Positions 1 through 64,000 of a stretch of 64,000 nucleotides of DNA are shown here, one piece after another. Source of the DNA: a bacterium. Its GTDB lineage: Bacteria; Patescibacteriota; Minisyncoccia; Portnoybacterales; UBA2143. How positions within the stretch are numbered: the first letter of the stretch is position 1; each line of letters opens with the position of its first letter. Location: positions 9,507-73,506 of the forward strand of contig JBDRFK010000010.1 of NCBI GenBank assembly GCA_043818835.1. The letters are read 5' to 3'. The translations under genes were made by a program, and so were the position numbers. Below the pieces are notes generated by a model. It made no database searches, was not told the origin of the DNA, and saw nothing but the letters and a program-made list of their open reading frames with translations.

Positions 1-35
1 AATTATTTTAATTTTATAATAGATAATACAATAGT

Positions 36-230
36 ATGAAAGCGAAAGAAATAAATAAAAAAAACGAAAAAGAATTACAGACTGTTTTAAAAGAAAAACG
101 CTTGCAATTGGGTGAGATGAGGTTTACGTTATCTTCAAAGAAAATTAAGAATGTAAAAGAAGTTAGTGTGTTGCGTCGTGATATTGCTAGAATATTAACT
201 ATTTTAAATAGTAGAAAACAAAATGGATAA
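36..230 (+). CDS. rpmC: 50S ribosomal protein L29
   Basis: 64 aa basic protein; position immediately before S17 in the S10/spc-type gene order; L29-like sequence. Confidence 0.85.
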
Positions 231-522
231 TAATAAAAAAACTGCTAAAGGTAATACTGAGGCAGAAAAAGAAAATAGTAAAGCTAAAGGCAAACTTTTA
301 AGGGGCGTTGTTGTTAGTGATAAAATGGATAAGACTATAACTGTGATAGTTACTCGTTTTAAGAAACATCCGAAGTATAAGAAAAGATATAAAATTAGTA
401 AGAAGTATAAAGCGCATGATGAGAGTAATAAATTTAAAGAAGGTGATAGAGTTATTATCCAAGAATGTTCTCCGATTAGTAAAGATAAAAGATGGAAAGT
501 TAAGGCTTTGTCTAAAAATTAG
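223..522 (+). CDS. rpsQ: 30S ribosomal protein S17
   Basis: [14 protein letters not shown]...[13 protein letters not shown] matches the S17 OB-fold signature; 8-bp overlap with rpmC. Confidence 0.9.
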
Positions 523-568
523 AGTGTTAGCTAATAAATTTTGAAAAAAAATTTAACCAAGAAATATT

Positions 569-934
569 ATGATTCAGGTAGGAACAAAATTAAAAGTAGC
601 AGATAATACTGGCGCAAAAACAATCCAGTGTTTTAAGGTGCTTAGAGGTAGTCATCGTCGTTATGCTCGCATAGGTGATATTATTGTGGCATCGGTAAAG
701 AGCGCCGAACCTCGTAAGGCTGTTAAGAAAAAAGATGTTGTTAAGGCCGTTGTGGTACGTCAACGCAAGGCTTATCGTCGGGCTGATGGTTCTTATATCC
801 GTTTTGATGATAATGCGGCAGTTATTTTAGATGGGTTGAATCCAAAAGGTGGTCGTATTTTCGGACCTATTCCTAGAGAAATAAAAGAAAAGGGATATGA
901 TAAGATTGCTTCTCTGGCAGTAGAAGTGCTATAG
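569..934 (+). CDS. rplN: 50S ribosomal protein L14
   Basis: [17 protein letters not shown]... is the canonical L14 N-terminus. Confidence 0.95.
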
Positions 935-962
935 AAGATTAACTTGAATATAATTATAAATT

Positions 963-1274
963 TTGTATATGAAGATTAAAAAAGGTGATACAGTTTTAAT
1001 AATAAGTGGTAAAGACCGTGGAAGAAAGGGTAAAGTTTTACAGTCCTTGCCTAAATTAAATAAAATTGTTGTGGAAGGAATCAATATAATCAAGAAACAT
1101 CGTCGTCCTCGTAATGAACGAGAAAAAGGTCAAGTTGTAGAATTGGCTAAACCGATTAGTATTTCTAATGTTAAATTGATTTGTTCAAAATGTAGCAAAG
1201 CGACAAGAACTGGTTTTAAGGTTGTGGAAGATAAAAAATATAGAATTTGTAAAAAGTGTAAGCAGGAAATTTAA
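963..1274 (+). CDS. rplX: 50S ribosomal protein L24 (Cys4 zinc-ribbon variant C-terminus)
   Basis: KOW motif GDTVLIISGKDRGRKGKV. The C-terminal region CSKCSKATRTGFKVVEDKKYRICKKC aligns to the E. coli L24 C-terminus but carries 4 Cys. Confidence 0.9.
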   Translation: MYMKIKKGDTVLIISGKDRGRKGKVLQSLPKLNKIVVEGINIIKKHRRPRNEREKGQVVELAKPISISNVKLICSKCSKATRTGFKVVEDKKYRICKKCKQEI

Positions 1275-1283
1275 AAAATATTT

Positions 1284-1829
1284 ATGAATAGAATAAAAGA
1301 AAAATATAATAAAGAAGTCGCGCCAAAATTGAAGGAAAAATTTGGTTATAAGAATATTTTTTCTATTCCTAAGATTAGTAAGGTTGTTGTGAACGTTGGT
1401 TTTAATCCAACGACTAAAGATGCTAATGTGCAAGAAGACATAGTAAGGGATATATCTTTGATTGTTGGACAAAAGCCATCTTTGCGTCCAGCACGCAAGG
1501 CTATTGCTGGATTCAAAATTAGAGAGAATATGATTGTAGGTGTTGCTGTTACTTTACGTAGAGAAAAAATGTATGATTTCATTGATAGATTAGTTAGTAT
1601 TTCTTTACCTCGTAGTCGTGATTTCCGAGGCTTGTCTCGAAGTTGCGTTGATCAATCTGGTAATTTAAATATTGGTATAAAAGAACAAATAATTTTTCCA
1701 GAGATCTCAACCGAAAGTGCTAAAAATATTTTCGGATTACAGGTGACAGTTTCAACAACAGCTAAAAGTAAGGAAGAAGGAGAAGAATTATTTAAACTAT
1801 TAGGATTTCCTATACAGTTTGAGGAATAG
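1284..1829 (+). CDS. rplE: 50S ribosomal protein L5
   Basis: 181 aa; YKNIFSIPKISKVVVNVG... is L5-like; sits in the conserved operon position. Confidence 0.9.
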   Translation: MNRIKEKYNKEVAPKLKEKFGYKNIFSIPKISKVVVNVGFNPTTKDANVQEDIVRDISLIVGQKPSLRPARKAIAGFKIRENMIVGVAVTLRREKMYDFIDRLVSISLPRSRDFRGLSRSCVDQSGNLNIGIKEQIIFPEISTESAKNIFGLQVTVSTTAKSKEEGEELFKLLGFPIQFEE

Positions 1830-1870
1830 GTATTGATTTTATTGATTAACTTAGGTATATTATCAACTAT

Positions 1871-2056
1871 ATGGCTAGAAAAGCTCTCATTGCTAAAGCA
1901 AAAAGAAAACCAAAATTTTCAACACGAACAATCCGTCGTTGTTTTAAGTGTGGACGTAATCACGGCTTTATGAGAAAGTTTGGTCTTTGTCGAATATGTT
2001 TTAGAGAATTAGCTAATAAGGGTGAGCTACCTGGCATTAAAAAATCATCATGGTAA
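1871..2056 (+). CDS. rpsZ: 30S ribosomal protein S14 type Z (zinc-binding)
   Basis: 61 aa with [20 protein letters not shown] (CxxC...CxxC). Confidence 0.9.
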
Positions 2057-2445
2057 TTGATCCAATTGCAGACATGTTAATACGTATCAAGAATGCGCAA
2101 TCTGTTAAACACAAAACGGTTGTTATTCCATTTTCCAAGATTAAGTTATCTTTGGCTGAGGTTTTAAATAAAAATGGTTGGCTTGGCGATATTAAAACTG
2201 GTGGTAAAAAAATTGATAAGTATATTGAATTGGAATTAAAGTATGATATAGATGGTCAGCCTCTAATAAAGGAATTGAAAAGAGTTAGTAAATGTGGTTG
2301 CAGAATTTATATTAAGAAAGATGAGATCAGGTCCTTACATCAGGGTTACGGTTTATCTGTGATTTCTACGTCGAAGGGGTTGATGTCAGATATGGAAGCT
2401 AAAAAAATAGGTTTAGGTGGAGAGGTAATCTGTCAAGTTTGGTAG
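2050..2445 (+). CDS. rpsH: 30S ribosomal protein S8
   Basis: [15 protein letters not shown]-terminus is diagnostic of S8. Confidence 0.95.
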
Positions 2446-2499
2446 TATTCTCAAAACTTGAAATTTGTAGTTTGAAACTAAAAATTTATTTTTGTATTT

Positions 2500-2533
2500 T
2501 AGTTCTAAGTTATAAGTTCTAAGTTATAAGTTT
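2500..2533. repeat. heptanucleotide tandem array (CTAAGTT/ATAAGTT x4) in the rpsH-rplF spacer
   Basis: agttctaagttataagttctaagttataagttt read directly. An 88-bp gap here is unusual inside an otherwise tightly packed r-protein operon. Confidence 0.7.
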
Positions 2534-3100
2534 ATGAGTAGAATAGGAAAACAACCAATTATTATTCCCGAAGGAGTTGAAGTTAAATTTGAGAATGGCG
2601 AAGTTGTGGTTAAGGGACCAAAGGGAGAATTAAAACAAGCTGTGTTATCACAAATGGACTTGTCTTTTAGTGACACCGAAGAGGGCGACAAAAAGATTAA
2701 AAGTTTACAAATTGTTCCTAAAAGAACAACCAAAAATAGTTCTGCTTTCTGGGGATTAACAAGAGCTTTAATTGCTAATATGGTCAAGGGTGTAACAGAG
2801 GGTTTTGAGAAAAAATTAGAGATTGAAGGAGTGGGCTATAGAGCATCTTTAGAAGGAACCAAATTGGTTTTGAGCTTAGGTCTTTCTCATCCTATTAATA
2901 TGGAGGCCCCTGATGGTATAACGTTTGTTGTTGAAAAAAATGTTATTACGGTTGCTGGTTTTGATAAACAGAAAGTAGGACAAGTTGCAGCAAAGATAAG
3001 AGATTATAAAAAACCAGAACCATATAAAGGAAAGGGGATACATTATGTTGGCGAGGTTGTTCGCCGTAAGGCTGGTAAGAAAACCGTAGCTGGAGAATAA
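2534..3100 (+). CDS. rplF: 50S ribosomal protein L6
   Basis: MSRIGKQPIIIPEGVEV... is the canonical L6 start. Confidence 0.95.
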   Translation: MSRIGKQPIIIPEGVEVKFENGEVVVKGPKGELKQAVLSQMDLSFSDTEEGDKKIKSLQIVPKRTTKNSSAFWGLTRALIANMVKGVTEGFEKKLEIEGVGYRASLEGTKLVLSLGLSHPINMEAPDGITFVVEKNVITVAGFDKQKVGQVAAKIRDYKKPEPYKGKGIHYVGEVVRRKAGKKTVAGE

Positions 3101-3110
3101 ATTTGAATAT

Positions 3111-3449
3111 TTGAATATGAATAATAGACAAAATAGGCACAAAAGAATTAGAGCAAAAATAATTGGCAAAAAGAGTTGTCCTCGTCTTTCTGTTTTTCGT
3201 AGTAATAAGCATTTGGATTTACAATTAATAGATGATGATCAAGGAAAGACAATAGCAAGCGTTAGAGATACAGAAATTGAAAAAAAGTTAAATAAAAAAA
3301 ATTTAGCTAAAGAGGCGGGTAAATTGATAGCTCAAAAAGCAATAGATAAAAAAATAGAAAAAGTTGTTTTTGATCGCGGGGGTTATAGATATCATGGGCG
3401 AGTCAAGGCTGTTGCTGAGGGAGCTAGAGAGGCTGGATTAAAATTTTAG
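3111..3449 (+). CDS. rplR: 50S ribosomal protein L18
   Basis: RHKRIRAKIIG...RLSVFRSNKH is L18-like. Confidence 0.9.
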   Translation: MNMNNRQNRHKRIRAKIIGKKSCPRLSVFRSNKHLDLQLIDDDQGKTIASVRDTEIEKKLNKKNLAKEAGKLIAQKAIDKKIEKVVFDRGGYRYHGRVKAVAEGAREAGLKF

Positions 3450-3479
3450 GATTTTGTTTAAATCCTAAGACCAAATATT

Positions 3480-4064
3480 ATGGACGATAAAAATAATCAA
3501 AATAATAAAGAGACAAAATTTAACCGAAAAAATTCGGCTCGTGGCGACAGTGAACGAGAATTTGATCAGAAGTTATTGGACGTGTCTAGAGTTGTTCGTG
3601 TTGTGGCTGGTGGACGTCGATTTAGATTTCGCGTTGTTATTGTTATTGGTGATCACAAGGGTAGGGTTGGCGTAGGTGTTGCTAAGGGACAGGATGTAGT
3701 AATGGGTATTGAGAAAGCTGTGATTAACGCTAAGAAAAATATGATTACCGTTAAAACGGTTAATGGAACCATTCCTCACGAGGTGGAAGGTAAGTTTAAT
3801 AGAGCTAAAGTCTTATTAAAGCCGGGTCGTGTTGGTGGTGGTATTGTGGCTGGTGGCGCTGTGCGTGTTGTCTGTGAATTAGTTGGTATCAATAATATCT
3901 CGGCTAAAATTTTAGGGCGAACTACTAATAAGCTTAATAATGCACGTGCGGTTATTGTGGCTTTGAAGGATTTAAGATCAGAAAAAGTATCTGCTTCTCC
4001 TAAAGAAAATTCTAAGATTAAAAATATTAAGAAGGCGAAAAAAGTAAAAAAGCAAGATAAATAG
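3480..4064 (+). CDS. rpsE: 30S ribosomal protein S5
   Basis: RVVRVVAGGRRFRFRVVIVIGDHKGRVGVGVAKG (S5 dsRBD) plus a C-terminal domain. No L30 gene follows. Confidence 0.95.
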   Translation: MDDKNNQNNKETKFNRKNSARGDSEREFDQKLLDVSRVVRVVAGGRRFRFRVVIVIGDHKGRVGVGVAKGQDVVMGIEKAVINAKKNMITVKTVNGTIPHEVEGKFNRAKVLLKPGRVGGGIVAGGAVRVVCELVGINNISAKILGRTTNKLNNARAVIVALKDLRSEKVSASPKENSKIKNIKKAKKVKKQDK

Positions 4065-4068
4065 ATAT

Positions 4069-4578
4069 ATGCAATTAAATCAATTAAAACCTAATAATAA
4101 AAAATCACGCAAGCGTGTTGGTAGAGGAGGAAAGAAGGGTACGTATGCTGGGCGAGGATTGAAAGGTCAGAAGTCAAGATCTGGTAAGGATCTTCGTGTT
4201 GGTTTCGCTGGTGGTGATACTTCAACGATAATGCGTTTACCAAAACAGCGTGGAACTGTTGGTCATACTCATATACGGAAGGGAACAAAATTATCGAGAT
4301 ATACTCCTGATTGGGCGGTTTTTAATTTGGGAGATATAGATAAACTTTTTAAAGAAGGAGAAACTGTTTCGCCAAAATCATTGCTTGAGAAAAAAGTGAT
4401 CTATCGGGTTAGAAATAAAATTCCTTCAATTAAAATATTAGGTACCGGAAAATTAACAAAAAAAATTAAGTTTGAAGATGTTAAATTGTCCAAAAGTGTG
4501 AAAAAGGTTTTAGGCATTACAGATAAAAAGAAGTCAATTAAGAAGGAAAATATTAAAGACAAGAAAAGTGAAAAATAA
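4069..4578 (+). CDS. rplO: 50S ribosomal protein L15
   Basis: LKPNNKKSRKRVGRGGKKGTYAGRG Gly/Arg-rich L15 N-terminus. Confidence 0.9.
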   Translation: MQLNQLKPNNKKSRKRVGRGGKKGTYAGRGLKGQKSRSGKDLRVGFAGGDTSTIMRLPKQRGTVGHTHIRKGTKLSRYTPDWAVFNLGDIDKLFKEGETVSPKSLLEKKVIYRVRNKIPSIKILGTGKLTKKIKFEDVKLSKSVKKVLGITDKKKSIKKENIKDKKSEK

Positions 4579-4588
4579 CTAACTACTT

Positions 4589-5872
4589 ATGAAGTGGTAT
4601 CAAAAAGTTGTCCAAGTTTTTAAAATAAAGGATTTGCGGAAGAAGATTTTTTTCGTTTCAATAATGCTTGTTATTTTTCGTATTGTGGCGAATGTTCCTT
4701 TACCGACTATTGATACATCGCAGTTGAAACAATTTTTTGCTGGTAATCAACTATTTGGTCTTTTGAATATTTTTACAGGTGGAGCGTTAAGTAATTTATC
4801 TATTGGAATGTTGGGTATGGGTCCATATATTACCGCTGTAATTATTATGGAACTTTTAACAATGATATTTCCTGCTCTTGAAGCTCTTTATAAAGAAGAA
4901 GGTGAAGCTGGTAGACAAAAATTTAATCAATATGGGCGTTTATTAACGATTCCATTAGCGTTGTTACAGGGTTTTGCTATGTTGACCTTATTAAGTCGTC
5001 AGAATATTATCGGTCATTTGTCTATGTTTCAATGGTTTACGTCTTTGGCGCTAGTATGTGCTGGGGCTGTTTTTGTGATGTGGCTTGGCGAACTGATTTC
5101 TGAAAAAGGTATTGGTGATGGTGTTTCTATATTGATTTTGGCGGGTATTGTGGCTCATGTTCCTTTGTCTGTTAAAGAAATTGTTGTTACTTATGATCCA
5201 TCAAAGATCCCAGCATATATTGCCTTTCTTATTTTAGCATTAGTTATTACAGCAGGTGTTGTTATTATTAACGAAGGTCGTCGTAATATTCCAGTATCTT
5301 ATGCCAAACAAGTGCGTGGTAACAAAATGTATGGTGGTGTTTCAACCTATCTTCCATTAAACGTTAATCCAGCAGGTGTTATTCCAATTATCTTTGCGTT
5401 ATCAATTATGCTTTTCCCAGGGATGATAGCTAGTTTTTTAGGGACTTCAAGTATTGGATGGTTAGCAAGTTTTGCGCAATGGGTGGGTGCGCTATTCCAG
5501 AATCAGTGGTTTTATGGCAGTATTTATTTCGCCTTAGTGGTTTTATTTACATATTTTTATACAGCAGTCACGTTTGATCCAAAGAATGTGGCAGAAAACT
5601 TGCAAAAGATGGGTGGTTTTATTCCGGGGATTCGTCCAGGACAGCCAACAGTTGATTTTCTTTATCATATTTTAAATAGAGTCCTTTTGTTTGGAGCAGT
5701 ATTTTTAGGGACAATTGCAGTTTTGCCGTCTGTCGTTCAGGGCGTTACTGGCGTTCAAGCCTTTGGTTTTGTTATTGGCGGTACAGCGTTATTGATTATC
5801 GTTGCTGTAGTTTTAGATACTTTAAGACAAATAGAATCCCAGCTGACTATGCGGGATTATGAGGGGTTTTAA
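4589..5872 (+). CDS. secY: preprotein translocase subunit SecY
   Basis: 427 aa, 10 TM segments, conserved position after rplO. Confidence 0.95.
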   Translation: MKWYQKVVQVFKIKDLRKKIFFVSIMLVIFRIVANVPLPTIDTSQLKQFFAGNQLFGLLNIFTGGALSNLSIGMLGMGPYITAVIIMELLTMIFPALEALYKEEGEAGRQKFNQYGRLLTIPLALLQGFAMLTLLSRQNIIGHLSMFQWFTSLALVCAGAVFVMWLGELISEKGIGDGVSILILAGIVAHVPLSVKEIVVTYDPSKIPAYIAFLILALVITAGVVIINEGRRNIPVSYAKQVRGNKMYGGVSTYLPLNVNPAGVIPIIFALSIMLFPGMIASFLGTSSIGWLASFAQWVGALFQNQWFYGSIYFALVVLFTYFYTAVTFDPKNVAENLQKMGGFIPGIRPGQPTVDFLYHILNRVLLFGAVFLGTIAVLPSVVQGVTGVQAFGFVIGGTALLIIVAVVLDTLRQIESQLTMRDYEGF

Positions 5873-6098
5873 ATTTTAAAATAAGGAGATGTTGTTATGG
5901 ATGGAATAATAATTTGGCACTCTGTTCATAGAGATAATGGAGCAATTACGGGAAGTTGTTTAGAAAAGTTTACCGGTTAGGATGATGAGACATTGGTAAA
6001 ACATATTAATAATACAATTATGATTAACAAAACTCGTTTTGGGTTTAGAATTGTTCATCAGATATTGATAACTAACGAAAATAAATAAGATTTCTAAT

Positions 6099-6121
6099 GT
6101 CCCCTGACGATGTCGGGGGAC
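6099..6121. other. GC hairpin (gtcccc-N11-ggggac) in the 290-bp secY-adk spacer
   Basis: Inverted repeat read directly. No following T-run, so not a clear intrinsic terminator. Confidence 0.3.
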
Positions 6122-6163
6122 TAATACGTTGTAGTTATCTATATTGAGTGCTAACATATAACT

Positions 6164-6835
6164 ATGTCAAAAGTATATATAATCTATGGCGCACCGGGGT
6201 CGGGGAAGGGGACGCAAGCCAATTTGTTGGCTGAAAAGATGGGGGTGATTCATTTTGATACTGGATATGCGATTGAGAAAAAAGTACATAATCCAGATTT
6301 GCAAGATGATTTGATAATTCAACGCGAAAAAAAAATGTTTGACGAAGGTGTTTTGTGTACGCCTGAATGGGTGGCGCAGATAGTTGAAGAAGCGATAGAA
6401 AAGATACATAGAAAAGGAAAAGGAATTGTCTTTAGTGGATCGCCAAGAACTTTGCCGGAAACAAAAACATTTATCCCACTTGTCGAAAAATTATATAACA
6501 GAGAAAACATCAAGATTATACGCATCAATGTTAAACCAGAAACATCTATTTACAGAAACAGTCATCGGCGTGTATGTAAAAATTGCGGTTTGTCTTTGGT
6601 TTATACGCCAGAAAATAAAAAATTAGATAAATGTCCGAAATGTGGTGGCAAATTGATAAAAAGAGTTTTAGATAAACCAGAAACGATTGAGGTGCGATTA
6701 AAAGAGTTTAATAAAAGGACAGAGCCGATTTATGAATTTCTAACAGACAAAGGATATGAGATTGTAGATATTGATGGCGAACCATCGGTAGAGGAAATTC
6801 ATCAGGATATTTTGTTCCAAATCAATCACGAATAA
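6164..6835 (+). CDS. adk: adenylate kinase with zinc-binding lid (CxxC...CxxC)
   Basis: P-loop GAPGSGKGTQA; lid CKNCG...CPKCG. Confidence 0.9.
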   Translation: MSKVYIIYGAPGSGKGTQANLLAEKMGVIHFDTGYAIEKKVHNPDLQDDLIIQREKKMFDEGVLCTPEWVAQIVEEAIEKIHRKGKGIVFSGSPRTLPETKTFIPLVEKLYNRENIKIIRINVKPETSIYRNSHRRVCKNCGLSLVYTPENKKLDKCPKCGGKLIKRVLDKPETIEVRLKEFNKRTEPIYEFLTDKGYEIVDIDGEPSVEEIHQDILFQINHE

Positions 6836-6881
6836 TTATTTTTAATAATTCGTGATAAAATTAGTGATTGATTAGAGATTT

Positions 6882-7628
6882 ATGATTCCAATTAAAAGTC
6901 AACAAGAAATAGAAATAATGAAAGAAGGTGGGCGTTTTTTAGCCGGCATAATTAAGGAATTGGAGAACAAAGTTGCGCCTGGAATATCTACAAAAGAATT
7001 GGATATAATGGCAGAAAAACTAATTTTAAAAGTTGGCGCTACACCATCATTTAAGGGATATAATCAATTTCCATCTGCTTTGTGCATTTCTGTGAATAAT
7101 GAAATTGTGCATGGCGTACCATCAAAAAGAATATTAAAAGACGGCGATATTGTCAGCTTAGATTTGGGAATTTTATACAAAGGATTTCATACAGATATGG
7201 CGGTAACAGTACCAGTAGGCGAGGTATCATCTGAAGCAACTCGCTTGATTCGTGTAACAAAAAAATCGTTGAAGCGCGCTATCGCCAGAACAAAAGAAGG
7301 CAGAACAATTGGCGATATTGGTCATGCGGTGCAGAATTATGTTGAAGAACAAGAATTTGGCATAGTGCGTGAGTTGTGTGGTCATGGAGTTGGACGTGAA
7401 CTGCATGAAGATCCAGAGGTGCCAAATTTTGGACAAAGACATAAGGGCCCGAAACTTAAAAGCGGAATGGTATTAGCAATAGAGCCGATGGTAACAGTGG
7501 GTGATTGGAAAATTAAATTATCGCCGAATAGACTTTGTTTTGAAACAAAAGATGGGTCTTTATCTGCTCATTTTGAACATACGGTTTTGGTGACAAATAC
7601 TGGAGGAAAAGTTTTAACAACTATTTAA
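6882..7628 (+). CDS. map: type I methionine aminopeptidase
   Basis: 248 aa pita-bread fold with metal ligands (D..D..H..E..E pattern); conserved position after adk. Confidence 0.9.
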   Translation: MIPIKSQQEIEIMKEGGRFLAGIIKELENKVAPGISTKELDIMAEKLILKVGATPSFKGYNQFPSALCISVNNEIVHGVPSKRILKDGDIVSLDLGILYKGFHTDMAVTVPVGEVSSEATRLIRVTKKSLKRAIARTKEGRTIGDIGHAVQNYVEEQEFGIVRELCGHGVGRELHEDPEVPNFGQRHKGPKLKSGMVLAIEPMVTVGDWKIKLSPNRLCFETKDGSLSAHFEHTVLVTNTGGKVLTTI

Positions 7629-7629
7629 A

Positions 7630-7654
7630 AATCCCGCTCGGCGGGATTTTTAAA
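7630..7654. terminator. bidirectional intrinsic terminator between map (+) and thrS (-)
   Basis: aaaatcccgc-tcg-gcgggatttt: perfect hairpin flanked by A-run and T-run. Confidence 0.75.
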
Positions 7655-7655
7655 T

Positions 7656-9410
7656 CTATATTTTATTCTTAATTTCTTTACTTATCTTGTCTATAAATTC
7701 TTCAATCTTCATCTGGCCAAGGTCGCCATCCTTACGATGTCGGGCGCTAACCATTTTAGCGTCTTTTTCTTTATCGCCGATAATTAACATATATGGCACT
7801 TTTTCGTTTTGGCTGTTCCTTATTTTTTTACCCAAAGTGTCATCGTCATCTTTCAAAACAGCGCGAATATCGCTTTCTTTTAATTTATTTAAAATTTCAT
7901 TAGCAAATTCTTTTTGCTTTTCACTGATAGTCAAAATATGAACTTGTTCTGGTGCGAGCCAAGCAGGGAAGGCGCCGGCGAAGTATTCAATTAATAACGT
8001 TAAAAATCTTTCATAAGATCCTAAAATTGCGCGATGAACCATTACTGGGTTAATACTGTTTCCTTTTTCGTCTGTATAAACTAAATCAAATCTTTTTGGA
8101 GTGGCGAAATCTACTTGAACAGTTGGGATTTGAATTTCTTTGCCTAAAGAATCTTTAAACATAAAATCTAATTTAGGTCCATATAGCGCCGCTTCGCCTT
8201 CCATTTTTTTCGCATCTAATTTCATCTCATCGGATATTTCTTGAAGCATATTTTCGCATGTATCCCAATCTTTAACATCTCCAATATATTTTTCTGGATG
8301 ATCATAATCTCTTACAGATAAGGATACCCAATGGTTATCCCACATTCCAAGTGATTTGTAGAAATCTTGGATAATATTAACCATGTTTTTAATCTCTTCT
8401 TTGACCTGATCTACTCGACAGAATGAATGTCCATCTTCTACAGTAATGGCTATGACTCTACTTAGACCACTTATTTCTCCAGGTTTTTCATCGCGATATT
8501 GTTTATTAGATTCCATATAGCGAATAGGAAGATCTCTGTATGAACGTGGATGAGAAGCGTATATCTGAGTTTGGTGCGGACATTGCACAGGCTTAAGCAC
8601 ATAGTTTTGTTTATGATGTGACCGAACATGAAAAAGCTCATCGCCAAATTTTTGAGCATGACCAGATAATTCATATAAATCTATTTTTGCTAAGTGTGGA
8701 GTCATAACTTTTTCAAAACCATATCTTCGACAAACAGATTCTATATGTTTTTGTAGTTCATCAATAATTATAGTTCCTTTTGGTGAAAATAGAGGTAAGC
8801 CAGGACCAACTAAATCCGAAAAAGAAAATAGATCTAATTCTTTCCCTAATTTTCTATGATCGCGTTTTTCGGCTTCTGCGACCATTTCTAAATGTTTATC
8901 TAATTCTTCTTTATTTTCAAAAGCAACTCCATAAATGCGAGTGAGCATCGGATTTTTTTCGTCTCCACGCCAATAAGCGCCGGCGACTTTAGTCAGTTTA
9001 AACGCATCAGGGTTTAGTTCTTTGGTAGAATTAATATGTGGGCCCTTGCATAGATCGGTAAAATCTTGCAATTTGTAACTTATAACTTGCAACTTCTTTT
9101 GTTCTTTTTTAATGTCATTGACGAGTTCTAACTTGTAAGGCTGATTTTTAAAGATTTTTTTAGCTTCGGATATTGCCAATTCTTTTTTTTCAAATTTCAA
9201 ATCTTTTTTAATTATCTCGCGCATTTTCTTCTCTATCTTTTTCAAATCTTCAAGTGTGATTTTTACTTTATCAAAGTCGTAATAAAAACCATTTTCAATG
9301 GCTGGTCCAATTCCAAATTGCGCTTCAGGATGTATTTCCAAAACAGCTACTGCCAAGACATGGGCGAATGAATGACTAATTATCTCAATTGTTTTGTTTG
9401 AATTATTCAT
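7656..9410 (-). CDS. thrS: threonyl-tRNA synthetase
   Basis: 584 aa; N-terminal HSFAHVLAVAV editing-domain region, class II core, C-terminal anticodon-binding domain. Confidence 0.9.
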   Translation of the reverse strand: MNNSNKTIEIISHSFAHVLAVAVLEIHPEAQFGIGPAIENGFYYDFDKVKITLEDLKKIEKKMREIIKKDLKFEKKELAISEAKKIFKNQPYKLELVNDIKKEQKKLQVISYKLQDFTDLCKGPHINSTKELNPDAFKLTKVAGAYWRGDEKNPMLTRIYGVAFENKEELDKHLEMVAEAEKRDHRKLGKELDLFSFSDLVGPGLPLFSPKGTIIIDELQKHIESVCRRYGFEKVMTPHLAKIDLYELSGHAQKFGDELFHVRSHHKQNYVLKPVQCPHQTQIYASHPRSYRDLPIRYMESNKQYRDEKPGEISGLSRVIAITVEDGHSFCRVDQVKEEIKNMVNIIQDFYKSLGMWDNHWVSLSVRDYDHPEKYIGDVKDWDTCENMLQEISDEMKLDAKKMEGEAALYGPKLDFMFKDSLGKEIQIPTVQVDFATPKRFDLVYTDEKGNSINPVMVHRAILGSYERFLTLLIEYFAGAFPAWLAPEQVHILTISEKQKEFANEILNKLKESDIRAVLKDDDDTLGKKIRNSQNEKVPYMLIIGDKEKDAKMVSARHRKDGDLGQMKIEEFIDKISKEIKNKI

Positions 9411-9439
9411 AATAATTATCTACTATGTTTACTATAGTC

Positions 9440-9886
9440 TTAATAAGCACAACCCGCTGTAACAAGTACTCGGTAGTCATCGGCTGTTCCACTTATTTTA
9501 TCTGTGCCAGCAGTAAACAAATAGCTTGCACCTGGATTACTATTGCAATCATTGTCGTCGTATCCGTAATAATTACCCCAAGGATCTTTATCAATTCGCT
9601 GAGAAAAATAACCACCATTAACCAAAGCGGTGATTACGTTTGTCCACGAACTATTAGGCGGATTAGAACAAGAAGAACATAGATCTCCTGGTGGTGGCAA
9701 CTCTCCTTTATCTATTTTATAAATTAACATAGCCTTTCTTAATTGATCAATATCTGTCTTGGCCTTAGCATATTTTGCCTTTTCTCTTACGCTATTAACA
9801 CTAACCAAAACAATACTCGCCAGAAGACCAATTATAGCAATAACCACAAGAAGCTCTATTAAAGTAAACGCTTTTTTTTGATTCAT
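9440..9886 (-). CDS. type IV pilin / pseudopilin (prepilin N-terminal methylation motif)
   Basis: MNQKKAFTLIELLVVIAIIGLLASIV: class III signal peptide plus hydrophobic helix. N-terminal 33 aa nearly identical to the ORF at 42346. Confidence 0.85.
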   Translation of the reverse strand: MNQKKAFTLIELLVVIAIIGLLASIVLVSVNSVREKAKYAKAKTDIDQLRKAMLIYKIDKGELPPPGDLCSSCSNPPNSSWTNVITALVNGGYFSQRIDKDPWGNYYGYDDNDCNSNPGASYLFTAGTDKISGTADDYRVLVTAGCAY

Positions 9887-9901
9887 TTTTTTAGTTTAAT
9901 T

Positions 9902-12900
9902 TTACTTTAATATTTTAACACTATCGCAGAGAATTTTCAAATTATTATCACGTTCGTTGACGCGTCCACTGACAATAGCAATAGTATCTTCTTGCCATTT
10001 CGCGCTTGTTTTTTCAAATATTTTTGGAAAGACTACTGTTTCAATATGCCCGCGACTGCCTTCTAATTTAACAAAAAGCATTGGTTGTCCGTTTTTGGTA
10101 ATTATTTTTTTGATTTTACTTATTAATCCACCAACTTTAACTTTTTGTCCAATATGATTACGAGTTACCTTGTGACATGGAATAGCTTCTTTAGCTAACT
10201 GTTCTTGGTATGAGCTTAGCGGATGTTCGGAGATATATAAACCGAGTAATTCTTTTTCCCATAATAATCCTTCTTTTTTGTTTTCTTCAAATTCATTGAC
10301 TAATTGTAATGTGGCGGTTGTGGCTTTTGATGATTGTCCAAATAAACTTTCTTGACAGCTTTGTTCTATTTTATGCACTTCGCGCGCAAAATTTAACATT
10401 TGCTCTGTAGATGCTAATAATTGATAACGATTTCCAAAACTGTCTAAGGCGCCACATTTAATCAAACTTTCTAAAGATTTTTTATTCAAATCTCTTCCGC
10501 CAGCGATAGACATTCTTTCAACAAAATTTGCTAATGTAGTAAATGAACCATTGTTTTTTCTTTCATCGACAATTGATTGTGAAATATTATGTCCAACATT
10601 TTTAATTGCTTCCAACCCAAAACGGATTACTTGATCATCGGTTTTGGCAAAAGTTACAAAACTTTCGTTAACATCTGGAGCCATAACTTGGATATTCATT
10701 TTTTTGCATTCATCAATTAAAAAAGCAATTCTTTCTGTATCACTTTGTTCGGAAGTGATTAAGGCAGACATAAATTCTGTAGGGTAGTGAGCTTTAAGAT
10801 AGGCGGTTTGATAAGCAATCATTGCGTAGCAAGTGGCGTGAGCGGCATTAAATCCGTAACTGGCAAATGGCTCTACCATTTCCCAAATTTGAATAGCAAC
10901 TTGTTTTTCTATGCTGTTGTTAATCATTCCTTGAATCAACTTGTTTTTTTGCTCGTCTAATAATTCTTTAATTTTTTTACCAACAGCTTTACGCAGAACA
11001 TCAGTTTCGCCCGGTGTAAAACCAGCAAGTTGTCGAGCGATGTGCATCAATTGTTCTTGATATACACAAATACCATAAGTTGTCTTTAAAATTGGTTCTA
11101 ATCCATGATGAAGATAGGTGACTTGTTTTAACCCATGTTTGCGAGCAATAAAATCGGGAATAAATTCCATTGGCCCCGGACGGTACAAGGCAACCATGGC
11201 GATAATATCTTCAAATTGGCTTGGTCTTAGGTCTTTAAGATATCTTTTCATGCCACTTGATTCTAATTGAAATACGCCGGTGGTATTAGCATCACGAAAA
11301 AGATTGAATACTGCAGGATCGTTTAGGGGTATATCAATGATATTAATTTTCTGTCCAGTTTGAGCTTCTATCTGGTTAAGAGCATTTTGAATAACGGTTA
11401 AGGTTTTTAATCCCAAGAAGTCCATTTTTAAAAGACCCATATCTTCAACGGCGTGCATTTCATATTGACTAACGATAGATCCATCATTGTGCGAAGTATA
11501 TTGACAAGGGGTGGTTATATCCAGTGGATCTTTAGTGATTAAAACACCAGCAGCATGGGTGGACGCATGTCGCGCTACGCCCTCCAATTTCTTAGCCATA
11601 TCAACTAATTTTTTGGCTTCTGGATCGGAATTATACCATTGTTTAAACTCATCAGATTCTTCTATGGCAGTAGATAAATTCATGCCAAAAGGTACTAATT
11701 TAGCAGTTTTATCGCAGAATTCGTAAGGGTAATCCATTGCGCGTCCAGTGTCGCGAATAGCGCCACGCGCGGCCATTGTTCCAAAGGTGATAATTTGTGC
11801 CACGTGGTCGGAGCCATATTTTTTAGTAACGTATTCAATAACTTCGCCACGACGTTCATCAGCAAAGTCCATATCAATATCAGGCATAGAAATTCTATCT
11901 GGATTCAAAAATCTTTCAAAAAGCAAATTATATTTTAAGGGATCTATTTCAGTAATGTTTAATAAGTAAGAAACAATAGACCCTGCAGCGCTTCCGCGTC
12001 CCGGTCCAACAACAATTCCATTTTCTTTTGACCAATTAACAAAATCGGAAACAATTAAAAAATATGAATCAAAGCCCATTTTATGAATAACAGACAATTC
12101 AAAATCAAGACGCTCCTTTATTTCTGGTGTCATTTCTGGATATTTCTTTGGCAAACTATTTCTGCAAAGTTCACGTAGATATACTTCTGGCGCTTGACCA
12201 GAAGGAACGTCAAAATGTGGAAGTTGTAAGACACCTAATGTAAACTCAAAATTACACTGTTCTACAATTTTTTGCGTATTACTGATCGCTTCAGGTACAT
12301 TTTTAAATTCTTCAATCATTCTTTCTGGAGGTCGCAAAGAATAGTCTTCGTCTAACATTGATAGGCGATTAGGATCAGTGATTTTTCTGTCTGTTTGTAT
12401 GGCCAATAAAACATCATGAGCCTCAGCATCTTCTGGTTTTAGGTAATGAGCGTCATTGGTGGCTACTACAGGAATATTGTATTTTTTACTAATTTTGATT
12501 AATTCATCGTTAACTTTTTTTTGCTCTGGTATTGATGGATGATGTTGTAATTCCAAATAGAAACTGTCAGGTTCAAAAATATCGCGATACTCCAAAACTA
12601 ATTCTTCGGCTTTTTTAATGTCTTTGTTGATAATTGTTCTCGGAATTTCACCAGCGATACAAGCGGTCAGTCCAATCAATCCTTTGGAATGTTTTTTTAA
12701 TAATTCTTTGTCTATACGTGGCTTGTAATAAAACCCTTCAAGATGCGCTTTAGTAACTAATTTTACAAGGTTATGATACCCTTCTTCATTTTTGACTAAG
12801 AGAACAAGGTGATATGGTTTAACATCAATATTTGGTCGCTTCATATGCATGCCATTACGGGCGATATACATTTCGCAACCGATGACTGGTTTGATACCAG

Positions 12901-13072
12901 CTTTTTTTGCTTTTTGGAAAAGTTCTACAACACCATACATTGTGCCGTGATCGGTAATAGCGACAGAATCCATTTTCAATTCCTTACAGGTATCCAAAAG
13001 TTGGTCTATTTTTGACAGACCATCAAGTAGGGAATAATGGGTGTGAACATGAAGGTGGGTGAACGATGGCAT
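9902..13072 (-). CDS. dnaE: DNA polymerase III alpha subunit
   Basis: 1056 aa; PHP domain HLHVHTHYSLLDG at the N-terminus; polymerase core and OB domain. Confidence 0.95.
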   Translation of the reverse strand: MPSFTHLHVHTHYSLLDGLSKIDQLLDTCKELKMDSVAITDHGTMYGVVELFQKAKKAGIKPVIGCEMYIARNGMHMKRPNIDVKPYHLVLLVKNEEGYHNLVKLVTKAHLEGFYYKPRIDKELLKKHSKGLIGLTACIAGEIPRTIINKDIKKAEELVLEYRDIFEPDSFYLELQHHPSIPEQKKVNDELIKISKKYNIPVVATNDAHYLKPEDAEAHDVLLAIQTDRKITDPNRLSMLDEDYSLRPPERMIEEFKNVPEAISNTQKIVEQCNFEFTLGVLQLPHFDVPSGQAPEVYLRELCRNSLPKKYPEMTPEIKERLDFELSVIHKMGFDSYFLIVSDFVNWSKENGIVVGPGRGSAAGSIVSYLLNITEIDPLKYNLLFERFLNPDRISMPDIDMDFADERRGEVIEYVTKKYGSDHVAQIITFGTMAARGAIRDTGRAMDYPYEFCDKTAKLVPFGMNLSTAIEESDEFKQWYNSDPEAKKLVDMAKKLEGVARHASTHAAGVLITKDPLDITTPCQYTSHNDGSIVSQYEMHAVEDMGLLKMDFLGLKTLTVIQNALNQIEAQTGQKINIIDIPLNDPAVFNLFRDANTTGVFQLESSGMKRYLKDLRPSQFEDIIAMVALYRPGPMEFIPDFIARKHGLKQVTYLHHGLEPILKTTYGICVYQEQLMHIARQLAGFTPGETDVLRKAVGKKIKELLDEQKNKLIQGMINNSIEKQVAIQIWEMVEPFASYGFNAAHATCYAMIAYQTAYLKAHYPTEFMSALITSEQSDTERIAFLIDECKKMNIQVMAPDVNESFVTFAKTDDQVIRFGLEAIKNVGHNISQSIVDERKNNGSFTTLANFVERMSIAGGRDLNKKSLESLIKCGALDSFGNRYQLLASTEQMLNFAREVHKIEQSCQESLFGQSSKATTATLQLVNEFEENKKEGLLWEKELLGLYISEHPLSSYQEQLAKEAIPCHKVTRNHIGQKVKVGGLISKIKKIITKNGQPMLFVKLEGSRGHIETVVFPKIFEKTSAKWQEDTIAIVSGRVNERDNNLKILCDSVKILK

Positions 13073-13221
13073 TGATTGAATCCAAATATCAAAATCTAAA
13101 TGTCAAAAATTTTTAGATTTTAGAATTTGGATTTAATTTGGTATAATTTGAGCTTTGAAATAATTTGGAATTCATCTTTATTCTACCTCTTTAATCTATC
13201 CCAAACAATCTTGACAAAATA

Positions 13222-13265
13222 TAAAATAGAGTCCTCGTAGAGTACTCTACGAGGACTCTATTTTA
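13222..13265. repeat. 44-bp perfect palindrome (core ATAGAGTCCTCGTAGAGTACTCTACGAGGACTCTAT); second copy at 57962
   Basis: Read directly in the divergent dnaE/ligA control region. A near-identical 36-bp core recurs at 57962..57997 with one central substitution. Confidence 0.8.
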
Positions 13266-13391
13266 TAGACACCTATTGACACTCAATGTAGCGGGTGCAA
13301 ATCCCGCCGGGTCCACGTCAAAAAATCTCTGATTATTCAGGGATTTTTTGATTCTTCAAATTTTGGGTGGTTTGGGGTATAATAGTATTAA

Positions 13392-15424
13392 ATGACGAAA
13401 ACCGAAGCCAAAAAAAGAATAGAAAAAATGAAAAAAGTGATTAGTTATCACCGATATTTGTATCATGTTTTAGATAAACCAGAAATTAGCGATGCGGCTT
13501 TGGACTCCTTGAAACACGAATTAAAAAAATTAGAGGATGAATATCCAGAGTTTATCACTTCGGATTCACCGACACAACGGGTTGGTGGTAAGCCTTTGGA
13601 TAAATTTAATAAAATAACACATAAAAAAAGAATGCTGTCTTTGGAAGACGCTTTTAGCGAAGAGGAATTACAGGATTGGGAGAAAAGATTAAAAAACAAG
13701 TTCCAAGTTCCAAGTTCCAAGATTTTAATTATTTTGCAGAACTAAAAGTTGATGGTTTTGCTATTTCCTTATTATATAAAAAAGGTATATTGGTTGGTGC
13801 AGCAACACGCGGTGATGGTCGGATTGGCGAGGACGTTACTCAGAATATAAAGACTATCAATTCAATTCCTTTAAAATTAGAAGTTCATTTTTCCCAAGGT
13901 TTAACTTTAGGAAAAGAAATTAAATCAAAGATTGAAAAAGGTGAGATAGAAATTCGCGGAGAAGTATATATGACCAAAAAGGATTTTGAAAAAGTTAACA
14001 AAGATCGCGCAAAGCAAGGTTTGCCAGTTTACGCTAATCCAAGAAATACGGCGGCGGGGAGTATTCGTCAGCTTGATCCAAGGGTTGCCGCTTCGCGCAA
14101 ATTAAAATTTTTAGCATATTCTGTGCCAACTGATTTGGGGCAAAAAAATCACCAGGAAGAACATCAAATTGCTGAAAGTTTGGGTTTTAGGGTTGGTGAA
14201 AGTAATTTTTGTAAAAATGTAAAAGATATTGTTAATTTTTGGAATAATATTAATAAAAAAAGAGAGAAATTATCATATCAAATTGATGGCATTGTAGTTA
14301 ATGTTAATGATAATAAATTATTTGATAAATTAGGAATAGTAGGTAAGGCTCCGCGCGGAGCAATCGCTTTAAAGTTTGCTGCTGAAGAATCAACTACAAT
14401 AGTTAAAAACATTGTGGTTCAAGTTGGACGAACGGGCGCTTTAACGCCGGTGGCGGTTTTGGAGCCAGTTAATATTGGTGGAACGACAGTAACCAGAGCA
14501 ACTCTGCATAATGAAGATGAAATTAAACGACTTGATGTGCGTATTGGCGATACGGTGATTGTTCAACGAGCTGGTGATGTCATTCCAGATATTGTAGAGG
14601 TTATTAAAAAATTACGAACAGGTAAAGAGAAAAAATTTAAGATGCCAAATAGATGTCCTGTTTGTGATTCAAAAGTTGTTCGTCCAGAAAACGAGGCGGT
14701 GCATCGGTGTGCTAACAAGAATTGTGGCGCGCAACAAAGGGAGAGATTAGCTCATTTTGTTTCTCGCAAAGGTTTTAATATTGATGGCTTGGGTCCTAAA
14801 ATTATTAACCAGTTAATGGACGAAGGGTTGGTTTCTAATCCTGCTGATCTATATTCTTTAACGGAAGGAGATTTAATTCCTCTGGAGAGATTTGCCAAAA
14901 AGTCGGCGGAAAATTTAATCAAGTCAATTCATCAAAGTAAAAAAATATCTTTGTCTAAATTTGTGTTTGCTTTGGGAATTCGTCATACAGGAGAAGAGAC
15001 AGCAATTGCTTTGGCGCAATATTTTGGTGACATAGAAAAAATAAAAAGAGCCTCTCAGGAGCAATTAGCGAATATACCAGATGTTGGTCCTGTTGTTGCC
15101 AAAAGTATTTTTGAATGGTTTAATGATAAGGTAGACCAAGAGGTGTTGGATAGACTTTTGAATAATATAGAAATAGAGAAAGTTAAAACGGTAAAGAAAG
15201 TGTTAGCAGGAAAGACATTTGTTTTGACGGGAGAATTAGGATCTTTAACCAGAGATGAAGCAAAGGAAAAAATTAGAAGTTTGGGTGGTGATATTTCTGG
15301 TTCTGTTTCTAAAAATACTAATTATGTTGTAGCAGGGGAAAATCCGGGTTCTAAATATGATAAAGCAAAGAAATTGGATGTTAAAATTGTTAGTGAGAAA
15401 GATTTTTTAAAATTGTTAAAATAA
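13392..15424 (+). CDS. ligA: NAD-dependent DNA ligase LigA, reading frame broken at 13700-13727 by a heptanucleotide tandem repeat (segments 13392..13745 and 13676..15424)
   Basis: N-terminal Ia domain lies in one frame. KxDG adenylation motif (AELKVDGF), OB fold, Zn finger, HhH and BRCT domains lie in the +2 frame. The junction is caagttc x3. Confidence 0.85.
13700..13727. repeat. (CAAGTTC)x3.6 tandem repeat inside ligA
   Basis: aacaagttccaagttccaagttccaagat. Keeping a single copy restores ...KNKFQDFNYFAELKVDG, which aligns with E. coli LigA. Confidence 0.85.
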
Positions 15425-15425
15425 T

Positions 15426-15716
15426 ATGGATTTAACTAAAAAACAAGCTAAAGAAGTAGCTGGTTTAGCTAGATTAGAATTAACTGATAAGGAAACTAGA
15501 AAGTTTCAAAAAGACCTATCGGCTGTTTTAGATTTTGTAGATAAATTAAATGAAGCAAAGATTGGCAAAGTGGATCCAACAGCGCATATTGCTGGATTAG
15601 AAAATGTTATGCGAGAAGATGAAGGGATTGAAACTGATAAGAAAGTTAGAGAAAAATTATTAAATTTAGCGCCAGATAAAGAAGGTGATCAAGTGAAAGT
15701 AAAGAGTGTTTTGTAA
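15426..15716 (+). CDS. gatC: Asp/Glu-tRNA amidotransferase subunit C
   Basis: 96 aa; LARLELTDKETRKFQKDLSAVLDFVDKL is GatC-like. Confidence 0.9.
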   Translation: MDLTKKQAKEVAGLARLELTDKETRKFQKDLSAVLDFVDKLNEAKIGKVDPTAHIAGLENVMREDEGIETDKKVREKLLNLAPDKEGDQVKVKSVL

Positions 15717-15731
15717 AATTATAATTTTATT

Positions 15732-16169
15732 ATGATAGGCATTATTAATAAATTAAATAAAAAAATAATCATAACTTTATTTTTACTATTGATTATTGTT
15801 TCATTAGTCATTTTTTTCAGCAAAAAAAATAAAAAAATAGAAGTTATAGGCGGCGTGACGCCAGAAGAAACTTTTTTATATGCCGCCCAAGCGATAGAAA
15901 ACGAAGATGCTGATAAGGCGTTAGAAATGTTTAATGTGGGTGCGCATAATAAAGTTAGAAATTTAATAAATGAATTAGACAAAGAAGGAAGACAAAAACT
16001 ATCGCAATCATTAAGAAGCGCTCAACGATCAACAGAAGAAGAATTTCAAACAGAAACTTTTAAAGTATTTAATACAAAAATGAACGTCAAAGGGTTTGCT
16101 TATCCGATTAATATTCAAATTGAAATAATCGCGTTGCCTAATGGGAATTGGGTTATTTTGAATTTGTAA
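15732..16169 (+). CDS. hypothetical membrane-anchored protein
   Basis: N-terminal TM helix; inserted between gatC and gatA; no recognisable domain. Confidence 0.5.
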   Translation: MIGIINKLNKKIIITLFLLLIIVSLVIFFSKKNKKIEVIGGVTPEETFLYAAQAIENEDADKALEMFNVGAHNKVRNLINELDKEGRQKLSQSLRSAQRSTEEEFQTETFKVFNTKMNVKGFAYPINIQIEIIALPNGNWVILNL

Positions 16170-16181
16170 AATTATTGAACT

Positions 16182-17609
16182 TTGATTATGGACTTAAAAT
16201 TATTAACAATCAAAAAAATCCAGAAAGGATTAGCAAATAAAGAATTTACTGCAGAAGAAATTGCGCAGGCTGTTTTTGACCGTATAAATGAAAAAGAAAA
16301 AGATATTCATGCTTATTTAGAATTGATGAAAGAAAGCGCATTAAAACAGGCAAAGGAAATAGATGAAAAAATTAAAAACAATGAAGATATAGGTGTTTTA
16401 GCGGGCGTCCCGATTGCGATTAAAGATAATATTTTGGTTGATAGCGTTAAATGTACAGCGGCATCAAAAATCTTAGAAAATTATATTGCGCCTTACGACG
16501 CGACAGTTATTAAAAAATTAAAAAGCGAGGATGCGATTTTAATTGGCAAAACAAATTGTGATGAATTTGCTATGGGTTCATCAACAGAAAATTCTGCTTT
16601 TGGACCGACAAAAAATCCACATGATCTGGAAAGAGTGCCGGGTGGTTCTTCTGGTGGTTCTGCGGCGGCCGTGGTAGCAGACGAATGTATTGCAGCGATA
16701 GGTTCGGATACAGGCGGATCAATTCGTCAGCCAGCATCATTTTGTGGCGCTGTTGGTTTTAAGCCGACCTATGGGCGAGTTTCGCGTTATGGGTTGATGG
16801 CTTATGCTTCTTCACTTGATCAAATTGGACCCTTGGCAAAAGCAGCAGAAGATACAGAGATAATTTTGAATGTGATTGAAGGACAGGATAACAATGATTC
16901 TACAAGCGCGTCAGATGAAAAATATAAAAATGATGAAGCGATAGATATTAAAAAATTAACTATTGGTATTCCTAAGGAATATTTTGTTGAAGGCATAGAT
17001 TCAAAAGTGGAAAGCGCAGTTCACAAGGCAATCTCCGAATACGAAAAGGTAGGCGCCAAGATTGTGGAAATTAGCTTGCCATACACAGAGTTTGCTTTAG
17101 CAAGTTACTATATCATCTGTACCGCCGAAGCATCATCAAACTTGGCAAGATACGACAGTATTCGTTATGGATTATATAAAAAAGGAAAGAACCTCTTGGA
17201 TGGTTATACAAAGACACGACATGAAGGTTTTGGCGATGAAGTAAAAAAAAGAATTATGCTTGGCACTTATGTCTTGTCGGCGGGGTATTATGATGCCTAT
17301 TATTTAACTGCGCAAAAAGCGCGTACTTTAATCAAAGATGATTTTGTAAAAGCATTTAAAAAAGTTGATGTGATTATGACGCCAACCAGCCCGACAACCG
17401 CTTTTAAAATTGGTGAAAAAATGAATGATCCAGTGGCTATGTATCTATCAGATATCTATACTGTTTCTGTAAACTTGGCTGGTTTGCCAGCTGTATCTAT
17501 TCCATGTCAGAAAGATGGTTTGCCAATCGGTTTACAAATTATCGGCAATCAATTTGAAGATAAAAAAGTTTTAAAAACGGCTCAAATTTATGAAAACATT
17601 TCTAATTGA
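16182..17609 (+). CDS. gatA: Asp/Glu-tRNA amidotransferase subunit A (amidase)
   Basis: Amidase signature [13 protein letters not shown] and catalytic Ser-cisSer-Lys context. Confidence 0.95.
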
Positions 17610-18129
17610 ATTTTACGATAAATTTATTGTCAATTGGCCTGTCTGGTTTGATAAATGGCAGGAGAATATTTTTTATCTAAAAATAATTTTTGTTGGTATT
17701 TCAATAGTTTTATTTATTGGAATTATTTATTACATCATTCTTATTCGTCGTGATATTAAGAAATATTTTGAATTGATTATTGATAGTGTAGAAGCGCCGA
17801 AGGTTCCTAAAAAGAAAGTCACCAAACAATGGGAGGGGATTATACAAAAATTGGAAAGCGACAATACGAGCGATTATAAATTGGCAGTTATTGAAGCAGA
17901 TAAAATGTTAGATGAATTATTAAAAAGGATTGGTTACAAAGGCGATGATATGGGCGCGCGATTAAAGCAATTGACATCAGCACAGGTGCCAAATCTGAAC
18001 GAACTTTGGTCGGCGCATAAGGTGCGTAATCGCATTGCTCATGAATCCAATTTTAATTTAACACGCGAAACAGCTCGCCGAGCGATTGATGCTTACGAAC
18101 GAACATTTGAAGAATTAGAGTTGTTGTAA
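17590..18129 (+). CDS. hypothetical membrane protein with an alpha-helical C-terminal domain (possible HEPN-like R-x4-H motif)
   Basis: TM segment, then KVRNRIAHE in a predicted helical ~110 aa domain. Weak assignment. Confidence 0.4.
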
Positions 18130-18305
18130 AAATTAATTTTTTATTATTTTCAAATGGAATTGGTTTTTCAGAGGAGGGATAAAAAAACTACTGAGTTAAC
18201 TCCGGAGTTAAATAAGGAGATAGTAAAAATACGGATTGCAATTTTGAATATTTTAATGTAACTTAAAGATAAACGTAGTTTAACAATTTAATAAGGAGAG
18301 ATATT

Positions 18306-18908
18306 ATGCTTGAATCAATGTGTGGTTATTTGTCTGATTTATTGCCATTTTCAGAAGAGAATGTGCTAACTCCTGAAAAAGCGTGGGAAAAGGTAGAATT
18401 TATTATTATGCCAGAGGTTGCAGAAGATAATAAAAAGTATTTTTTTAAAAGTTATATTGTTTTTTACAATGCTTTATTACTTTTGCGAGAAAGATACCAG
18501 TTTTATTTGCAAGTTCTAGAAAGAAATACTCAAGTAATGGACCAGTTTGCAGAAAAGATGGGAGATATATTATTGAATGAACGAATTGTTTTTGCCATGC
18601 ATCATTGTTTTACTTATGGACAAAAAATGTCAAAAACGCTTGAGGATATAATCAAAGAATTTCCTGCGGAATGTCTTAAACATTTTAACAAAAGACCGTC
18701 AATAGATGTTGGGCAACCGATGACCGATTGTAAAATAACAGGTATTTGTGTTTGCTTAGGAAAAAAACCGCCGTATATGCATTCTTGCCTTGTTGGTAAT
18801 CTTTCTGGTTTGATGCGAGACAAACAAACGCAAGACAAACAATGGGACGAAGTATTTGGTGTTGTCGGCAAGGCAATGGATAATCATTTCAAAAGCTTAG
18901 AAAGATAG
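18306..18908 (+). CDS. hypothetical protein (Cys-containing, no recognisable domain)
   Basis: Strong SD (taaggagag-N6-ATG) and a terminator follows. First gene of the accessory block. Confidence 0.6.
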   Translation: MLESMCGYLSDLLPFSEENVLTPEKAWEKVEFIIMPEVAEDNKKYFFKSYIVFYNALLLLRERYQFYLQVLERNTQVMDQFAEKMGDILLNERIVFAMHHCFTYGQKMSKTLEDIIKEFPAECLKHFNKRPSIDVGQPMTDCKITGICVCLGKKPPYMHSCLVGNLSGLMRDKQTQDKQWDEVFGVVGKAMDNHFKSLER

Positions 18909-18943
18909 GATAATAATTACAATTAATAAAATAAAAAAGCCAT

Positions 18944-18979
18944 TACTAAAGTAGTGGCTTTTTATCTTAATTCTGCGGG
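18944..18979. terminator. intrinsic terminator after ORF 18306..18908
   Basis: aaaaaagccattac-taaa-gtagtggcttttt: 8-bp stem with one G-U pair plus T-run. Confidence 0.7.
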
Positions 18980-19237
18980 GCTTGCGGGACGATTTCAGAA
19001 CTCTTGATTGGGTAGAAATAAGGAATAATTTGGGAGAGTTTGGATTTGTTTACCAATTTTAAAACCTTTACAAAAACGATTAAGTGTGGCAAGCTATATA
19101 TTAGCTGTTTAACAATTAAAAAAAGTCCTCACTTGAGTCATAATTTATGGTGCAATTATGTTAAATGAAAATTAGTATAACTAATTTTAAGCCTAATTTA
19201 TGATAAAAAGTTACAGGCACGAAAGGAGGAAAAGGTT

Positions 19238-19363
19238 ATGGCACAAAAGGCAATAGTAGCTAGGTTTAGTACTATCAAGAATAAAAAACCTAAGCTCTTT
19301 CCGATGCGTGCGCACTCTATGAAGTGCCAAGGGCAATGTACTTGTAAATGTTGTAAAAATTAG
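19238..19363 (+). CDS. putative RiPP precursor peptide, 41 aa, Cys-rich C-terminus (MAQKAIVARFSTIKNKKPKLFPMRAHSMKCQGQCTCKCCKN)
   Basis: Not in the ORF track (below the 60 aa cutoff). Excellent SD (gaaaggagga-N8-ATG). 5 Cys in the last 12 residues. Directly upstream of a rSAM/SPASM enzyme. Confidence 0.6.
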   Translation: MAQKAIVARFSTIKNKKPKLFPMRAHSMKCQGQCTCKCCKN

Positions 19364-19389
19364 ATAAGTTTTTTTAACGGTTTTGAAAA

Positions 19390-19420
19390 TGGGGGGATAG
19401 GCTAAATCAGTTTATCCCCC
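19390..19420. promoter_or_regulatory. stem-loop between precursor and maturase (ggggggata-N13-tatccccc)
   Basis: 9-bp GC-rich stem read directly. No T-run, so it looks like an attenuator or RNA-stability hairpin, as is common between RiPP precursor and enzyme genes. Confidence 0.5.
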
Positions 19421-19446
19421 TACCTATTATCAAAAAGGAATGCAGT

Positions 19447-20451
19447 ATGAATGAGTTAGTCAGTTTAAAATCACCATTGTCAGTTAATTTTGAGGTGACA
19501 CCTCTTTGTAATTTGTTTTGTGAATTTTGTTTTAACGCGAGGGATGAATGTCAAAATATTAATCATCCGTCATTATCACAAGTTAAAGCTATTTTAGCCG
19601 AATTATCTAAGGCTGAAGTTTTCGAAGTGAGATTGTTTGGAGGAGAATTTTTTATTTATCCTCAATGGCAAGAAGTGCTTGAATATGCCGATCAGTTAGA
19701 TTTTTTTCTATCATTTGTGTCTAATGGCACGTTCATTACGCCACAAGTTGTAAAAAAGCTAAAACAGCATCGTGTTATTGGCGGAGCTATTTCATTACAT
19801 GGACCAAAAGATATTTATGAGAAGATTTGCGGTGTTGAAGGTGCTTTTAACTTAACAATAAATGGCATAAAAACATGTATAGAAAATGATATGGATATTT
19901 CTATTCTTTATACGCTTACTAAGACAAATTATCTGCTATTTTTTGAAACTGTAAAATGGTTAAAAGAAAATGGAATCGGTATTGACGAGATTAATGTTGG
20001 ACGACTAACTCCATATGGTAGAGCTAAATCTGATTGGGACGGAGTAAAACTTTCGTTCGAGGATTATATGAAAGTTTTTTATCAATTGGAAAAAATCAGA
20101 AATGAATTAGATATTTTGGCTAATTTGGGGGATGCATTTCCGTTGTGCTTGTTGCCATCTAAATACCATGATTTTGTGATTGGTTGTTGGCAAGGAACAG
20201 GATTTGGACATATTGATTATCAAGGCAATGTTCGTTCATGTTCAATTACTAAGGGTAATTATGGTAATATTTTAGAGACTTCTTTGGTTGAAATTTGGAC
20301 TAATCGTCTGGGTTATTTTAGATCCTTAAAATGGCTTCCTAAAAAATGCCAAAATTGCAATAATTTTTGTGGGGGTGGATGTTCGGCTTCCCGTTATGAG
20401 GGAGGTATTTATGCTCCAGATGAATTTATAGTTTTAGGAGAAAAATCATGA
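19447..20451 (+). CDS. radical SAM enzyme with C-terminal SPASM-type Cys cluster (peptide-modifying maturase)
   Basis: CNLFCEFC (CX3CX2C) at residues 21-28. C-terminal CQNCNNFCGGGC plus upstream Cys residues resemble SPASM/twitch auxiliary clusters. Confidence 0.85.
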   Translation: MNELVSLKSPLSVNFEVTPLCNLFCEFCFNARDECQNINHPSLSQVKAILAELSKAEVFEVRLFGGEFFIYPQWQEVLEYADQLDFFLSFVSNGTFITPQVVKKLKQHRVIGGAISLHGPKDIYEKICGVEGAFNLTINGIKTCIENDMDISILYTLTKTNYLLFFETVKWLKENGIGIDEINVGRLTPYGRAKSDWDGVKLSFEDYMKVFYQLEKIRNELDILANLGDAFPLCLLPSKYHDFVIGCWQGTGFGHIDYQGNVRSCSITKGNYGNILETSLVEIWTNRLGYFRSLKWLPKKCQNCNNFCGGGCSASRYEGGIYAPDEFIVLGEKS

Positions 20452-20708
20452 TAAATCCAAGTTTTATTCCTAAAATTAATTGTCGTTTCAAAATTAGAAA
20501 AGATATTGATTGTCATATTGGTTTTTTTCAAACAAAGGGAGTATTAACCTTCAATGACATCGGGGCTTTTATAGTTAATCAAATGATTGGCAATAAAAGT
20601 ATTCAGGAAATTGCAGATTCAATTTCATCAGAATATTCCGATATTGAGAATCCTCTTGAGGAAGTGGTGAATATAGTTTCTCAATTTCAAGACTCGGGAT
20701 TTCTGTGA
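20448..20708 (+). CDS. PqqD-family RiPP recognition element (peptide chaperone)
   Basis: 86 aa; LTFNDIGAFIVNQMIGNKSIQEIADSISSEY...EEVVNIVSQFQDSGFL fits the PqqD pattern. Start overlaps the rSAM stop (ATGA). Confidence 0.75.
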   Translation: MINPSFIPKINCRFKIRKDIDCHIGFFQTKGVLTFNDIGAFIVNQMIGNKSIQEIADSISSEYSDIENPLEEVVNIVSQFQDSGFL

Positions 20709-20715
20709 GTGCATG

Positions 20716-20761
20716 GCGACCAAGAAAGCAAAAAAACTTGCTCTTGGTCGCTTTTCGTTTT
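20716..20761. terminator. intrinsic terminator closing the precursor-rSAM-PqqD operon
   Basis: gcgaccaaga-N16-tcttggtcgc: perfect 10-bp stem followed by ttttcgtttt. Confidence 0.8.
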
Positions 20762-20774
20762 ATCATATATAAAT

Positions 20775-21377
20775 ATGAGTGTTAATTTTTTATCATCAAA
20801 AAAACAGGAATTAGAAAAACTTTTAGATATTTATGATGAATATCAATGGTTTATTGATAACGATTTTCCTATTTTTTTGCCTAAATTTTATAATAAATTG
20901 TATTTACAGACGAAAGACAATAAAAAGGAATTTAAAGAAAAATTAATTTTAGAGTTTAATAAGATTTATGATAAAAATATTTATCAAGAGAAAAAAGAAA
21001 TTGCCAAGAATCAATGGCAAAAGGTTGAAAAAGATTTTTTTAATGTTTTAATAAAACTTGGCTTGAAGCTTGAAAAAGATTATTTTTGCTATATTTCATT
21101 ATATGGACCAGAAGGACAATTCTATTATCCAGAGACAATTAATATTAGGATACTTATCGATAAAGATATTAAAGAGGTTGGTGTCACCATTGCTCATGAA
21201 ATAATTCATCTTGCGATATTTAATAAAGTTCAAAAATTAAAATTGAGCTATGATCAGATTGAGGAGATTGTAGATTTATTTTTTACAGAAACCAAACTCA
21301 AAAATATTTTTCCCGATTATAAGCTACAAAATATAGCTGTGCATGATAAAAAATTGCTTGAAGAGATATTAATTTAA
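20775..21377 (+). CDS. hypothetical protein with HExxH motif (putative zinc metallopeptidase)
   Basis: Start taken at MSVNFLSS, after the terminator. VTIAHEIIHLAIF motif. Confidence 0.5.
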   Translation: MSVNFLSSKKQELEKLLDIYDEYQWFIDNDFPIFLPKFYNKLYLQTKDNKKEFKEKLILEFNKIYDKNIYQEKKEIAKNQWQKVEKDFFNVLIKLGLKLEKDYFCYISLYGPEGQFYYPETINIRILIDKDIKEVGVTIAHEIIHLAIFNKVQKLKLSYDQIEEIVDLFFTETKLKNIFPDYKLQNIAVHDKKLLEEILI

Positions 21378-21435
21378 GTAATAAAAAAATATTTTTCTTG
21401 CAATTATAAGCGTTGCAATTTTTTTATTTAAATAT

Positions 21436-21864
21436 GTGATTAACAAAATTTTACAACAAAAAATATTAAAAATGGAAAAGGAAGACCAAGAATTGCGAGA
21501 GAAAGCTATAAAAGATAATCAAAATAAAAAATTAATTAAAGCTGTTTATGATTGCGATACCAGAAATATAAGAGAAGCTAAAAAGATAATAGAAAAATAT
21601 GGTTATCCGATTTTTAGTCTTGTGGGCAAAAAAGCGTCTTATGGTTTTTGGCGAATAATCCAACATGCCGACAGAGATGTTAAATTTCAAAAAAAATGTC
21701 TTAAATTGCTTGAAGAGGCAGTTGGTAAAAAAGAGGCATATAAAAAAAATTTAGAATTTTTGACAGATAGAATAATGATTATGGAAAAAGGAAAACAAAA
21801 ATACGGAACGCAATTTATGTATGATAAAAAAGGAAATTTGGTTAAATATCCTTTGATTAAATAA
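21436..21864 (+). CDS. hypothetical protein (conserved domain of unknown function)
   Basis: 142 aa, helical; no catalytic motif recognised. Confidence 0.5.
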   Translation: MINKILQQKILKMEKEDQELREKAIKDNQNKKLIKAVYDCDTRNIREAKKIIEKYGYPIFSLVGKKASYGFWRIIQHADRDVKFQKKCLKLLEEAVGKKEAYKKNLEFLTDRIMIMEKGKQKYGTQFMYDKKGNLVKYPLIK

Positions 21865-21867
21865 TTT

Positions 21868-22221
21868 ATGAATCAATCTATTGATCAATATCTAAAATCG
21901 GCTAAAAAAGAATTAGATGATTTTTTTGGTATTGATGTGGATTTGCCAGAAGTTTGTTTTATTAACTCTCGAAAACACTATGACGAGATGATGGGTTGGA
22001 AAACAGAAGAATATATGGTCGGACACGCCAAGGATGGCAAAATATATATTCTACATCCAGATATTTATGTTCAAGAATCAAGCCATAAAAGCATTGATAG
22101 CTTTTGGAAAGTATTAAAACATGAATATTGCCATATATATTTTAGAACTATAACAACTATAACAAAGATAGGGTATCCCAAATGGCTTAATGAGGGATTG
22201 GCTTCTTATCTTACAGGTTAA
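21868..22221 (+). CDS. peptidase MA-like (HExxH ... WLNEGLAxY) protein; in-frame TAA at 22219, frame stays open to 22470
   Basis: HEYCHIYF...PKWLNEGLASYL matches the Peptidase_MA_2 pattern. An 83-codon protein-like extension follows the TAA with no start or RBS of its own. Confidence 0.6.
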   Translation: MNQSIDQYLKSAKKELDDFFGIDVDLPEVCFINSRKHYDEMMGWKTEEYMVGHAKDGKIYILHPDIYVQESSHKSIDSFWKVLKHEYCHIYFRTITTITKIGYPKWLNEGLASYLTG

Positions 22222-22449
22222 GAAAAAGACGAACCAAAAGAAGAGGATAAATTTAAAATCTTTTACTATTTTCAAAAAAATGATTGGCAGACAGGGATAA
22301 TAGGGTATTATTGGGTTAAGTTATTGATAGATAAATTTGGCAAAGATAAATTATTGGGATTATTAAAATCTTTGCATCTCGATATTACAGAAGAAGAATT
22401 TTCGGAGAGTTTTAAGAATGTTTATAAAGTTGATTTTTCGGAGGAGGGG

Positions 22450-22818
22450 TTAAAAAAACTCCTTATTTAATTTTAGAAGATTCCCAAGGGCTGATATAAA
22501 ATTATAACTTTCTGCATATTTTATGAAATTTCTTTGTTCTTCAATAGTATTTAGAGCCTCGGCATATCGCTTAAAATTATCTATGCTTTTGCCCATATTT
22601 TGATTATCAATTGATTGACTAGTTAATTGGAATATTCTTTTTGATAATTGTTCTGCAACCGGCAGTGTTTGTTTTATCTTTTTAGTATGTAATAGCAGTC
22701 TCTTCCTTTCTTTTTTAGAAAATAGGAATATCAAAAAAACAATTGGCACTGTTCCTCCAATTACAGTAAAAAAAGAATAAATTAAAGGTACTATCATGTT
22801 GTTTAAAATAAATTGCAT
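22450..22818 (-). CDS. hypothetical small membrane protein
   Basis: N-terminal TM helix; no recognisable domain. Confidence 0.4.
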   Translation of the reverse strand: MQFILNNMIVPLIYSFFTVIGGTVPIVFLIFLFSKKERKRLLLHTKKIKQTLPVAEQLSKRIFQLTSQSIDNQNMGKSIDNFKRYAEALNTIEEQRNFIKYAESYNFISALGNLLKLNKEFF

Positions 22819-22878
22819 AACACCAATCTCAAAAAAAACACTATATTTAAATGTTCCTATAATAAAATAAACTAGTTG

Positions 22879-22952
22879 CGGGGCCGATGGGATTTGAACC
22901 CACGATCTTCTGCGTGACAGGCAGACGCATTAGGCCACTATGCTACGACCCC
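22879..22952 (-). tRNA. tRNA-Asp (GTC)
   Basis: Minus-strand cloverleaf GGGGUCGUAGCAUAGUGG...; anticodon loop CUGUCAC; T-loop GGUUCAAAUCC. Confidence 0.85.
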
Positions 22953-22971
22953 AATGATATTTAGTTTTCAG

Positions 22972-23046
22972 TAGCGGCGGAGGGACTCGAACCCCCGACC
23001 TGAAGTTTATGATTCTTCCGCTCTAAACCAACTGAGCTACGCCGCC
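22972..23046 (-). tRNA. tRNA-Met/Ile2 (CAT), elongator type
   Basis: GGCGGCGUAGCUCAGUUGG...; anticodon loop AUCAUAA; T-loop GGUUCGAGUCC. Confidence 0.75.
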
Positions 23047-23103
23047 ATAAAACTATTCCAAATCTTGATTTGGTAAACAACTAATGATATTTATAAAATA
23101 CTT

Positions 23104-23178
<75 letters not shown>

Positions 23179-23258
23179 ATAATATATTAGATTATATCAT
23201 AAACTGTCTTATATGCAAGGGGAATATTGGTATATATGAATGGTGAGATTAATTAAAT

Positions 23259-23366
23259 TGTCATTGCGAGCGAGGCAATCCCGTAAGATAAGTAACTATA
23301 CTACTATTTTACACATTTGCCACGAGATTGCCACGTCGCTCACTGTGTTTGCTCCTCGCAATGACA
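23259..23366. repeat. palindromic mini-element copy A (TGTCATTGCGAGCGAGG...CCTCGCAATGACA)
   Basis: 108-bp imperfect palindrome with 12-bp terminal inverted repeats, next to the tRNA cluster. Confidence 0.8.
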
Positions 23367-23441
23367 AGACAAAGTTAATTTTGTTATTCACGGTTTAGCA
23401 ACTTGTTATTGGCAATAAAATATAGTAAAATATAAACAGAT

Positions 23442-23819
23442 ATGAAGATGTCCGCTTTTTTAATTGGTGTAATATTAACAACATTATTAGCGCTGGTAGC
23501 GTTGATGGGTATTTTGGTATATTTAGAGCCATTAGCCTCGGATGTTTTGATAATGTCTTTATTCTATTTAAGTCTATTTGTCAGCGCTTCTGGGCTGTTA
23601 TCTTTAGTGGGTATTATTGTTCGGCGTATTTCTCGCAAGTCACGAACGACATTGTCTATCAATTGTCAATTATGGGATTCATTTCGTCAAGGTGTTTTTT
23701 TGGCTGTGATTTTGATTGGTTCTTTATTGATGCAAAGTAATGGTTTGGCTTGTTGGTGGAGTTTGTTAGTTTTGGTTGGCATGGTTGGTTTATTGGAATT
23801 TATATTTTTAAGAAGATAA
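23442..23819 (+). CDS. hypothetical polytopic membrane protein
   Basis: 125 aa with 4 predicted TM helices. Confidence 0.5.
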   Translation: MKMSAFLIGVILTTLLALVALMGILVYLEPLASDVLIMSLFYLSLFVSASGLLSLVGIIVRRISRKSRTTLSINCQLWDSFRQGVFLAVILIGSLLMQSNGLACWWSLLVLVGMVGLLEFIFLRR

Positions 23820-23821
23820 TT

Positions 23822-24799
23822 ATGCTGAAAGATATTAAGCAAAATTTCATAAGCGATTTTAAAAAGGCTAAAGATTTAGTCGGTCTTGACGATCTTTATA
23901 ACAAATACCTTGGACGAAAAGGAGAGTTAACTGATTTTTTAAAGTCATTGAAAGATTTATCAAAAGACAAGCGGGCGAAACAAGGTCAAGAAGCAAATTT
24001 GTTAAAAAAAGAAATAGAACAACAGATTGAAGATAAAAAAAACGAATTAGTAACTTCAGGACATAAATCACAAAAAAAAGATTGGATTGATGTGACTGTT
24101 CCTGGTGTCTTGCCTGTGCAAGGCCATTTGCATCCGATTACATTGGTACAACGGCAGATAGAGGATATTTTCAGTTCTATGGGATTTGAAATAGCGTATG
24201 GTCCGGAAGTAGAAAGCGAACATTATAATTTTGATGCCTTAAATATTCCAAAAGACCATCCAGCACGCGATATGTGGGATACTTTTTGGTTGAAGGATAT
24301 TCCAATGCTTTTGAGGACTCATACATCACCGGTACAAGCGCGTTATATGGAAAAGAATAATCCGCCTTTACGAATTATTGTCCCTGGAAAAGTTTTTCGT
24401 CACGAAGCAACAGATGCTTCTCATGATGCTCAGTTTTATCAAGCGGAAGGGTTAATGGTTGGCAAAGAAGTCTCGGTGGCAAATTTCCGAGCAATTATTG
24501 AAGAATTTTTAAGAAGATTTTTTGGAGAGGAAGCGATAATTAGATTACGTCCAAGTTATTTTCCATTTACCGAGCCGAGTTTTGAAATTGATGTTAAACG
24601 TCCAAAAGGTGATTGGTTAGAAATTATGGGCGCGGGCATGGTTCATCCTAATGTTTTTAAGGCGGTTGGCTATGATCAAAAAAAATGGAAGGGTTTTGCT
24701 TTCGGTGTTGGTTTGGATAGGCTAGCAATGTTAAAATACAAGATAGATGATATTCGTTTATTTCATTCAGGGGATTTAAGATTTATAGATCAGTTTTAA
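23822..24799 (+). CDS. pheS: phenylalanyl-tRNA synthetase alpha subunit
   Basis: Class II motifs (FRHEATDASHDAQFYQAEG, GAGMVHPNV). Start taken at MLKDIKQ. Confidence 0.9.
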   Translation: MLKDIKQNFISDFKKAKDLVGLDDLYNKYLGRKGELTDFLKSLKDLSKDKRAKQGQEANLLKKEIEQQIEDKKNELVTSGHKSQKKDWIDVTVPGVLPVQGHLHPITLVQRQIEDIFSSMGFEIAYGPEVESEHYNFDALNIPKDHPARDMWDTFWLKDIPMLLRTHTSPVQARYMEKNNPPLRIIVPGKVFRHEATDASHDAQFYQAEGLMVGKEVSVANFRAIIEEFLRRFFGEEAIIRLRPSYFPFTEPSFEIDVKRPKGDWLEIMGAGMVHPNVFKAVGYDQKKWKGFAFGVGLDRLAMLKYKIDDIRLFHSGDLRFIDQF

Positions 24800-24802
24800 A
24801 AT

Positions 24803-26869
24803 ATGAAAATATCATATAATTGGTTACAAGATTTAATAGAAGAAAAATTACCTAATTCAGAAAAACTGGCTGATTTGTTGTCTATACGTTCTTTTGAAAT
24901 TGAATTAGCTGAAAAGAAAGACAAAGATTATATTCTCGATGTTGATGTGTTGCCAAATCGCGCTCATGATTGTTTTAGTCATCAAGGTATTGCGCGAGAA
25001 GTGGCGGCGATTTTGAAATTAAATTTGAAGACAACAGATTATTCTAAAATAATCAAAAACAAAGATGGACTAGTTAAAAATATTTTGAATGTTGAAATTA
25101 AGAATAAGGATTTATGCCGTCGTTATACAGCATGCGTATTAAATAATGTCAAAATTGAACCATCATCAAAATTAATACAGAGTCGTCTAATTGCTTGTGG
25201 CCTAAAGCCAATTAATAATATTGTTGATATTACTAATTATGTAATGTTGGAAACGGGACAGCCGATGCATGCTTTTGATGCAGATAAAATATCAGAAAAT
25301 AGGTTGGGACAAAAAAATATTGTTGTTCGCAGGGCTCAAAAAGGTGAAAAAATTAAAACTTTGGATGGTAGTGAATATGATTTAGACGATAATATTCTAT
25401 TGATTGCTGATATTAAAAATCCTCTTTGTATTGCTGGAATTAAAGGAGGAACAGTCTCCGAGATTAACAACAATACTAAAAATATAATTTTGGAAGCGGC
25501 TAATTTTGAGCCAACATTTACGAGGCGCGCTTCTCAAAAATTAAAATTGCGTACAGATGCATCATTACGATTTGAACACGATCTTGATCCAAATTTAACA
25601 AAAGAGGCGATTGATATGGCTGTTTATTTAATTGACGATTTAGCTGGTGGAAGTGTTGTCGGCGATATATTTGATGTTTATCCAAAAAAAGTATTGCCAA
25701 AAAAGATTGTTTTGAATTTGAATGATGTTAATTCTTTATTAGGTGTAACTATTTCTATTAAACAGGTATCTGATATTTTGAAGCGATTAGGTTTTAAGTT
25801 CCAAGTTTTAAGTTCCAAGTTTCAAGTTGAGGTTCCGACCAAGAGAATTGATGTTTCTATTCCAGAAGATTTGATTGAAGAAATCGGACGTATTTATGGG
25901 TATGAAAATATTTCCAGTCAATTTCCGAATGCAGCTTTAATACCGCCAACGACCAATGAAGATGTTGTTTATCAAAATAAGATTAGAAATATTTTGATTG
26001 GGTTTGGATTTGACGAAGTGTACAATTATTCTTTTGTTAGTGACGATGCTCTAAAAATGTATAGGAAAAAAATAAACGCAATTGAGGTGGCTAATCCAAT
26101 TAGTCAGGAACAAAAATACTTGCGTCCAAATTTAATCACAAATTTAATCAGGAACATTAAAGATAATGAAAAATATTTTAATGAAATAAAGATTTTTGAA
26201 TTAGGTAGGGTTTTTTGTGGTAATAAATTAAACGTTAAAGAGACTAAGAAAATTGGTGCGGTGATGGTATTGAATAATAAGAAGAATGAGGCGAATAATT
26301 TTTATGAATTAAAGGGTGTTTTGGATTCTTTGTTTAATAAGTTGCGTATTACAGATCAGTGGTATGACGATGTTTTTTCGGATGATATTTTGGTGTCTGA
26401 TTTGTATCATAATGCGCGACGGGCGGAGGTTAAAGTAGGTGATGAATGTTTAGGATGGATTGGTGAGATTAACAATTTGGTTTTATCAAAATTAGGAATA
26501 AAATCTAAAGTAGTTGGTTTTGAATTGTTTTTTGATAAAGTTGCGGAATTGGCAACAGAGGAAAGAATCTATTTGCCACCTTCAAAATATCCTGCTATGG
26601 TAAGAGATATCGCCGTATTGGTAGAGAGAGGAACAAAAGTTGAAGATGTGCTTAATTTGATAAATGTGGTGGGTAGCAGTTTGGTAGTAGATGTAGATTT
26701 GTTTGATATTTACGAGGATGAGCAATCTGGAGATGGGCGTAAAAGTATTGCTTTTCATATAATTTATCAGTCAGATGAGCATAATTTAACAGATAAAGAG
26801 GTTAACGAAGTGCAGAAAAAAATTGTTAAAGTTTTAGAAGACGAAGGCGGTTGGGATGTTCGGAAATAG
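24803..26869 (+). CDS. pheT: phenylalanyl-tRNA synthetase beta subunit
   Basis: 688 aa; B3/4 and B5 domains. Contains an in-frame heptamer array at 25795-25830 (KFQVLSSKFQV). Confidence 0.9.
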   Translation: MKISYNWLQDLIEEKLPNSEKLADLLSIRSFEIELAEKKDKDYILDVDVLPNRAHDCFSHQGIAREVAAILKLNLKTTDYSKIIKNKDGLVKNILNVEIKNKDLCRRYTACVLNNVKIEPSSKLIQSRLIACGLKPINNIVDITNYVMLETGQPMHAFDADKISENRLGQKNIVVRRAQKGEKIKTLDGSEYDLDDNILLIADIKNPLCIAGIKGGTVSEINNNTKNIILEAANFEPTFTRRASQKLKLRTDASLRFEHDLDPNLTKEAIDMAVYLIDDLAGGSVVGDIFDVYPKKVLPKKIVLNLNDVNSLLGVTISIKQVSDILKRLGFKFQVLSSKFQVEVPTKRIDVSIPEDLIEEIGRIYGYENISSQFPNAALIPPTTNEDVVYQNKIRNILIGFGFDEVYNYSFVSDDALKMYRKKINAIEVANPISQEQKYLRPNLITNLIRNIKDNEKYFNEIKIFELGRVFCGNKLNVKETKKIGAVMVLNNKKNEANNFYELKGVLDSLFNKLRITDQWYDDVFSDDILVSDLYHNARRAEVKVGDECLGWIGEINNLVLSKLGIKSKVVGFELFFDKVAELATEERIYLPPSKYPAMVRDIAVLVERGTKVEDVLNLINVVGSSLVVDVDLFDIYEDEQSGDGRKSIAFHIIYQSDEHNLTDKEVNEVQKKIVKVLEDEGGWDVRK

Positions 26870-26887
26870 GTTATTAGTGTATTTTTA

Positions 26888-28863
<1,976 letters not shown>

Positions 28864-28916
28864 ATAGAGCCTATTGACAGTTATAGTTAAAATGAGATAG
28901 TATTTAAGCAGAAATT

Positions 28917-28950
28917 AAAGCCCTGCGGGGCTTTTAAAAAACTTTTATTT
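28917..28950. terminator. intrinsic terminator after gyrB
   Basis: aaagccc-tgcg-gggcttttaaaaaactttt. Confidence 0.6.
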
Positions 28951-28971
28951 TTCGCCGAGAGGCTAAAAACT

Positions 28972-29187
28972 TTGATTTTTAATATGAAAGTTAAAATTAG
29001 TCAATTACCTAAAAAAGCAGTAGAATTTATTAGAGAGGTTTATGTCGAGTTAAAGAAAGTTACTTGGCTGACCAGAAAAGAAACGATTAAATACACTTTG
29101 ATTGTCATTGGTGTTAGTTTAGTTTTAGCTATGTTTTTAGGCGGTTGGGATTTCTTCTTTTCTTGGTTATTAGGAAAAATGATATAA
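28972..29187 (+). CDS. secE: preprotein translocase subunit SecE
   Basis: 71 aa with a single C-terminal TM helix; conserved position before nusG. Confidence 0.8.
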   Translation: MIFNMKVKISQLPKKAVEFIREVYVELKKVTWLTRKETIKYTLIVIGVSLVLAMFLGGWDFFFSWLLGKMI

Positions 29188-29311
29188 ATGTTAAAATTGT
29201 TCAATTTGTTAGAATGATTAAATTTTTTTGCTTGATAATCTTGATAACATTTTAACAGCTTGAACAAATCTAACAAAGCGAACATAGTGAGCGATATAAC
29301 AAATAACACTT

Positions 29312-29854
29312 ATGCCAAAACAAGTTCAACAAGGAAAAAATTGGTACGTCTTGCATACATATGCTGGTTATGAAGAAGCGGTGGCGCGTAATTTGCGTCA
29401 ACGTATTGAGTCTATGGGAATGGAAGATAAGATTTTTAATGTATTAGTGCCAACCGAAAAAAAGATTAAAATTAAGGGTGGAAAACGTCATGTGGTTGAG
29501 GAAAAGGTTTATCCGGGCTATGTATTAGTAGAAATGATTGTAACGGATGATTCTTGGTATGTAGTGCGAAATACCCCACGTGTAACTGGTTTTATTGGCG
29601 CAGGTACTGTGCCAACACCAATCTCTAAGGAAGAAATTGAATCTTTGCAAAAACGAATGGGTGTTGAAGAACCAAAATACAAAATTGATGTTAAGGTTGG
29701 CGACGCAGTCAAAATTGTTGATGGACCATTTAAAGACTTTGACGGTAAAATAGCTGAAATTGATGAGAAGAGAGGAAAGATTAAAGTTTTGGTCTCTATG
29801 TTCGGACGCGAAACTCCAGTTGAGTTAGACTTTTTGCAAATTAAGAAGTTGTAA
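29312..29854 (+). CDS. nusG: transcription antiterminator NusG
   Basis: NGN domain (WYVLHTYAGYE) plus C-terminal KOW (GDAVKIVDGPFKDFDGKI). Confidence 0.95.
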   Translation: MPKQVQQGKNWYVLHTYAGYEEAVARNLRQRIESMGMEDKIFNVLVPTEKKIKIKGGKRHVVEEKVYPGYVLVEMIVTDDSWYVVRNTPRVTGFIGAGTVPTPISKEEIESLQKRMGVEEPKYKIDVKVGDAVKIVDGPFKDFDGKIAEIDEKRGKIKVLVSMFGRETPVELDFLQIKKL

Positions 29855-29862
29855 TATTTACT

Positions 29863-29946
29863 GTCATTGTGAGCGAGCAAAGCGAGCGTGGCAATCTCGT
29901 GTTTTACTGCGAGATTCTTCAGTCGCTTTACTTCTTCAGAATGACA
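29863..29946. repeat. palindromic mini-element copy C (TGTCATTGTGAGCGAGC...CTTCAGAATGACA)
   Basis: 84 bp filling the whole nusG-rplK spacer. Confidence 0.8.
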
Positions 29947-29953
29947 ATACATT

Positions 29954-30379
29954 ATGGCAAAGACAATAAAAACAATTATAAAATTACAGATTAAGGCGGG
30001 ACAGGCAACACCAACGCCTCCTATTGGTCCTGCTTTGGGTCAACATGGTTTGAATATTGGGGACTTTTGTTCCAAATTTAATAATGCGACAAAGGATATA
30101 CAAGGTGATGTTGTTCCCGTTGAAATTACTGTTTACGAGGATAGAACATTTGATTTTAAGTTAAAAACACCGCCTGCTGCAGAATTATTAAAAAGGGCGG
30201 CTGGAATTACCAAGGGTTCTGGTGAATCACAAAAAATTAAGGTTGGAAAGGTGACCAAGGCGCAGATTAAAGAAATTGCTGAAAAGAAAATGGTTGACCT
30301 GAATGCTTACGATGTTAATCAAGCAACTAAGATTATTGAAGGAACTGCCCGTAATATGGGCATTGAAGTACAAGGTTAA
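29954..30379 (+). CDS. rplK: 50S ribosomal protein L11
   Basis: [18 protein letters not shown] is the canonical L11 N-domain. No rplA follows. Confidence 0.95.
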
Positions 30380-30406
30380 AACATTTAAGAATGGGGGAGG
30401 TAAGGA

Positions 30407-30562
30407 ATGATTTATAATCTTTGTATTAAAAAGTTTTGGAATAATCTAGTTAAAAAATTATCTGGAAGAGGGTGCAAGTATGGAATTCCTTTAAGTTCTA
30501 ATTACTTGGGGAAAATGAAAAATCCGAAGAGTATTGCAAAATTTAGTCGGAGGGGTAGGTGA
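30407..30562 (+). CDS. possible small basic protein (51 aa) in the rplK-downstream spacer
   Basis: Strong SD (gggggaggtaagg-N1-ATG); pI very basic; no homology recognised. Confidence 0.25.
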   Translation: MIYNLCIKKFWNNLVKKLSGRGCKYGIPLSSNYLGKMKNPKSIAKFSRRGR

Positions 30563-30613
30563 AAACCTGTCCCTTTTTAGTTCTTTGACAATCAAAACAA
30601 AAGGAATGTATGT

Positions 30614-31234
30614 ATGAGTGATAAGAAAATGCATGATATTTTTGGTCCGGGATCAAATCTTGAGGGTCGTGTTTTCAATAATTACGATGAGTTGTTTAAA
30701 ATAGTTGATCATTGTAAGGGTATAGGGTTAAAAATTGTTTTAACTTCTGGAACCTATGATTTGCTTCATATTGGTCATAGCCGTTATCTTGAAGAAGCAA
30801 AAAAACACGGTGATGTTTTAATTATTGGAGTCGATAGTGATGATAAGGTACAATCTCGAAAAGGACCTCATCGACCAATTGTGGGCGAAAAAGAAAGGTT
30901 GGAAATTTTATGCCATTGTCGACATGTTGATTTAGTTTTTTTAAAGGATAAAGATGTTAAACGATGGCATCTCATTGAAACAGTGAGACCAGATGTTCTA
31001 ATTGTTACGGATCGTGTGTATACGGAAGAAGACTTAAACAGCTTGAGAGAATTAGACTATTGTGGAAATATTATTATGCTTAAATCGCAAGCAACCACCT
31101 CAACAACTGCTCGTATTCGAGCTATATTAGTTGATCCAGCTGAAAAGATAAAGAGCAAATTAAAAGATGTTATTGCTGAGGTTTGTAGTTTTTTGGATAC
31201 TTTAACAGGTCGTGACGAAGGAGATAATAATTGA
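30614..31234 (+). CDS. cytidylyltransferase-family nucleotidyltransferase (HldE/RfaE domain II-like, heptose-1-P adenylyltransferase type)
   Basis: TSGTYDLLHIGHSRYLEEAKKHGDVLIIGVDSD (HxGH motif) and C-terminal STTARIRAI. Confidence 0.75.
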   Translation: MSDKKMHDIFGPGSNLEGRVFNNYDELFKIVDHCKGIGLKIVLTSGTYDLLHIGHSRYLEEAKKHGDVLIIGVDSDDKVQSRKGPHRPIVGEKERLEILCHCRHVDLVFLKDKDVKRWHLIETVRPDVLIVTDRVYTEEDLNSLRELDYCGNIIMLKSQATTSTTARIRAILVDPAEKIKSKLKDVIAEVCSFLDTLTGRDEGDNN

Positions 31235-32088
31235 ATAGCAAGAATATTAAAATTATACTAGCTTATATTCCAGTTATTCATAGAGGATATATAGAATTTT
31301 TGAAAAAGTATTGTTGGGATGTTAAAGATCTTTTTATTTTCGGTAAAGATTTGATTAATGAATTTGATCATTTAAAAAGAAAAGATATTCGTGCGTTACC
31401 TCCAGACGGAGTAAAAGATATTATTTCGCATATTACAGAATGTATTATTGTTCGTATTGCTGATAAATCGATTTTGTATAAAATAAACCAGAAAGGTGAT
31501 GTGACTGTAATTATGCCCGATGAAGAGGAATGTCGTGAAGTTGCAGAAAAATATCTTTCAAATTGTGAAATTGAATTTGATAATTCTATTTTTCTTCGTT
31601 GGGATAGAAAAAAAGTTCTTAAAAAGGATAAAGTAACTTGTGATAGAATAATTTCTTTTGACGGATTGGCTGCTAATGTATTATCTTTTGCCGAGAAAGA
31701 AAGCAAGAAAGCATCTAATTGGTGGCGACAAGTAGGTGCAGCAATTGTGAAAGATGGTCAAATAATTTTGTCGGCATATAATCAACACGTGCCACATCAA
31801 CGAGTTCAATGTTTTGAAGGAGATGTTCGCGGACTATTTAAACGTGGATTACACATTGATTTGTCTACTGATTTTCATGCAGAAGCGCAACTTGTCGCTA
31901 TGGCGGCAAAAGAAGGAATATCTCTAAAGAGAACTGATTTATATGTAATGACTTTTCCGTGTCCGCCTTGTGCAAAAATTGTTGCATATTCTGGTATTAA
32001 AAGGTGTTTTTTCAATTCTGGATATGCAATGCTTGATGGTGAAAGAATTTTGAAAGATCAAGGAGTAGAGATAATTTTAGTAAAATAA
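31231..32088 (+). CDS. dCMP/cytidine deaminase-fold protein with ~150 aa N-terminal extension
   Basis: C-terminal HAEAQ...PCPPCAK zinc-binding deaminase signature. Start overlaps the upstream stop (ATGA). Confidence 0.7.
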   Translation: MNSKNIKIILAYIPVIHRGYIEFLKKYCWDVKDLFIFGKDLINEFDHLKRKDIRALPPDGVKDIISHITECIIVRIADKSILYKINQKGDVTVIMPDEEECREVAEKYLSNCEIEFDNSIFLRWDRKKVLKKDKVTCDRIISFDGLAANVLSFAEKESKKASNWWRQVGAAIVKDGQIILSAYNQHVPHQRVQCFEGDVRGLFKRGLHIDLSTDFHAEAQLVAMAAKEGISLKRTDLYVMTFPCPPCAKIVAYSGIKRCFFNSGYAMLDGERILKDQGVEIILVK

Positions 32089-32092
32089 AGAA

Positions 32093-32145
32093 GACCCCAC
32101 TATTGAATTTGGCTAACCAAATCTCAAGTGGGGTCTTATTGTTTT
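32093..32145. terminator. bidirectional terminator between the deaminase gene (+) and folA (-)
   Basis: gaccccact-N25-agtggggtc followed by ttattgttttt. Confidence 0.55.
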
Positions 32146-33108
32146 TCAGTTCATTCTAAAACGAACTGTCTTATAATTAGGATGTTTCCTATTAGTAATG
32201 TCTGCACAAATAATGTGTGCATGCAGATGATTTACGGTTGCTCCATTAATTCTTATATCGCCAAAGCGTAAACCTATTGCGCCTCCTTGTAATTGATGCT
32301 CTTTTTCAATCCATTGTAGTAATTCAAATAATTCTTGGGCCGCCTCATGAGTAATGTCTGCAAGTTTTTCGGCATGTTTATTGTGGAGTAATAATAGATG
32401 TAATTTAGTGTTCTTATATGGCCATTTATTTGACCTTATATGCCAGTATTTACCTTGTTTGATAATCGGTGTAAGTTGTGATTTCTCGCAGTGTTCAGGA
32501 CAGAATGGGCAAAACTCTTCTTGTTGAATTTTTTCCATTATTTTTTTCTGGTCTTCATGTCGCGTATTATTCAGATTTACGAATGATGAAGATTTTCTTT
32601 CAAACGTTTTGAATTTATAATGATATTCATTATTCTGGTCAGCGAAATGAAAATCAGAGTATATTAGTTGCCAATTATCATCATTAATATCACCAAGCGG
32701 GAAATGTGTATCTCCTTGTTCTTCTGTACTAACTTGGGTGAGATATATTTTGGTAGCGTATGGTAATGCAAGTTTGTAAATCTCTGCTCCGCCAATAATA
32801 AATATTTCTTCATCTTTTGGTGATTTGTCAAAGGCTTTTTCTAATGACGTTGCAACTTCGCATGTATCAGGGACTGTATATTTTGAATTTCTGGTTATAA
32901 CGATAGTGTGGCGATTAGGCAGGGGTTGTCTTATGTGTTGTAGTATTGACTCATATGTTTTTCGTCCAACAATAACTGTGCGATACTTAGTCAGGAGTGC
33001 AAAACGAGCTAAATCTGCTTTAAGTTTCCATGGAATTCTATTATTCGCACCAATTAATCCATTTTTATCCACGGCAACAATAATAGAAATTCTTAGATTG
33101 GAGTGCAT
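32146..33108 (-). CDS. folA: dihydrofolate reductase fused to a C-terminal HIT (histidine triad) domain
   Basis: N-terminus ISIIVAVDKNGLIGANNRIPWKLKADLARF (DHFR). C-terminus CPFCPEHC...NHLHAHII (HIT HxHxHxx). Confidence 0.8.
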   Translation of the reverse strand: MHSNLRISIIVAVDKNGLIGANNRIPWKLKADLARFALLTKYRTVIVGRKTYESILQHIRQPLPNRHTIVITRNSKYTVPDTCEVATSLEKAFDKSPKDEEIFIIGGAEIYKLALPYATKIYLTQVSTEEQGDTHFPLGDINDDNWQLIYSDFHFADQNNEYHYKFKTFERKSSSFVNLNNTRHEDQKKIMEKIQQEEFCPFCPEHCEKSQLTPIIKQGKYWHIRSNKWPYKNTKLHLLLLHNKHAEKLADITHEAAQELFELLQWIEKEHQLQGGAIGLRFGDIRINGATVNHLHAHIICADITNRKHPNYKTVRFRMN

Positions 33109-34010
33109 ATTTTTCTCCTTGATAGTTGTGGGTTATAATCAGATACCTCAAAGTGTTTTGGGCGGAAATCAAATATATTTTCGATATCAGGATCTATTGT
33201 AACTGTCGGAAATATCTGCGGTTGTGTTTTTATCATTGTATATACGCTATCTATTTGAGACTCATAAATATGAGCATCAGATATTGTGTAAACAAGTTGT
33301 TTGGGCGTGTATCCTGTTACTTGAGCAATCATAAATGTTAATGCAGCATATTGAATGAAGTTAAAAACAACTCCAACAGGAACATCTGCACTCCGCTGGA
33401 AATGATGAAGCGATAATTCTCTGGTCTTGGTATTAACAAAAACATGGAACCAGCCATGGCAGGGGACGACAATAACTTTTTGTTGTTTGTTTTTTCCTCG
33501 TCCGATATATTGAGGTATCCATGGAGTGACGATATGTGTCCTTAAGTGAGGAAGTTCTTTGATTTGTTCTATAATGTGCGCGATCTGATCAAACGGCCTA
33601 CCTTCGGACGTGGGAAAACTTCGCCATGCTGGACCATATGAGCCGGGTCCTAAATCTCCGGTCTTGAGTCCTCGTTTAGCACACTTTTTTTCAGTGACCC
33701 ATTCTTTCCACCAACCGCATCCAAACTTTTTCATTTCATCTAATGTTCTGGCTCCATTTAGGAAAGCGCATAGTTCTCCGAGGGCCATTTGGAATTGCGA
33801 TAATTTTCCTTCAGGTGCACCAACTAAATCTCTCTCAGTGATGATTGGAAATCCATTTTTTAAATCAAAATGCATTTGATGACCTAAAATCATTAAAGCA
33901 TCCTCGTCTGGTTGAGAATAGACTATTTCATTACTGTTTATAATTTTGCGTAATAATATGCGGTAATGAGAATCTATATTTCTTGTAGCTGCTGATTTAT
34001 ATTTGAACAT
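33093..34010 (-). CDS. thyA: thymidylate synthase (ThyA family)
   Basis: DLGPGSYGPAWR, VVPCHGWFHVF (catalytic Cys), QRSADVPVGVVFNF (Asn retained, so dUMP-type). Confidence 0.85.
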   Translation of the reverse strand: MFKYKSAATRNIDSHYRILLRKIINSNEIVYSQPDEDALMILGHQMHFDLKNGFPIITERDLVGAPEGKLSQFQMALGELCAFLNGARTLDEMKKFGCGWWKEWVTEKKCAKRGLKTGDLGPGSYGPAWRSFPTSEGRPFDQIAHIIEQIKELPHLRTHIVTPWIPQYIGRGKNKQQKVIVVPCHGWFHVFVNTKTRELSLHHFQRSADVPVGVVFNFIQYAALTFMIAQVTGYTPKQLVYTISDAHIYESQIDSVYTMIKTQPQIFPTVTIDPDIENIFDFRPKHFEVSDYNPQLSRRKICTPI

Positions 34011-34147
34011 ATGGCGTTTCTCCTTATAAAAGGTTGATCAAAATTTGTTAATGAGCTTAATGACAACATAGTTAAATAATAGTGTTTTAGTCTATTTTGT
34101 CAACCACGGGCTTTATTTTTTTATCAATTTGGGGTATTATAACTTTA

Positions 34148-35395
34148 ATGAAAAATATACTCAAAACAACTGATGTAGAAATATATAAGGCAATTACTGG
34201 CGAGGAGAATCGACAAAAGCGTGGTGTAGAATTGATTCCTTCGGAAAATTATACCTATCCAGAAGTTTTAGAAGCTAATGGGTCTATTTTAACTAATAAG
34301 TATTCGGAAGGATATCCGGGTAAAAGGTATTATGGAGGACAGGAGTTTGTGGATATTATTGAAAGATTGGCTATAGAAAGAGCAAAACAATTATTTCGAT
34401 GCGAACATGCTAATGTTCAGTCGCTTTCTGGTTCGGCAATGAACCAAGCAGTCTATTTGGCTTTCTTAAAAACGGGCGATACAATAATGGGGATGGATTT
34501 ATCGCATGGCGGACATTTGACTCATGGTGCGTCTGTTTCTCATATGGGAAAAATTTTTAATTTTGTTCGCTATAAAACAGATAAAGATGGCAAGATAGAT
34601 TTTGATAATTTATTAAAAATTGCCAAAGAAACAAAACCAAAAATTATTTTATGTGGTTATACATCTTATCCTCGTGATTATAATTATGCTGAATTCAAAA
34701 AAATCACTGATGAAGTTGGGGCGATTACTGTGGCTGATGTGTCGCATATTGGCGGTTTAATTGCAGGTGGCGTAATGAACAACCCTTTTGATTATGGTTT
34801 TGATATTGTAACCACAACAACACATAAAACTTTGCGTGGACCACGTGCGGGATTGATTTTATGCAAAAAAGAATTTGCTGAGATAATTGATAAATCAGTT
34901 TTTCCTGGTTTGCAGGGTGGGCCACATATGCAGACTATTGCTGCCGCGGCCGTGGCGTTTAAAAAAGCATTAGAACCAGAGTTTAAAAATTACGCTAAGC
35001 AAGTTTTGAAAAATTCTAAAACTTTGGCGCAAGTATTTTTGGATAATGATGTGAAGTTAATCACCGGCGGAACGGATAATCATATGATGGTTATTGATAC
35101 AATTCAAAGTTTTGGAATTGATGGTAAAATTGCCGAGGAAACCTTAGACGAAGTCTCAATAACAGTTAATAAGCAAATTATTCCTGACGATTCTAATCCT
35201 GCGATGCGACCAAGTGGCATTCGTCTTGGGACACCAGCGGCAACAACGCGTGGTATGAGAGAAAAAGAAATGGAAAAACTTGGAGAGTGGATAGTGCAGG
35301 CTTTAAAAAATTATCAAAATGGAGAAATTCTGAACCACATTAAAAAAGAAGTTGAAAAAATGTGTTTAAAATTTAAAGTACCGGGAATAAATTAG
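34148..35395 (+). CDS. glyA: serine hydroxymethyltransferase
   Basis: ELIPSENYT and a PLP-lysine region TTTTHKTLRGPRAG. Start taken at MKNILKT. Confidence 0.9.
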   Translation: MKNILKTTDVEIYKAITGEENRQKRGVELIPSENYTYPEVLEANGSILTNKYSEGYPGKRYYGGQEFVDIIERLAIERAKQLFRCEHANVQSLSGSAMNQAVYLAFLKTGDTIMGMDLSHGGHLTHGASVSHMGKIFNFVRYKTDKDGKIDFDNLLKIAKETKPKIILCGYTSYPRDYNYAEFKKITDEVGAITVADVSHIGGLIAGGVMNNPFDYGFDIVTTTTHKTLRGPRAGLILCKKEFAEIIDKSVFPGLQGGPHMQTIAAAAVAFKKALEPEFKNYAKQVLKNSKTLAQVFLDNDVKLITGGTDNHMMVIDTIQSFGIDGKIAEETLDEVSITVNKQIIPDDSNPAMRPSGIRLGTPAATTRGMREKEMEKLGEWIVQALKNYQNGEILNHIKKEVEKMCLKFKVPGIN

Positions 35396-35396
35396 C

Positions 35397-35477
35397 GTCA
35401 TTCCGAGCGAAGCGAGGAATCTCATTAAGCTGGTTATTGTACAGTATGAGATTTCTCGCTTACGGATTGAAATGACA
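35397..35477. repeat. palindromic mini-element copy D (CGTCATTCCGAGCGAAGCGAGGAATC...GAAATGACA)
   Basis: 81 bp filling the glyA-folD spacer. Confidence 0.8.
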
Positions 35478-35487
35478 ATAAGCGTTA

Positions 35488-36351
35488 ATGAAAATAATTG
35501 ATGGTAAAAAAATAGCAGATGAAATACTACTTGGCGTAAAAGAAAAAACCAAAGAAAAAAATCTGAAATTGGGTTTGGCTACTATTTTAATAGGCGATGA
35601 TTCTGCCTCGCATCTGTACGTATCATTAAAAGAAAAAGCAGCAAAGGAAATTGGTGTCGGTTTTAAAAAATATATTTTTTCAAATAATGTTGAAGAAAAA
35701 AGAATTATAGATTTAATTATAGAATTAAATATAGATAAGTCGGTAAATGGAATTTTAATTCAAATGCCTTTGCCAAATAATTTAGATGCGGATAAATTAA
35801 TATCTGCGATTGATTTCAAAAAAGATATAGATGGATTATCATCAAATAGCGATTTTGATTCACCATTTATTTTGGCTATTTGGGAAGCGTTGAAAAACAC
35901 AAAAGAAGATTTAAAAAATAAAAAAATATTCGCTTTAGTAAATTCTGGAATTTTTGGAGAAAAGCTCAAAGATTTTTTTAAAACTAAAAAATTGAGTTTG
36001 CGATATAGTGTTATTCCCGCTATACATCAAAGTACAGGACAGGCTTTCGCGAGAATCTGCAGTCTGGATTCCCGCTTTTCCGCCAGAGGGCGGACACGGC
36101 TTGAGAATGACATTACGAGAGAGGATGTCTTAATTACGGCATTGGGCTGTAAAAATTGCATTAAGAGTGATATGATTAAAAAAGGCGTGATTTTGATTGA
36201 CGGTGGTATTTCAAAATTTGATGAAAAAGTTGTCGGTGATGTAGACGCCAATAGCGTTACTCAAAAAGCCGGATGGCTGACACCAGTACCTGGAGGAGTA
36301 GGGCCGATAACTATAGCTATGCTTCTCAAAAACATTACTAAAGATTTATAA
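35488..36351 (+). CDS. folD: methylenetetrahydrofolate dehydrogenase/cyclohydrolase, carrying an in-frame ~30 aa insertion from a palindromic element (36030-36120)
   Basis: FolD-like overall. QSTGQAFARICSLDSRFSARGRTRLENDIT has no counterpart in FolD and is encoded by ...gattcccgcttttccgccagagggcggaca...gagaatgaca. Confidence 0.85.
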   Translation: MKIIDGKKIADEILLGVKEKTKEKNLKLGLATILIGDDSASHLYVSLKEKAAKEIGVGFKKYIFSNNVEEKRIIDLIIELNIDKSVNGILIQMPLPNNLDADKLISAIDFKKDIDGLSSNSDFDSPFILAIWEALKNTKEDLKNKKIFALVNSGIFGEKLKDFFKTKKLSLRYSVIPAIHQSTGQAFARICSLDSRFSARGRTRLENDITREDVLITALGCKNCIKSDMIKKGVILIDGGISKFDEKVVGDVDANSVTQKAGWLTPVPGGVGPITIAMLLKNITKDL

Positions 36352-36359
36352 TTAACACT

Positions 36360-36387
36360 CAAGGTCCGCCTTCAAGGTCGGACCTTG
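36360..36387. other. hairpin caaggtccg-N10-cggaccttg after folD, followed by an 11-bp direct repeat (gaccttgataa x2)
   Basis: Read directly; no T-run. Confidence 0.3.
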
Positions 36388-36412
36388 ATAAGACCTTGAT
36401 AACATAAAGAGT

Positions 36413-37930
36413 ATGGAATATATACCAACAATAGGATTAGAGATTCATTCAGAATTAAAGACAAAAAGTAAAATGTTTTGTCGGTCTTTGAATAATTCAG
36501 ATGAATCAAAACCAAATACTAATGTTTGTCCTGTTTGTATGGGACATCCAGGGACTTTACCTGTGGCCAATAAGCGAGCAATTAATTTGGTTATTAAGAC
36601 TGGCTTGGCCTTGAATTGTAAGATTAATAAGTTGTCCAAGTTTGATCGCAAAAATTATTTTTATCCAGATTTACCAAAAGGGTATCAAATTTCACAGTAT
36701 GATAAGCCACTGTGTTTTGAGGGATATTTAAATATTATTTCTCCTGTTCTGCGAGATTCTTCGGTCGCTCCACTTCCTCAGAATGACAAATTGAGAAAAA
36801 TACGAATTACTCGCATTCATTTAGAAGAAGATACAGGCAAATTAACTCATCCAAAGGGAGCTGATTATTCATTGGTGGATTATAATCGGGCGGGTGTGCC
36901 ATTGATGGAATTGGTAACTGAACCAGATATTACCTCGGGTAAAGAGGCTCGCGTATTTTGCGAAGAGTTGCAACTTATTTTACGTTATTTAAATGTTTCA
37001 GATGCAAATATGGAAAAGGGACAAATGAGATGTGAAGTTAATATTTCTATGGCGCCTGAAGGAATGCGCGGAACAAAGGTGGAGATTAAAAATTTAAATT
37101 CTTTTAGGGTCGTTGAAAAATCTATTGATTATGAGATTAAAAGGCAGATAGAAATATTAAATGATAGTAAAAAAATTATTCAAGAAACAAGGGGTTGGGA
37201 TGATAATAAACAAATAACTTTTTCACAGAGAATAAAAGAAGGAGCTAAGGATTATCGTTATTTTCCAGATCCTGATTTACCGACTTTAAGCATTAGTCAG
37301 GATGAAATAGATAATCTTAAAAGAGATATTACAGAATTACCACAATCACGACGTGAAAGATTTTTACAAGAATACAAAATACCCGAACAAGATATCAAAG
37401 TTTTGGTATCTAATAAATATTTGGCTAACTTTTTTGAACAGGCTGTTTCAGAATTAAAAACTTGGTTGAAAATAAAGAAGGTTGATATTTTGCCAACTGA
37501 CGGACAATCATTAATCAAGTTAACTGCTAATTACATTTTGACCGAATTGCAAAAATTATTATTAGTTTCAAAAAAAGGAATGGATGATTGTCGTGTTAGT
37601 CCAGAAAATTTTGCTGAGTTTATTACCTTAATAAAACAGGGAGAAATCTCTAGTTCTGCTGCGCAAGCTGTTTTAAAAGAAATGTTTGAAACGGGAGCTG
37701 ACCCATCACATATTATTGAAGAAAAAGGATTAAAACAAGTTAGTGATCAAGGAGCATTAGAAACAATTGTTGATCAAGTTATAAAAGACAATCCAGATTC
37801 TGTTAAAGATTTTAAGTCGGGGAAAGAAAATGCTTTACAGTTTTTAATTGGTAGAACCATGGCTGTTAGTAAGGGACAGGCTAATCCTCAGGTGGTTGGC
37901 GAGATTTTAAGAAAGAAATTGACTGACTAA
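36413..37930 (+). CDS. gatB: Asp/Glu-tRNA amidotransferase subunit B, carrying an in-frame half-element at 36745-36788
   Basis: GatB N-terminus (IGLEIHSELKTKSKMFC) and RIHLEEDTGK motif. Inserted segment ctgcgagattcttcggtcgctccacttcctcagaatgaca is near-identical to the right half of copy C. Confidence 0.9.
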   Translation: MEYIPTIGLEIHSELKTKSKMFCRSLNNSDESKPNTNVCPVCMGHPGTLPVANKRAINLVIKTGLALNCKINKLSKFDRKNYFYPDLPKGYQISQYDKPLCFEGYLNIISPVLRDSSVAPLPQNDKLRKIRITRIHLEEDTGKLTHPKGADYSLVDYNRAGVPLMELVTEPDITSGKEARVFCEELQLILRYLNVSDANMEKGQMRCEVNISMAPEGMRGTKVEIKNLNSFRVVEKSIDYEIKRQIEILNDSKKIIQETRGWDDNKQITFSQRIKEGAKDYRYFPDPDLPTLSISQDEIDNLKRDITELPQSRRERFLQEYKIPEQDIKVLVSNKYLANFFEQAVSELKTWLKIKKVDILPTDGQSLIKLTANYILTELQKLLLVSKKGMDDCRVSPENFAEFITLIKQGEISSSAAQAVLKEMFETGADPSHIIEEKGLKQVSDQGALETIVDQVIKDNPDSVKDFKSGKENALQFLIGRTMAVSKGQANPQVVGEILRKKLTD

Positions 37931-38794
37931 TTTTTCTGCTTCTTTGTAATCTTTTACCCATTTTATTCTTTTATCTCTTTTGAACCATGTTATTTGCCTT
38001 TTGGCGTATTGACGGGTATGTGATTTAATTTGCTCTATGTTTAACTCCGGAGTTAAACATAGAGTTATTTCCTTATAACCAATACCACTCATAGAAGGCA
38101 GGGTAGATGAATATTTTTTAAGTAAATTTCTTACTTCAGTAATTAAACCATCTTTAATCATTTTATCAACCCTCTTATCAATTCTTTGATCGAGAGTTTT
38201 TTTGTCTATTTTTAATCCAATTTGTAAAACATCAAAAAGTGGTTTACCTGTTCTTTTTTGTTCCGAAAAGGGTTTGCCAGTAGTAAGGCAAACTTCTAAG
38301 GCGCGAATTAGTCGTCGTTTATTATGAATATCAATTTTTTTGATAACGGCTGGGTCTAATTTTCTTAGCATTTTTAATAGTTCTATCAAATCTAACATTT
38401 CTAACTTTTTACGTAATTTGTGATTTGGTTTGACTTCTGGAATTTCTAAATTATCAACAATTGCTTGTATATATAATCCTGTTCCGCCTACAAGAAATGG
38501 TACTTTATTTCTTTGCTGTATATCTTTGATTTTTGAGATGGCCAGTTTCTTATATTGATTTAAGGCAAAATCTTGATTTGGATTTATAATATCAATTAAA
38601 TGATGAGTTATTTTTTGTTGTTCTTGTTTTGTTGGTTTGGCTGTGCCAATATTCATTTCTTTGTAAATTTGTCGTGAATCAGCGGAGACTATTTCACCTT
38701 CACTTTTGGCTGAAAACTGCTTAGCTAACTTTATCGCTAAACTCGTTTTTCCTGATGCGGTTGGACCTAAAATGACAATTAATTTGTTATCCAT
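37907..38794 (-). CDS. miaA: tRNA dimethylallyltransferase
   Basis: P-loop ILGPTASGKTSLAIKLA and IPT fold. Confidence 0.9.
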   Translation of the reverse strand: MDNKLIVILGPTASGKTSLAIKLAKQFSAKSEGEIVSADSRQIYKEMNIGTAKPTKQEQQKITHHLIDIINPNQDFALNQYKKLAISKIKDIQQRNKVPFLVGGTGLYIQAIVDNLEIPEVKPNHKLRKKLEMLDLIELLKMLRKLDPAVIKKIDIHNKRRLIRALEVCLTTGKPFSEQKRTGKPLFDVLQIGLKIDKKTLDQRIDKRVDKMIKDGLITEVRNLLKKYSSTLPSMSGIGYKEITLCLTPELNIEQIKSHTRQYAKRQITWFKRDKRIKWVKDYKEAEKLVSQFLS

Positions 38795-38971
38795 ATTGAC
38801 ACAGATTTAGAAATTATACATAATCTATATTAGACGTTCTGGTTCTTTTTTCATGGGGATGGACTGTGAGGCATAATAAACAATAATCAATCTGCCGAAT
38901 ATTGAAGATATATGGTATGCCTCACAGTTCTCCTTAGATGCATAAAAAATGCGTAAAAAGCCTCTTAAAAA

Positions 38972-40027
38972 TTAGGAGCGCTTTTTAATTTTATTTAATA
39001 TTATGGTTTTTCTTCTCTTTTTTTCGTGTGACGAAATATTATCTTTAAATTTTGATGCGACAGATTCTGGTCGTGGGGAATAACAAGCAGTATATATTTG
39101 AGTAAATTTCATCTCGTCTATTATTTTGATTGTGTTGTTGAATTGACTTTCAGTTTCTCCTGGAAAGCCGACAATAATATCTGTAGAAAATTTAGCTTCA
39201 GGTATTTTTTTAATTATCCTCTTTATCAAATTCTTATATTGATTAACTGTATAGCCTCGATTCATTTCTCTTAGAATTATATTATCGCCCGATTGAAGTG
39301 GTAAATGCAATTCTTTTGATATTTTTTCTTCTTGAGCAATGACATTAATCAGTTCATTAGACATATCTTTCGGGTGAGAAGTTAAGAATTTTATATTAAA
39401 GTTGCCGGGGATTTGACAGATTTTTTGTAGAAGCTCGGGAAAATATGTGTATTCTGATTTTGACTGGATTCTCGCTTTCGCGGGAATGGCAGAATGGGAT
39501 GCGGGAATGGCAGAGGAGAAATTATAACTATTCACATTTTGACCTAATAAAATTATTTCCGTATATTCTCTTTCTATCAAATATTTAACTTCTTCTAAAA
39601 TATCTTTTGTTGGCCTAGAAATTTCTCGATCACGAGTGTAGGGGACGGCGCAGTATGTGCAGAAATTGTTACAACCGTTCATTATCGGTAGATAGGCATG
39701 TTGTTGTGATTTATGTTTTGGTCTAAATTTAAAATCGATTATTGGCCATATTTCATCTACTTGCAATACTAATTGCTTTCTATCTTTATCTAGGAGACAT
39801 CCTGTCAAAATTATTTTCGTGTTTTTATTGATTTCTCTAATTTTTTCAATTTTGCTGTAAACTCGGTTAACAGCAGATTGTCTTACGGAGCACATATTAA
39901 TTATTATCAAATCAGCCTGTTCTGGTGTAGAAACAGGTATATATCCTTGATGTTCCAATTTTGTTGATAGTCTTTCGCTGTCAGATTCGTTCATTTGACA
40001 GCCATAAGTAATTATGTGGTAATGCAT
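38972..40027 (-). CDS. miaB: radical-SAM methylthiotransferase (MiaB/RimO family), with an in-frame element-derived segment at ~39466-39528
   Basis: UPF0004 N-domain (YGCQMNESDSE) and radical SAM CNNFCTYC. Inserted SAIPASHSAIPAKARIQ is encoded by gcgggaatggcagaatgggatgcgggaatggcag. Confidence 0.8.
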   Translation of the reverse strand: MHYHIITYGCQMNESDSERLSTKLEHQGYIPVSTPEQADLIIINMCSVRQSAVNRVYSKIEKIREINKNTKIILTGCLLDKDRKQLVLQVDEIWPIIDFKFRPKHKSQQHAYLPIMNGCNNFCTYCAVPYTRDREISRPTKDILEEVKYLIEREYTEIILLGQNVNSYNFSSAIPASHSAIPAKARIQSKSEYTYFPELLQKICQIPGNFNIKFLTSHPKDMSNELINVIAQEEKISKELHLPLQSGDNIILREMNRGYTVNQYKNLIKRIIKKIPEAKFSTDIIVGFPGETESQFNNTIKIIDEMKFTQIYTACYSPRPESVASKFKDNISSHEKKRRKTIILNKIKKRS

Positions 40028-40073
40028 AATTTAAGACTATCAGAATGGCAACTATTGGGCAATAGGATAAAAT

Positions 40074-40847
40074 ATGATATATTATATTTATATGGAACAA
40101 ATTTATTTATCAGTAATTATACCCGCATATAAAGAAGAAAAAAATATTAGTAGTACGCTTTTGGCTATTGATAAGTATTTATCAAAACAGAAGTATGCTT
40201 ATGAAATCATTGTCGTTAATGATGGTTCTAAAGATAAGACTGCAGCGATAGTGAATAAATTTAAGGATTTGGTTAAAAATCTCAGTTTAATTGATAATCC
40301 TGAGAATCATGGCAAGGGTTATGTTGTTCGACAGGGAATGTTATCAGCAAAAGGTGAATATCGTTTGTTTACTGATGCTGATAATTCTACTTCTATTGAA
40401 CATCTGGATAAGGTTTGGCTACATTTTGAGAAAGGCGCAGATTTGGTTATTGGTACACGAGATAAAAAAGATGCTGCTGGAGCAGGGCAGGCTGTGCCAC
40501 AATCATTTTTAAAAAGGTTGTTAGGCAATATGGGTAATGTTTTGATTCAGGTTTTGGCTGTTTGGGGGATTTGGGATACGCAATGTGGTTTTAAGGCTAT
40601 GACTGCGGAAGCGACAGAAGATATTTTTAGCCGAGCTATAATAGATCGTTGGGGATTTGATATTGAGATGTTGGCATTAGCAAAGAGATTAAAATACAAA
40701 ATAGCAATAATTCCGACTTATTGGGTTAATCGCGCGGAGAGTAGAGTTACCTTAGGGGGTTATTTAAAAACATTTAGTGAATTATTTAAAATAAAATGGA
40801 ATTTGATAAACGGTAAATATCATTTAAACAATAGAAAAGATGCCTAA
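40074..40847 (+). CDS. family 2 glycosyltransferase (polyprenol-phosphate sugar synthase-like)
   Basis: SVIIPAYKEEKNI...VVNDGSKDKT and a DxD motif. Confidence 0.8.
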   Translation: MIYYIYMEQIYLSVIIPAYKEEKNISSTLLAIDKYLSKQKYAYEIIVVNDGSKDKTAAIVNKFKDLVKNLSLIDNPENHGKGYVVRQGMLSAKGEYRLFTDADNSTSIEHLDKVWLHFEKGADLVIGTRDKKDAAGAGQAVPQSFLKRLLGNMGNVLIQVLAVWGIWDTQCGFKAMTAEATEDIFSRAIIDRWGFDIEMLALAKRLKYKIAIIPTYWVNRAESRVTLGGYLKTFSELFKIKWNLINGKYHLNNRKDA

Positions 40848-41871
40848 GGTTATTCAAAAAAACAAAATTAAAAAAAGTAAAAAAACGAATGCGTCTTCGG
40901 AACTTAGAATGGACTTAGTGTCCAATGATTGGGTGGTAATTGCTACGGGGCGGGCGCGCCGACCAGAAAGTTTTGCTGAGAACAAGAGAAACATAAACGT
41001 AGTTTCTGTTAAGGATTGTCCTTTTTGCGATCAAGAAGTATTAGATACATCAATCTTTAAAAGTTGTCGATCGGATGGTTCTTGGGTAGCGTTATCAATA
41101 CCGAATAAATATCCAGCATTTACGCAACAAAAAAGTTTGAATGAACGAAAAGAAGGACCAAACAGAATTATGGATGGTCATGGTTTTCATGAGGTGATAA
41201 TAACTTATGATCACGACAAACAGATGGCTCTTTTTTCGCAAGAAGATGTTAAGCGAGTAATTGATGTTTATCAGGCTCGTTATTTATCGTTGATGAATCA
41301 AGAGTTTATTAAATATATTTCAATCTTTCATAATCATGGTCAAGAGGCTGGAGCGTCGGTGGCGCATCCTCATTCGCAGTTAATTGCTATTCCAATTATA
41401 GATCCTGGTTTGCGGGGCAGTATTGATGGAGCTGAATCTTTCTATACAAGTCAGGGAAAGTGTGTTTATTGCGCTATGCTTGAATGGGACAAGAAAGATG
41501 GTCGTAGGATAATTTATGAAAATGAAAAGTTTATTGTAGTTTGTCCTTTTGCGCCGCAGGTGTCGTTTGAAGTGCGAGTGTATCCAAAAAATCATCAATC
41601 GCATTTTGAACAAATTAATGGTAAGGATAAAGGGTTGTTTGCTGATGCCTTGCATACAGCGCTTTACAAGATTTTTCAAGGATTAAAAGATCCGGCTTAT
41701 AATTTCTATATTCACACAGCGCCGTGTGACGGCGCGAATTATGATTTTTATCATTGGCATGTGAATATAATGCCAAAAACTGCTATTTGGGCTGGTTTTG
41801 AATTAGGCACAGGTGTTGAAATATCTACTATAGAACCCGAAAAAGCGGCAGAATTTCTTAGAAAGTTTTAA
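40840..41871 (+). CDS. galT: galactose-1-phosphate uridylyltransferase family protein
   Basis: Zn site CPFCDQE and HIT-like active site HPHSQLIA. Confidence 0.75.
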   Translation: MPKVIQKNKIKKSKKTNASSELRMDLVSNDWVVIATGRARRPESFAENKRNINVVSVKDCPFCDQEVLDTSIFKSCRSDGSWVALSIPNKYPAFTQQKSLNERKEGPNRIMDGHGFHEVIITYDHDKQMALFSQEDVKRVIDVYQARYLSLMNQEFIKYISIFHNHGQEAGASVAHPHSQLIAIPIIDPGLRGSIDGAESFYTSQGKCVYCAMLEWDKKDGRRIIYENEKFIVVCPFAPQVSFEVRVYPKNHQSHFEQINGKDKGLFADALHTALYKIFQGLKDPAYNFYIHTAPCDGANYDFYHWHVNIMPKTAIWAGFELGTGVEISTIEPEKAAEFLRKF

Positions 41872-41875
41872 TATT

Positions 41876-42343
41876 ATGTTAAGTTTTTTACCACCACAAA
41901 TTGTTGTTTTAATTGTTTCAATGTTACCAATTTTTGAGTTGCGCGGTGCTATTCCTTTAGCTATTGGAGTTTATCAATTGTCACCAGTTATGGCTTTTGT
42001 TTTATCTGTCATTGGTAATATTATTCCAATTATTTTTTTGCTTTTGTTTTTGGGTTGGATGTCGGAATATTTAAGTAAACATTCATATTATTTTAATCGT
42101 TTTTTTGCTTGGTTATTTGAAAGGACAAGAAAAAAGCACAATCATAAATTTGAAGTTTGGGGAAGTTTGGCCTTAATTGCTTTTGTGGCGATTCCGCTGC
42201 CAATGACAGGCGGATGGACGGGAGCCGTAGCGGCGTTTGTTTTCGGTATACCGTTTAAAAAAGCGTTACCATTAATTTCTTTAGGGATTGTTATTGCTGG
42301 GGTTATTGTAACCTTAGCAAGTATGGGAATGTTAGCAATTTAA
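41876..42343 (+). CDS. small polytopic membrane protein (unknown function)
   Basis: 155 aa with 4 TM helices. Confidence 0.5.
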   Translation: MLSFLPPQIVVLIVSMLPIFELRGAIPLAIGVYQLSPVMAFVLSVIGNIIPIIFLLLFLGWMSEYLSKHSYYFNRFFAWLFERTRKKHNHKFEVWGSLALIAFVAIPLPMTGGWTGAVAAFVFGIPFKKALPLISLGIVIAGVIVTLASMGMLAI

Positions 42344-42345
42344 TT

Positions 42346-42834
42346 ATGAATAAGCGAAAGGCATTTACATTGATAGAATTATTAGTAGTCATCGCTATTA
42401 TTGGTCTTTTGGCGTCTATTGTTTTGGTGTCGGTGAATAGCGTGCGCAAGAAAGCGAGAGATGCGAGAAGAAAAACTGATTTAAGACAGATAGTCACGGC
42501 GATGGAGTTATATTATGATAAATATGGAACTTATGTTATTCCAGGAACAGGACATACTGGCTGTAGTTGTGGATGGTTTAATTATCAAGCTGGTTCTTAT
42601 ACTTTGTCTATTGCTCATGGATTAGAAAATTCTGGTTTTATGGTTAAAGCTCCGCGAGATCCATTACTTTCTTCTGATAACCAGACACCACAGTATATGA
42701 AATATCAATGCCAGGATGGATTTTATGTTTATGCGATATTGGAAAATCCGAGTGCTGAAGATTTGGCTACATATAATAATGCAGGTTGTAAGCCTGGTTA
42801 TGGAATGAATTATGCGGTAGGGCATAATAATTAA
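42346..42834 (+). CDS. type IV pilin / pseudopilin
   Basis: MNKRKAFTLIELLVVIAIIGLLASIVLVSVNSVR; paralog of the ORF at 9440..9886. Confidence 0.85.
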   Translation: MNKRKAFTLIELLVVIAIIGLLASIVLVSVNSVRKKARDARRKTDLRQIVTAMELYYDKYGTYVIPGTGHTGCSCGWFNYQAGSYTLSIAHGLENSGFMVKAPRDPLLSSDNQTPQYMKYQCQDGFYVYAILENPSAEDLATYNNAGCKPGYGMNYAVGHNN

Positions 42835-42839
42835 AAATT

Positions 42840-43613
42840 ATGAATAAACAAAAAATAATTATTGCTAATTGGAAATGTAATCCGACAACTAAAAAAGAAG
42901 CTCGGCGGATTTTTAACGCTATTCAATATGGCGTTCACAATCTGGAAAATGTGGAAATAATTATTTGTCCTCCATTTGTTTATATTCCAACAATTCAACA
43001 ATCCAATAATCCAACAATTAAAATTGGCGCGCAAGATTGTCATTGGGAAAATAAAGGAACTTTTACTGGCGCAGTTTCGCCAGCGATGATTAAAGATTTG
43101 GGCTGTAAATATGTTATTCTTGGACATTCTGAAAGACGCGCTTTTTTTAGCGAAACAGATGAAATTATCAATAGGAAAATTAAGATGGTTCTGAAAAATG
43201 GATTAAAACCGATATTGTGCGTTGGTGAAAAAGAAAGAGATGATAAAGAAATGAGTTTGGTTGTTGGTGATCAATTAAAAAAATCTTTAGAAGACATTTC
43301 AAAAAATAAGATTAAAGATATAATCATTGCTTATGAACCAGTATGGGCGATTAGTAAGGGACAAATTGGTAGCGGCAAACCTTGCTTACCAGAGGATGCG
43401 GTTAAAGCTAATTTATTTATTAGAAAAACACTGGCAAATTTGTATAGTCGCGCGGTAGCCGAGAAAGTTGCTATAATTTATGGTGGTAGTGTTAGTAGTC
43501 AAAATGCTGTAGATTATCTTAAAGAAGATCAAATTAACGGCGCTTTGGTTGGTGGCGCGAGTTTGATTGTTGATGATTTTATAAAGATTGTGAAGAATGT
43601 TGAAGAATTATGA
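42840..43613 (+). CDS. tpiA: triosephosphate isomerase
   Basis: IIIANWKCN, catalytic AYEPVWAIS... region, GGASL. Confidence 0.9.
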   Translation: MNKQKIIIANWKCNPTTKKEARRIFNAIQYGVHNLENVEIIICPPFVYIPTIQQSNNPTIKIGAQDCHWENKGTFTGAVSPAMIKDLGCKYVILGHSERRAFFSETDEIINRKIKMVLKNGLKPILCVGEKERDDKEMSLVVGDQLKKSLEDISKNKIKDIIIAYEPVWAISKGQIGSGKPCLPEDAVKANLFIRKTLANLYSRAVAEKVAIIYGGSVSSQNAVDYLKEDQINGALVGGASLIVDDFIKIVKNVEEL

Positions 43614-43621
43614 TTTTTTTA

Positions 43622-43691
43622 TGTCATTTCCGCGAAAGCAGGATCCAGCGATAATCAATAATCTCTGGATTCCCAATCAAGTTGGGAATGA
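43622..43691. repeat. palindromic mini-element copy H (TGTCATTTCCGCGAAAGC...TTCCCAATCAAGTTGGGAATGATA)
   Basis: 70 bp filling the tpiA-pgk spacer. Confidence 0.7.
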
Positions 43692-43699
43692 TAAAGCAG

Positions 43700-44848
43700 A
43701 TGAAGACAATTCGTGATATTTATGTTAAAAACAAAACAGTTCTAGTCAGAGTTGATCTTAACGTTGCTTTAAGAGACGGAAAAATATCTGATGATTTTCG
43801 TATACAGGCAATATTACCAACTATAAATTATCTATTTGGTCAAAATGCTAAAATAATTTTGTTGTCGCATTTGGGTCGGCCATCAGAAAATGAAAAACAA
43901 CATAGTTTGTGGGTAGTTGCCAAGCATCTTTCGGAACTAATTAAGCAAGAAATTGTTTTTATAGAAAATTTAGATAAAGCTAAGGATACAATTGATGAGA
44001 TGGATTTTGGTCAAATAGCATTTTTAGAAAATTTACGTTTTTATGATGGTGAGGTTGATAATGATGCTGATTTCGCTAAAAAATTAGCTGATTTGGGTGA
44101 AGTTTATATCAATGATGCTTTCGGCGTGTGTCATCGCATGCATGCGTCGGTAGTGGGTATTCCAAAATATCTTCCAAGTGCTATTGGTTTATTGGTTGAA
44201 AAAGAAATAAAGGTGCTTTCTAATGTGATGGAAAACTCACAGCATCCATTAGTGGCGGTTATTGGCGGCGCGAAAATTTCTACAAAAATCAAGATGATTG
44301 ATAATTTTTTAGATAGGGTTGATGATTTAATTTTGGGTGGAGCTTTGGCCAATACAGTTATAGCAGCGAAAGGAATTGCTATTGGTCGTTCGGTAGTAGA
44401 AAAAGGGATGATAGAAGAGGTTAAAAAGTTGGAATTAACTAATACCAAATTGCATATTCCTGTTGATGTTATTGTTTCGGCAGATGTCTCAGGAAGCGCG
44501 CCGAAAAGAATTGCTCCGGTTGGTAGGACAGAGGAGAATGAAATGATTTTAGATATTGGTCCTGACACGATTAACTTATTTGAACAGATAATAAAATTAG
44601 CAAATATGATAATTTGCAATGGTCCAATGGGACTTTTTGAAGTTGATGAATTTTCTGTGGGTAGTAAGAGAATAATCTCTGCTATTGCCGAAAGTGATGG
44701 TTTTTCTGTGGTTGGTGGCGGGGATTCTATTGCTTTGTTAAATCAACTCGGACTTAAGAATAAGATAAATCATATTTCAACAGGTGGTGGCGCGATGCTT
44801 AAATTTTTGTCAGGGGAAAAGTTACCCGGTTTAGAGGTAATAGAATAA
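43700..44848 (+). CDS. pgk: phosphoglycerate kinase
   Basis: VLVRVDLNV, ILLSHLGRP, GGGA...; start taken at MKTIRDI. Confidence 0.9.
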   Translation: MKTIRDIYVKNKTVLVRVDLNVALRDGKISDDFRIQAILPTINYLFGQNAKIILLSHLGRPSENEKQHSLWVVAKHLSELIKQEIVFIENLDKAKDTIDEMDFGQIAFLENLRFYDGEVDNDADFAKKLADLGEVYINDAFGVCHRMHASVVGIPKYLPSAIGLLVEKEIKVLSNVMENSQHPLVAVIGGAKISTKIKMIDNFLDRVDDLILGGALANTVIAAKGIAIGRSVVEKGMIEEVKKLELTNTKLHIPVDVIVSADVSGSAPKRIAPVGRTEENEMILDIGPDTINLFEQIIKLANMIICNGPMGLFEVDEFSVGSKRIISAIAESDGFSVVGGGDSIALLNQLGLKNKINHISTGGGAMLKFLSGEKLPGLEVIE

Positions 44849-44853
44849 TTTTT

Positions 44854-46623
44854 ATGAAATGGCGATTAAAGTCGAAAGCTCCAGAGGACTTTATTAAACG
44901 GTTTCCAGAGTATTCGTCTTTGATAATTCAATTACTATATGATAGAGGAATAGAAACTCAGCAACAAATTGATGAGTTTTTTAATTGTAATTATAAGACA
45001 GATATTCATGACCCTTTTTTACTAAAGGATATGGATATTGCAGTAGGTTCTGTTTTAAAAGCAATTAAAAATAATGAGCGTATTGTTATTTTTGGTGACT
45101 ATGATGCTGATGGCGTATGTTCTTCGGCTATTTTGTATCTTACTCTTAAGAAGATAGGGGCTGATAACATTAATGTTTACATTCCAGACAGAGGAAAGGA
45201 GGGACATGGCTTGAATCAGATGGCGGTTGAGAAAATTATCAACGAAGGCGCTAAATTAATTATTACTGTTGATTGTGGTAGTAGGGATATAGAAATGGTT
45301 GACTTGATAAACTCTCTTGGAGCGGAAATTATTATAACCGATCATCATGAAGTGGGTGACAAATTACCTAAGGCGATAGCAATGATAAATTTTCACCGAA
45401 AAGATGATAAGTATCCTTTCAAAAATTTAGCTGGGGCTGGTGTGGCGTATAAATTGGCTTGTGCTTTATTATCTTCTGAATTAGCTAAAAATAGAAAGGT
45501 AGAAAATCTCAAGAAATGGCTTTTAGATTTGACAGCTATTGCGACTGTGGCAGATGTTATGCCGATTATTGGTGAAAATCGCACACTGTTGATTTATGGT
45601 CTTGGTGTTTTAGCGCAGACAAAATGGATTGGATTGCAAGAATTGATGAATGTTTCTAAATTACAACCAAAAATAAGCAAACAATCGGTTAATGGTGAAG
45701 CGCCAATAACTAATTTAGATTCTTTCACAATTGGTTTTGTATTGGGCCCGCGATTGAACTCGGCGGGACGTATGGATCATGCAAATGTGGCTTTTAATTT
45801 ACTAACAACAGAAGATAGAAACGAAGCAATAGAATTGGCCCAACAACTTACAGATAAAAATATTGAACGGCAGAAAATGACTGATAAAATTGTTATGGAA
45901 GTTGTGAAAAGATTGGAAAAAGATTTTGACAAACCAGATAAACCAAAAATAATTTTTGAAGGTAGTCCAGATTGGTCGGTAGGATTAGTCGGTTTAGTTG
46001 CTGGTAAAATCGCCAATAAATATTGTCGTCCAACATTTATTTATCAGGACAAGGGTAATGCTATTCATGTTTCTGGAAGAAGTATTCCGCAATTTAACTT
46101 GATAGAATCCATCAATGAATGCGCAGATTTGTGTGTGCAATATGGCGGGCATAGAGGAGCGGCTGGGTTTGTGGCGAAACAGGACAAAATAGATGAAATT
46201 AAAGAAAGAATAAATAATTTTGCTGATCCACAAATTAATGAAAATGAATCAATATCAATAATAGATATTGATTCGGAATTATTTTTTGATGATGTGGGTT
46301 GGTCAAGTTATAATCAACTTCAACGTTTTGCTCCATTCGGAAATGCGAATACGGAACCTAAATTTTTAATTAAAAATGTAGAGGTGGTAAATGCGCGGAC
46401 AGTTGGTAGCGATGATAAACATCTTAAAATGGATATAAAATTATGGAATAATGATCGTAAATTAGCAAAGAATTTGAAGGCAATTGGTTTTGGCTTAGGC
46501 GAATGGGCTAATAATCTACAGACAGGCAATATTGTTAACTTGGTTTTTGAATTTACAGTTAATGAATGGAATAATTATCGCGATTTAGAACTTAGAATTA
46601 TTGATTTAAAAGTTGCTACTTAA
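44854..46623 (+). CDS. recJ: single-stranded-DNA-specific exonuclease RecJ (DHH/DHHA1)
   Basis: DYDADGV, ITDHH, DHHA1 GGH..AAG and a C-terminal OB domain. Confidence 0.85.
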   Translation: MKWRLKSKAPEDFIKRFPEYSSLIIQLLYDRGIETQQQIDEFFNCNYKTDIHDPFLLKDMDIAVGSVLKAIKNNERIVIFGDYDADGVCSSAILYLTLKKIGADNINVYIPDRGKEGHGLNQMAVEKIINEGAKLIITVDCGSRDIEMVDLINSLGAEIIITDHHEVGDKLPKAIAMINFHRKDDKYPFKNLAGAGVAYKLACALLSSELAKNRKVENLKKWLLDLTAIATVADVMPIIGENRTLLIYGLGVLAQTKWIGLQELMNVSKLQPKISKQSVNGEAPITNLDSFTIGFVLGPRLNSAGRMDHANVAFNLLTTEDRNEAIELAQQLTDKNIERQKMTDKIVMEVVKRLEKDFDKPDKPKIIFEGSPDWSVGLVGLVAGKIANKYCRPTFIYQDKGNAIHVSGRSIPQFNLIESINECADLCVQYGGHRGAAGFVAKQDKIDEIKERINNFADPQINENESISIIDIDSELFFDDVGWSSYNQLQRFAPFGNANTEPKFLIKNVEVVNARTVGSDDKHLKMDIKLWNNDRKLAKNLKAIGFGLGEWANNLQTGNIVNLVFEFTVNEWNNYRDLELRIIDLKVAT

Positions 46624-46650
46624 ATGATTTTTATTGTATAATATATAACA

Positions 46651-47088
46651 ATGAAAATAACTATAAATACAGATGGTGGCGCGCGCAAGAATCCTGGGCC
46701 AGCAGCGGTTGGTGTTGTTATCGCTAATGAGAATAGCGAAATTATTAAGAAATACGGCCAAGCTATTGGTAAGGCGACAAACAACGAAGCTGAATATCAG
46801 GCAGTTATTATAGCTCTTCAAAAAGCTAAACTTCTTTTTGGCAAGGAAAAATCAAAACAAATAGATGTGGAAATTAGGTTGGATAGCGAGTTGGTCGCAA
46901 AACAAATCAATCACGAATATAAATTAAAAGAAGAGCATATTCAAAAATTATTTATCATGGTATGGAATTTAATGATGGATTTTAATTCTGTAGTTTTTCA
47001 TCATATACCAAGGGAAAGAAATAAAGAAGCTGACAAATTAGTGAACGAAGCATTAGACAATCAAAATAAAAATGTAAGTTTGTTCTAA
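46651..47088 (+). CDS. rnhA: ribonuclease H I
   Basis: INTDGGARKNPGPAAVG...TNNEAEYQA has the RNase H catalytic DEDD pattern. Confidence 0.8.
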   Translation: MKITINTDGGARKNPGPAAVGVVIANENSEIIKKYGQAIGKATNNEAEYQAVIIALQKAKLLFGKEKSKQIDVEIRLDSELVAKQINHEYKLKEEHIQKLFIMVWNLMMDFNSVVFHHIPRERNKEADKLVNEALDNQNKNVSLF

Positions 47089-47092
47089 ATTT

Positions 47093-47121
47093 AAAAACCA
47101 ACTTTATACAAGTTGGTTTTT
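47093..47121. terminator. bidirectional intrinsic terminator (rnhA on +, rnpB on -)
   Basis: aaaaaccaact-ttataca-agttggttttt. Confidence 0.75.
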
Positions 47122-47139
47122 AAATTGTAATCATCTCAT

Positions 47140-47667
47140 AGTTCTTAGTAAATTAGTAAGCCGAATTCTGTTATACTATTTTGTCATTATCCGGTTTGAC
47201 TGGATAATCTAGAAATAATATAGATGATCATCTATCTGGGATTGATATTACTATCAACCTCTAGCGAGCTACTTGTCTTACCCCACAATAGTGGGATAGT
47301 TTGCTCTTGCACCGGGCAGGGTTTGTCACGCTATTACGTTTCCGTAAAGCGAGAAGGGTCTTAATCCTTCACTTTTCATCCTTACCAAGTTTATGTCATT
47401 CTGAACGGAGCGAAGCGGAGTGAAGAATCTCGTAGAACTTGCCACGGGATTCTTCGGGCTTTGCCCTCAGAATGACGACTGGGCGGTTTTGTTTCTGTGA
47501 CACTTTCCCTAGACTTTGCTTTAAACAATTTGTCTCGAGAACAAATTACTTAAAACTACTTCCGACGGATGTTATCCGTTGCCCTTTTTTTATGGTGTTC
47601 GGACTTTCCTCCCCGCACCACTTTTTTTGAAAAGTAGTGGAGGCAATCATCTTATTTACTAAGAACT
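47140..47667 (-). ncRNA. rnpB: RNase P RNA (bacterial type A) carrying a palindromic mini-element at the P12 position
   Basis: Minus strand shows P1 pairing (AGUUCUUAGUAAAU/AUUUACUAAGAACU), P3 hairpin, GGGGAGGAAAGUCCGAACACCAUA...GGGCA (P4 5' strand), CACAGAAACAAAACCGCC, GGUAAGGAUGAAAAGUGAAGG, CCCGGUGCAAGAGCAAACUAUCC and ACAGAAUUCGGCUUAC (P4 3' strand). All match conserved M1 RNA blocks in order. Confidence 0.8.
47394..47476. repeat. palindromic mini-element copy I, located inside rnpB between the ACCGCC and GGUAAGG blocks (P12)
   Basis: TGTCATTCTGAACGGAGCGAAGCGGAGTGAAGAATCTCG...GGGATTCTTCGGGCTTTGCCCTCAGAATGACG. Confidence 0.8.
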
Positions 47668-47742
47668 AATTAAATTATATTACATATATTATTTTTGTCA
47701 AGTCATTGACCACGTAGTCTCAAATGAGTAATATGGCAGTAT

Positions 47743-49170
47743 ATGAAGAAGCCGGAACTTACTTTTACGGCGGCGTTGGTGCCATTAGATTTTATAATGT
47801 TGTTGGGGGCCGGTTTGGCCTCTTATTTTTTACGAACTAGTATATGGGTAGAGCAATATCGTCCAGTGCTTTTTTATTTGGATTTACCTTTCAGTCGTTA
47901 TCTTATTTTAAATATTGGGTTTGCGTTATTTTTGTTAGTGGTTTTTGCTTTTGTTGGACTTTATAAGATAAAACCCATAAGATCGATTGTAGATGATTTT
48001 TTTAAAATTGTTATTGGTGTTTCGGCTGGGGTTTTTGTTTTAGTATTTTATATATTCTTACGTCGAGAATGGTTTAATTCTCGTTTTTTAATTTTATCTG
48101 GGTGGATAGCGGCTATTTTTTTAGTTACGTTTGGTCGTTTTTTGATGATTTGTTTTAAGAAATTTTTATTTAAAAAACATAAAATTAGAATCCAACCAGT
48201 TTTGGTAATAGGCGATGATAATATTAGTAGAAAGATAATTGATATTTTACAAAACAACTTAGGCTTGGGATATAAATTAGTGGCTAATTTGACAGAGCCG
48301 GATTTATACGAAATTAAAGCCAAAGTAAACGATCATGGTGTTGAAGAGATAATATTAGCTGATCTTAATTGGTCTAAAGAAAAAATTTTAGAGTTAGTTA
48401 GTTTTTGCGAAGAAAATCATATTATTTTTAAATTTGTGCCTAATTTATTTCAAACATTGACTATTAATAGTTTGGCAACAACATTAGGAACAGTGCCTTT
48501 GATAGAGATTAAACGGGCGGCGTTAGATGGCTGGGGAAGAATTATTAAACGACTTATTGATATTATTGGCGCTATATTTGCGATTATTATTTTTATGCCG
48601 ATTATGATGGTAATTGCTTTTGCAGTAAAATGGGAATCGTTCGGTCCAATTATTTATAAAGATTATCGCTATGGTTATAAACAGAAGAAGTTTGTTTTTT
48701 ATAAATTCAGATCTATGCGATCAGATCTATGTGATGGCGAATTTGGCACTGGTGCTGGTAATGAGATGCTTAAAAAATTAGAACAAGATCAAGTCAAGAA
48801 TATACGCGGTGGTAGTCCTTTGCACAAAATTAAAAATGACCCGAGATTAACCAAGGTGGGTAATTTTATTAGAAAAACATCGTTAGATGAGTTGCCACAA
48901 TTTTTTAGCGTTTTAATAGGTGATATGAGTTTAGTTGGCTATCGTCCGCATATGTCTTACGAAGTAGAAAAATATAATTATGAACAGCGCAAAATGTTTT
49001 GTACTAAACCAGGTATTACTGGATTGGCGCAAATTTCTGGTAGAAGCGATTTGGATTTTGATGAAGAAGTTAAATTGGATTTATACTATATTGAAAATTG
49101 GTCGTTCTGGTTGGATATAATTATTATGATAAAAACTCCGTTTGTTGCTTTATTCAAGACGCATCAATAA
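47743..49170 (+). CDS. polyprenyl-phosphate sugar phosphotransferase (bacterial sugar transferase, WbaP-like)
   Basis: N-terminal TM domain; C-terminal RPHMSYEVEKY...DELPQFFSVLIGDMSLVG...PGITGLAQ. Confidence 0.85.
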   Translation: MKKPELTFTAALVPLDFIMLLGAGLASYFLRTSIWVEQYRPVLFYLDLPFSRYLILNIGFALFLLVVFAFVGLYKIKPIRSIVDDFFKIVIGVSAGVFVLVFYIFLRREWFNSRFLILSGWIAAIFLVTFGRFLMICFKKFLFKKHKIRIQPVLVIGDDNISRKIIDILQNNLGLGYKLVANLTEPDLYEIKAKVNDHGVEEIILADLNWSKEKILELVSFCEENHIIFKFVPNLFQTLTINSLATTLGTVPLIEIKRAALDGWGRIIKRLIDIIGAIFAIIIFMPIMMVIAFAVKWESFGPIIYKDYRYGYKQKKFVFYKFRSMRSDLCDGEFGTGAGNEMLKKLEQDQVKNIRGGSPLHKIKNDPRLTKVGNFIRKTSLDELPQFFSVLIGDMSLVGYRPHMSYEVEKYNYEQRKMFCTKPGITGLAQISGRSDLDFDEEVKLDLYYIENWSFWLDIIIMIKTPFVALFKTHQ

Positions 49171-49174
49171 AAAT

Positions 49175-50263
49175 ATGAAAGTTGCTTTGGTTCACGATTA
49201 TTTAACTCAATATGGAGGGGCAGAAAGAGTGCTGGATGTTTTTTGTGAAATATTTCCAGAAGCGCCAATTTATACTTTGCTTTGCGATAAAAAGAAAACA
49301 GGGTTAATCTTTGAATCTAAAAAAATTTATACTTCTTTTTTGCAAAAAATTCCTTTTATTAAAAATCATCACAGATCTTTTTTAATGTTGATGCCGTTTG
49401 CGGTGGAGCAGTTTGATTTGTCGCAATATGATTTGGTGGTTTCTGATTCAGCCAGTTATGCCAAGGGGGCGATAACATCTCCAAACACAAAACATATTTG
49501 TTATTGTCATACGCCAATTCGTTATGCATGGGATGATTCGCAAAAATATATTAACGAGTTTGGATATTCAAAATTGAGTCAAAAATTTATTCCTTTTTTT
49601 ATGAACTATATTCGCATTTGGGACGAACAGGCAGCGGAAAGAGTTGATAAGTTTATCGCTAATTCAGACTTTGTTGCCGATAGAATTTTAAAATATTATC
49701 ATCAAGAATCAGAAGTTATTTATCCGCCAATAAAAACAGATTTATTTTATATCGCTGATAAGATAGAAAATTATTTTTTAATGGTTGGACGGCTGTTGCC
49801 TTATAAGAAATTTGATTTAGCGATTGAAGTTTTTAATAAATTAGGATTGCCATTGAAAATTGTTGGTGATGGTCCTGAGCGAAAATATCTACAGAAAATA
49901 GCTAAGAAAAATATTGAATTTGTTGGTTTAGTTTCAGATAACAAATTAAGAGATTATTATGCGCATTGCCAAGCCTTTATCTTTCCGCAAGAAGAAGATT
50001 TCGGTATTACGGCGATAGAAGCAATGGCATCTGGACGACCAGTAATCGCTTATAAAGCAGGCGGGGCTTTAGAATTTATCAAAGAAAATATTACAGGTAT
50101 GTTTTTTGAAAAACAGGAAGAAGATTGTTTAATAGAAACGATTAAAAGATTTGATGTTCATAATTTTAATCCACAGTTTATTCGCGCAGAAGCAAAGAAA
50201 TTTGATAAAGAAATCTTTAAAAGCAGAATTAAAGAATTTATTGATAGGGAGTATAATAATTAA
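49175..50263 (+). CDS. family 4 glycosyltransferase
   Basis: EDFGITAIEAMASGRPVIA (EX7E region). Start taken at MKVALVHDY. Confidence 0.8.
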   Translation: MKVALVHDYLTQYGGAERVLDVFCEIFPEAPIYTLLCDKKKTGLIFESKKIYTSFLQKIPFIKNHHRSFLMLMPFAVEQFDLSQYDLVVSDSASYAKGAITSPNTKHICYCHTPIRYAWDDSQKYINEFGYSKLSQKFIPFFMNYIRIWDEQAAERVDKFIANSDFVADRILKYYHQESEVIYPPIKTDLFYIADKIENYFLMVGRLLPYKKFDLAIEVFNKLGLPLKIVGDGPERKYLQKIAKKNIEFVGLVSDNKLRDYYAHCQAFIFPQEEDFGITAIEAMASGRPVIAYKAGGALEFIKENITGMFFEKQEEDCLIETIKRFDVHNFNPQFIRAEAKKFDKEIFKSRIKEFIDREYNN

Positions 50264-50281
50264 AGCCCCTTTATTGGGGCT
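50264..50281. terminator. hairpin agcccc-tttatt-ggggct between convergent genes
   Basis: Read directly; serves either strand. Confidence 0.45.
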
Positions 50282-50301
50282 CTAAGTTAGCAAGGTTTAT
50301 T

Positions 50302-50541
50302 TTATTTATTAAAATAATTATTTAATAATTTTTTTGCCAATTCAGTAGGCATAACAACATATTTAGTAGACGTAAATTTGCTTATCTTTTCTATTGCTAT
50401 TGGCAATCTGTTTTCTACACTGACATCGTTAGCATTAGATATAGTTTCTTTGACATCGAATAGTATTCCGGTAACGGTACAGGCGTCTATTTCTTGTTTA
50501 TCGTTGCGTATTTCTTTGTCTGTTATAATTAATATACTCAT
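50302..50541 (-). CDS. hypothetical small protein (79 aa)
   Basis: ORF only; no motif recognised. Confidence 0.35.
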   Translation of the reverse strand: MSILIITDKEIRNDKQEIDACTVTGILFDVKETISNANDVSVENRLPIAIEKISKFTSTKYVVMPTELAKKLLNNYFNK

Positions 50542-50649
50542 TAGATAATTCTCCTTTTTATATAAATTAATATTAAGAGCAAATTCTATTTATTATATAA
50601 TACAAATAAAATAATAGATTGTCAAGTTGTTATTAAAGGAAATAAATAA

Positions 50650-51789
50650 ATGACGATTGGAATAGATATCAGAGTTTTAGCCAAGGGGACAAGAACGGGG
50701 GTAGAGGAATATACGATAAATCTTTTATCTCATCTTTTGCCTTTAGATAAAACTGTAAAATACAAATTATTTTATAATGCTTTTCATAAACCAATCTTAG
50801 ATTACGATTGGTTAAATTTGGATAATGTGGAATTATGCAATTTTATAATTCCTAATCGCGCTTTCTTTGGAATGACACGATATTTAAATCAACCTAAGGT
50901 TGATAAATTATTGAAGGGTGTTGATGTATATTTCAATCCACATTTTTTTAATGCGCCAGTTTCAAAAGAATGTCGCAAGGTGGTAACTTTTCATGATTTG
51001 TCTTTCAAACGTTATCAATACTATTTTTCAAAAAGAAAAAGATTATGGCAAATTTTTTTAATGAATGCTAAACGCGAAGCACAGACGGCTGATAAAATTA
51101 TTGCTGTTTCAGAATCAACTAAAAATGATTTAGTAAATCTATGTAAAATTAATTCAGATAAGATACAAGTAATTTATTCAGGAGTTGGTTTACAAAGGTT
51201 AGGTCTTTGTAAAAATAAAGGCTTAACCTTTGTAAAAAATAAATATAATTTGCCTGATGATTATGTTTTATACTTTGGCACCATTGAACCTCGTAAAAAT
51301 ATTATCGGCTTGATAAGGGCTTTTGAATTATTAAAAACCAAATATAATTTTCCAAATCTTAAATTGGTTTTAGCGGGATCAATGGGGTGGCTTTATGGTG
51401 ATGTTATTAGAACAGCAAAAAAATCAACATATAGTCAAGATATTTTTTTTACTGGTTTTGTTGAGGAAACAGATAAACCATATTTATATAAATTAGCTGA
51501 TTTATTTGTTTATCCGAGCTTTTTTGAAGGTTTTGGTTTTCCGCCATTGGAAGCAATGGCTTGTGGCGCGCCGGTAATTACATCAAATAATTCTTCTTTG
51601 CCCGAAGTTGTGGGTGATGCCGCTTTGATGGTAGATGCTTATAGATATGGCGATATGGCGTGGGGAATGAATGAGATTTTAACTAACCAACAGATTTATG
51701 ACAGAATGATTAAAAAGGGCTTTGAACAGGTAAAAAAGTTTTCGTGGAAAAGGTGCGCCGAGAAAACATTAAAAACTTTATGCGAATAG
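50650..51789 (+). CDS. family 4 glycosyltransferase
   Basis: [23 protein letters not shown]. Confidence 0.8.
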
Positions 51790-52979
51790 GAATTGATGCT
51801 CGATTTTACGGGCCTAAAAAACAAAAAGGACTTGGTCGTTATCTACAGGAATTAATTACCGAGTTAGAAAAAATAGATACAAATAATGAGTTTGTTATTT
51901 TTTTGCGTTGTGAAAATTGGAACGACTATCAACCAATAAACAATAATTTCAGAAAAGTTTTGGCAGATTATCGTTGGTACACTTTTGCCGAACAAATTAT
52001 GATGCCGATTAAAATTTGGCGAGAGGATATAGATTTAATGCATTTTCCTCATTTTAACATTCCGATTTTTTGCCCAACTAAATTTGTAGTTACAATTCAT
52101 GACTTGATTTTAAAACATTTTCCAACACGACGCGCTTCAACGCTTGGGCCGATAATGTATAGGATTAAAAACTGGGGATATGAGATTACAATTTGGTTGG
52201 CGGTCAGGAGGTCGCAAAAAATCATTGCTGTTTCAGAATTTACCAAACGAGATATTTTGAATAACTTTAATGTTGCTGATAACAAAATTAAAGTTATTTA
52301 TGAGGGGGTGTTATCTCCTGTCATTCCCACTCCCTTTGTCATTCCCGCTAAAGCGGGAATCCAGAATGTAGATTTACGCTTTTCCGCCAAAGGGCGGACA
52401 TGGCGCGGGAATGACAAAGAAGAAGGTAGGAGTAACGAAATATACTTGCTTTATGTAGGCAATGCATATCCTCACAAAAATTTAGAAAGATTGATTTTGT
52501 CGTTTGATAAATTATCAGGTGATTATCCTGATTTAAAATTAGTTTTAGTTGGCGAATTAGATTATTTTTACAAACGGCTTCAGGAATATGTTTCAGGTTT
52601 TAATCCTAAGACCACAAATAATATAATTTTTACTGATCTCGTGTCGGACAATGAATTAAATAATTTATACAAAAATGCTTCTTTATATGTTTTTCCTTCA
52701 GAATACGAAGGGTTTGGGTTACCGCCCTTAGAGGCGATGTCTTGTGGCTTGCCAGTAGTTTCTTCTAATGCCAGTTGTTTGCCAGAAATTTTAGGTAATT
52801 CGGCAATTTATTTTAATCCGGTCAGTGTTGATGATATGGTCGACAAAATTAAAAAAGTTTTTAATAATAGAGCTATAAGAAAGGATTTAATCGAGAAAGG
52901 ATATCAGCAAATTAAAAAATATAATTGGCAGAAAATGACAAAAGCAATAAGGAGGATCTATGCCGAAGAGAAGATATGA
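51780..52979 (+). CDS. family 4 glycosyltransferase with in-frame palindromic-element insertion (52319-52415)
   Basis: [24 protein letters not shown]. Inserted [33 protein letters not shown] is encoded by tgtcattccc...cgcttttccgccaaagggcggaca...gggaatgaca. Confidence 0.8.
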
Positions 52980-53300
52980 AATAGGTGAGAGATATAGGTA
53001 TTAAAGATTAAATAAGTACTATATAGTATTAGCGATGGTTTCAGGATTTGGAGGTGCTTTATTGCTTGCGGTGAGTAATAATTCTATAATTCATATTGTT
53101 ATATTTATTCTTATAATTGCGTTGAATGATGACTAATTGTATTCTTAATTAGTTCTTAAACAATATAATATCATAATAAAATTTAAATCTTAAATGGGTC
53201 AAAAAAGCAGATTATAGACTAATCTGCTTTTTTATTTTTGTGTTTTTGTCCACAGGGTTTGTTCTATGGTATAATTAAAGTGAAAAAGTAAAGAATAATT

Positions 53301-56300
53301 ATGCCGAGCTATTCCGTAAAAAATAAAAAAAGGCTTGTCTTTTCGGCGTTGTTTGATGTCCGTCCAACAACACAAGTTGGTGATTTAGATGTGGTAAAAA
53401 TAAGACAATCTAAACGAATTTTGGATTTACGTGGTCTTAAAAATGCGCAAGAGGAAGAATTGCGACGTAAGGCGATAAGAATAGATTTAATTGAAGAACC
53501 AATAGATCCAAACAAAGGATTAAGCGCAGGTGATCAAATAATATTAGATCGCTTAGAAGCTGATATGGGCACAGATGAAACTGTGCAAAGAGTGTTTCAA
53601 TTATCTAAGATAGAAGAATCAATAAATTCGCAGACACAACCAGCGCCAACACAAATACAAGAAGTTGCAAAAAAAACCTTTATTACACCTAAGCCCGAGG
53701 CAAATATAAAAAAAGAAATTCTTAAAGCAAAACCAAAGAAGCTAACATATCAAATTTCAGAAGAAGAATTAAATAATTTAGATAATGAGTTTGGATTTGA
53801 AACAAATAACAAAAGTACTATCAATAGGCCAGTTTTGGTTAATAGTGAAGAAGATGAGATTGTTTCGTCAGCTGTGGCTCCTCGCAATGACAGTGAAGGT
53901 GAGGGTGATAACGGAGAAAAGAATGCAGTAAAGGAATATTCTAACATACCTGCTATTGAACCAATTAGGAGTCCAATTTTAGTCAGTGATCAGTGTATAG
54001 AAAGATTGCCAACAAAAGAAGAAGTTCTGGCTGATTTAGAAAAAATAGATAATTTAGATATAATACTGAACGATGATCAAAATGTTTTAATAGAAGATAA
54101 TAATGGGAAAGACTTTGTTGTTAGTGCTATTGTCGGCGACCAAAGCAGGATAAAGATAATTAAAAAGCAATTGGAATCAAAAAATATTTCTGATTTAGAA
54201 AAGATTTATTTTCAGGAAGATGGTAGAGATAGTGTATTGATGGATAAAAATATCTTTCAGAAACCGTCTCCAAGAATTAATAATGATCAGGATGAGGTAT
54301 TTGAAGAAGAACCACAGAGTAAATTACAATGGAAAACTCAGTTGGCTAACCATAGTCAATCTTATTGGCCACGATCTTTGACAGGCTTTATAATTACGGG
54401 CATATTAGTGGCTTTAATAATTCCTGGGGCAACGCTGTTAAGTCGAGGATTGGCGATAAAAAGCGAGGTTGTTAATAACGGCGTGGCAGCTATCGGGAAT
54501 TTAATAGCAGCCAAACATTCGGTTGAAGAAACTAATTGGGAGGTGGCTGAGAGAGATTTTGGTTTGGCGCATCAAAACTTTATTCAAGCTAATTCCGAAA
54601 TTGGTAAATTAGGTAAAATAACATTGGGTATTTTGGAACATATGCCGGGCGGTTCTTTAGTTTCGTCTGGTAATCATCTGGTTGGTGTCGGAGAAAATCT
54701 GGCAGAGGCTGGTCAGAAATTATCTTCAGCGGTTGGTTTATTTTCTTTTGACACATGGCTAAGTGAAATTAATATTTCTGAAGAGGACGACAAAGATAAC
54801 AAGACATTAGCAGTAAAAAATAATTCTCTTACTGATATTTTGAGTTCTGGTTATGGTAATTTGGAAGATGCTTTGGAAAATATTCATTTGGCTAATGATG
54901 AATTAAATAAGGTAGATGTTAATTCTTTACCTGTAGAAATGCAAGGAGAAGTGCTTTTATTGAAAGATAAATTGCCGGTTGTGGAAGAGTTATTGAACGG
55001 CGCGGTATCATATTCAAAAGTTCTATTAAAAATTATGGGGAATGACAATCCGCGTCAATATCTATTGTTGTTTCAGAACAACGGCGAGGCGCGAGCGACG
55101 GGTGGCTTTATCGGTACGTATGGGTTATTAAAAATTTATCAAGGTGAGATAAGGCAGCTTTTTATTGATGGTGTTTTTAATGCTGATGGGCAATTGCGAG
55201 AGAAAATTATTCCACCAAAACCAATACAAAAAATTAGCACGGCATGGTCAATGCATGATGCTAACTGGTTTGCCGATTTTCCAACTTCTGCAGAAACAGT
55301 GTCTTGGTTTTATGAAAAAACTGGTGGGCCGACAGTTGATGGTGTGCTCAGTTTTACGCCAATAGTTATAGAGCGTTTACTGGCTATAACTGGCGAGATT
55401 GCTATGCCCGAATATGATGTAATTTTAACGGCTGATAATTTTGTAGAGTTGATACAATACAAAGTAGAAATAGATTATGACAAAGAACTTAATCGTCCTA
55501 AAAAGATTTTGGCTGATTTTGCTCCTAAATTTATTGAAAGATTGAATCAATTGCCTAATGATAAACAAAAAGAAGTAATCAAGGTAATTATAGACTGTTT
55601 AGTCGAAAAGCATATAATGTTTTATTTTAAAGATAGTGATTTAGAAGAATTTACTGTTAATGAGGGTTGGGGTGGACAAGTTTTAGATGCTGATAAAGAT
55701 TATCTTAGTGTTATATCATCCAATATTAATGGGTTTAAGACTGATAGAGTAATTAAGGAGACAATAAATCATCAGGCAGAAATTCAAGATGATGGTTCTA
55801 TAATTGATACGGTGCAAATTACACGTAAGCACGAGGGTGGTGATTTGGAATATGATTGGTGGAATAGGGTTAATGCAAACTATCTAAGAGTTTATGTTCC
55901 TCTTGGCAGCGAACTAATTTCTGCTGAAGGTCATAGTTTAGAATCTTATAATTCACCGATTGACTATGAGGAAAATAATTTCAAAACATATCCATCACTG
56001 AGTCTGATAGAGGATACGCAAAAAACAGATAAAAAGACTGGGACACAAATATTTACTGAAAGTGGCAAAACAGTGTTTGCTAACTGGGCGTATGTTAGTC
56101 CTGGGGAAACTGTGGTTTTGACGTATAAATACAGATTGCCATTTAAAATTAACTTGACCAAATCGGCTGATAGTTATAGTTTGATAGCGCAGAAACAATC
56201 TGGAAGTTTAGGAAGTAATTTTAAATATTCTTTACGGTATCCAGCTGATTGGAATGTATCTTGGCAATATCCGAACGATTTAACGTTATCATCAGGAATT

Positions 56301-56360
56301 GTGAATTATGTTGGTGATCTTGCAAAGGACAAGTTTTTAGGTGTAACTTTTAGTTTTTAA
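53301..56360 (+). CDS. large envelope-associated protein, DUF4012-like (low-complexity N-terminus, one TM helix, ~650 aa extracytoplasmic domain)
   Basis: TM helix FIITGILVALIIPGATLL. Motif LLLFQNNGEARATGGFIGTYG is characteristic of the DUF4012 family (recalled, not searched). Sits next to murJ. Confidence 0.55.
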   Translation: MPSYSVKNKKRLVFSALFDVRPTTQVGDLDVVKIRQSKRILDLRGLKNAQEEELRRKAIRIDLIEEPIDPNKGLSAGDQIILDRLEADMGTDETVQRVFQLSKIEESINSQTQPAPTQIQEVAKKTFITPKPEANIKKEILKAKPKKLTYQISEEELNNLDNEFGFETNNKSTINRPVLVNSEEDEIVSSAVAPRNDSEGEGDNGEKNAVKEYSNIPAIEPIRSPILVSDQCIERLPTKEEVLADLEKIDNLDIILNDDQNVLIEDNNGKDFVVSAIVGDQSRIKIIKKQLESKNISDLEKIYFQEDGRDSVLMDKNIFQKPSPRINNDQDEVFEEEPQSKLQWKTQLANHSQSYWPRSLTGFIITGILVALIIPGATLLSRGLAIKSEVVNNGVAAIGNLIAAKHSVEETNWEVAERDFGLAHQNFIQANSEIGKLGKITLGILEHMPGGSLVSSGNHLVGVGENLAEAGQKLSSAVGLFSFDTWLSEINISEEDDKDNKTLAVKNNSLTDILSSGYGNLEDALENIHLANDELNKVDVNSLPVEMQGEVLLLKDKLPVVEELLNGAVSYSKVLLKIMGNDNPRQYLLLFQNNGEARATGGFIGTYGLLKIYQGEIRQLFIDGVFNADGQLREKIIPPKPIQKISTAWSMHDANWFADFPTSAETVSWFYEKTGGPTVDGVLSFTPIVIERLLAITGEIAMPEYDVILTADNFVELIQYKVEIDYDKELNRPKKILADFAPKFIERLNQLPNDKQKEVIKVIIDCLVEKHIMFYFKDSDLEEFTVNEGWGGQVLDADKDYLSVISSNINGFKTDRVIKETINHQAEIQDDGSIIDTVQITRKHEGGDLEYDWWNRVNANYLRVYVPLGSELISAEGHSLESYNSPIDYEENNFKTYPSLSLIEDTQKTDKKTGTQIFTESGKTVFANWAYVSPGETVVLTYKYRLPFKINLTKSADSYSLIAQKQSGSLGSNFKYSLRYPADWNVSWQYPNDLTLSSGIVNYVGDLAKDKFLGVTFSF

Positions 56361-56366
56361 TTATCA

Positions 56367-57965
56367 ATGATAAAAAAACTTCTTAATAATAAAATAAGCA
56401 CTATTACTATGGCCGCTGTCGTTTTGGGAGCGGCTTCTTTTTTGAGTCGTCTTATTGGTCTTTTTAGAGATAGAATTCTATTGAATATGTTTGGTACGGG
56501 TAGAGAGTTGGATATATATTATGCCGCTTTTCGTATTCCAGATTTTGTTTACGCTTTTTTTATCTTAGGTGTTATCTCGGCAGGCTTTGTTCCTGTGTTC
56601 ATTCATTATCTTCAAAAAGATAAAGAAAAATCGTGGTATTTGGCTAATAATATTTTGAATCTAATTGCTATTGTTTTAATAGTGGTTTGTTTAGTTTTAG
56701 TATTTTTTGTTCCTTATATTGTTCACTTGGTGGCACCCGGGTTTGAAAAAGAGAGCGCAGATATGACAATCAAATTGGCTCGGATTATGTTTTTAAGTCC
56801 GATATTTTTAGGCATCAGCGCTGTTTTCAGTGGGATTTTACAAAGCTTCCGTCGGTTTCTTATATATTCATTAGCGCCGATTATGTATAATTTGGGAATA
56901 ATTTTTGGCGCATTATTTTTGGTAAAATATTTTGGTTTAATTGGTTTGGCTTACGGCGTCGTTCTGGGTGCTTTTTGTCATATGATGATTCAAATTCCGA
57001 CAGCAATTTTTTGTGGGTATAAATGGCGTCCAATATTAAACTTAAAATTTGATGGATTGAAAAGAGTATTAAAGTTAATGCCACCACGGTTTTTGAGTTT
57101 GATTTTTTATCAAATTACTTTCTGGGTTTTTACGGCTATTGCGTCGTTATTGGCAGTGGGGAGCATAGTAATTTATAATACGGCTTATAATATTTTTAGT
57201 TTTCCATTAGGTATATTTGCCTTATCTTATGCAGTGGCGGCTTTTCCGAAATTGTCGGAAAGCGCACAAAAAAAAGATAAGCGAGAATATGTTCGGACTT
57301 TTTCGGCTACCGCACGACAAATATTGTTCTTTATTATTCCAGTTGCGGTTTTGTTTATTATCTTAAGATTACAAATAATTCAGGTGCTATTTTCTGGAGG
57401 TAAGTTTAGTTGGCAAGATACAATGCTGATTGGACAGACTTTGATGTATTTTTGTATTGGTCTTTTTGCAGAAGGTTTGGCTTTGTTTCTGTTGCGTGGG
57501 TTTTTTGCATGGGAAGACACAATAACGCCCTTTGTATTGGCGTTTATTACTATGGTAATTCGTATAGCCAGTGGTTGGTATCTGACCAGATTTTTTGGGG
57601 TTGCTGGTTTGTCTTTAGGATTTGCTATTGGTAGTATTTGTTTTTTTGTGTTGCTTTTAATTTGTTTAAGAAAAAAGGTGGGATTATTGGATGGTAAAAA
57701 TATTTTTAATTCAGCAATTAGAATTGCTATTGCAACATTATTTGCGGGTGGCGTGTCATATTTTATATTAAATCTTTTGACTATAAAAATTCCGGCTATT
57801 GTTCCAATAATGATGCTTTTGAAAGGTGGTATCGCAGGCATTTTAGGTGTTATTATCTATTTTGTTTTTGCTTGGATTTTAAAAATTCCAGAATTTTATT
57901 TATTTGTTTCCTCTTTATCAAGAAAATTGTCTATAAAAAAACTTCCGCCACGACAGGAGATATAG
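56367..57965 (+). CDS. murJ: lipid II flippase MurJ
   Basis: 532 aa, 14 TM helices; N-terminus ASFLSRLIGLFRDRILLNMFGTG...YYAAFRIPDF is typical of MviN/MurJ. Confidence 0.9.
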   Translation: MIKKLLNNKISTITMAAVVLGAASFLSRLIGLFRDRILLNMFGTGRELDIYYAAFRIPDFVYAFFILGVISAGFVPVFIHYLQKDKEKSWYLANNILNLIAIVLIVVCLVLVFFVPYIVHLVAPGFEKESADMTIKLARIMFLSPIFLGISAVFSGILQSFRRFLIYSLAPIMYNLGIIFGALFLVKYFGLIGLAYGVVLGAFCHMMIQIPTAIFCGYKWRPILNLKFDGLKRVLKLMPPRFLSLIFYQITFWVFTAIASLLAVGSIVIYNTAYNIFSFPLGIFALSYAVAAFPKLSESAQKKDKREYVRTFSATARQILFFIIPVAVLFIILRLQIIQVLFSGGKFSWQDTMLIGQTLMYFCIGLFAEGLALFLLRGFFAWEDTITPFVLAFITMVIRIASGWYLTRFFGVAGLSLGFAIGSICFFVLLLICLRKKVGLLDGKNIFNSAIRIAIATLFAGGVSYFILNLLTIKIPAIVPIMMLLKGGIAGILGVIIYFVFAWILKIPEFYLFVSSLSRKLSIKKLPPRQEI

Positions 57966-57997
57966 AGTCCTCGTAGAGTACTCCACGAGGACTCTAT
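57962..57997. repeat. 36-bp palindrome ATAGAGTCCTCGTAGAGTACTCCACGAGGACTCTAT (second copy of the element at 13226)
   Basis: Differs from the 13226 copy by a single central T/C. Overlaps the murJ stop codon. Confidence 0.8.
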
Positions 57998-58053
57998 TAT
58001 GCATAGACTAATTATGCCATCTACGCTATTATTTCGAGAAAGAATTTTTACTA

Positions 58054-58152
58054 TGTCATCCTGAGGCAGTAGCCGAAGGATCTCGTGGGAAAAACATAAT
58101 CGTTGTTTGTCTACGGGATTGCCGAGATCCCTACTGGTCACTCGCAATGACA
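58054..58152. repeat. palindromic mini-element copy J (TGTCATCCTGAGGCAG...CACTCGCAATGACA)
   Basis: 99 bp; internal gggattgccgagatccc is shared with copy A. Confidence 0.8.
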
Positions 58153-58234
58153 GAAGAAAGAGAGTTTTTTGGTTCACGTTGTGTGATTTAATTTATAACG
58201 AAATCGCCGCGGGCTTTGCCCGCGGCGAGATGTT

Positions 58235-59014
58235 TTACATATCAAGATTATTACATATATCTCCCAATAAGATATTTTGATTGTTAAGAAGAGTTATTAT
58301 ATCACATAGATTGTTCAAAATTTCTTGATGCTTGAAAAACATCCTGGCAAGGTTTGACAAAGTATTTCTGAAATTCGCTACTTTTGATATATCAGAAATC
58401 ATAAACTTGTTATTCCCAATTTCAGATAATTTTAATGAATTATCTTTTTTATTTTCTGAAAACACAAACAAACAAGTGAATAATTTTGTTAAATTATCTA
58501 AGAACTTTGGTTGAATTTCTTTTTCGTGATCCAAGTCTTTATGGAGTAATATTCTTAGGAGCATGTCTATGCCGGCCTTATCTTCTTGAAATATTCCTTT
58601 GTCAAAAACAGGATAAATAGTAGTATTAATCTTTAAGGTAATCAGATCAAAGTGTCTATTAAAACCTCCTTTAATGATTGATTGTTCTTTAAAATGAAAT
58701 TCACCTAAAAAGGAATTATTGTCTATAAGAATACTATCAATATTATCACTACCATTATAACTAAGAAAATTTACGAATGTTTTTTCTAACATATTTCTTA
58801 TAGATAGTTTAGTTGCAATTTCAACTTCTGCTGGTATGTTTTTATGTTTTATCCAGTTAAAAATTTCTGTTAATTGTTTGAAACTTTTCAAATCTTCTCC
58901 GTCTAACAATAAAATATTTTTGTAAAATATTTTATCTATAATTACATTGCTTTCATTACCGACAATTTTAATAGCCATTCTATCCTCCTTATATATAAAA
59001 ATGTTAAGTTGCAA
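58235..59014 (-). CDS. hypothetical protein (259 aa, no recognisable domain)
   Basis: ORF only; AT-rich and island-like. Flanked by repeat elements. Confidence 0.45.
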   Translation of the reverse strand: MQLNIFIYKEDRMAIKIVGNESNVIIDKIFYKNILLLDGEDLKSFKQLTEIFNWIKHKNIPAEVEIATKLSIRNMLEKTFVNFLSYNGSDNIDSILIDNNSFLGEFHFKEQSIIKGGFNRHFDLITLKINTTIYPVFDKGIFQEDKAGIDMLLRILLHKDLDHEKEIQPKFLDNLTKLFTCLFVFSENKKDNSLKLSEIGNNKFMISDISKVANFRNTLSNLARMFFKHQEILNNLCDIITLLNNQNILLGDICNNLDM

Positions 59015-59050
59015 TTTATTTTAGAATAAAGTATGATTAGGTATATGTCA

Positions 59051-60865
59051 ATGAAAAATATTAGGAATTTTTGTATCATTTCTCATATTGATCACGGGAA
59101 GTCAACTTTGGCTGACCGGCTTTTGGAATTGACTGGGACTGTTGAGAAGAGAAAAATGCAAAATCAAGTTTTGGATATGATGGATTTGGAAAGAGAGAAG
59201 GGGATTACGATTAAACTACAGCCAGCAAGGATGGAGTATCAACTGCCACGTCATTCTGAGGGAGCGAAGCGACCGAAGAATCTTGCGCTTATTCGGCGGG
59301 ATTCTTCACTTTTAGCTCAGAATGACGGACAACAGGATGACAAATTCATTCTCAATTTAATTGATACACCGGGTCATGTTGATTTTACTTACGAAGTTTC
59401 AAGAAGTTTAGCAGCGGTGGAGGGCGCTGTTTTATTGGTGGATGCAACACAAGGAATACAGGCGCAGACATTGGCAAATCTGCATTTAGCGCAGAAGCAG
59501 GGTTTGGTGATTATTCCTGTGATCAACAAAATTGACGCGCCTGCGGCGCGCCCAGATGATATTGCTTTAGAAGTTGCGCAATTATTGGATATTGAACCAG
59601 ACGGGATTATTAGAATATCAGCAAAAAATGGAATAAATATAGAACAAGTTGTTGAGGCAATAGTTGAAAAAATTCCAGCGCCAGAAGGTGATGAGAATCA
59701 ACCATTGCAAGCCCTAATTTTTGATTCTAATTATGATTCTTATCAAGGTGTCATTGCTCATGTTCGTATTAAAAACGGGCAAGTAAAAAAAGACCAGAAA
59801 ATTTTTATGAAAGCGTCGCAGGCTACTTCTGGTATTATTGGCATAGGAATTTTTAAACCACGACCTCAAGAGAAAGAAAATTTAACAGCGGGTGAGATTG
59901 GATATATTGCCACAGGATTAAAGGACATCAATATTTGTCGGGTGGGTGATACGATTACTTTGAATAATAATATAAAAGCATTGTCTGGATATCAAGAATC
60001 AAAACCGATGGTCTATGCTAGTTTTTTTCCTATTGATGGTGATGATTTTGATTTGTTGCATGATGCTTTAGGTAAACTGAAAATGAATGATGCGTCTTTG
60101 GATTTTGAATTAGAATCTTCTGATGCTTTGGGGCGTGGTTTTCGTTGTGGATTTTTAGGCTTGTTACATTTAGAAATTATCGGCGAGCGACTACGTCGTG
60201 AATATGATTTAAATTTAGTTATAACAGCGCCTTCGGTATATTATCGTTATACTGATAAATCTAAAACAGGTATGGAAGAGCCGTGGGTAAAATTGGAAGT
60301 TGTTTCTTCTAATGAATATTTAGGAGCAGTAATGAAATTATTAACAGAAGCGGAAGGAGAATATGTTAATACGGAATATTTAAATCCAGAAAAAGTATTA
60401 CTGACCTATAAAGCGCCATTGCGCGAAATTATGACTGATTTTTATGATAAATTAAAAAGCGCTACATCGGGCTATGCTTCTTTAGCTTATCAATTAGACA
60501 ATTATCGTGAAGCAGATTTGGTTAAGCTGGATATTGTAGTGGCTGGGGAAAAGGTAGAAGCTTTTTCCAGATTTGTGGCGCGCAATAAATCTTATCGTGA
60601 AGCAAAATTATTAGTCGAAAAACTAAAAGATTTAATTCCTTCTCATCAATTCAGTATTCCAATTCAAGGTATGGTGGGCAGTAAGGTGATTGCTCGTGAG
60701 ACAATTAAAGCGTTTAGAAAAGATGTTATTGCTGGTCTTTATGGTGGTGACTATACACGCAAAAGAAAACAATTAGAAAAGCAGAAAAAAGGTAAGAAAC
60801 GATTAAAACAATTCGGCAAAGTTTCTATTCCGCAAGAAGTATTTTTAAAGGCTTTAAAAAAATAA
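59051..60865 (+). CDS. lepA: elongation factor 4 (LepA) with a 26-codon in-frame palindromic-element insertion (59249-59326) in the G domain
   Basis: MKNIRNFCIISHIDHGKST, DTPGHVDF and the LepA C-terminal domain. PRHSEGAKRPKNLALIRRDSSLLAQND lies between G1 and G3 and has no counterpart in E. coli LepA. Confidence 0.9.
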   Translation: MKNIRNFCIISHIDHGKSTLADRLLELTGTVEKRKMQNQVLDMMDLEREKGITIKLQPARMEYQLPRHSEGAKRPKNLALIRRDSSLLAQNDGQQDDKFILNLIDTPGHVDFTYEVSRSLAAVEGAVLLVDATQGIQAQTLANLHLAQKQGLVIIPVINKIDAPAARPDDIALEVAQLLDIEPDGIIRISAKNGINIEQVVEAIVEKIPAPEGDENQPLQALIFDSNYDSYQGVIAHVRIKNGQVKKDQKIFMKASQATSGIIGIGIFKPRPQEKENLTAGEIGYIATGLKDINICRVGDTITLNNNIKALSGYQESKPMVYASFFPIDGDDFDLLHDALGKLKMNDASLDFELESSDALGRGFRCGFLGLLHLEIIGERLRREYDLNLVITAPSVYYRYTDKSKTGMEEPWVKLEVVSSNEYLGAVMKLLTEAEGEYVNTEYLNPEKVLLTYKAPLREIMTDFYDKLKSATSGYASLAYQLDNYREADLVKLDIVVAGEKVEAFSRFVARNKSYREAKLLVEKLKDLIPSHQFSIPIQGMVGSKVIARETIKAFRKDVIAGLYGGDYTRKRKQLEKQKKGKKRLKQFGKVSIPQEVFLKALKK

Positions 60866-60888
60866 AACCCCTTTTTGGGGTTTTGTTT
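60866..60888. terminator. intrinsic terminator after lepA
   Basis: aaaacccc-ttttt-ggggttttgttt. Confidence 0.7.
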
Positions 60889-60889
60889 A

Positions 60890-61000
60890 ATTGATTGCCT
60901 TTCGGCGCCTTGTCGCTATATATTTTCAAATTTAAGGAGGATTGAAAATAAATTAAGATAAAAGAGAAACAACAGAAACGACGGGCGCCGAAAGGCAATA
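60890..61000. other. long-range inverted repeat (ATTGCCTTTCGGCGCC...GGCGCCGAAAGGCAAT, 16-bp perfect arms plus a short GTCG/CGAC extension) enclosing a ~65-nt AT-rich loop with an SD-like AAGGAGG
   Basis: Read directly. Possible structured RNA, regulatory element or element termini. Confidence 0.5.
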
Positions 61001-61131
61001 TTTTATATAAATACTTCTTATCCTGATTATATACAAAGCAATAATTTTGTCAACTCCATATAAAAGGATACTCAATATTTATTGCAATAGGGCTGTTTTT
61101 AAAATACAATTATAGTGTAGTGGGGATTCTA

Positions 61132-61230
61132 TTAGAAAAAGAAAGGTGTTGCTAAAAAGGCTACCATTCCGATAGCAACTAAGGTCACGACGATTATTGT
61201 TATTATACGCATAACAATTTTACGATTCAT
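61132..61230 (-). CDS. possible 32-aa hydrophobic peptide (MNRKIVMRIITIIVVTLVAIGMVAFLATPFFF)
   Basis: Small ORF only; no clear SD. Confidence 0.2.
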   Translation of the reverse strand: MNRKIVMRIITIIVVTLVAIGMVAFLATPFFF

Positions 61231-61286
61231 AGGTTTTATAGTCATTCTTAATTAATATCTAAATAAATATTATCACAAATAGTTTA

Positions 61287-61721
61287 ATGGCTCAATCAAA
61301 TAAAAAAACTATAAGGAAAATTCTTGGTTCAAAAACTTTTTTAGTTTTAATTTTATTTGCATTGATTGGAATAGTGTTAAGTGTAGGACGGGAAAGTTAT
61401 AATAAATATCAATTAACCAAAGAAATAAATAAGTTAAAAGGTGATATCGAAAAAATAGAAGGGCGGAATAGCCAGCTTGCCGATTTGATGGACTATTTCT
61501 CAGAAGATTCTTTTTTAGAGAAAGAGGCTAAGGTTAAGTTGAATTTACAAAAGCCGGGTGAGAAAGTAGTTATATTCTCAGATGTCTATAGTGACGATGT
61601 AACGGATAGTGTTAATTCTCAGGAGGCGATAGATAATTCTGATAATCAAGATAACAATGACCGATTGGCAAATTGTTGGAAATGGTGGGAATATTTCTTT
61701 AATCCGCCTCTGGAGGATTAG
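61287..61721 (+). CDS. septum formation initiator family protein (FtsB/DivIC-like)
   Basis: N-terminal TM helix, coiled coil and EKEAKVKLNLQKPGEKVV (FtsB-type motif). Confidence 0.7.
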   Translation: MAQSNKKTIRKILGSKTFLVLILFALIGIVLSVGRESYNKYQLTKEINKLKGDIEKIEGRNSQLADLMDYFSEDSFLEKEAKVKLNLQKPGEKVVIFSDVYSDDVTDSVNSQEAIDNSDNQDNNDRLANCWKWWEYFFNPPLED

Positions 61722-61727
61722 AATGTC

Positions 61728-61798
61728 GCGAGTGTAGTATAGTGGCAGTATGCGACCTTCCCAAGGTTGAGACGAGGGTTCGATTCCCTTCACTCGCT
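61728..61798 (+). tRNA. tRNA-Gly (CCC)
   Basis: GCGAGUG acceptor; anticodon loop UUCCCAA; T-loop GGUUCGAUUCC. Confidence 0.8.
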
Positions 61799-61806
61799 CT
61801 AGGACT

Positions 61807-61878
61807 GCCAACATAGCTCAGGGGTAGAGCAACTCTTTCGTAAAGAGTAGGTCGGGGGTTCAAATCCCTCTGTTGGCT
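61807..61878 (+). tRNA. tRNA-Thr (CGT)
   Basis: GCCAACAUAGCUCAGGGGUAGAGC; anticodon loop UUCGUAA; T-loop GGUUCAAAUCC. Confidence 0.8.
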
Positions 61879-61922
61879 CTGGTAAGTATTTTGTCTATTT
61901 CTAAAACTGTGTTAAAATATTT

Positions 61923-62687
61923 ATGAAAGAATTAAAAAACAAATTAATTGGAAAATACGATAAGAATAAAGCTATTGTGTCTATTTATGCTGGAGCGGGT
62001 GGGGCAGATGCGCAGGACTGGGCGGAAATATTGTTGAGGATGTATCTTAGGTATGCTCAAAAAAATAACTGGTCAGCCAAGGTATTGCAAATTAAAGAGG
62101 GTAAAGAGGCGGGGATAAAAAATGTGACCTTGTCTATCAATGAGCCATACACTTATGGATATTTGAAAGGTGAGACAGGTGTGCATCGTTTGGTAAGAAT
62201 TTCTCCATTCAGTTCTGCTAAGTTACGTCATACTTCTTTTGCGATGGTTGATATTTTACCAGAACTTGGAGATATGGGGGAAATAAAAATAGATCCACAA
62301 GATTTAAGAGTTGATACCTATAGGGCCAGTGGTCCGGGTGGGCAGTATGTTAATAAGACAGAATCGGCAGTAAGAATTACACATTTTCCAACGGGCGTTG
62401 TTGTTGCTTGTCAAAGTGAGCGTTTGCAGGGAGAAAATAAGAAACAAGCAATGAAATTGCTTTATGCTAAATTGCATCAACTTTTATTAAAAAGTAAAGA
62501 GAAAGAGATTAGTAAATTGAAAGGCGATGCTGTGTCAATTGAATGGGGGAATCAAATTCGTTCTTATGTTCTACATCCTTATCAGATGATCAAAGACCAT
62601 CGTACAGGCGTAAAAAGTTCCAGTCCTGATAAGGTATTAGATGGTGATTTAGATAAGTTTATTGAAGCAGAAATTAAAAATATTTAA
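61923..62687 (+). CDS. prfB: peptide chain release factor 2-type protein (SPF and GGQ motifs) lacking the ~110 aa N-terminal domain 1
   Basis: RISPFSS (SPF), RASGPGGQYVNKTESAVRI (GGQ). The ORF starts 45 nt after tRNA-Thr, so no upstream coding room and no frameshift site. Confidence 0.75.
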   Translation: MKELKNKLIGKYDKNKAIVSIYAGAGGADAQDWAEILLRMYLRYAQKNNWSAKVLQIKEGKEAGIKNVTLSINEPYTYGYLKGETGVHRLVRISPFSSAKLRHTSFAMVDILPELGDMGEIKIDPQDLRVDTYRASGPGGQYVNKTESAVRITHFPTGVVVACQSERLQGENKKQAMKLLYAKLHQLLLKSKEKEISKLKGDAVSIEWGNQIRSYVLHPYQMIKDHRTGVKSSSPDKVLDGDLDKFIEAEIKNI

Positions 62688-62706
62688 GTGCTTAATTAGC
62701 TATTTT

Positions 62707-63387
62707 ATGATACGTTTTAAACAAGTTTCAAAAATATATCCTCCCAATTGTCATGCTTTAGAGGATATAAATTTAATAATTAAAAGAAGAGAGTTTGTTT
62801 CTATTGCTGGCAAATCAGGTGCTGGCAAATCAACTTTAATTAAATTATTAATTCGTGAAGAAGCTCCATCAGTGGGTCAAGTTTTTTGGGATAAACAAAA
62901 TATTCACCATTTATCTGATAAAGAAATACCACATTGGCGCCGACAGATAGGAATTATATTTCAAGATTTTAAATTATTGCCTAACAAGAATGCCTATGAG
63001 AATATTGCTTTTGCAATGGAAGTTGGTGGTTGGGCTGACGAAGATATTGAACGTGATGTTCCGCAACTATTAAAACTTGTTGGTCTTGAAGAAAAAATGA
63101 ATAACTTTCCAAATCAGCTTTCTGGTGGAGAACAACAGCGTGTGGCAATCGCGCGAGCCTTGGCTCATCGTCCAGAAATATTAATTGCTGATGAACCGAC
63201 AGGTAATTTAGATATTCATCATACATGGGATATTATCCGTCTTCTAATGAAAATTAATGAACTAGGAACAACTGTAATTCTTTCAACTCATAATGTTGAT
63301 GTGATAAATGGATTAGAGCGACGTGTGGTCACCATGGAAAATGGTAAAATAATTAAAGACGAAGTCAAAGGAGAATATAATATATAA
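62707..63387 (+). CDS. ftsE: cell division ATP-binding protein FtsE
   Basis: Walker A GKSGAGKST, ABC signature LSGGEQQRVAIARAL, Walker B ILIADEPT. Confidence 0.9.
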   Translation: MIRFKQVSKIYPPNCHALEDINLIIKRREFVSIAGKSGAGKSTLIKLLIREEAPSVGQVFWDKQNIHHLSDKEIPHWRRQIGIIFQDFKLLPNKNAYENIAFAMEVGGWADEDIERDVPQLLKLVGLEEKMNNFPNQLSGGEQQRVAIARALAHRPEILIADEPTGNLDIHHTWDIIRLLMKINELGTTVILSTHNVDVINGLERRVVTMENGKIIKDEVKGEYNI

Positions 63388-63392
63388 ATATT

Positions 63393-64000
63393 ATGAAAAA
63401 TAAATTAGCAACTTCTATTATAAGAGTTTCTAAGGCGGGTTGTACAAATTTTTGGCGGAATAAGTGGCTGTCGGTGGCAGCTATCGCTATGATGTTTTTA
63501 ACTATTTTAACGATTGTCGGTTTATTGATGACCAATGTCTTAGTAAATTCGTTTGCTGCTAGTTTAGAGGATAAAATAGACATTAGTGTTTATTTTAATC
63601 TAGAAGCTTCAGAGGAGAAAATTTTAGAGACAAAAAAAGATTTGGCAAAACTTAGCGAGGTGCGTAATGTGGAATATATTTCTTCAGAAGAAGCATATAA
63701 TCGTTTTAAGGAGAAACATAAAGAAAATTCTGTTTTAATGCAAAGTCTGCAGGAGGTGGGTGATAATCCGCTTAAGCCGAGTTTAAATATTCAAGCGCAA
63801 AGTGCTTCTCAATATAATATTATTGCCAGTTTCTTTGATAAAGATAAATATCAGGAGATTGTGGATAAAATAAATTATCAGGAAAATGAAATTATTATCA
63901 ATCGTTTATCTTCTATGACTACTACTATTCGTAAATTTGGTTTTATTTTCTTATTGTCTCTGGCGATAATCGCTGTCTTTGTAACCTTTAATACTATTCG
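63393..64000 (+). CDS. ftsX: cell division permease FtsX (3' end truncated by the window)
   Basis: N-terminal cytoplasmic region, TM1, then periplasmic domain; conserved position after ftsE. Confidence 0.75.
   Translation, partial: MKNKLATSIIRVSKAGCTNFWRNKWLSVAAIAMMFLTILTIVGLLMTNVLVNSFAASLEDKIDISVYFNLEASEEKILETKKDLAKLSEVRNVEYISSEEAYNRFKEKHKENSVLMQSLQEVGDNPLKPSLNIQAQSASQYNIIASFFDKDKYQEIVDKINYQENEIIINRLSSMTTTIRKFGFIFLLSLAIIAVFVTFNTI

Follow-up and report, generated by a model that had tools for sequence, protein, structure and literature searches.

Frameshifted genes in endosymbionts are reportedly rescued by transcriptional slippage at long poly(A) tracts, a finding said to go back to work by Tamas et al. 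in 2008. Two frames can also be joined during translation, as in the insertion sequence IS1, where a programmed -1 frameshift between insA and insB' takes place on the heptamer A_AAA_AAC (Escoubas et al. 1991, as cited in PMC4066793). Intragenic heptanucleotide tracts are known from Haemophilus influenzae, with (AATTTTG)14 in hmw1A and (AACAACC)8-13 in a TonB-dependent receptor gene, and the known heptanucleotide phase-variable tracts comprise 8-38 units (PMC2651432). A wrong repeat number has also been called "another common assembly error" (Chen et al. 2020, Genome Res., PMC7111523), and in one curated 1.13-Mb CPR genome there were 13 local errors, one of them in a repeat-containing protein-coding gene (PMC7111523).

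In the window, i.e., the whole 64-kb stretch of DNA analyzed here, which comes from a small genome of Patescibacteria type, ligA is split into a frame-0 ORF at 13392..13745 (117 aa) and a frame-2 ORF at 13676..15424 (582 aa), which overlap by 70 nt. The first ORF matches the Pfam family Nlig-Ia (residues 7-56) and positions 3-39 of the DNA_ligase_aden profile; the second matches positions 33-253 of the same profile, followed by the OB, Zn-finger, HhH, and BRCT families. Jointly, the two ORFs hold the full LigA domain set recognized by Pfam (Ia - NTase with KxDG - OB - C4 Zn finger - HhH - BRCT). In the 5' part (13392..13745, plus strand), domain Ia is followed by the beginning (~40 residues) of the adenylation (NTase) domain, and the body in frame 2 (13722..15424, plus strand) includes the rest of the NTase domain with the catalytic Lys, the OB fold, the C4 zinc finger, HhH, and BRCT, with no interruption before its stop codon. 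Identity to named LigA proteins is 65-72%, and the protein aligns to the E. coli LigA structures 2owo and 4glx with E~1e-74. What it lacks is one continuous reading frame, which changes from 0 to 2 at 13697-13721. Beyond the repeat found there, the frame-0 ORF runs on out of frame (..VPSSKILIILQN) until a TAA codon at 13743-13745, and this stop overlaps the AAA codon of the catalytic Lys (13745-13747, KVDG). A promoter-like element, TTCAAA-17-TATAAT (13355..13383, plus strand; a consensus match only, 10/12), ends 8 nt before the ligA ATG (13392), a position suggesting that the ligA mRNA may have a very short leader or be leaderless. In the dnaE-ligA intergenic region a permissive Rfam scan gave sub-threshold, hairpin-driven matches only.

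The frame changes within a perfect (CAAGTTC)x3 + CAAG tract of 25 nt (13697..13721, plus strand), where the window reads GAG AAA AGA TTA AAA AAC AAG TTC CAA GTT CCA AGT TCC AAG ATT TTA; the homologous in-frame state has four units (32 nt). TRF describes the tract as period 7, with 3.6 copies, 100% matches and the consensus CAAGTTC. Nowhere else in the 64-kb window is there a perfect period-7 run of at least 19 nt; dinucleotide-type shuffles predict 0.03. The frame is open with 1, 4, or 7 units and closed with 0, 2, 3, 5, or 6, and addition of one heptamer unit restores a single ligA frame. The preliminary description had already placed the break inside a (CAAGTTC)x3 repeat and had stated that the gene would be open with one or four units; the ORFs, Pfam, and TRF bear out the former, including its coordinates, and the unit-number test the latter. 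As in contingency loci, a perfect tandem repeat with a unit length not divisible by 3 lies within an ORF, but hypermutable length is not a property of this tract, which has 3.6 units (4.6 in the in-frame form) as against the 8-38 of described heptanucleotide tracts.

The 120 best homologues listed are full-length LigA proteins of 658-739 aa from Patescibacteria, with 61-72% identity, several of them named Portnoybacteria or Parcubacteria. The spacing from MLSL to the Lys of KxDG is 35 residues in most homologues and ranges from 34 to 54 over ~200 of them. Four homologues, including the two top-scoring ones, combine a spacing of 40 residues with a peptide very like that encoded by the repeat, namely P0032 (KKKFQVSSFKFQGFDY), P0049 (KKMFQVSSFKLHGLDY), and P0001 and P0002 (both KKKLQASSYRLQKLDY). 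Reconstruction with four units gives a protein of 679 aa, restores KFQVPSSKFQDF and yields the same spacing of 40; in the repeat region this protein (KNKFQVPSSKFQDFNY) aligns without a gap to that of P0032 and shares with all four homologues the peptide KFQV.S.KFQ.F. In comparison with E. coli LigA, the four-unit form is 4 aa longer, the additional residues being inserted in the loop before the KxDG strand. A grouping of the 40-residue-loop LigAs with the window as one clade was also considered, but was not borne out by a neighbor-joining tree with the junction masked, in which the window stands beside P0003 and P0010, both of the 35-residue type, and the 40-residue types are interspersed.

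The DNA of the repeat-bearing relatives has a period-7 structure at the homologous ligA position. The tract is a perfect (AAGTTTC)x4 of 29 nt in locus L003, where ligA is intact, a perfect 24-nt tract (3.4 units) in L085, and a decayed one, AAGCTTC AAGCTTC AAGTTAC CGATTAC, in L004 and L086. When ATT AAA AAA (AAGTTTC)x4 AGGGTTTTGATTAT of L003 is aligned with TTA AAA AAC (AAGTTCC)x3 AAGATTTTAATTAT of the window, the flanks are gap-free and exactly one 7-nt unit is missing from the latter. The gap-free flanks, together with the matching peptide and spacing of the four-unit form, thus point to one missing unit and not to two extra ones. A single-frame ligA is present in all five subclade loci read (L003, L004, L085, L086, and L167), and 160 related loci match across the whole ligA query. 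The heptamer units are alike within a lineage and differ between lineages, being CAAGTTC in the window, CAAGTTT in L003 and L085, and CAAGCTT in L004; position 6 of the unit is C in all window units and T in all L003 units, and L004 has AAGCTTC twice. This homogenization by lineage indicates repeated turnover of units in vivo rather than independent point mutation. From these comparisons, the native gene very probably has four units, the window being one unit short and the gene otherwise functional, and its true product is almost certainly the 679-aa protein with four units.

Apart from the repeat, the sequence is clean. No other split gene was found among the ~48 Pfam-annotated ORFs of the window, which is what marks the lesion as repeat-specific. 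An overlap between 23442..23819 and 23750..24799 was considered as a second frameshift and rejected, as the ATG of pheS lies just after the stop at 23819 (about 23822-23823); position 23750 is only an upstream TTG, and the ORF preceding pheS (23442..23819) has no Pfam match. Identity to eight intact relatives is 65-72% for the N part of ligA and 66-74% for the body, compared with 68-76% and 71-72%, respectively, for the intact relatives among themselves, and the residues of the Ia domain agree with those of intact neighbors such as P0010. A test for pseudogene decay was therefore negative: ligA has a single lesion, and its two halves are conserved to the degree seen between intact relatives. 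A GatC look-up led to two independent Logan contigs from the same strain, to which the runs SRR27458547 and SRR27458548 belong; they span 13744-16349 and 14088-16248, both 3' of the tract, and differ from the window by one SNP, a synonymous CCT to CCG change at 14659. The start of one of these contigs at 13744 was rejected as a sign of polymorphism, which would be an over-interpretation, as a bubble between three and four units would put a shared contig start at 13697. Protein-guided scans of genome and metagenome contigs did not find the species itself, only relatives with at most 66% and 62% identity, respectively; a search of metagenomes for the upstream flank followed by two units had 0 matches, and exact-product look-ups for the 117-aa ORF and for DnaE turned up no sister contigs.

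Heptanucleotide arrays related to that of ligA were observed elsewhere in the window. The motif AAGTTnnAAGTT has 11 occurrences at four loci, where 0.45 would be expected and no shuffle had more than 3, and among non-homopolymeric 5-mers AAGTT alone is enriched at a spacing of 7 nt (11 vs. 0.65 expected). The array in thrS (~9050-9102, minus strand) reads AAAAG AAGTTGC AAGTTAT AAGTTAC AAATTGC AAGATTTTA and encodes KKLQVISYKLQDF; that in pheT (25791-25828) reads GTTTTAA GTTCCAA GTTTTAA GTTCCAA GTTTCAA GTT and encodes GFKFQVLSSKFQVEV; and another (2494-2533) lies in the spacer directly upstream of the rplF ATG. The thrS array and the four-unit ligA array with its flanks match at 36 of 44 positions, with null maxima of 25-28. 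PheT shows no length change with respect to E. coli PheT, ThrS is 3 aa longer than that of S. aureus, and in the syntenic relative L167 the thrS segment is equally long and has no periodicity. The absence of a large length change, together with the aperiodic thrS of L167, indicates that the arrays arose in place in the lineage of the window. The homogenized ligA repeat and the arrays in thrS and pheT suggest that a repeat-generating process is active in this lineage.

The mechanistic ALTERNATIVES weighed were (a) assembly miscount, (b) real slippage, (c) recoding, and (d) a split enzyme. The favored explanation, with about an even chance of being correct and ahead of a genuine dominant slipped allele, is that the units were miscounted in assembly or consensus or that a minority slipped allele was taken up. 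On this explanation ligA would encode a normal single-chain NAD+-dependent DNA ligase, in which a surface loop just before the KxDG strand would be encoded by the heptanucleotide repeat, and four units of the repeat would keep the frame open (..KNKFQVPSSKFQDFNYFAELKVDG, 679 aa). With three units in the window, the repeat is one 7-nt unit short, and this one difference shifts the frame; this unit was most likely lost in silico, either because the assembler or the consensus miscounted or because a minority slipped allele was chosen, and the organism would make an ordinary LigA. The four-unit tract, 32 nt long, has repeated k-mers at k<=25, and in a de Bruijn simulation of the four-unit allele with k=19-25 the graph is cyclic and the sole node-simple path is exactly the three-unit sequence observed in the window, four units being recovered at k>=26. 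Common multi-k metagenome assemblers have a smallest default k of 20-21. Against a collapse of this kind, such assemblers usually correct it at larger k, given adequate coverage, and the 29-nt perfect tract of L003 was assembled in frame even though, reckoned in the same way, it would be cyclic at k<=22; collapse is thus not inevitable.

The unit may instead have been truly lost by slipped-strand mispairing, with the three-unit allele dominant or substantial in the sampled population. One such event in the cell would give the identical step from four to three, and homogenization of the units shows that the tract slips in vivo over evolutionary time, so a real slipped allele is a serious alternative, possible although on the whole unlikely. 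The ligA of the window would then be a null or 'OFF' allele of very recent origin, and viability would require rescue, reversion, or complementation by another ligase elsewhere in the genome. A change of one unit in either direction is the commonest outcome of slippage, the lineage-specific identical units imply repeated turnover in vivo, the absence of decay in ligA fits a very recent loss, and the rest of the window is free of assembly-type indels, indicating an otherwise accurate assembly. LigA is, however, normally essential, a lethal allele would not be expected as the consensus, nor a null allele of such a gene as the dominant one in a population, and the identical sequence is predicted by collapse at k=19-25. 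The preliminary description had proposed to look for a second ligase, and the K.DG scan and Pfam detected none, ATP-dependent enzymes included, within the 64 kb, an answer confined to the window. Moreover, a tract of 3-4 units should slip rarely in comparison with the 8-38 units of known phase-variable tracts (PMC2651432). The same description had concluded that one CAAGTTC unit was native and that the window carried 'two extra 7-bp units', a conclusion that is very improbable in view of the relatives. One unit is in frame, giving a protein of 672 aa, and the closest relatives by overall identity (P0003 and P0010) have the short 35-residue loop, but the resulting spacing of 33 is shorter than in all homologues examined (minimum, 34) and in E. 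coli (36), and intact relatives, L003 among them, carry the tract with four units as well as its peptide. The gain of two units from a tract of 1.6 units would also be an unusual event, whereas four to three takes one ordinary slip and, as the more parsimonious step, is favored. Assembly error, population heterogeneity, and translational frameshifting, as listed in that description, all stay live alternatives.

Translational frameshifting would allow a real three-unit allele to be expressed, full-length LigA being made by low-level -1 ribosomal slippage on A_AAA_AAC, as in IS1 InsAB'. This heptamer (13691..13697, plus strand), a putative low-efficiency -1 slip site, adjoins the repeat on its 5' side, where it is in phase with frame 0 and inside the 70-nt overlap, and the shift needed is -1; slippage there would give a LigA of 677 aa (..LKNQVPSSKFQDF..) with a spacing of 38, within the natural range of 34-54. 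One A added by transcriptional slippage in the A6 run would be an equivalent route to the same product of 677 aa and spacing 38, although an A6 run is short for such slippage. Cells tolerate much-reduced ligase levels. A stimulatory RNA structure was not found on folding of 13685-13800 (z=+0.25; 124 of 200 shuffles fold as well), nor was an SD-like stimulator at the right distance, in a genome that does not use SD sequences; by analogy with IS1, where A_AAA_AAC is a proven frameshift motif and no stimulator has been established (PMC4066793), one is not strictly required. Recoding is nonetheless improbable, as LigA is encoded in a single frame in all ~280 relatives examined, so that the two-frame arrangement is not conserved, and the A-run corresponds to conserved Lys-rich KK(K/N) codons, which are AAA AAA AAG in relatives. 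A broader proposal on the same premise of a real three-unit allele, and one with little to recommend it, holds that a conserved, concertedly evolving repeat reversibly switches ligA off or leaves it dependent on IS1-like -1 slippage, the tract belonging to a genome-specific family of period-7 AAGTTnn arrays that a slippage or templated-patch process would have written into surface loops of several essential genes (thrS, ligA, pheT) and upstream of rplF. Scarcely credible is a truly split gene, in which the 117-aa Ia fragment and a 582-aa body starting from the TTG at 13676..13678 (plus strand) would assemble into an active ligase. Both ORFs are intact and this TTG is preceded by GAGGA, but it is not credible as an independent start in a genome whose genes start with ATG and do without SD sequences (ATG in 35 of the 36 gene starts listed, the 36th being listed one base out of register, with a Shine-Dalgarno-like upstream sequence in none); frame 2 has no ATG until ~98 codons into the ORF, past the catalytic lysine. 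The split would also interrupt the NTase fold, ~10 residues short of the catalytic Lys, the overlap would give both pieces out-of-frame tails, and ligA is split in no relative.

Read support should come before any annotation of ligA as pseudogene, split, or recoded. On the favored explanation, a miscounted or minority repeat, the locus would provide a clean example of how a 32-nt period-7 tract, collapsing by exactly one unit at k<=25, produces a false frameshift in an essential gene. If the three-unit allele were real, it would be unusual for a reduced genome to have an essential ligase that a short coding repeat switches.

Among the known systems, the repeat-number errors of metagenome-assembled genomes (PMC7111523) resemble this locus in that the genome is of CPR type, the lesion is confined to a short perfect repeat in a protein-coding gene, and the observed ligA allele is the product of small-k collapse; unlike those, the ligA tract is only 32 nt long, a length that reads and larger k would normally resolve. 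With the simple sequence repeats of contingency loci, ligA shares a unit that is not a multiple of three within an ORF, so that a change of one unit switches the frame, and its homogenized units indicate slippage over evolutionary time; it differs in having 3-4 units rather than 8-38, and in coding for an essential housekeeping enzyme, unlike the surface or restriction-modification genes of those loci. The likeness to IS1 lies in an identical heptamer, in phase, acting in the -1 direction and without an obvious stimulator; however, the two-frame arrangement of IS1 is conserved and functional, whereas the relatives of ligA are all single-frame and its heptamer is explained by Lys codons. As in the rescued genes of endosymbionts, an essential gene of a reduced genome carries a frameshift beside an A-run, but the run in ligA has 6 nt as against about 9 or more, and the indel lies in the heptamer repeat and not in the A-run. 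A coding repeat that breaks the frame and a probable assembly error in repeat number are thus both of known kinds, and what is unusual here is only the conserved and homogenized heptamer repeat in an essential gene together with the AAGTTnn family.

Period-7 AAGTTnn arrays occur at four loci in the window, where they constitute a genome-specific family: upstream of rplF (2494-2533, + strand), inside thrS (9050-9102, - strand), inside ligA (13697-13721, + strand) and inside pheT (25791-25828, + strand). The sequence AAGTTnnAAGTT is found 11 times in the window against 0.45 occurrences expected, and all three coding arrays, those of thrS, ligA and pheT, encode the peptide K[FL]QV.S.K[FL]Q. These coding arrays substitute for loop segments, with no large change in length. 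When compared with the four-unit ligA array (the reconstructed in-frame form, one 7-nt unit longer than that of the window) and its flanks, the thrS array matched at 36/44 positions, the null maxima being 25-28. The thrS array is absent from the syntenic relative L167, a related locus with an intact ligA. A weaker, inverted period-7 quasi-array of CAAnnTT units (2451-2494, - strand) adjoins the array upstream of rplF and matches the ligA array probe at 30 of 44 positions; the 88-nt rpsH-rplF spacer thus holds two arrays of opposite orientation.

An independent contig of the same strain, L001 (Logan SRR27458547, k=31), corresponds to window positions 13744-16349. Its first base, 23 nt past the ligA repeat, is precisely the initial A of the AAAA run 13744-13747, and not position 13697, where an assembly-graph bubble between coexisting three- and four-unit alleles would break; the contig is therefore uninformative on the number of ligA units.

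Gene starts throughout the window, for example at 13355-13394, are preceded by AT-rich sequence without Shine-Dalgarno motifs, and the start codon is ATG in nearly all genes. In ligA, a TATAAT sits 8 nt before the ATG, which suggests a leaderless or very short-leader mRNA. A terminator-like hairpin (13318-13351) lies just upstream of this promoter-like site and 3' of a T-arm-like hairpin, GCGGG TGCAAAT CCCGC followed by CGGGTCCACG, within 13290-13351, a region where neither ARAGORN nor Rfam called a tRNA or tmRNA. The intergenic region between the divergent dnaE and ligA genes also contains a perfect 48-bp palindrome (13220-13267), TATAAAATAGAGTCCTCGTAGAGT followed by ACTCTACGAGGACTCTATTTTATA, for which Rfam returned only sub-threshold hairpin matches. 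A near-copy of 36 bp (94%) is located at the 3' end of murJ (57962-57997), and the two could be copies of an operator or of a REP-like element.

Further features were observed elsewhere in the window. The release-factor ORF at 61923-62687, which starts 44 nt past tRNA-Thr, encodes only 254 aa, and since its match is limited to PCRF profile positions 85-194 and the RF-1 domain, it is without the N-terminal domain. The upstream ORF 61287-61721 was ruled out as the missing N-terminal part, being DivIC-like. A conserved ORF of about 178 aa, present in the window (17590-18129) and in two related loci, L004 (6452-6985) and L167 (13952-14485), shares 20 nt with the end of gatA in each of them; its matches to HEPN domains are weak only (HEPN_Swt1, E=4e-4, under the curated cutoff). 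The RNase P RNA, of bacterial type A (47141-47662, - strand, 195 bits), spans 522 nt against the 367 positions of the model, and thus carries about 150 nt of insertions.

Follow-up and report, generated by a model that had tools for sequence, protein, structure and literature searches.

Does the short cysteine-rich reading frame that lies beside the genes of a radical SAM enzyme and a PqqD-like protein encode the substrate of a peptide-modifying pathway, and if so, what might that pathway make? This question is raised by a locus near the first third of the window, the 64,000-nt stretch of a patescibacterial contig that was analysed here, on whose forward strand all features described below are located. 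The CPR bacteria (Patescibacteria) have very small genomes, in which biosynthetic gene clusters are usually reported to be few or absent. No such clusters turned up among the Patescibacteria MAGs of one survey (PMC11613949), another survey found 9 (PMC8692599), and our literature search yielded nothing specific on the present family in CPR bacteria. A RiPP cassette conserved across many CPR lineages would thus be a candidate for a function that has survived genome reduction, for example in signalling, in metal handling or in interactions with a host or with competitors. Taken together, gene content, domain identities, synteny, the matching of precursor type to enzyme clade, fusions of the recognition domain and RNA signals make it likely that the locus is a four-gene RiPP cassette of about 2.3 kb making a modified Cys-rich peptide. 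In its general logic this cassette resembles numerous radical SAM RiPP systems already described, but it represents an uncharacterised family with an uncharacterised product.

The precursor gene (19238..19363) encodes a 41-aa peptide, MAQKAIVARFSTIKNKKPKLFPMRAHSMKCQGQCTCKCCKN, with five Cys codons among its final 12 codons, and would be translated from a strong Shine-Dalgarno site, AAGGAGG (19223-19229), 8 nt before the start codon, as the original prediction had proposed. A small ORF was found directly 5' of the enzyme gene in all 26 homologous loci with enough upstream sequence, in one copy per cassette, and it is under purifying selection (median pN 0.26 vs pS 0.81 over 45 pairs, with synonymous sites saturated), which bears out the expectation that it would recur in related genomes. 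The peptide combines a leader motif, (A/R)KFS(V/T)(L/I)K, with a core of the form KC-x-G-x-CTC-x-CC(K)(N); alignment of the loci revealed that x-F-S-x-[LIV] is kept in the leaders of nearly all precursors, and across precursor types the invariant core comprises G-x-C-x-C only, that is, one Gly and two Cys. The core is rich in Cys and Lys/Arg and contains no aromatic residues, and the C-terminal tails differ among loci (CCK, CCKN, CL, CN or CNSG). At this locus the peptide terminates in CCKN and lacks Tyr, and hence has neither a Val-Tyr nor a Glu...Tyr motif. None of the 26 precursors matched any NCBIfam model at E <= 10, SCIFF included, and the one at this locus matched neither NCBIfam nor Pfam. 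Four precursor types follow four enzyme clades, the type changing together with the clade, and we hold it very probable that the 41-aa peptide and the radical SAM enzyme are related as RiPP precursor and modifying enzyme.

The gap between these two genes holds a hairpin (19390..19422, dG about -21 kcal/mol) with no T-run after it. A stable hairpin is present here in 26/26 loci although its sequences are unrelated, so that it is the structure that is kept, and in 25 of them it is more stable than shuffled sequence at z < -2. Its role as a canonical intrinsic terminator was considered and rejected because no U-run follows it, a T-rich tail being present in only 4/26 loci. Five Cys codons within the last 12, followed by a conserved hairpin in front of an Fe-S enzyme gene, would also be expected if the ORF encoded no substrate but a regulatory leader peptide and acted as an attenuator rich in Cys codons. 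However, the leader motif is conserved as protein within an ORF on which purifying selection acts over the full length, the enzyme is accompanied by a dedicated RRE for peptide binding, either as a neighbouring gene or as a fused domain, precursor type co-varies with enzyme clade, the U-run is missing in 22/26 loci, and no alternative antiterminator pairing was apparent on inspection of the hairpin sequences. The attenuator reading, already disfavoured, is therefore highly improbable. With the small ORF taken as the substrate, the hairpin probably serves as an mRNA stabiliser or attenuator and thereby fixes the ratio of precursor to enzyme, probably by keeping precursor mRNA more abundant than that of the enzyme. 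Bacteriocin operons commonly have a hairpin behind the precursor gene.

Recognition of the substrate would fall to the product of the 86-aa ORF at 20448..20708, which passes the Pfam PqqD model as anticipated (PF05402, 31.3 bits vs a cut-off of 23.4) and scores below the cut-off of the NCBIfam PqqD model (21/46). The start of this PqqD-family RRE gene overlaps the enzyme stop as ATGA, and from this arrangement the two genes are predicted to be translationally coupled. In about 15 homologues, belonging to clades B and C, the enzyme itself carries a fused PqqD domain at its C-terminus, and the discrete 86-aa protein shares 43% identity with the fused domain of these relatives (E 2e-16). We infer that the RRE binds the KFSVLKG-type leader motif, in some clades as an enzyme-fused domain, and that it would hand the C-terminal Cys-rich core to the enzyme. 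Downstream, an intrinsic terminator (20715..20761) consists of a 10-bp GCGACCAAGA/TCTTGGTCGC stem followed by TTTTCGTTTT; across loci, a hairpin located here reaches z < -2 in 18/19 and is followed by a T-rich tail in 14/19. Both this terminator and the intergenic stem-loop were found where the original prediction had placed them. Its proposal of a three-gene operon held as far as one transcription unit with a conserved terminator is concerned, but a fourth conserved gene (20775-21377) follows the terminator, and the functional unit consequently does not end there.

The modifying enzyme is a 334-aa radical SAM/SPASM peptide maturase (19447..20451) that passes both Pfam models, Radical_SAM (PF04055, 69.3 bits; cut-off 29.5) and SPASM (PF13186, 29.3 bits; cut-off 21.5), and shows the CX3CX2C motif and C-terminal Cys cluster first noticed in its translation. 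All three Cys of the SAM-cluster motif, C21-x3-C25-x2-C28, are invariant in 35 sequences, and so are seven auxiliary Cys (C234, C247, C265, C301, C304, C308 and C312), the last four of which form the C-terminal cluster C301QNC304NNFC308GGGC312. The segment C247-X12-G-X4-C265 fits the first part of the SPASM motif CX9-15GX4C...CX2CX5CX3C...C, whereas the second auxiliary block reads CX2CX3CX3C instead of the canonical CX2CX5CX3C, no Cys follows C312 (the last SPASM Cys is absent), and C234 is an extra upstream Cys. As two [4Fe-4S] clusters need eight ligands and seven Cys are present, one site may be open or non-Cys-liganded. A candidate for such a non-Cys ligand is D325, which is invariant, and in CteB an open site binds a substrate Cys. 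The seven auxiliary Cys of this enzyme contrast with SkfB, whose one auxiliary site is twitch-like.

A total of 107 homologues of the enzyme were collected, all from CPR-type MAGs where the source names an organism. By sequence profile, the nearest solved relatives are the RiPP maturases SkfB (1.4e-30), then SuiB, CteB (2.5e-18) and PqqE, and when an AF2 model (pLDDT 90) was compared with known structures by Foldseek, SuiB ranked first (E 1.6e-16, TM 0.72) and SkfB next, with anSME also among the top neighbours (TM ~0.7). No NCBIfam equivalog cut-off was reached, the best scores being those of AhbD (107 bits of the required 500), WgkB (103/650) and MftC (92/265, aligned over residues 6-325), and the NirJ2 model gave 91 bits against a cut-off of 500. 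A housekeeping identity (MoaA, AhbD/NirJ or anSME), which had been named as one of the threats to the RiPP assignment, was rejected: none of the corresponding cut-offs was reached, MoaA was a distant PDB match only (1e-9), and Moco, heme or sulfatase neighbours were neither present nor conserved. The models for the sactisynthases SkfB (59.8/300) and AlbA (47.4/850) were likewise unmet, as were those for PapB (59.6/340), not_ScfB (42.8/855) and PqqE (59/381), and the SCIFF maturase model was absent from the best 25 NCBIfam matches of the enzyme. Thus, the original label of ranthipeptide- or sactipeptide-like survives as a resemblance, but not as membership in either family, since neither the SCIFF nor the sactisynthase models are reached.

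How this resemblance bears on the chemistry can be judged by comparison with the known systems. Like the SCIFF/ranthipeptide systems (CteA-CteB for thermocellin, PapA-PapB for freyrasin), the cassette pairs a short precursor (about 40-60 aa) bearing a Cys-dense C-terminal core with an RRE-dependent radical SAM/SPASM maturase. However, the RRE is N-terminal in those enzymes and discrete or C-terminal here, and the CxxxD/N or Thr acceptor pattern of their substrates is replaced by a core in which only G-x-C-x-C is invariant. The sactipeptide systems (SkfA-SkfB, and AlbA for subtilosin) similarly use Cys donors in a small peptide, yet their hairpin-type donor/acceptor layout and their exporter and immunity genes are missing from this cassette. 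In the streptide system (SuiA-SuiB) and other RaS-RiPPs, a small peptide is again recognised through an RRE, N-terminal in SuiB and unlike the arrangement here, and the links formed involve Lys/Trp or other aromatic residues, of which there are none in the present core. Cyclophane or Trp crosslinks are unlikely here for the same reason.

In the pathway that we propose, the enzyme would act on the invariant G-x-C-x-C core by means of a 5'-deoxyadenosyl radical, aided by its auxiliary Fe-S clusters, and the likeliest product would be a peptide with intramolecular Cys thioether crosslinks of the sactionine or ranthionine type, a chemistry to which we give somewhat less than an even chance. Cys-rich cores acted on by RRE-dependent SPASM enzymes have mostly proved to be thioether peptides, and SkfB, the closest solved relative by sequence, is a sactisynthase. 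Counting against thioether formation, the invariant core is tiny and offers few acceptors, unlike the CxxxD/N, SCIFF and hairpin-sactipeptide patterns. These same features, together with the atypical SPASM Cys spacing, the unmet sacti- and ranthisynthase models and the presence of anSME among the top fold neighbours, would suit a RiPP cassette with another chemistry, namely Cys oxidation to a thioaldehyde or formylglycine-type product in the manner of anSME, epimerisation, or bonding of the invariant Gly through a new C-S or C-C link. Full-length sequence similarity is also a poor predictor of radical SAM chemistry, and catalytic-site-proximity profiling after the same study (PMC10288494), for which three of the six positions were readable from our alignments, gave F after CxxxCxxC and S-I after the Cys of GX4C, with no clear match to characterised sacti- or ranthisynthases. 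Weighed against the relationship to SkfB, the fate of most comparable Cys-rich cores and the lack of aromatics, a non-thioether chemistry appears unlikely, at perhaps one chance in four, and thioether formation is the reading retained below.

The fourth gene, which was missed in the original prediction and is not in the ORF annotation, encodes an HExxH+E zincin-like protein of ~200 aa (20775..21377; H141, E142, H145 and E163), and recurs in synteny at all loci whose downstream sequence is long enough. The HExxH motif and the Glu 18 residues further on, a signature typical of gluzincin hydrolases, are invariant across 40 diverse members of a family that comprises 475 clusters at 50% identity and has no Pfam model. 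The protein matches zincin folds, and peptidases (M1/LTA4H, thermolysin, SprT, M76 and DUF2268) lead both its fold matches and its sub-threshold sequence matches, although it reaches no family cut-off. It has no signal peptide or transmembrane segment on inspection of the sequence, and any processing would therefore be cytoplasmic. A putative -10 box, TATCAT (20761..20774), lies 8 nt before its start codon, and no Shine-Dalgarno sequence is present. Among the HExxH starts of 22 loci, none has an SD-like motif, whereas TAnnnT occurs exactly 6 nt before the start in 14 and at 5-8 nt in 17; the same test was negative at all control starts (0/26 precursor, 0/23 enzyme). The -10-like box and the missing SD suggest that the gene has its own promoter and that its mRNA is probably leaderless.

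We slightly favour the view that this protein is the leader peptidase, which would cut off the leader after the core has been modified. Proteins with HExxH motifs and zincin-like folds are found beside radical SAM maturases in other RiPP clusters, where they comprise MA-clan leader peptidases and alpha-KG oxygenases; the present one differs in its small size, in its separate, probably leaderless mRNA and in reaching no family cut-off. Its position behind the terminator, with a putative promoter of its own and a probably leaderless mRNA, implies that it is regulated separately, and self-immunity genes are often regulated separately in such an arrangement. It could accordingly be an immunity factor, a regulator or a tailoring enzyme, and HExxH oxygenases of the alpha-ketoglutarate/Fe type are established RiPP tailoring enzymes (PMC12636437). 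However, we found no sequence or profile similarity to the characterised alpha-KG HExxH oxygenases: the family profile detected no PDB chain at E <= 10, the fold-matched alpha-KG HExxH chain 8s5f included, and at 200 aa the protein is much shorter than that chain (342 residues). With the invariant gluzincin signature and the peptidase matches also pointing towards hydrolysis, a role other than leader peptidase is the less likely reading.

A putative cytoplasmic peptidase in a cassette that encodes no transporter recalls mycofactocin (MftA/MftB/MftC/MftE) and PQQ (PqqA/D/E), in which a discrete PqqD-family chaperone and a SPASM enzyme are likewise accompanied by a peptidase-type gene; in the mft layout (mftB/mftC/mftE), the RRE is discrete and the peptidase gene separate. 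By this logic the modified peptide would be intracellular and cofactor-like, or metal-binding through its Cys- and Lys/Arg-rich core, rather than secreted. MftC and PqqE align with the enzyme over its full length, and MftC is among its best NCBIfam matches, but the scores are far under the cut-offs. Furthermore, the Val-Tyr or Glu/Tyr residues acted on in those pathways are missing from the precursor, its C-terminal tail is variable, the neighbourhood contains no conserved gene for a dehydrogenase or for another partner that uses a cofactor, and no redox enzymes lie downstream. The patchy distribution of the cassette and its unrelated flanks are also more in keeping with an accessory trait than with a core cofactor, and we regard the cofactor-like alternative as a minor one, of low probability.

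Upstream of the precursor gene, a conserved 5' leader (19104..19229), which ends with the Shine-Dalgarno sequence, can be aligned to seven other loci from two distant clades with a mean column identity of 73%. It contains a block GCTGTTTAACA (19104-19114), putatively boxA-like by comparison with the E. coli rrn consensus, a block GTTAAATGAAAA (19160-19171), and a small hairpin (19168-19188) with compensatory changes at two pairs. A 5' UTR hairpin as a feature of all loci was rejected (median z -0.7, with only 6/26 below -2), and the sequence-conserved leader stands in eight loci. No known RNA family in Rfam was found in the cassette or its leader. In a metagenome scan with the conserved leader 17-mer, 119 of 120 among the matches listed (at least 120) were chance occurrences, and the sole real copy among them, L035, has no precursor after it; a scan of viral contigs did not find the leader.

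The extent of the cassette is delimited by locus L008, in which an exact 2386-nt tandem duplication runs from upstream of the promoter to 7 nt past the HExxH stop. No exporter or immunity gene lies within it, which counts against the proposed pathway. For this conserved unit the named sources include Parcubacteria, Microgenomates, Saccharibacteria, Peregrinibacteria and others. Inverted repeats of 75-150 nt flank the cassette in L004, L012 and L008 only, and the cassette of the window itself has no terminal inverted repeats around it. At this locus the GC content of the block is slightly lower than that of its surroundings (0.26-0.33 vs about 0.30-0.39), and no sharp edge marks the transition. 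On a bolder reading, which we consider improbable, the cassette would define a new, CPR/Patescibacteria-specific structural class of RiPP, with an undescribed crosslink placed on a minimal G-x-C-x-C by a seven-Cys SPASM variant in which an Asp is probably a further ligand. In that case the cassette would be a mobile, self-contained module with its own promoter and leader, maybe an rrn-type boxA antitermination leader, and its product would serve the episymbiotic lifestyle in host or competitor interaction or in signalling. The more immediate gain is one of annotation, because neither the precursor family nor the HExxH family has an entry in NCBIfam, Pfam or the literature, and an uncharacterised HExxH family and an unnamed precursor family can now be described. 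Its small size, four genes in about 2.3 kb, makes the cassette easy to test by heterologous co-expression.

Two observations concern the surroundings of the cassette and of its relatives. The neighbouring genes had been described as unrecognisable, yet two of them can be recognised, one as DUF6624 and the other as Peptidase_MA_2 with an in-frame stop. Distant relatives of the enzyme gave no usable clue to its chemistry: P0101 is found in a non-RiPP context, and P0104 (28% identity) belongs to a different radical SAM cluster that adjoins Peptidase-MA-like and DUF2268 genes.

Re-reading of the sequence recovered every feature that the original prediction had placed at 19238-20761, and comparison with homologous loci indicated that they form part of a probable RiPP system consisting of a precursor, a radical SAM/SPASM enzyme, an RRE and a putative peptidase. 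The first gene (19238-19363, + strand) encodes a 41-aa peptide, MAQKAIVARFSTIKNKKPKLFPMRAHSMKCQGQCTCKCCKN, with AAGGAGG ending 8 nt 5' of its ATG. Relatives of the enzyme were found in 28 genome loci, 26 of which have sufficient upstream sequence; in all 26, an ORF ending in a Cys cluster lies directly upstream of the enzyme gene, one per cassette, confirming that the small ORF is conserved. Only G32, C34 and C36 are invariant among the 26 precursors, and the Ser in the F-S motif of the leader is nearly so; any shared chemistry must thus act on G-x-C-x-C. Among ten precursor genes of enzyme clade A, to which the window's cassette belongs, synonymous divergence is near saturation (median pS 0.81), whereas nonsynonymous divergence is constrained (pN 0.26). 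The alternative that the small ORF is an attenuator leader peptide and not a substrate is disfavoured, because its conservation is at the protein level, a dedicated RRE is encoded, and no U-run follows the hairpin. None of the 26 precursors matched an NCBIfam model at E <= 10, and in a 5.8-billion-sequence collection the family matched only 28 protein clusters, all nameless.

Four precursor types follow the division of the enzymes into four clades. Clade A has enzymes 69-77% identical to that of the window, a discrete RRE and precursors of the form ..AKFSVLKG..P...MR...KCxG[QE]CTC[RK]CCK(N). Clade B (46-50% identical) has a fused RRE and ..VGVFSVVxGKRGS...TKCxG[QE]CTCRCCK, and clade D (48-51%) a discrete RRE and ..RFSPV....GxCKC[KR]C[KR]CN. 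In clade C (34-40%), at least some RREs are fused, for example in locus L027 and in the homologous enzyme P0098, and the precursors read ..ARLSML....SSQCAGMC[RK]C(x).

The second gene (19447-20451, +) encodes a 334-aa enzyme with C21x3C25x2C28 and C301QNC304NNFC308GGGC312, in which Pfam detected Radical_SAM (69.3 bits) and SPASM (29.3 vs a cut-off of 21.5). A housekeeping assignment is not supported, as every NCBIfam equivalog scored far below its cut-off: the best included AhbD 107/500, WgkB 103/650, NirJ1 94/650, MftC 92/265, SkfB 60/300, PapB 60/340, PqqE 59/381 and AlbA 47/850 (bits/cut-off). With a 35-member profile, the nearest solved proteins were RiPP maturases (SkfB, 1.4e-30; SuiB, 1.6e-19; CteB, 2.5e-18; PqqE, 5.3e-18), and the closest folds to its AF2 model (pLDDT 90) were SuiB, SkfB, BlsE and anSME. 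Seven Cys are invariant in the C-terminal half (C234, C247, C265, C301, C304, C308 and C312), and C247-X12-G-X4-C265 agrees with the SPASM element CX9-15GX4C, whereas in alignments the second element, CX2CX3CX3C, is two residues shorter than the CX2CX5CX3C of SuiB. No Cys follows C312 in the window's enzyme, and none is conserved there across the family. Since two [4Fe-4S] clusters would call for eight ligands, one of the sites would be open or a residue other than Cys would serve as a ligand. CteB has an open cluster site that is bound by a substrate Cys, and PqqE uses an Asp as a cluster ligand; by analogy with the latter, the invariant D325 of the APDEF motif is a candidate non-Cys ligand.

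The start of the third gene (20448-20708, +; 86 aa) overlaps the enzyme stop as ATGA, and its product scored above the Pfam PqqD cut-off (31.3 vs 23.4 bits), as had been anticipated. Of 107 homologues, about 15 are 460-aa proteins in which a PqqD domain is fused to the enzyme C-terminus, and the window's protein is 43% identical to the fused domain (E 2e-16); such fusions provide independent evidence for a functional link between the two.

Two hairpins punctuate the cassette. The first (19390-19422, +; about -21 kcal/mol), between the precursor and enzyme genes, occurs at the same place in 26/26 loci with unrelated sequences (z < -2 in 25 of the 26; median uninterrupted stem 12.5 bp). A T-rich tail is present in just four of the 26 loci, which rules out a canonical terminator. 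Such hairpins in bacteriocin and RiPP operons are usually interpreted as stabilising the precursor part of the mRNA, causing partial attenuation, or both. The second (20715-20761, +), a 10-bp stem plus TTTTCGTTTT, is a true terminator: z falls below -2 at 18/19 loci, and T-rich tails follow at 14/19. The proposed three-gene operon therefore holds as a transcription unit; the functional unit has four genes, since a gene for a protein with an HExxH motif follows.

This fourth gene (20775-21377, +; ~200 aa) is the sole further conserved neighbour, and an all-against-all ORF comparison placed it directly downstream in every locus with sufficient sequence. Alignment placed its true start at 20775 (ATG) instead of 20709 (GTG). 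No SD-like motif precedes it in any of 22 loci (SDs precede 23/23 enzyme starts), and TAnnnT lies exactly 6 nt 5' of the start in 14 and at 5-8 nt in 17 of the 22; the same test was positive at 0/26 precursor and 0/23 enzyme starts. The missing SD and the position of TAnnnT are the signature of an own promoter and a probably leaderless mRNA. In locus L008, an exact 2386-nt tandem duplication (2336-4721 = 4872-7257; 150-nt spacer), which is either a very recent event or an assembly artefact, takes in the whole cassette, from a point 5' of the promoter as far as 7 nt beyond the HExxH stop codon, and its endpoints mark the limits of the four-gene unit.

All 155 homologues of the HExxH protein are annotated as hypothetical and carry no Pfam domain, and its profile matched 475 clusters at E <= 1e-3, all of about 170-280 aa, among 1.84 billion cluster representatives. 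None of ten sampled representatives passed a Pfam threshold (nine had no match, one a sub-threshold DUF3920), and the family profile matched no PDB sequence at E <= 10. Across 40 diverse members P36, G111, H141, E142, H145 and E163 are invariant, and the HExxH followed by a Glu 18 residues past the second His is a gluzincin signature; sub-threshold Pfam matches were to SprT-like (33/37 members), M76 and DUF2268. The protein is thus likely a small zinc peptidase, the predicted leader peptidase, although it is possibly an oxygenase, immunity factor or regulator instead.

In the best-supported model, a standard RiPP pathway, the RRE-dependent radical SAM enzyme would modify the G-x-C-x-C core and the HExxH protein would then remove the leader. 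The most likely chemistry, judged from sequence, would be thioether formation, given the Cys-dense core, SkfB and CteB as nearest relatives, and the lack of the aromatic residues that cyclophane or Trp crosslinks would require. Catalytic-site-proximity profiling, read at part of its positions, gave no pointer to chemistry. The ranthipeptide- or sactipeptide-like label originally attached to the operon describes a resemblance; by every test applied here, the cassette fell outside the SCIFF/ranthipeptide, sactipeptide, mycofactocin and PQQ groups. The cassette encodes no exporter and the HExxH protein is cytoplasmic; both would also be compatible with a product that acts inside the cell, as a cofactor-like or metal-binding peptide.

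The great majority of homologues with a named source organism belong to MAGs of CPR/Patescibacteria (Parcubacteria, Wolfebacteria, Liptonbacteria, Microgenomates, Saccharibacteria, Falkowbacteria, Roizmanbacteria, Peregrinibacteria, Collierbacteria, Buchananbacteria, Nomurabacteria, Kerfeldbacteria and Portnoybacteria), and some records bear the deposited labels Gammaproteobacteria, Bacteroidota or Thermoplasmatales. We found no curated model or paper for the family, which large radical SAM RiPP compendia may hold unnamed. It offers a widely conserved and easily testable RiPP in bacteria usually deemed almost without secondary metabolism.

A promoter/5'-leader module of ~190 nt upstream of the precursor gene is conserved in eight loci, namely the window (19104-19229), L004 (3633-3804), L008 (2397-2571), L012 (2279-2450), L025 (3630-3799), L003 (1-124), L023 and L026, from two distant clades whose enzymes are only 36-39% identical to each other. 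Its elements are, in order, a TTGACA-N16-19-TAAnAT promoter, an 11-nt block GCTCTTTAACA, the sequence GTCAATAAAGTTAAATGAAAA, a small hairpin in which compensatory changes occur, and finally the SD; in the window the block reads GCTGTTTAACA and the promoter hexamers are not clear-cut. We take GCTCTTTAACA to match the E. coli rrn boxA consensus, and the module may act in processive antitermination, as a leader that allows polymerase to read through the first hairpin. On the metagenome contig L035 (reverse complement 3517-3763), a 250-nt module 90% identical to that of L012 has no precursor gene after it, and a 23S rRNA gene with its own perfect promoter begins ~600 nt past it. The two loci share neither flank, so the module was seemingly reused or left orphan.

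Long imperfect inverted repeats surround the promoter and four-gene cassette in three clade-A loci: L004 (3471-3620 and 5927-6076; 150 nt, 87%), L012 (2195-2269 and 4581-4655; 75 nt, 80%) and L008. The right arm starts within the final codons of the HExxH gene. These repeats suggest a mobile or invertible module; none surround the window's own cassette. A tRNA-Asp/tRNA-Met/tRNA-Met cluster (22878-23178, -) lies 1.5 kb from the latter, and the L004 cassette is ~250 nt from two tRNA genes (3064-3227); proximity to tRNA genes may mark an insertion hot spot.

The flanking genes show no conservation across loci. Directly upstream lies a 200-aa ORF with several Cys/His (18306-18908, +) that matches nothing in Pfam or NCBIfam and is not kept beside the cassette elsewhere; a good terminator (18934-18963) comes after it. 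Farther upstream, a 179-aa protein (17590-18129, +) has a transmembrane-like segment at its N-terminus and shows weak similarity, below threshold, to HEPN families (Swt1-like HEPN, E 4e-4). Downstream, a DUF6624 gene (21436-21864, +; 54.5 bits), which has no conserved place beside the cassette in other loci, precedes a reading frame 0.5 kb 3' of the cassette (21868-22470, +) that is broken by a single TAA (22219-22221). Read through, the latter gives 200 aa that match Peptidase_MA_2 on both sides of the stop (36.9 vs 32.4), carry HEYCH...WLNEG and share 28% identity (E 4e-13) with a peptidase encoded beside a distant radical SAM/SPASM gene of L030. Pseudogenisation, a sequencing error or read-through of the stop could each account for this frame, whose product is possibly a second RiPP-related peptidase. 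The distant enzyme relative in L030 (1-3400; 28% identity) lies within another putative RiPP cluster, which also contains a further radical SAM/SPASM gene, an ORF of 75 aa and genes for a Peptidase-MA-like HExxH protein and for a DUF2268 protein. Elsewhere in the window, the class A RNase P RNA (47141-47662, -; 195 bits) is 522 nt long where the model has 367 positions, and so carries ~150 nt of insertions.

Follow-up and report, generated by a model that had tools for sequence, protein, structure and literature searches.

Recently inserted hairpin elements related to the target motifs of the GIY-YIG nuclease Ssn in a Patescibacteria genome

The 64-kb stretch of DNA analyzed here (the window) belongs to a small candidate-phyla-radiation (CPR; Patescibacteria) genome and contains about 14 recently inserted hairpin elements of 30–110 bp. 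The 14 loci comprise 25 hairpin units and account for 1.6% of the window, with a GC content of 48% (vs. 34%). They are confined to the region from 23.2 to 59.4 kb, where the density is about one per 2.8 kb; the remaining 27 kb of the window contain zero copies. All 12 copies listed in a first-pass annotation of the sequence were found at or near the positions given there, and the genes that it named (pheT, gyrB, nusG, rplK, glyA, folD, gatB, miaB, tpiA, pgk, and lepA) were identified correctly. The coordinates were refined for the copies in folD (36010–36113), gatB (a 51 nt insert, 36738–36788), and miaB (a 63 nt insert, 39464–39526). A solo unit at 53855–53892 and a single hairpin at 47182–47212 were added, and the copy at 47394–47477 turned out to fall within the RNase P RNA gene. 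The copies are listed below, with the strand where one is assigned; unit types A and B are defined further on.

23259–23366: E1, full doublet of two inverted type-A units (GCAAT variant) in the spacer between tRNA-Met and a 125-aa ORF
26888–26934: E2, compact type-B palindrome, GTCATTCCCG-TTTTCA-CGGGAATGAC, with an extra half end, in the pheT/gyrB spacer
29862–29946: E3, full type-A doublet occupying the whole nusG/rplK spacer
35396–35477: E4, full type-A doublet occupying the whole glyA/folD spacer
36010–36113: E5, degenerate type-B doublet, in frame in folD, that contains TCCGCC...GGCGGA as a nested hairpin
36738–36788, minus strand: E6, solo type-A unit, in-frame insert in gatB
39464–39526, minus strand: E7, type-B unit with a truncated duplicate, in-frame insert in miaB (a minus-strand gene)
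43622–43693: E8, full type-B doublet occupying the whole tpiA/pgk spacer
47141–47662, minus strand: RNase P RNA gene (bacterial class A; Rfam RF00010, 195 bits, E 1e-61), host of E9 and E9b
47182–47212, plus strand: E9b, single unit GTCATTATCCGGTTTGACTGGATAATCTAG in the RNase P RNA gene
47394–47477: E9, full type-A doublet at the tip of helix P12 of the RNase P RNA
52319–52416: E10, type-B doublet that carries a nested hairpin and an additional, truncated left end, in frame within the gene for a GT4 glycosyltransferase
53855–53892, minus strand: E13, solo type-A unit, in frame in the gene for a 1019-aa DUF4012 protein
58054–58152: E11, full type-A doublet between murJ and a 259-aa ORF (convergent)
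59249–59327: E12, full type-A doublet in frame in lepA (EF4)

In the 64-kb window, 13 occurrences of the end motif YGTCATYSYGAG were counted (0.7 expected), YGTCATYCYGAG with at most one mismatch yields 13 matches (0.71 expected, and never more than 4 in any of 100 shuffles), and a second end motif, GTCATTCC, has 10 matches in the window (1.4 expected). Internal blocks are shared as well, with 78% identity between 36049–36112 and 52353–52416 and 90% identity between 29907–29947 and 36749–36789. Thus, the end motifs and common internal blocks proposed in the first pass are real. Folding, one of the checks suggested there, yielded long hairpins for the full copies, with DNA dG values from −11.5 to −26.8 kcal/mol and z scores from −2.1 to −6.6. 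Examples are E1, which carries TGTCATTGCGAG at both ends (dG −20.6, z −4.7), E4 (dG −18.8, z −5.6), E9 (dG −22.3), and E10 (dG −26.8, z −6.6). Neither a target-site duplication nor a defined target sequence was found at any copy.

The basic unit is oriented: (Y)GTC comes first, followed by a hairpin whose stem is bounded by AT and AT, and then by C. A full element consists of two such units in inverted orientation that flank a short spacer and fold together as a single long hairpin, and therefore its termini read TGTCAT...ATGACA. Type-B units have the inner end ATCCAG, and type-A units, which make up 14 of the 25, have the inner end ATCTCG and a GCGAAGC-type loop.

Six loci (E1, E2, E3, E6, E7, and E8) are represented by empty sites in relatives. 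The closest relatives compared have GyrB identities of 82–84%, and the 32 kb sampled from them contain no units at all. The spacer harboring E1 is 263 bp long, vs. 93 bp, without a unit, for the orthologous spacer in L002, whereas the spacers of E2 and E3 (59 bp and 99 bp) correspond to only 1–2 bp and 4–9 bp, respectively, in L001 and L002; at the site of E8, tpiA and pgk of L002 overlap. E6 and E7 are missing from the L002 genes gatB (484 aa there vs. 505 aa in the window) and miaB (330 aa vs. 351 aa). Because these six sites are empty, the elements are insertions and not ancestral sequence, the alternative that had been raised in the first pass.

Six copies are located in frame within genes, namely, folD, gatB, miaB, lepA, the glycosyltransferase gene, and the DUF4012 gene. 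E5 is translated as VIPAIHQSTGQAFARICSLDSRFSARGRTRLENDI, and the alignment of FolD to solved structures is interrupted across it; E13, with an end-motif match at 53881–53892, is translated as EIVSSAVAPRNDS, and E10 is translated in frame into 32 residues. E12 contributes about 27 extra residues (RHSEGAKRPKNLALIRRDSSLLAQNDG) between the equivalents of positions 70 and 73 of Thermus thermophilus EF4 (5imq_B). The RNase P RNA gene, which hosts two copies, has a length of 522 nt vs. 367 positions of the Rfam model. The program cmscan assigned the 84 nt of E9 to the P12 loop as inserted sequence, and in the RNA fold the helix P12 is lengthened by coaxial extension (dG −42.5, z −4.4). E9b, likewise inserted with respect to the Rfam model, lies in the RNA directly on the 5' side of the conserved ACAGAA..CGGCUUA segment. 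In essential proteins, the insertions were tolerated at beta-turns or loops, and in RNase P RNA at a peripheral helix.

Judged by its sequence, the unit is the "Ssn-related motif" (SRM) or NTS hairpin of a family of GIY-YIG ssDNA nucleases (PMC11893778). In both Neisseria and Wolbachia, Ssn, a nuclease of about 95 aa, binds this motif in single-stranded form and cuts a few nt 5' of GTC (Chenal et al., Nat Commun 2025, PMC11893778). As in the published SRM/NTS motifs (which include dRS3) associated with SsnA, GTC is followed by a hairpin and C, in type B then by CCAG. Two of the window units come within 2–3 mismatches of the Neisseria NTS consensus (0 expected): 52337–52364 in E10, which differs at 2 positions, and E7, with 3 mismatches; E2 has the dRS3 form ATTCCC-N8-GGGAAT. 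Seven window units (E ≤ 0.05, best 4e-8) were recovered by R1, a covariance model whose training set consisted solely of ssn-flanking units from other organisms; they are located in E10 (4.4e-8), E8 (2.6e-6 and 0.042), E7 (1.2e-3), E2 (1.3e-3), E5 (36064–36112, 2e-3), and E9b (3.6e-3). The unit E9b is similar to an ssn-flanking unit of L099, and the right arm of E8 equals ssn-flanking units of L076 and L078 except for the first base (A for G). Type-A units score weakly with the type-B model (E 0.5–8), and the published degenerate SRM pattern has 0 matches in the window.

The ssn loci of other organisms reveal how such units are arranged. In the Patescibacteria locus L059 and the Doudnabacteria locus L064, inverted units bracket the ssn ORF exactly, and in Azospirillum, ssn has an 82-bp doublet on each side, within the suf operon. 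Among 80 ssn loci, an upstream unit is present in 43, a downstream unit in 45, and both in 28, and inverted pairs enclosing ssn are also found in many phyla besides Patescibacteria. GTCAT...ATC is invariant in all 87 distinct units from ssn neighborhoods, and the window units have it too. Ssn is present in Saccharibacteria, Paceibacterota, Parcubacteria, Kerfeldbacteria, Uhrbacteria, and others; the CPR protein P0169 is 57% identical to SsnA of N. gonorrhoeae, with the catalytic Y, Y, and E invariant. Both the protein family (44–57% identity to SsnA) and the NTS-ssn-NTS architecture are the same as in the published systems. In L169, L078, and L136, cassettes and gene-less doublets occur side by side. 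No transposase, Ssn homologue, or other GIY-YIG gene was found in the 64-kb window, and the contigs of the two closest relatives contain no ssn or other GIY-YIG gene. Because an inverted pair encloses ssn elsewhere, the window copies are best read as gene-less derivatives.

Type B goes with the classical Ssn clade, and type A goes with a second Ssn clade that was found in this analysis via a metagenome scan. The pattern 'type-A unit + N10-40 + codons for (F/Y)VYI' was fitted by 29 metagenome loci, about 27 of which encode a full Ssn-like protein, a link between type A and ssn2 that rests on a pattern already demanding four Ssn-like N-terminal codons. In many of these loci, an inverted type-A unit, not demanded by the pattern, follows downstream. 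The type-A-linked proteins are 44–51% identical to SsnA, and L176 is a Patescibacteria example. Identity between type-A units of the window and units of metagenome ssn2 loci reaches 93%: the right arm of E3 shares 33/37 positions with the unit 3' of the ssn2 gene in L150, the left unit of E4 27/29 with a unit of L161, and E6 and the left unit of E12 each 34/37 with a unit of L169. Type-A-rich phage contigs contain no ssn in 509 kb. The two subtypes noted in the first pass correspond to two different Ssn clades, a match that had been missed there.

The elements described here differ from the published SRM/NTS in their Patescibacteria/CPR host (CPR names were not found in the text of PMC11893778), in the 14 of 25 units that are type A, fall outside the published pattern, and are paired with the second Ssn clade, and in being mostly gene-less inverted doublets with no ssn in the window. 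The present analysis also shows insertion polymorphism as well as copies in frame in essential genes and within RNase P RNA; in the text of the published description, the word 'intragenic' was not found (PMC11893778).

Motif identity, the architecture of cassettes and doublets, and recent insertion were established in this analysis. Taken as a whole, the SRM-hairpin elements are probably gene-less, MITE-like derivatives of SRM-ssn-SRM cassettes that would be mobilized by Ssn. The nuclease, encoded elsewhere in the genome or formerly present, would nick ssDNA just outside each terminus, and such nicks might initiate copying of the elements or their movement. GIY-YIG nucleases hydrolyze DNA and are not known to catalyze strand transfer. 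The first-pass description of a single family of non-autonomous, inserted palindromes, both intergenic and in frame, holds, as does its statement that no transposase is present in the window. Its assignment to generic MITE/REP elements does not, since the unit is, by its sequence, the GTC-hairpin-C of the SRM/NTS (PMC11893778), and the 'parent' would be the SRM-ssn-SRM cassette and not a transposase-bearing insertion sequence, with no target-site duplication visible.

Alternatively, the units could be host-maintained Ssn target sites that tune natural transformation and are spread by recombination, not by selfish transposition, which we consider unlikely. In its favor, CPR bacteria commonly carry competence genes, L064 has a ComEC-type gene at a distance of about 3 kb from its ssn gene, and the units cluster near particular genes both here (23–59 kb only) and in Neisseria. 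Moreover, modulation of transformation, by cleavage after ssDNA uptake, is the only role of NTS/SsnA demonstrated experimentally, in Neisseria, whereas mobility is a hypothesis of Chenal et al. (PMC11893778). However, maintenance by the host leaves unexplained the de novo appearance at at least six sites empty in close relatives, the presence of in-frame copies within essential genes and of copies in RNase P RNA, and the gene-less doublets that share the ends of the cassette. It is compatible with mobilization of cassette derivatives by Ssn, as an additional consequence.

It is quite improbable that the elements are REP/REPIN sequences moved as ssDNA by a RAYT (Y1 HUH, IS200/IS605-like), with one enzyme per genome. 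REPs have a GTAG-type 5' motif, whereas the units carry GTCAT...ATC, and in more than 100 loci the gene between the inverted units is the GIY-YIG gene ssn, a hydrolytic nuclease and not a Y1 HUH transposase such as RAYT. No Y1 transposase was found among the window ORFs scanned. Nevertheless, the likeness is considerable: both systems feature inverted doublets of short hairpins (here, long hairpins of 70–110 bp), a presumed ssDNA substrate, no target-site duplication, intergenic clustering without a transposase nearby, and an enzyme gene that is present once and has its own repeats on either side. The parallel to REPs is also noted in the Ssn paper itself (PMC11893778).

Classical MITEs, that is, internally deleted insertion sequences recognized by a DDE transposase via terminal inverted repeats, are very unlikely. 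Like Correia/NEMIS, ERIC, and BOX, the elements are short, have many copies and terminal inverted repeats (TGTCAT...ATGACA) with no transposase nearby, are sometimes intragenic, and may affect transcripts. However, a target-site duplication is visible at none of the copies, there is no DDE-transposase parent, and the longer elements with identical ends contain only the 95-aa GIY-YIG gene. Furthermore, the ends are oriented hairpins that, by analogy, would be recognized as ssDNA, and they have covarying stems (a partly circular count, from a unit set pre-selected for at least six perfect pairs) and not a fixed transposase-binding sequence. That they are ancestral functional RNAs or terminator hairpins, conserved and not inserted, can hardly be entertained: as strong hairpins at gene ends they could terminate transcription or stabilize mRNA, but the orthologous sites are empty in relatives with 82–84% GyrB identity, copies reside within coding regions and RNase P RNA, and no Rfam family matches the elements.

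The combination of intergenic and in-frame insertion is shared with the Rickettsia palindromic elements (RPEs), reportedly described by Ogata et al. in 2000. RPEs are palindromic, non-autonomous elements of about 100–150 bp in a reduced genome, inserted in intergenic DNA and in frame in unrelated housekeeping genes, the proteins tolerating the insertions (PMC10969869). In contrast to the elements described here, RPEs are Rickettsia families with conserved encoded peptides, a comparison made by description and not by sequence. A link between RPEs and SRMs is possible because Rickettsia is among the genomes with more than 300 SRMs (Chenal et al., PMC11893778). The peptide VIPAKAGIQ, which the first pass had attributed to the repeats, is indeed the read-through of a type-B unit, and it also forms the N-terminal tail of the database Ssn protein P0184.

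The hairpin elements of the window are doublets of Ssn-related motifs (SRMs), a kind of repeat that has been described only recently. The Ssn/NTS system was described by Chenal et al. (2025, PMC11893778), to whose paper a full-text search with GTCATTCCCGC pointed: the Neisseria Transformation Sequence (NTS, CGTCATTCCCGCGMAVGCGGGAATCYRG) contains the older dRS3 repeat, and the wider class is called SRMs. The SRM hairpins number in the hundreds and lie, in addition, on both sides of ssnA, the gene for a GIY-YIG protein of 94 aa with this single domain (cd10448). Binding by SsnA is restricted to the single-stranded form of the hairpin, and the cut falls a few nucleotides upstream; cleavage relies on the three nucleotides 5' of the palindrome, and binding depends most on the C directly 3' of it, the identity of the loop not being essential. 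Whether NTS-ssn-NTS is a mobile element was left open by the authors (PMC11893778). The positions critical for SsnA (GTC on the 5' side and C on the 3' side) are kept exactly in the window units. All 25 units or unit fragments begin with (Y)GTCAT, save one GCCAT and one ATCAT, and the complete ones end in ...AT-C. Full-text searches with unit sequences and peptides returned the Ssn paper as the only relevant one for type-B units (inner end ATCCAG) and nothing for type-A units (inner end ATCTCG), and a literature search on palindromic repeats of the candidate phyla radiation (CPR) returned only CRISPR/TIGR papers. An Rfam scan of the window, with gathering and E-value thresholds, matched only the RNase P RNA and tRNAs, and no family covered the elements.

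Reference Ssn genes and their flanks were recovered from N. gonorrhoeae and Azospirillum, followed by 120 Ssn relatives and, among GTDB species representatives, 80 genomic loci. From the 80 ssn loci, 87 distinct units were drawn, and in this set, to which only units with at least 6 perfect pairs had been admitted, GTCAT and ATC never vary and the stem covaries. A covariance model (R1) built from these ssn-flanking units, with no window sequence in the training, matched seven window units at E ≤ 0.05, all of type B:

52337-52364, E 4e-8
43665-43693, E 3e-6
39464-39491, E ~1e-3
26891-26915, E ~1e-3
36064-36112, E ~1e-3
47182-47212, E ~1e-3
43622-43648, E 0.04

The type-A units of the window obtained weak R1 scores (E 0.5-8). 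Two window units match the NTS with at most three mismatches, versus 0 expected, with 2 differences from the consensus at 52337-52364 and 3 at 39464-39491 (minus strand). The dRS3 form ATTCCC-N8-GGGAAT has two exact instances (26892-26911 and 52341-52360), and the stems differ in the other window units. The published SRM pattern, HGTCWYN(0-2)YYVSBRHN(0-5)WNVSBRGN(0-2)RNCYNB, has no match in the window; near-canonical units miss it by single positions (for example, GCTAAAGC), and type A lies outside it. Most of the window elements are in a motif variant that published searches miss.

The units share a common plan, consisting of (Y)GTC, a hairpin with a stem that opens with AT and closes with AT, C, and three further bases. 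Type-B units such as TGTCATTCCCGCTAAAGCGGGAATCCAG combine a perfect 8-bp stem with the end ATCCAG; in type-A units such as CGTCATTCTGAGGGAGCGAAGCGACCGAAGAATCTTG, the stem is 5 bp long (ATTCT/AGAAT), there are two G-A/A-G juxtapositions, the cap is GCGAAGC-like, and the end is ATCTCG or ATCCCG. In a full element, two units flank a short spacer; because the right unit is inverted relative to the left one, the element ends read TGTCAT...ATGACA. Altogether, the units and fragments occupy 14 loci confined to 23.2-59.4 kb, with nine full doublets (E1, E3, E4, E5, E8, E9, E10, E11 and E12), a compact palindrome with one stem common to both units (E2), and the solo units E6, E7, E13 and E9b. They sum to 1,041 bp, that is, 1.6% of the window, with a GC content of 48% versus 34% window-wide. 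The end motif YGTCATYCYGAG occurs 13 times with at most one mismatch, versus 0.71 expected and a maximum of 4 in 100 shuffles. Every copy listed in the first-pass annotation is present, and the loci 53855-53892 and 47182-47212, which it had missed, are added here. Its coordinates could be refined: the doublet in folD (36010-36113) is complete, though degenerate, and the copies in gatB and miaB are inserts of 51 and 63 nt. The full copies fold into long hairpins that are much more stable than shuffled sequence (z down to -6.6). A minus-strand segment near the start of a GT4 glycosyltransferase gene (50845-50877, GTCATTCCAAAGAAAGCGCGATTAGGAATTATAA, R1 E = 1.2) may be a decayed unit and was left out of the copy count. 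At three places in the window (52319-52345, 39492-39526 and 26915-26934, in E10, E7 and E2), a truncated unit (GTCATTCCC...) is followed after 6-12 nt by a complete unit, and the same arrangement is found beside ssn at eight of the compared loci (L068, L070, L075, L083, L085, L087, L105 and L109). This arrangement may be a trace of the cleavage of an existing unit or of an insertion into it, and its recurrence, in many ssn flanks too, hints that units already in place may themselves serve as insertion targets.

The window, with a GC content of ~34%, a strongly positive GC skew and most genes on the plus strand, carries housekeeping genes: a ribosomal protein block, dnaE, ligA, pheST, gyrB, nusG-rplK, thyA, glyA, folD, gatB, miaA/B, tpiA, pgk, recJ, glycosyltransferases, murJ, lepA and prfB, together with 5 tRNAs and one RNase P RNA gene. 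The next relatives of its GyrB (26929-28863) are proteins from Patescibacteria and Candidatus Portnoybacteria (71-84% identity). PheT (24803-26869) begins at about position 157 of the bacterial profile, that is, without the N-terminal domain, which is likewise missing in the two closest relatives (671-690 aa). These relatives, the contigs L001 and L002 (GyrB 84 and 82% identical, respectively), have a conserved gene order and served for comparison. The pheT-gyrB spacer is 59 bp in the window versus 1-2 bp in the relatives, and the nusG-rplK spacer is 99 bp versus 4-9 bp. A 68-bp spacer separates tpiA and pgk, which overlap in L002, and 263 bp lie between tRNA-Met and the adjacent ORF, versus 93 bp and no unit in L002. 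Segments of 17 residues in GatB and 21 residues in MiaB are absent from the L002 proteins, and no units were found in 32 kb of L001 and L002. Thus, six sites are empty in close relatives, and the copies are insertions rather than ancestral sequence, as the first-pass annotation had claimed. Together with the ends that the doublets have in common with ssn cassettes (SRM-ssn-SRM), these sites are clean comparative evidence of recent insertion, and the question of mobility is therefore directly testable. No target motif is evident in the flanks; they are T-rich 5' of both ends, which is to be expected at a genomic GC content of 34%.

Six copies preserve the reading frame and contain no stop codon in it, and two further insertions lie in the RNase P RNA gene:

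FolD, insert translated as VIPAIHQSTGQAFARICSLDSRFSARGRTRLENDI
GatB, insert translated as SPVLRDSSVAPLPQNDK
MiaB, insert translated as FSSAIPASHSAIPAKARIQSK
GT4 glycosyltransferase, insert with an in-frame translation of 32 residues
DUF4012 protein, insert translated as EIVSSAVAPRNDS
LepA, insert translated as RHSEGAKRPKNLALIRRDSSLLAQNDG
47141-47662, minus strand, RNase P RNA gene

The LepA insert takes the place of a two-residue connection (between positions 70 and 73 of T. thermophilus EF4), and those in GatB and MiaB are located at short gaps within sequence that aligns well. Essential proteins (LepA, GatB, MiaB and FolD) can accommodate these hairpins in frame, and RNase P RNA can take them up as well. 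The copy at 47394-47477 was already on record, and its placement inside the RNase P RNA gene is added here. According to cmscan, the 84-nt doublet is an insertion in the P12 loop, an assignment made from the Rfam consensus and the exact ends of the element, and a 31-nt single unit is a second insertion, directly 5' of the conserved ACAGAA..CGGCUUA segment. In an RNA fold, the doublet forms a long extension stacked on P12 (dG -42.5, z -4.4). For CPR RNase P RNAs, "large extensions of helices" have been reported as frequent, with no cause given (Lui et al., 2021, PMC8172020), and the elements are a concrete candidate source for such extended helices of CPR structural RNAs (PMC8172020). Relative to the Rfam model, the same RNase P RNA has one more helix extension, an AT-rich palindrome of 44 nt (47515-47558, minus strand) with no GTCAT...ATC signature. 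On the Sphingopyxis indica plasmid pMC4, an NTS-like unit lies within the annotated ileS coding sequence (L004, 6001-6033), and in-frame SRM insertions therefore occur in Proteobacteria, too.

The Ssn family is large, with 21,796 representatives (50% clustering, E ≤ 1e-3). Neither the window nor L001 or L002 contains an ssn gene by tblastn with three GIY-YIG queries and a motif scan. Within the phylum of the host, ssn is associated with units at L059, L064, L123, L176 and other loci. Inverted type-B units exactly bracket the ssn ORF in a Patescibacteria MAG (L059, GCA_035290705.1), in the order TGTCATCCCCGCGCAGGCGGGGATCCAG, 10 nt, ssn, CTGGATCCCCGCCTGTGCGGGGATGACA, and likewise in a Doudnabacteria MAG (L064, GCA_019659055.1). 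Across the 80 ssn loci, a unit is present within 90 nt upstream in 43, an inverted unit downstream in 45, and both in 28. CPR bacteria account for 16 of the 80 loci (Saccharibacteria, Paceibacterota, Parcubacteria, Kerfeldbacteria, Uhrbacteria, Moraniibacteriota, Berkelbacteria and Doudnabacteria), a new host group for the Ssn/NTS system. A CPR Ssn protein (P0169) is 57% identical to gonococcal SsnA, and the equivalents of Y6, Y17 and E64 are invariant. N-terminal tails on database Ssn proteins (one of 21 residues; CHSRESGNPE) are read-through of the upstream unit, which also explains the peptide VIPAKAGIQ noted in the first-pass annotation; the units are a candidate source of the junk ORFs and peptides that repeats contribute to metagenome annotation. 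Beside ssn, there are gene-less doublets as well (34 in 370 kb of ssn neighbourhoods), and one from Saccharibacteria (L078) has a right arm identical to that of window element E8 apart from the first base. On the Azospirillum lipoferum 4B plasmid AZO_p3 (L006, 1080-1586), an insertion separates sufB from sufC in an otherwise intact suf operon; it consists of ssn flanked on either side by an inverted doublet of 82 bp. Accordingly, the window elements are the short version of the cassette, without the gene.

Type A is a second motif class with its own Ssn clade, missed by current SRM searches and abundant in phage contigs. Among the 80 classical-Ssn loci, only two stray type-A units were found. 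A scan of JGI metagenomes for a short-form type-A unit followed, after 10-40 nt, by codons for (F/Y)VYI matched 29 loci, about 27 of which encode a complete Ssn-like protein of 92-117 aa belonging to a distinct clade (signature ...TLYxGVTNDLxRRVYEHK...GFTxxY...REKQIKGWxRxKK....; 44-51% identity to SsnA). An inverted type-A unit, not demanded by the search pattern, lies 3' of many of these genes, and several of the proteins end in the tail RDSSLRSE, which is the unit read through. One protein annotated as Patescibacteria (P0423, L176, GC 36%) has an inverted type-A unit downstream, and a further locus (L169) contains a cassette and two gene-less type-A doublets inside 10 kb. The type-A units of the window are up to 93% identical to those of the second-clade (ssn2) loci (E4L 27/29, E9L 35/39, E3R 33/37, and E12L and E6R 34/37 each). 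Exact type-A units are present in 51 IMG/VR contigs (GC 38-64%); no ssn was found in the 509 kb of these contigs, and a scan for inverted type-A inner ends at a spacing of 285-345 nt yielded only two chance matches. Three related phage contigs (L052, L031 and L021), whose ORFs include capsid-, portal- and tail-like ones, have a type-A unit in nearly every spacer, all co-oriented with the genes (for example, L052 1950-12921). An ssn2 cassette with type-A units (L177 6279-6717, GCA_040961665.1, GC 51%) has archaeal-looking neighbours (Peptidase_M54 archaemetzincin, KTI12 and PHP); the Ssn/type-A system may extend across domains.

Ssn enzymes bind such hairpins as single-stranded DNA and nick a few nucleotides 5' of GTC (PMC11893778). 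In a doublet or cassette, the 5' end of each strand has one unit oriented for recognition, so that two nicks would be expected just outside the two termini, as an element-defining nuclease would make them. For the doublets of the window, an Ssn encoded elsewhere in this genome would presumably act in trans. GIY-YIG enzymes are hydrolytic nucleases for which no strand transfer is known; cut-and-paste by the nuclease alone is therefore less plausible than a route coupled to replication or repair.

A host-beneficial control of transformation, as in Neisseria, is compatible with mobile Ssn-related doublets but leaves the new insertions unexplained. The doublet architecture is common to REPINs, the REP doublets tied to a Y1 (HUH) RAYT gene; however, every locus examined has a GIY-YIG gene between the units, and the window motif is GTCAT, not the conserved GTAG-type 5' motif. 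The first-pass annotation had classified the elements as MITE-like, and inverted termini, one mark of a classical MITE derived from a transposase-encoding insertion sequence, are indeed present. Yet no target-site duplication is visible flanking any window copy, and there is no transposase parent, the longer relatives carrying only a GIY-YIG gene; the earlier interpretation was right in spirit and is refined here to Ssn-related doublets. That the hairpins are ancestral functional structures is contradicted by the empty sites in the relatives. Insertion in frame is a behaviour that the elements have in common with Rickettsia palindromic elements; an RPE-like unit used as a query had no match in a plasmid collection.

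A joint reading of all these observations, which we offer tentatively and consider rather unlikely to hold in full, would be that Ssn nucleases and GTC-hairpin-C sites form a pan-bacterial class of mobile elements without a DDE or HUH transposase that reaches phages and possibly archaea. Gene-less doublets would be actively colonising ultra-reduced CPR genomes, adding peptides to essential enzymes and lengthening RNase P RNA helices, with at least two co-evolving nuclease/motif specificities (ATCCAG and ATCTCG), and NTS/dRS3 and perhaps Rickettsia palindromic elements would belong to one superfamily.

The window also contains two copies of an unrelated 36-nt perfect palindrome, ATAGAGTCCTCGTAGAGTACTCTACGAGGACTCTAT (13225-13261 and 57962-57998, 97% complementarity), one upstream of dnaE and the other overlapping the murJ stop codon, beside E11.

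Follow-up and report, generated by a model that had tools for sequence, protein, structure and literature searches.

In-frame copies of a GTCAT-ended hairpin repeat family in conserved genes of a Patescibacteria genome

The DNA analysed here (the window) is a 64-kb stretch of one Patescibacteria (CPR, Parcubacteria-like) genome. It contains 13 copies of a repeat family bounded by GTCAT...ATGAC, which together make up 1.55% of its length. Six copies lie in protein genes (folD, gatB, miaB, a GT4 glycosyltransferase gene, lepA and the gene for a DUF4012 protein), one lies in the RNase P RNA gene, and six are intergenic (Table 1). The original prediction had reported inserts in the first five of these genes, at 36028-36117 (folD), 36740-36787 (gatB), 39464-39514 (miaB), 52320-52418 (GT4) and 59246-59326 (lepA). 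All five of the peptides it quoted were found in uninterrupted ORFs at those places, and NCBIfam confirmed the identities of the five host genes. The folD insert was correctly located but not correctly delimited: the element begins earlier, at 36010 (GTTATTCCCGC, peptide VIPA...), and therefore spans 36010-36111 (34 aa). The inventory itself stood for all five genes, but the gatB and miaB copies are only half or truncated elements, and the DUF4012 remnant, a sixth coding copy, and the rnpB copy had been overlooked. To call the hosts essential genes was loose, as neither lepA nor miaB is required in model bacteria.

Table 1. Host genes and repeat copies in the window (fold z, DNA fold compared with shuffles)
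Feature	Position	Strand	Remarks	Fold z
Intergenic full copy, GTCATTGCGAG...CTCGCAATGAC	23260..23365		adjoins tRNA cluster	-4.35
Intergenic single 26-nt hairpin module + extra right end	26889..26933		pheT-gyrB	-5.09
Intergenic full copy	29863..29945		nusG-rplK	-2.58
Intergenic full copy, GTCATTCCGAGCGAAGCGAGGAATC...	35397..35476		glyA-folD	-5.59
folD ORF	35488..36351	+	287 aa; open through element; NCBIfam	
folD element, subtype B, GTTATTCCCGC...GAGAATGAC	36010..36111	+	encodes VIPAIHQSTGQAFARICSLDSRFSARGRTRLEND, 34 aa	-0.37
gatB ORF	36413..37930	+	505 aa; NCBIfam	
gatB element, truncated (right half), subtype A	36740..36787	+	encodes SPVLRDSSVAPLPQND	+0.54
miaB ORF (TRAM-less MiaB-family methylthiotransferase)	38972..40027	-	351 aa; NCBIfam	
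miaB element, left half, subtype B, two GCCATTCCCGC ends + GAAAGCGAGAATCCAG	39464..39514	-	encodes SAIPASHSAIPAKARIQ	
Intergenic degenerate full copy	43623..43692		tpiA-pgk	-3.05
RNase P RNA gene (class A)	47141..47662	-	Rfam RF00010, 195 bits	
rnpB element, full, subtype A	47395..47476		P12 hairpin loop, model positions 136/137 (cmscan alignment)	-4.92
GT4 (GT-B fold) glycosyltransferase ORF	51744..52979	+	411 aa; NCBIfam	
GT4 element, full, subtype B + extra left-end copy	52320..52415	+	encodes 32-residue peptide	-5.78
DUF4012 protein right-end remnant, GTGGCTCCTCGCAATGAC	53874..53891	+	peptide AVAPRND; ORF 53301-56360	
Intergenic full copy	58055..58151		murJ / convergent gene upstream of lepA	-2.0
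lepA (EF4) ORF	59033..60865	+	610 aa; NCBIfam	
lepA element, full, 77 nt, subtype A	59250..59326	+		-4.71

A full element consists of two inverted hairpin modules, GTC-[ATxyz ... z'y'x'AT]-C, that flank a variable spacer in the manner of a REPIN doublet; solitary modules and half elements are present as well, and sizes in the window range from about 26 to 106 nt. Element ends were compared at 52 termini; these belong to 26 elements, which come from the window and from 14 other loci (15 sources in all). GTCAT is invariant at all 52, and the base preceding it is T (39 termini) or C. A local hairpin is closed at 46 of the 52 by six different compensated 5-mers, whereas shuffled controls average 2.6 and never exceed 9, and the stems covary from genome to genome. 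The z scores for folding of full copies are -2 to -5.8. The junctions of the 26 elements displayed neither a direct repeat that would mark a target-site duplication nor a conserved target motif beyond the preceding T or C, and neither GTCAT nor ATGAC is present at empty lepA sites.

Several lines of evidence indicate that the inserts in genes are, as predicted, copies of a dispersed palindromic family: they share its ends and its base composition, and copies are 78-90% identical at the DNA level. The GC content of the inserts is 0.51-0.57, compared to about 0.34 for the window. The motif GAATGAC occurs 19 times in the window against an expectation of 6.2, a count reached by none of 100 shuffles, and terminal inverted repeat pairs of the GTCAT type (11 nt, at most one mismatch) number seven, whereas control 5-mers give 0.2 on average; 17 such pairs were found in other loci, with two chance matches set aside. 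The folD and GT4 copies are 78% identical over 64 nt, in agreement with their earlier assignment to one subtype. The gatB copy is 90% identical to intergenic positions 29907-29947 over 41 nt, and its arm is 89% complementary to the left arm of the lepA copy over 37 nt. Protein-coding sequence accounts for 88.6% of the window, and 7 of the 13 copies fall outside it (binomial p = 2e-4), an approximately 4-fold intergenic enrichment. No gene is split by any of the 13 copies.

The coding copies differ from the others in their folding. Four of the six have z scores near 0, versus none of the seven copies outside protein genes (Fisher p = 0.02), and four of six are decayed or truncated; the folD element, for example, has a degenerate left end and has lost its hairpin potential. 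Because these four fold no better than shuffles, the description "palindromic" is valid among the coding copies only for lepA and GT4. The idea that the element was selected to avoid stop codons found no support. Copies have as many frames without stops as composition-preserving shuffles do: one frame of six is open in the lepA copy (1.6 expected), and one to three of six in the intergenic copies (0.95-2.4 expected). Filtering at the level of the host accounts better for the open frames than design of the element does.

Alignments to PDB structures and AlphaFold2 (AF2) models place the inserts, as had been proposed, in hairpin turns, loops or a linker, at sites whose length varies among orthologs. 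The FolD model (mean pLDDT 89.9; Foldseek TM 0.85 to FolD 3p2o) has the insert in a loop of the NADP domain, where pLDDT falls to 50-55 at residues about 181-200. In the GT4 model (mean pLDDT 88.2; best Foldseek matches to GT4 structures) residues 197-229, between strands E182-184 and E234-238, lie in the inter-domain linker and have pLDDT below 50. For these two modelled inserts, then, the cores are confident and the inserts score about 50 or lower, which is not proof of surface exposure. The other three inserts coincide with gaps in structural alignments: that of GatB lies in a beta-hairpin and spans a 13-column gap relative to 3al0_B, that of MiaB follows GQNVNSY in a loop with a 14-column gap relative to 7mjz_A, and that of LepA lies in the beta2-beta3 hairpin of the G domain, between the GITIK strand and DTPGH, with residues 72-101 unaligned between residues 70 and 73 of 5imq_B. 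The DUF4012 remnant sits in a non-conserved N-terminal, disordered region, and the RNase P RNA measures 522 nt versus 367 positions in the model. An intron or intein identity was considered for the inserts and rejected: searches of Rfam at E values up to 5 returned no intron or other family, and at 16-34 aa the inserts are far below intein size.

Ortholog alignments agreed with the original prediction that the inserts are extra sequence, and nearest relatives lack each of the five. The folD and GT4 inserts were each compared with 119 orthologs, and the lepA insert with 81 loci and 120 proteins. The miaB insert is missing from the nearest relatives among 38 orthologs, and that of gatB has no counterpart in the four nearest of 80 loci. 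The original prediction had named homologous segments at the same positions elsewhere as evidence against it. Such segments do exist within the CPR, but they belong to other subtypes, with other junctions and frames. Different members of the family occupy the folD site in L161, L282 and L283 and the GT4 site in L284 and L285. Of the 120 nearest LepA homologues, 27 have the hairpin lengthened by more than 12 residues, with GTCAT-type peptides in 10 of these, and in L007 an in-frame copy of 134 nt lies at another position of miaB. With subtypes, junctions and frames that differ and nearest relatives that are empty, the comparison suggests recurrent insertion rather than ancestral sequence.

We consider it likely that this genome was colonised by short, GC-rich, non-autonomous palindromic repeats, in-frame copies of which are tolerated in permissive loops. 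Copies are found preferentially between genes, and within genes they persist only where three requirements coincide: a net length divisible by three, a frame free of stops and a permissive loop. Survivors would then be translated as extra loop residues; it is conservation of frame that points to their translation. The rnpB copy extends the P12 hairpin of RNase P RNA. With time, copies within genes would decay, become truncated and lose hairpin potential. The repeats may be selfish DNA, spread by an enzyme that acts in trans and recognises their conserved GTCAT and hairpin ends; the best candidate for this enzyme would be a single-strand transposase of the HUH/Y1, RAYT-like kind. Searches for such an enzyme were negative: Pfam identified no transposase among the window's ten unassigned ORFs, the loci examined held no inward-facing pair of ends 0.7-2.5 kb apart around an ORF, and an E. 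coli RayT query matched nothing in the window or CPR loci (3.3 Mb) or in the alphaproteobacterial replicons that bear the family (Novosphingobium, Methylosinus). Among 160 related loci, the only RAYT signal was one weak match in a non-CPR locus. The clustering of copies at certain loops probably reflects selection on the host protein rather than targeting, although four independent folD insertions that start within 3 nt of each other could mean targeting instead of filtering.

Other explanations account for some of these observations. Each site may have been hit once, anciently, with the present scatter produced by many precise losses and by sequence turnover through gene conversion between copies. 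The near coincidence of left junctions at folD in four lineages favours this, as does the motif SHPE(R/Q)SEGS...QNDR, shared by several LepA inserts that may represent one clade; long palindromes, moreover, are prone to deletion. We nonetheless regard a single ancient hit as unlikely, because subtypes with ATTCC, ATTGC, ATTCT and ATCCT stems share one site, and because the right junctions at folD vary from 4 to 24 nt from the conserved GCTGAT and the inserts are read in different frames (ND versus MT; VI versus xH). Among LepA homologues of 75-77% identity, furthermore, the site is empty or, in one, holds another subtype.

Less probable still is that the coding copies have been domesticated, the loops or the DNA or RNA hairpins having acquired a selected function such as partner binding, translational pausing or RNase cleavage. 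Selection of this kind would account for the occupation of the same LepA, FolD and GT4 loops in many CPR lineages. The FolD model has a stretch of the element (LENDITR) in the helix that leads into strand VLITA, and the V-I encoded by the GTC ATT end stands where orthologs that lack the insert have hydrophobic residues after the conserved Tyr. Against domestication, nearest relatives manage without the inserts, the peptides vary among lineages in subtype, frame and length, hairpin potential is lost in four of the six coding copies, the inserts are predicted to be disordered, and intergenic copies are over-represented.

It is very improbable that the segments escape translation, either through excision from mRNA as mini-introns or bulge-helix-bulge-like structures or through ribosomal bypassing like that of yeast mitochondrial byp elements. 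The lepA and GT4 copies could form very stable hairpins, and introns in rRNA and tRNA genes are known from CPR genomes in the literature consulted. Excised or bypassed segments would be less constrained, however, and all six coding copies are in frame and free of stops even though a copy may have just one of its six frames open; four of them, in addition, cannot form the hairpin. Equally improbable is an artefact of assembly at repeats or decay of the host genes, as might be suspected of a metagenome-assembled genome with a frameshift in the neighbouring ligA, given that every insert is flanked on both sides by orthologous sequence in the same frame, identical proteins exist in NCBI (P0001, P0121, P0241), analogous inserts occur in many independent JGI, ENA and NCBI assemblies, and catalytic motifs and confident folds are retained.

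The genomes of CPR bacteria are small and streamlined, and unexplained insertions in their rRNAs and proteins have been noted. Several protein insertions of this kind, and one expansion of RNase P RNA, can be traced to a dispersed hairpin repeat, and the occurrence of other subtypes in the same LepA, FolD and GT4 loops elsewhere makes that repeat a concrete, testable source of lineage-specific loops. The superfamily is also present in distant, high-GC bacteria, including replicons of Alphaproteobacteria, and in viral contigs. More tentatively, and with the balance of probability somewhat against it, a single GTCAT-hairpin (REPIN-like) superfamily common to Alphaproteobacteria and phage-like contigs might be a general, undescribed source of such loops across Patescibacteria, in proteins (about one fifth of the nearest LepA homologues, for example) and in structural RNAs such as P12 of RNase P, with the same permissive sites hit repeatedly and perhaps aimed at. 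The inserts also draw attention to one source of false "hypothetical protein" calls and of noisy alignments of the marker genes on which CPR phylogeny relies, and their positions are a natural record of where conserved enzymes tolerate insertions.

The repeats resemble several known systems. Like the GC clusters and byp elements of yeast mitochondria, they are GC-rich, palindromic, mobile sequences inserted in the protein genes of a reduced genome rich in AT. The byp elements disrupt the reading frame and ribosomes pass over them, whereas every coding copy here preserves the frame and is free of stops. Bacterial MITEs (ERIC, Correia, Anabaena MITEs, Coxiella QMITE1 and QMITE2) include in-frame fusions or copies in RNA genes, and QMITE2 has a small, REP-like form that also occurs in Alphaproteobacteria (PMC10969869, PMC5896051). 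The present family is likewise non-autonomous, with terminal inverted repeats, stable stem-loops and occasional in-frame intragenic copies, but its junctions bear no target-site duplication, and the loci examined yielded no parent IS whose ends match; QMITE2 was compared by description. REPs and REPINs are short imperfect palindromes with a conserved 5' motif beside the stem and are mobilised by RAYT (TnpA_REP) (PMC3337134). The inverted doublets around a short spacer, the singlets (26 nt here), the covarying stems and the dense, mostly intergenic distribution, often between co-directional genes, are shared with them. The differences are the conserved foot motif, GTCAT rather than the GTAG of REPs, the location of six of 13 copies in ORFs and one in rnpB, whereas REPs are extragenic by definition, and the lack of a RAYT match in the window, the CPR loci and the alphaproteobacterial replicons searched.

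The Rickettsia palindromic elements (RPEs), in the account drawn on here (Ogata et al. 2000, 2002; PMC10969869), are palindromic selfish repeats found in frame in conserved genes and also between genes. The analogy to RPEs made in the original prediction is apt, since copies of a palindromic family lie in frame in six genes whose ORFs remain open. Both are short selfish repeats that occur in unrelated conserved genes and intergenic regions of a reduced genome, both are apparently translated as extra peptide compatible with the fold, and in both there are several subfamilies and older copies decay. The host here belongs to the Patescibacteria rather than the Alphaproteobacteria, the elements measure about 26-106 nt rather than roughly 100-150 nt, and they are GC-rich in an AT-rich genome and built of two hairpin modules with GTCAT ends; given the differences in host phylum, length and module anatomy, homology to RPEs is unlikely. 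They differ further in that a stop-free design is unsupported and different frames are used at different sites, and in that the superfamily is common to distant high-GC bacteria and viral contigs. RPE-like in-frame palindromic insertion, known from Rickettsia, is thus found in a new phylum, and the "coding palindrome" phenomenon extends to a second, unrelated group with reduced genomes.

The palindromic elements in the window (short, GC-rich repeats with GTCAT...ATGAC ends) form a dispersed family and are more than a product of chance. GAATGAC occurs 19 times in the window against 6.2 expected, and terminal inverted repeats of 11 nt (at most one mismatch) that begin with GTCAT number seven over the 64 kb, where control pentamers average 0.2. 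Identity between copies is 78-90%. A sensitive scan gave a total of 13 copies, which amount to 993 nt or 1.55% of the window: six lie in protein ORFs, one in the RNase P RNA gene and six between genes. The inserted DNA has a GC content of 0.51-0.57, compared to about 0.34 for the AT-rich window, which by its best matches comes from a Patescibacteria/CPR genome. No Rfam family covers the elements, either at the gathering score or at E values up to 5.

Positions of the element copies and of other features in the window
Feature	Position (strand)	Context
Copy in folD	36010-36111	protein ORF
Copy in gatB	36740-36787	protein ORF
Copy in miaB	39464-39514	protein ORF
Copy in GT4 gene	52320-52415	protein ORF
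Copy in DUF4012 protein gene	53874-53891	protein ORF
Copy in lepA	59250-59326	protein ORF
Intergenic copies	starts 23260, 26889, 29863, 35397, 43623, 58055	intergenic
Copy in RNase P RNA gene	47395-47476	gene 47141-47662 (-)
MiaB-family enzyme	38972-40027 (-)	
ligA frames	13392-13745, 13676-15424	overlapping
Heptamer repeats	25796-25822, 2507-2533, 13698-13724	pheT, intergenic, ligA
37-nt palindromes	13225-13261, 57962-57998	
Palindrome CAAGGTCCGCCTTCAAGGTCGGACCTTGA	36356-36395	folD-gatB spacer
Palindrome CTGTGAGGCATA...TATGCCTCACAG	38795-38971	miaB-miaA spacer
Type IV pilin-like genes	9440-9886 (-), 42346-42834 (+)	
Candidate peptide-modification region	18306-22221	radical SAM/SPASM gene at 19447-20451
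ORF with weak HEPN-like matches	17590-18129	

The original prediction described in-frame insertions in five genes. All five quoted peptides are where it put them, in uninterrupted ORFs, and NCBIfam agrees on the genes: FolD, GatB, a MiaB/RimO-family enzyme, a GT4 glycosyltransferase and LepA/EF4. The folD insert is present, but it starts 18 nt further upstream than was proposed, at GTTATTCCCGC. Examples of the junction peptides as encoded are ...MEYQLPRHSEGAK... and ...LAQNDGQQDDK..., and an NCBI MAG contig (74,552 bp) carries the FolD, GT4 and LepA proteins unchanged. The family also invades structural RNA: the gene for RNase P RNA measures 522 nt against a model of 367 positions, and an 82-nt copy occupies the loop of its P12 hairpin.

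Comparison with orthologs bears out the claim that the inserts are extra, lineage-specific sequence, since the nearest GatB, LepA and MiaB relatives lack them. Of 80 CPR orthologs of GatB, the four closest share 64-69% identity and have NIGN-KKI at the point at which the window protein carries 16 additional residues; aligned with Thermotoga maritima GatB (3al0_B), the insert opens a gap of 13 columns within a hairpin, eight residues before RIHLEEDTGK. The LepA insert separates the GITIK strand from DTPGH; in the alignment with T. thermophilus EF4, residues 72-101 of the window protein have no counterpart between EF4 residues 70 and 73. The hairpin turn has only 2-6 residues in the nearest homologues (P0242, P0243, P0245 and P0246; 75-77% identity). 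In MiaB, the loop after GQNVNSY appears as a 14-column gap relative to B. uniformis MiaB, and the insert is missing from the nearest relatives. The FolD segment has 63 residues in the window, compared to mostly 27-40 in 119 homologues, and the GT4 linker between two Rossmann domains, from YEG to YLLYVG, spans 29-72 residues across the stretch measured. The MiaB-family enzyme has no C-terminal TRAM domain (351 aa versus about 440-460), a short form common to its nearest CPR relatives; the idea that the gene is a pseudogene was therefore rejected. Scans for closer relatives with empty sites reached only 69% identity among genome contigs searched with GatB, where all relatives were CPR MAGs at 69% or less, and 57% in metagenomes searched with LepA, a scan swamped by conserved patterns; exact look-ups of the window LepA and FolD matched no contig.

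AlphaFold2 models of FolD (mean pLDDT 89.9, pTM 0.87) and GT4 (mean pLDDT 88.2, pTM 0.86), built with the homologue alignments, support the placement of the insert sites in loops or linkers. Both cores are modelled with confidence, which drops precisely at the inserts. The 10-residue blocks across FolD residues 181-200 have pLDDT values of 55 and 50 and are flanked by a strand (171-175) and a helix (204-210), while GT4 residues 197-229 fall below 50 and secondary structure is absent from 185 to 233. The FolD model superimposes on solved FolD 3p2o with a TM score of 0.85, and the GT4 model matches solved GT4/GT-B enzymes. As for the surface loops that had been predicted, the models back the loop or linker position and give neither accessibility nor activity.

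The elements were also thought to be selected to avoid stops. Stop-free frames per copy are as numerous as in shuffles of the same composition, and a stop-free design was accordingly rejected; in the lepA copy just one frame is open, and it is the one in use. Element lengths are 77, 80, 82, 83, 97 and 106 nt, none a multiple of three, and the frame varies by site at the left end (GTC ATT, VI, or xGT CAT, xH) and the right end (AAT GAC, ND, or ATG ACx, MT). Copies are enriched about four-fold in the non-protein-coding 11% of the window (p = 2e-4), and no copy breaks a gene in two. This is most simply read as widespread insertion with survival of only the frame-preserving, stop-free copies in tolerant loops. 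That all six coding copies preserve the frame and lack stops argues, from sequence, for their translation rather than excision or bypass.

Element anatomy is described from 26 elements with 52 termini, located in the window and at 14 other loci. Every terminus begins with GTCAT, preceded by T in 39 cases and C in 11. An ATxyz pentamer has its reverse complement 11-50 nt away in 46 of the 52 (shuffles, mean 2.6), with C directly after the complement in 43, and six compensated variants occur (ATTCT, ATTGC, ATTCC, ATCCT, ATGCT and ATTTC), indicating that each end forms a stem-loop of its own, GTC-[AT...AT]-C. Two such modules, inverted and separated by a variable spacer, make up a full element; the copy at 26889 is a singlet of 26 nt. 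Target-site duplications flank none of the 26 elements. Folded as single-stranded DNA, the copies between genes and in rnpB, lepA and GT4 have z-scores of -2.0 to -5.8 relative to shuffles, while those in folD, gatB, miaB and the DUF4012 gene show no such fold (-1.3 to +0.5). By this measure four of six coding copies are decayed or truncated, versus none of seven elsewhere (Fisher p = 0.02).

The most interesting result is that the same loops are hit again in other lineages. Three FolD homologues, P0026, P0005 and P0070, carry GTCATTGCGAG-, GTCATTCTGAG- and GTCATCCTGAG-type elements, respectively, which start within 3 nt of the window insertion point and differ in right junction and frame. The same linker holds copies of the GTCATTGCGAG type in the GT4 proteins P0126 and P0177, and there too junctions and frames differ. 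The LepA hairpin is longer by more than 12 residues in 27 of the best 120 homologues, ten of which show GTCAT-type peptides (e.g., VIASEAKQS...SRNDK and SHPERSEGS...PQNDR); one of the ten, P0244 (75% identity), has a subtype unlike that of the window. In MiaB, locus L007 has a 134-nt in-frame copy at another site. GTCAT and ATGAC were rejected as target motifs because both are absent from CPR-like empty lepA sites. The clustering in loops may reflect selection alone or targeting as well.

Repeats of unrelated families occupy the same loops in further lineages, with peptides such as NYKSQITNKF, KVRPS...RSDL and RDSP...GTVP (miaB of loci L001 and L036/L054; lepA of L082/L084; GT4 proteins P0142, P0149, P0174 and P0176; LepA proteins P0321, P0348 and P0350); insertion of repeats in frame looks general in CPR proteins. 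The window itself holds a second, unrelated family of AAGTTCC/AAGTTAT heptamers, read in frame as KFQVLSSKFQV in PheT. In ligA (NAD-dependent DNA ligase), (AAGTTCC)x3 follows TTA AAA AAC, a canonical -1 slippery heptamer (A_AAA_AAC), at the switch between two overlapping frames, just before the KxDG adenylation motif. Adding a single A to the A6 run would also restore the frame. The split has one of three origins: an error of assembly or in the homopolymer, a true frameshift, or programmed slippage. A third type is a 37-nt perfect-type palindrome, ATAGAGTCCTCGTAGAGTACTCTACGAGGACTCTAT, in two copies (97% complementary), one flanking the dnaE start on the opposite strand and the other overlapping the murJ end; these may be terminator-like. 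Further palindromes lie in two spacers (Table), and two type IV pilin-like genes share an inverted stretch of 119 nt (71% complementary), which in both codes for the same prepilin helix at the N terminus (MN.KKAFTLIELLVVIAIIGLLASIVLVSVNSVR). A possible peptide-modification cluster comprises a radical SAM/SPASM gene, a DUF6624 protein, a weak peptidase-MA-like ORF and small ORFs with no assigned family.

Element density in the window is about eight times that in 1.26 Mb of other CPR loci. At least 120 IMG/VR contigs (L162-L281), mostly of high GC (median 0.63), match a degenerate 26-nt pattern of the module, and typical GTCAT hairpin doublets are present in them. Replicons of Novosphingobium, Methylosinus and Methylobacterium contain unannotated matches to a representative doublet, at least 40 of them in the 1.76-Mb replicon of Novosphingobium resinovorum (NZ_CP017076.1). 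These viral and alphaproteobacterial matches indicate that the family is not CPR-specific, and it may move on phage. An IS-like parent in the viral contigs was rejected: the modules paired at a distance of 1.3 kb point away from each other and are simply adjacent elements. Neither RAYT nor another transposase was found in the window, RAYT was not found in the window and CPR loci within the 3.3 Mb of DNA searched, and no E. coli RayT homologue was found in the Novosphingobium or Methylosinus replicons carrying the family. Mobilisation in trans is therefore hypothetical: an enzyme reading the GTCAT-plus-hairpin end would mobilise the elements, on the model of REP/RAYT and of the single-strand transposition of IS200/IS605.

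The repeats are structured, dispersed and of several subtypes; inside genes they decay, and host constraints filter them. In the literature searched we found no description of palindromic, REP or MITE elements as in-frame insertions in CPR, and the element sequences matched only unrelated primers. Among known phenomena the nearest is the Rickettsia palindromic element (RPE), which inserts in frame, at fold-compatible sites, in conserved genes of a reduced genome (PMC10969869). The window elements work like RPE but differ in host, size and anatomy; a test for the "coding palindrome" property was negative, and we claim no membership. They share with REPIN/REP the layout of inverted doublets and a singlet, but have GTCAT in place of GTAG, and fall outside by both the GTAG and the extragenic criterion. 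MITEs within RNA genes and in-frame MITE fusions are on record (PMC5896051); the paper on Coxiella QMITE gives no element sequences. To these known phenomena the window elements add recurrent hot-spot loops and insertion into RNase P RNA.
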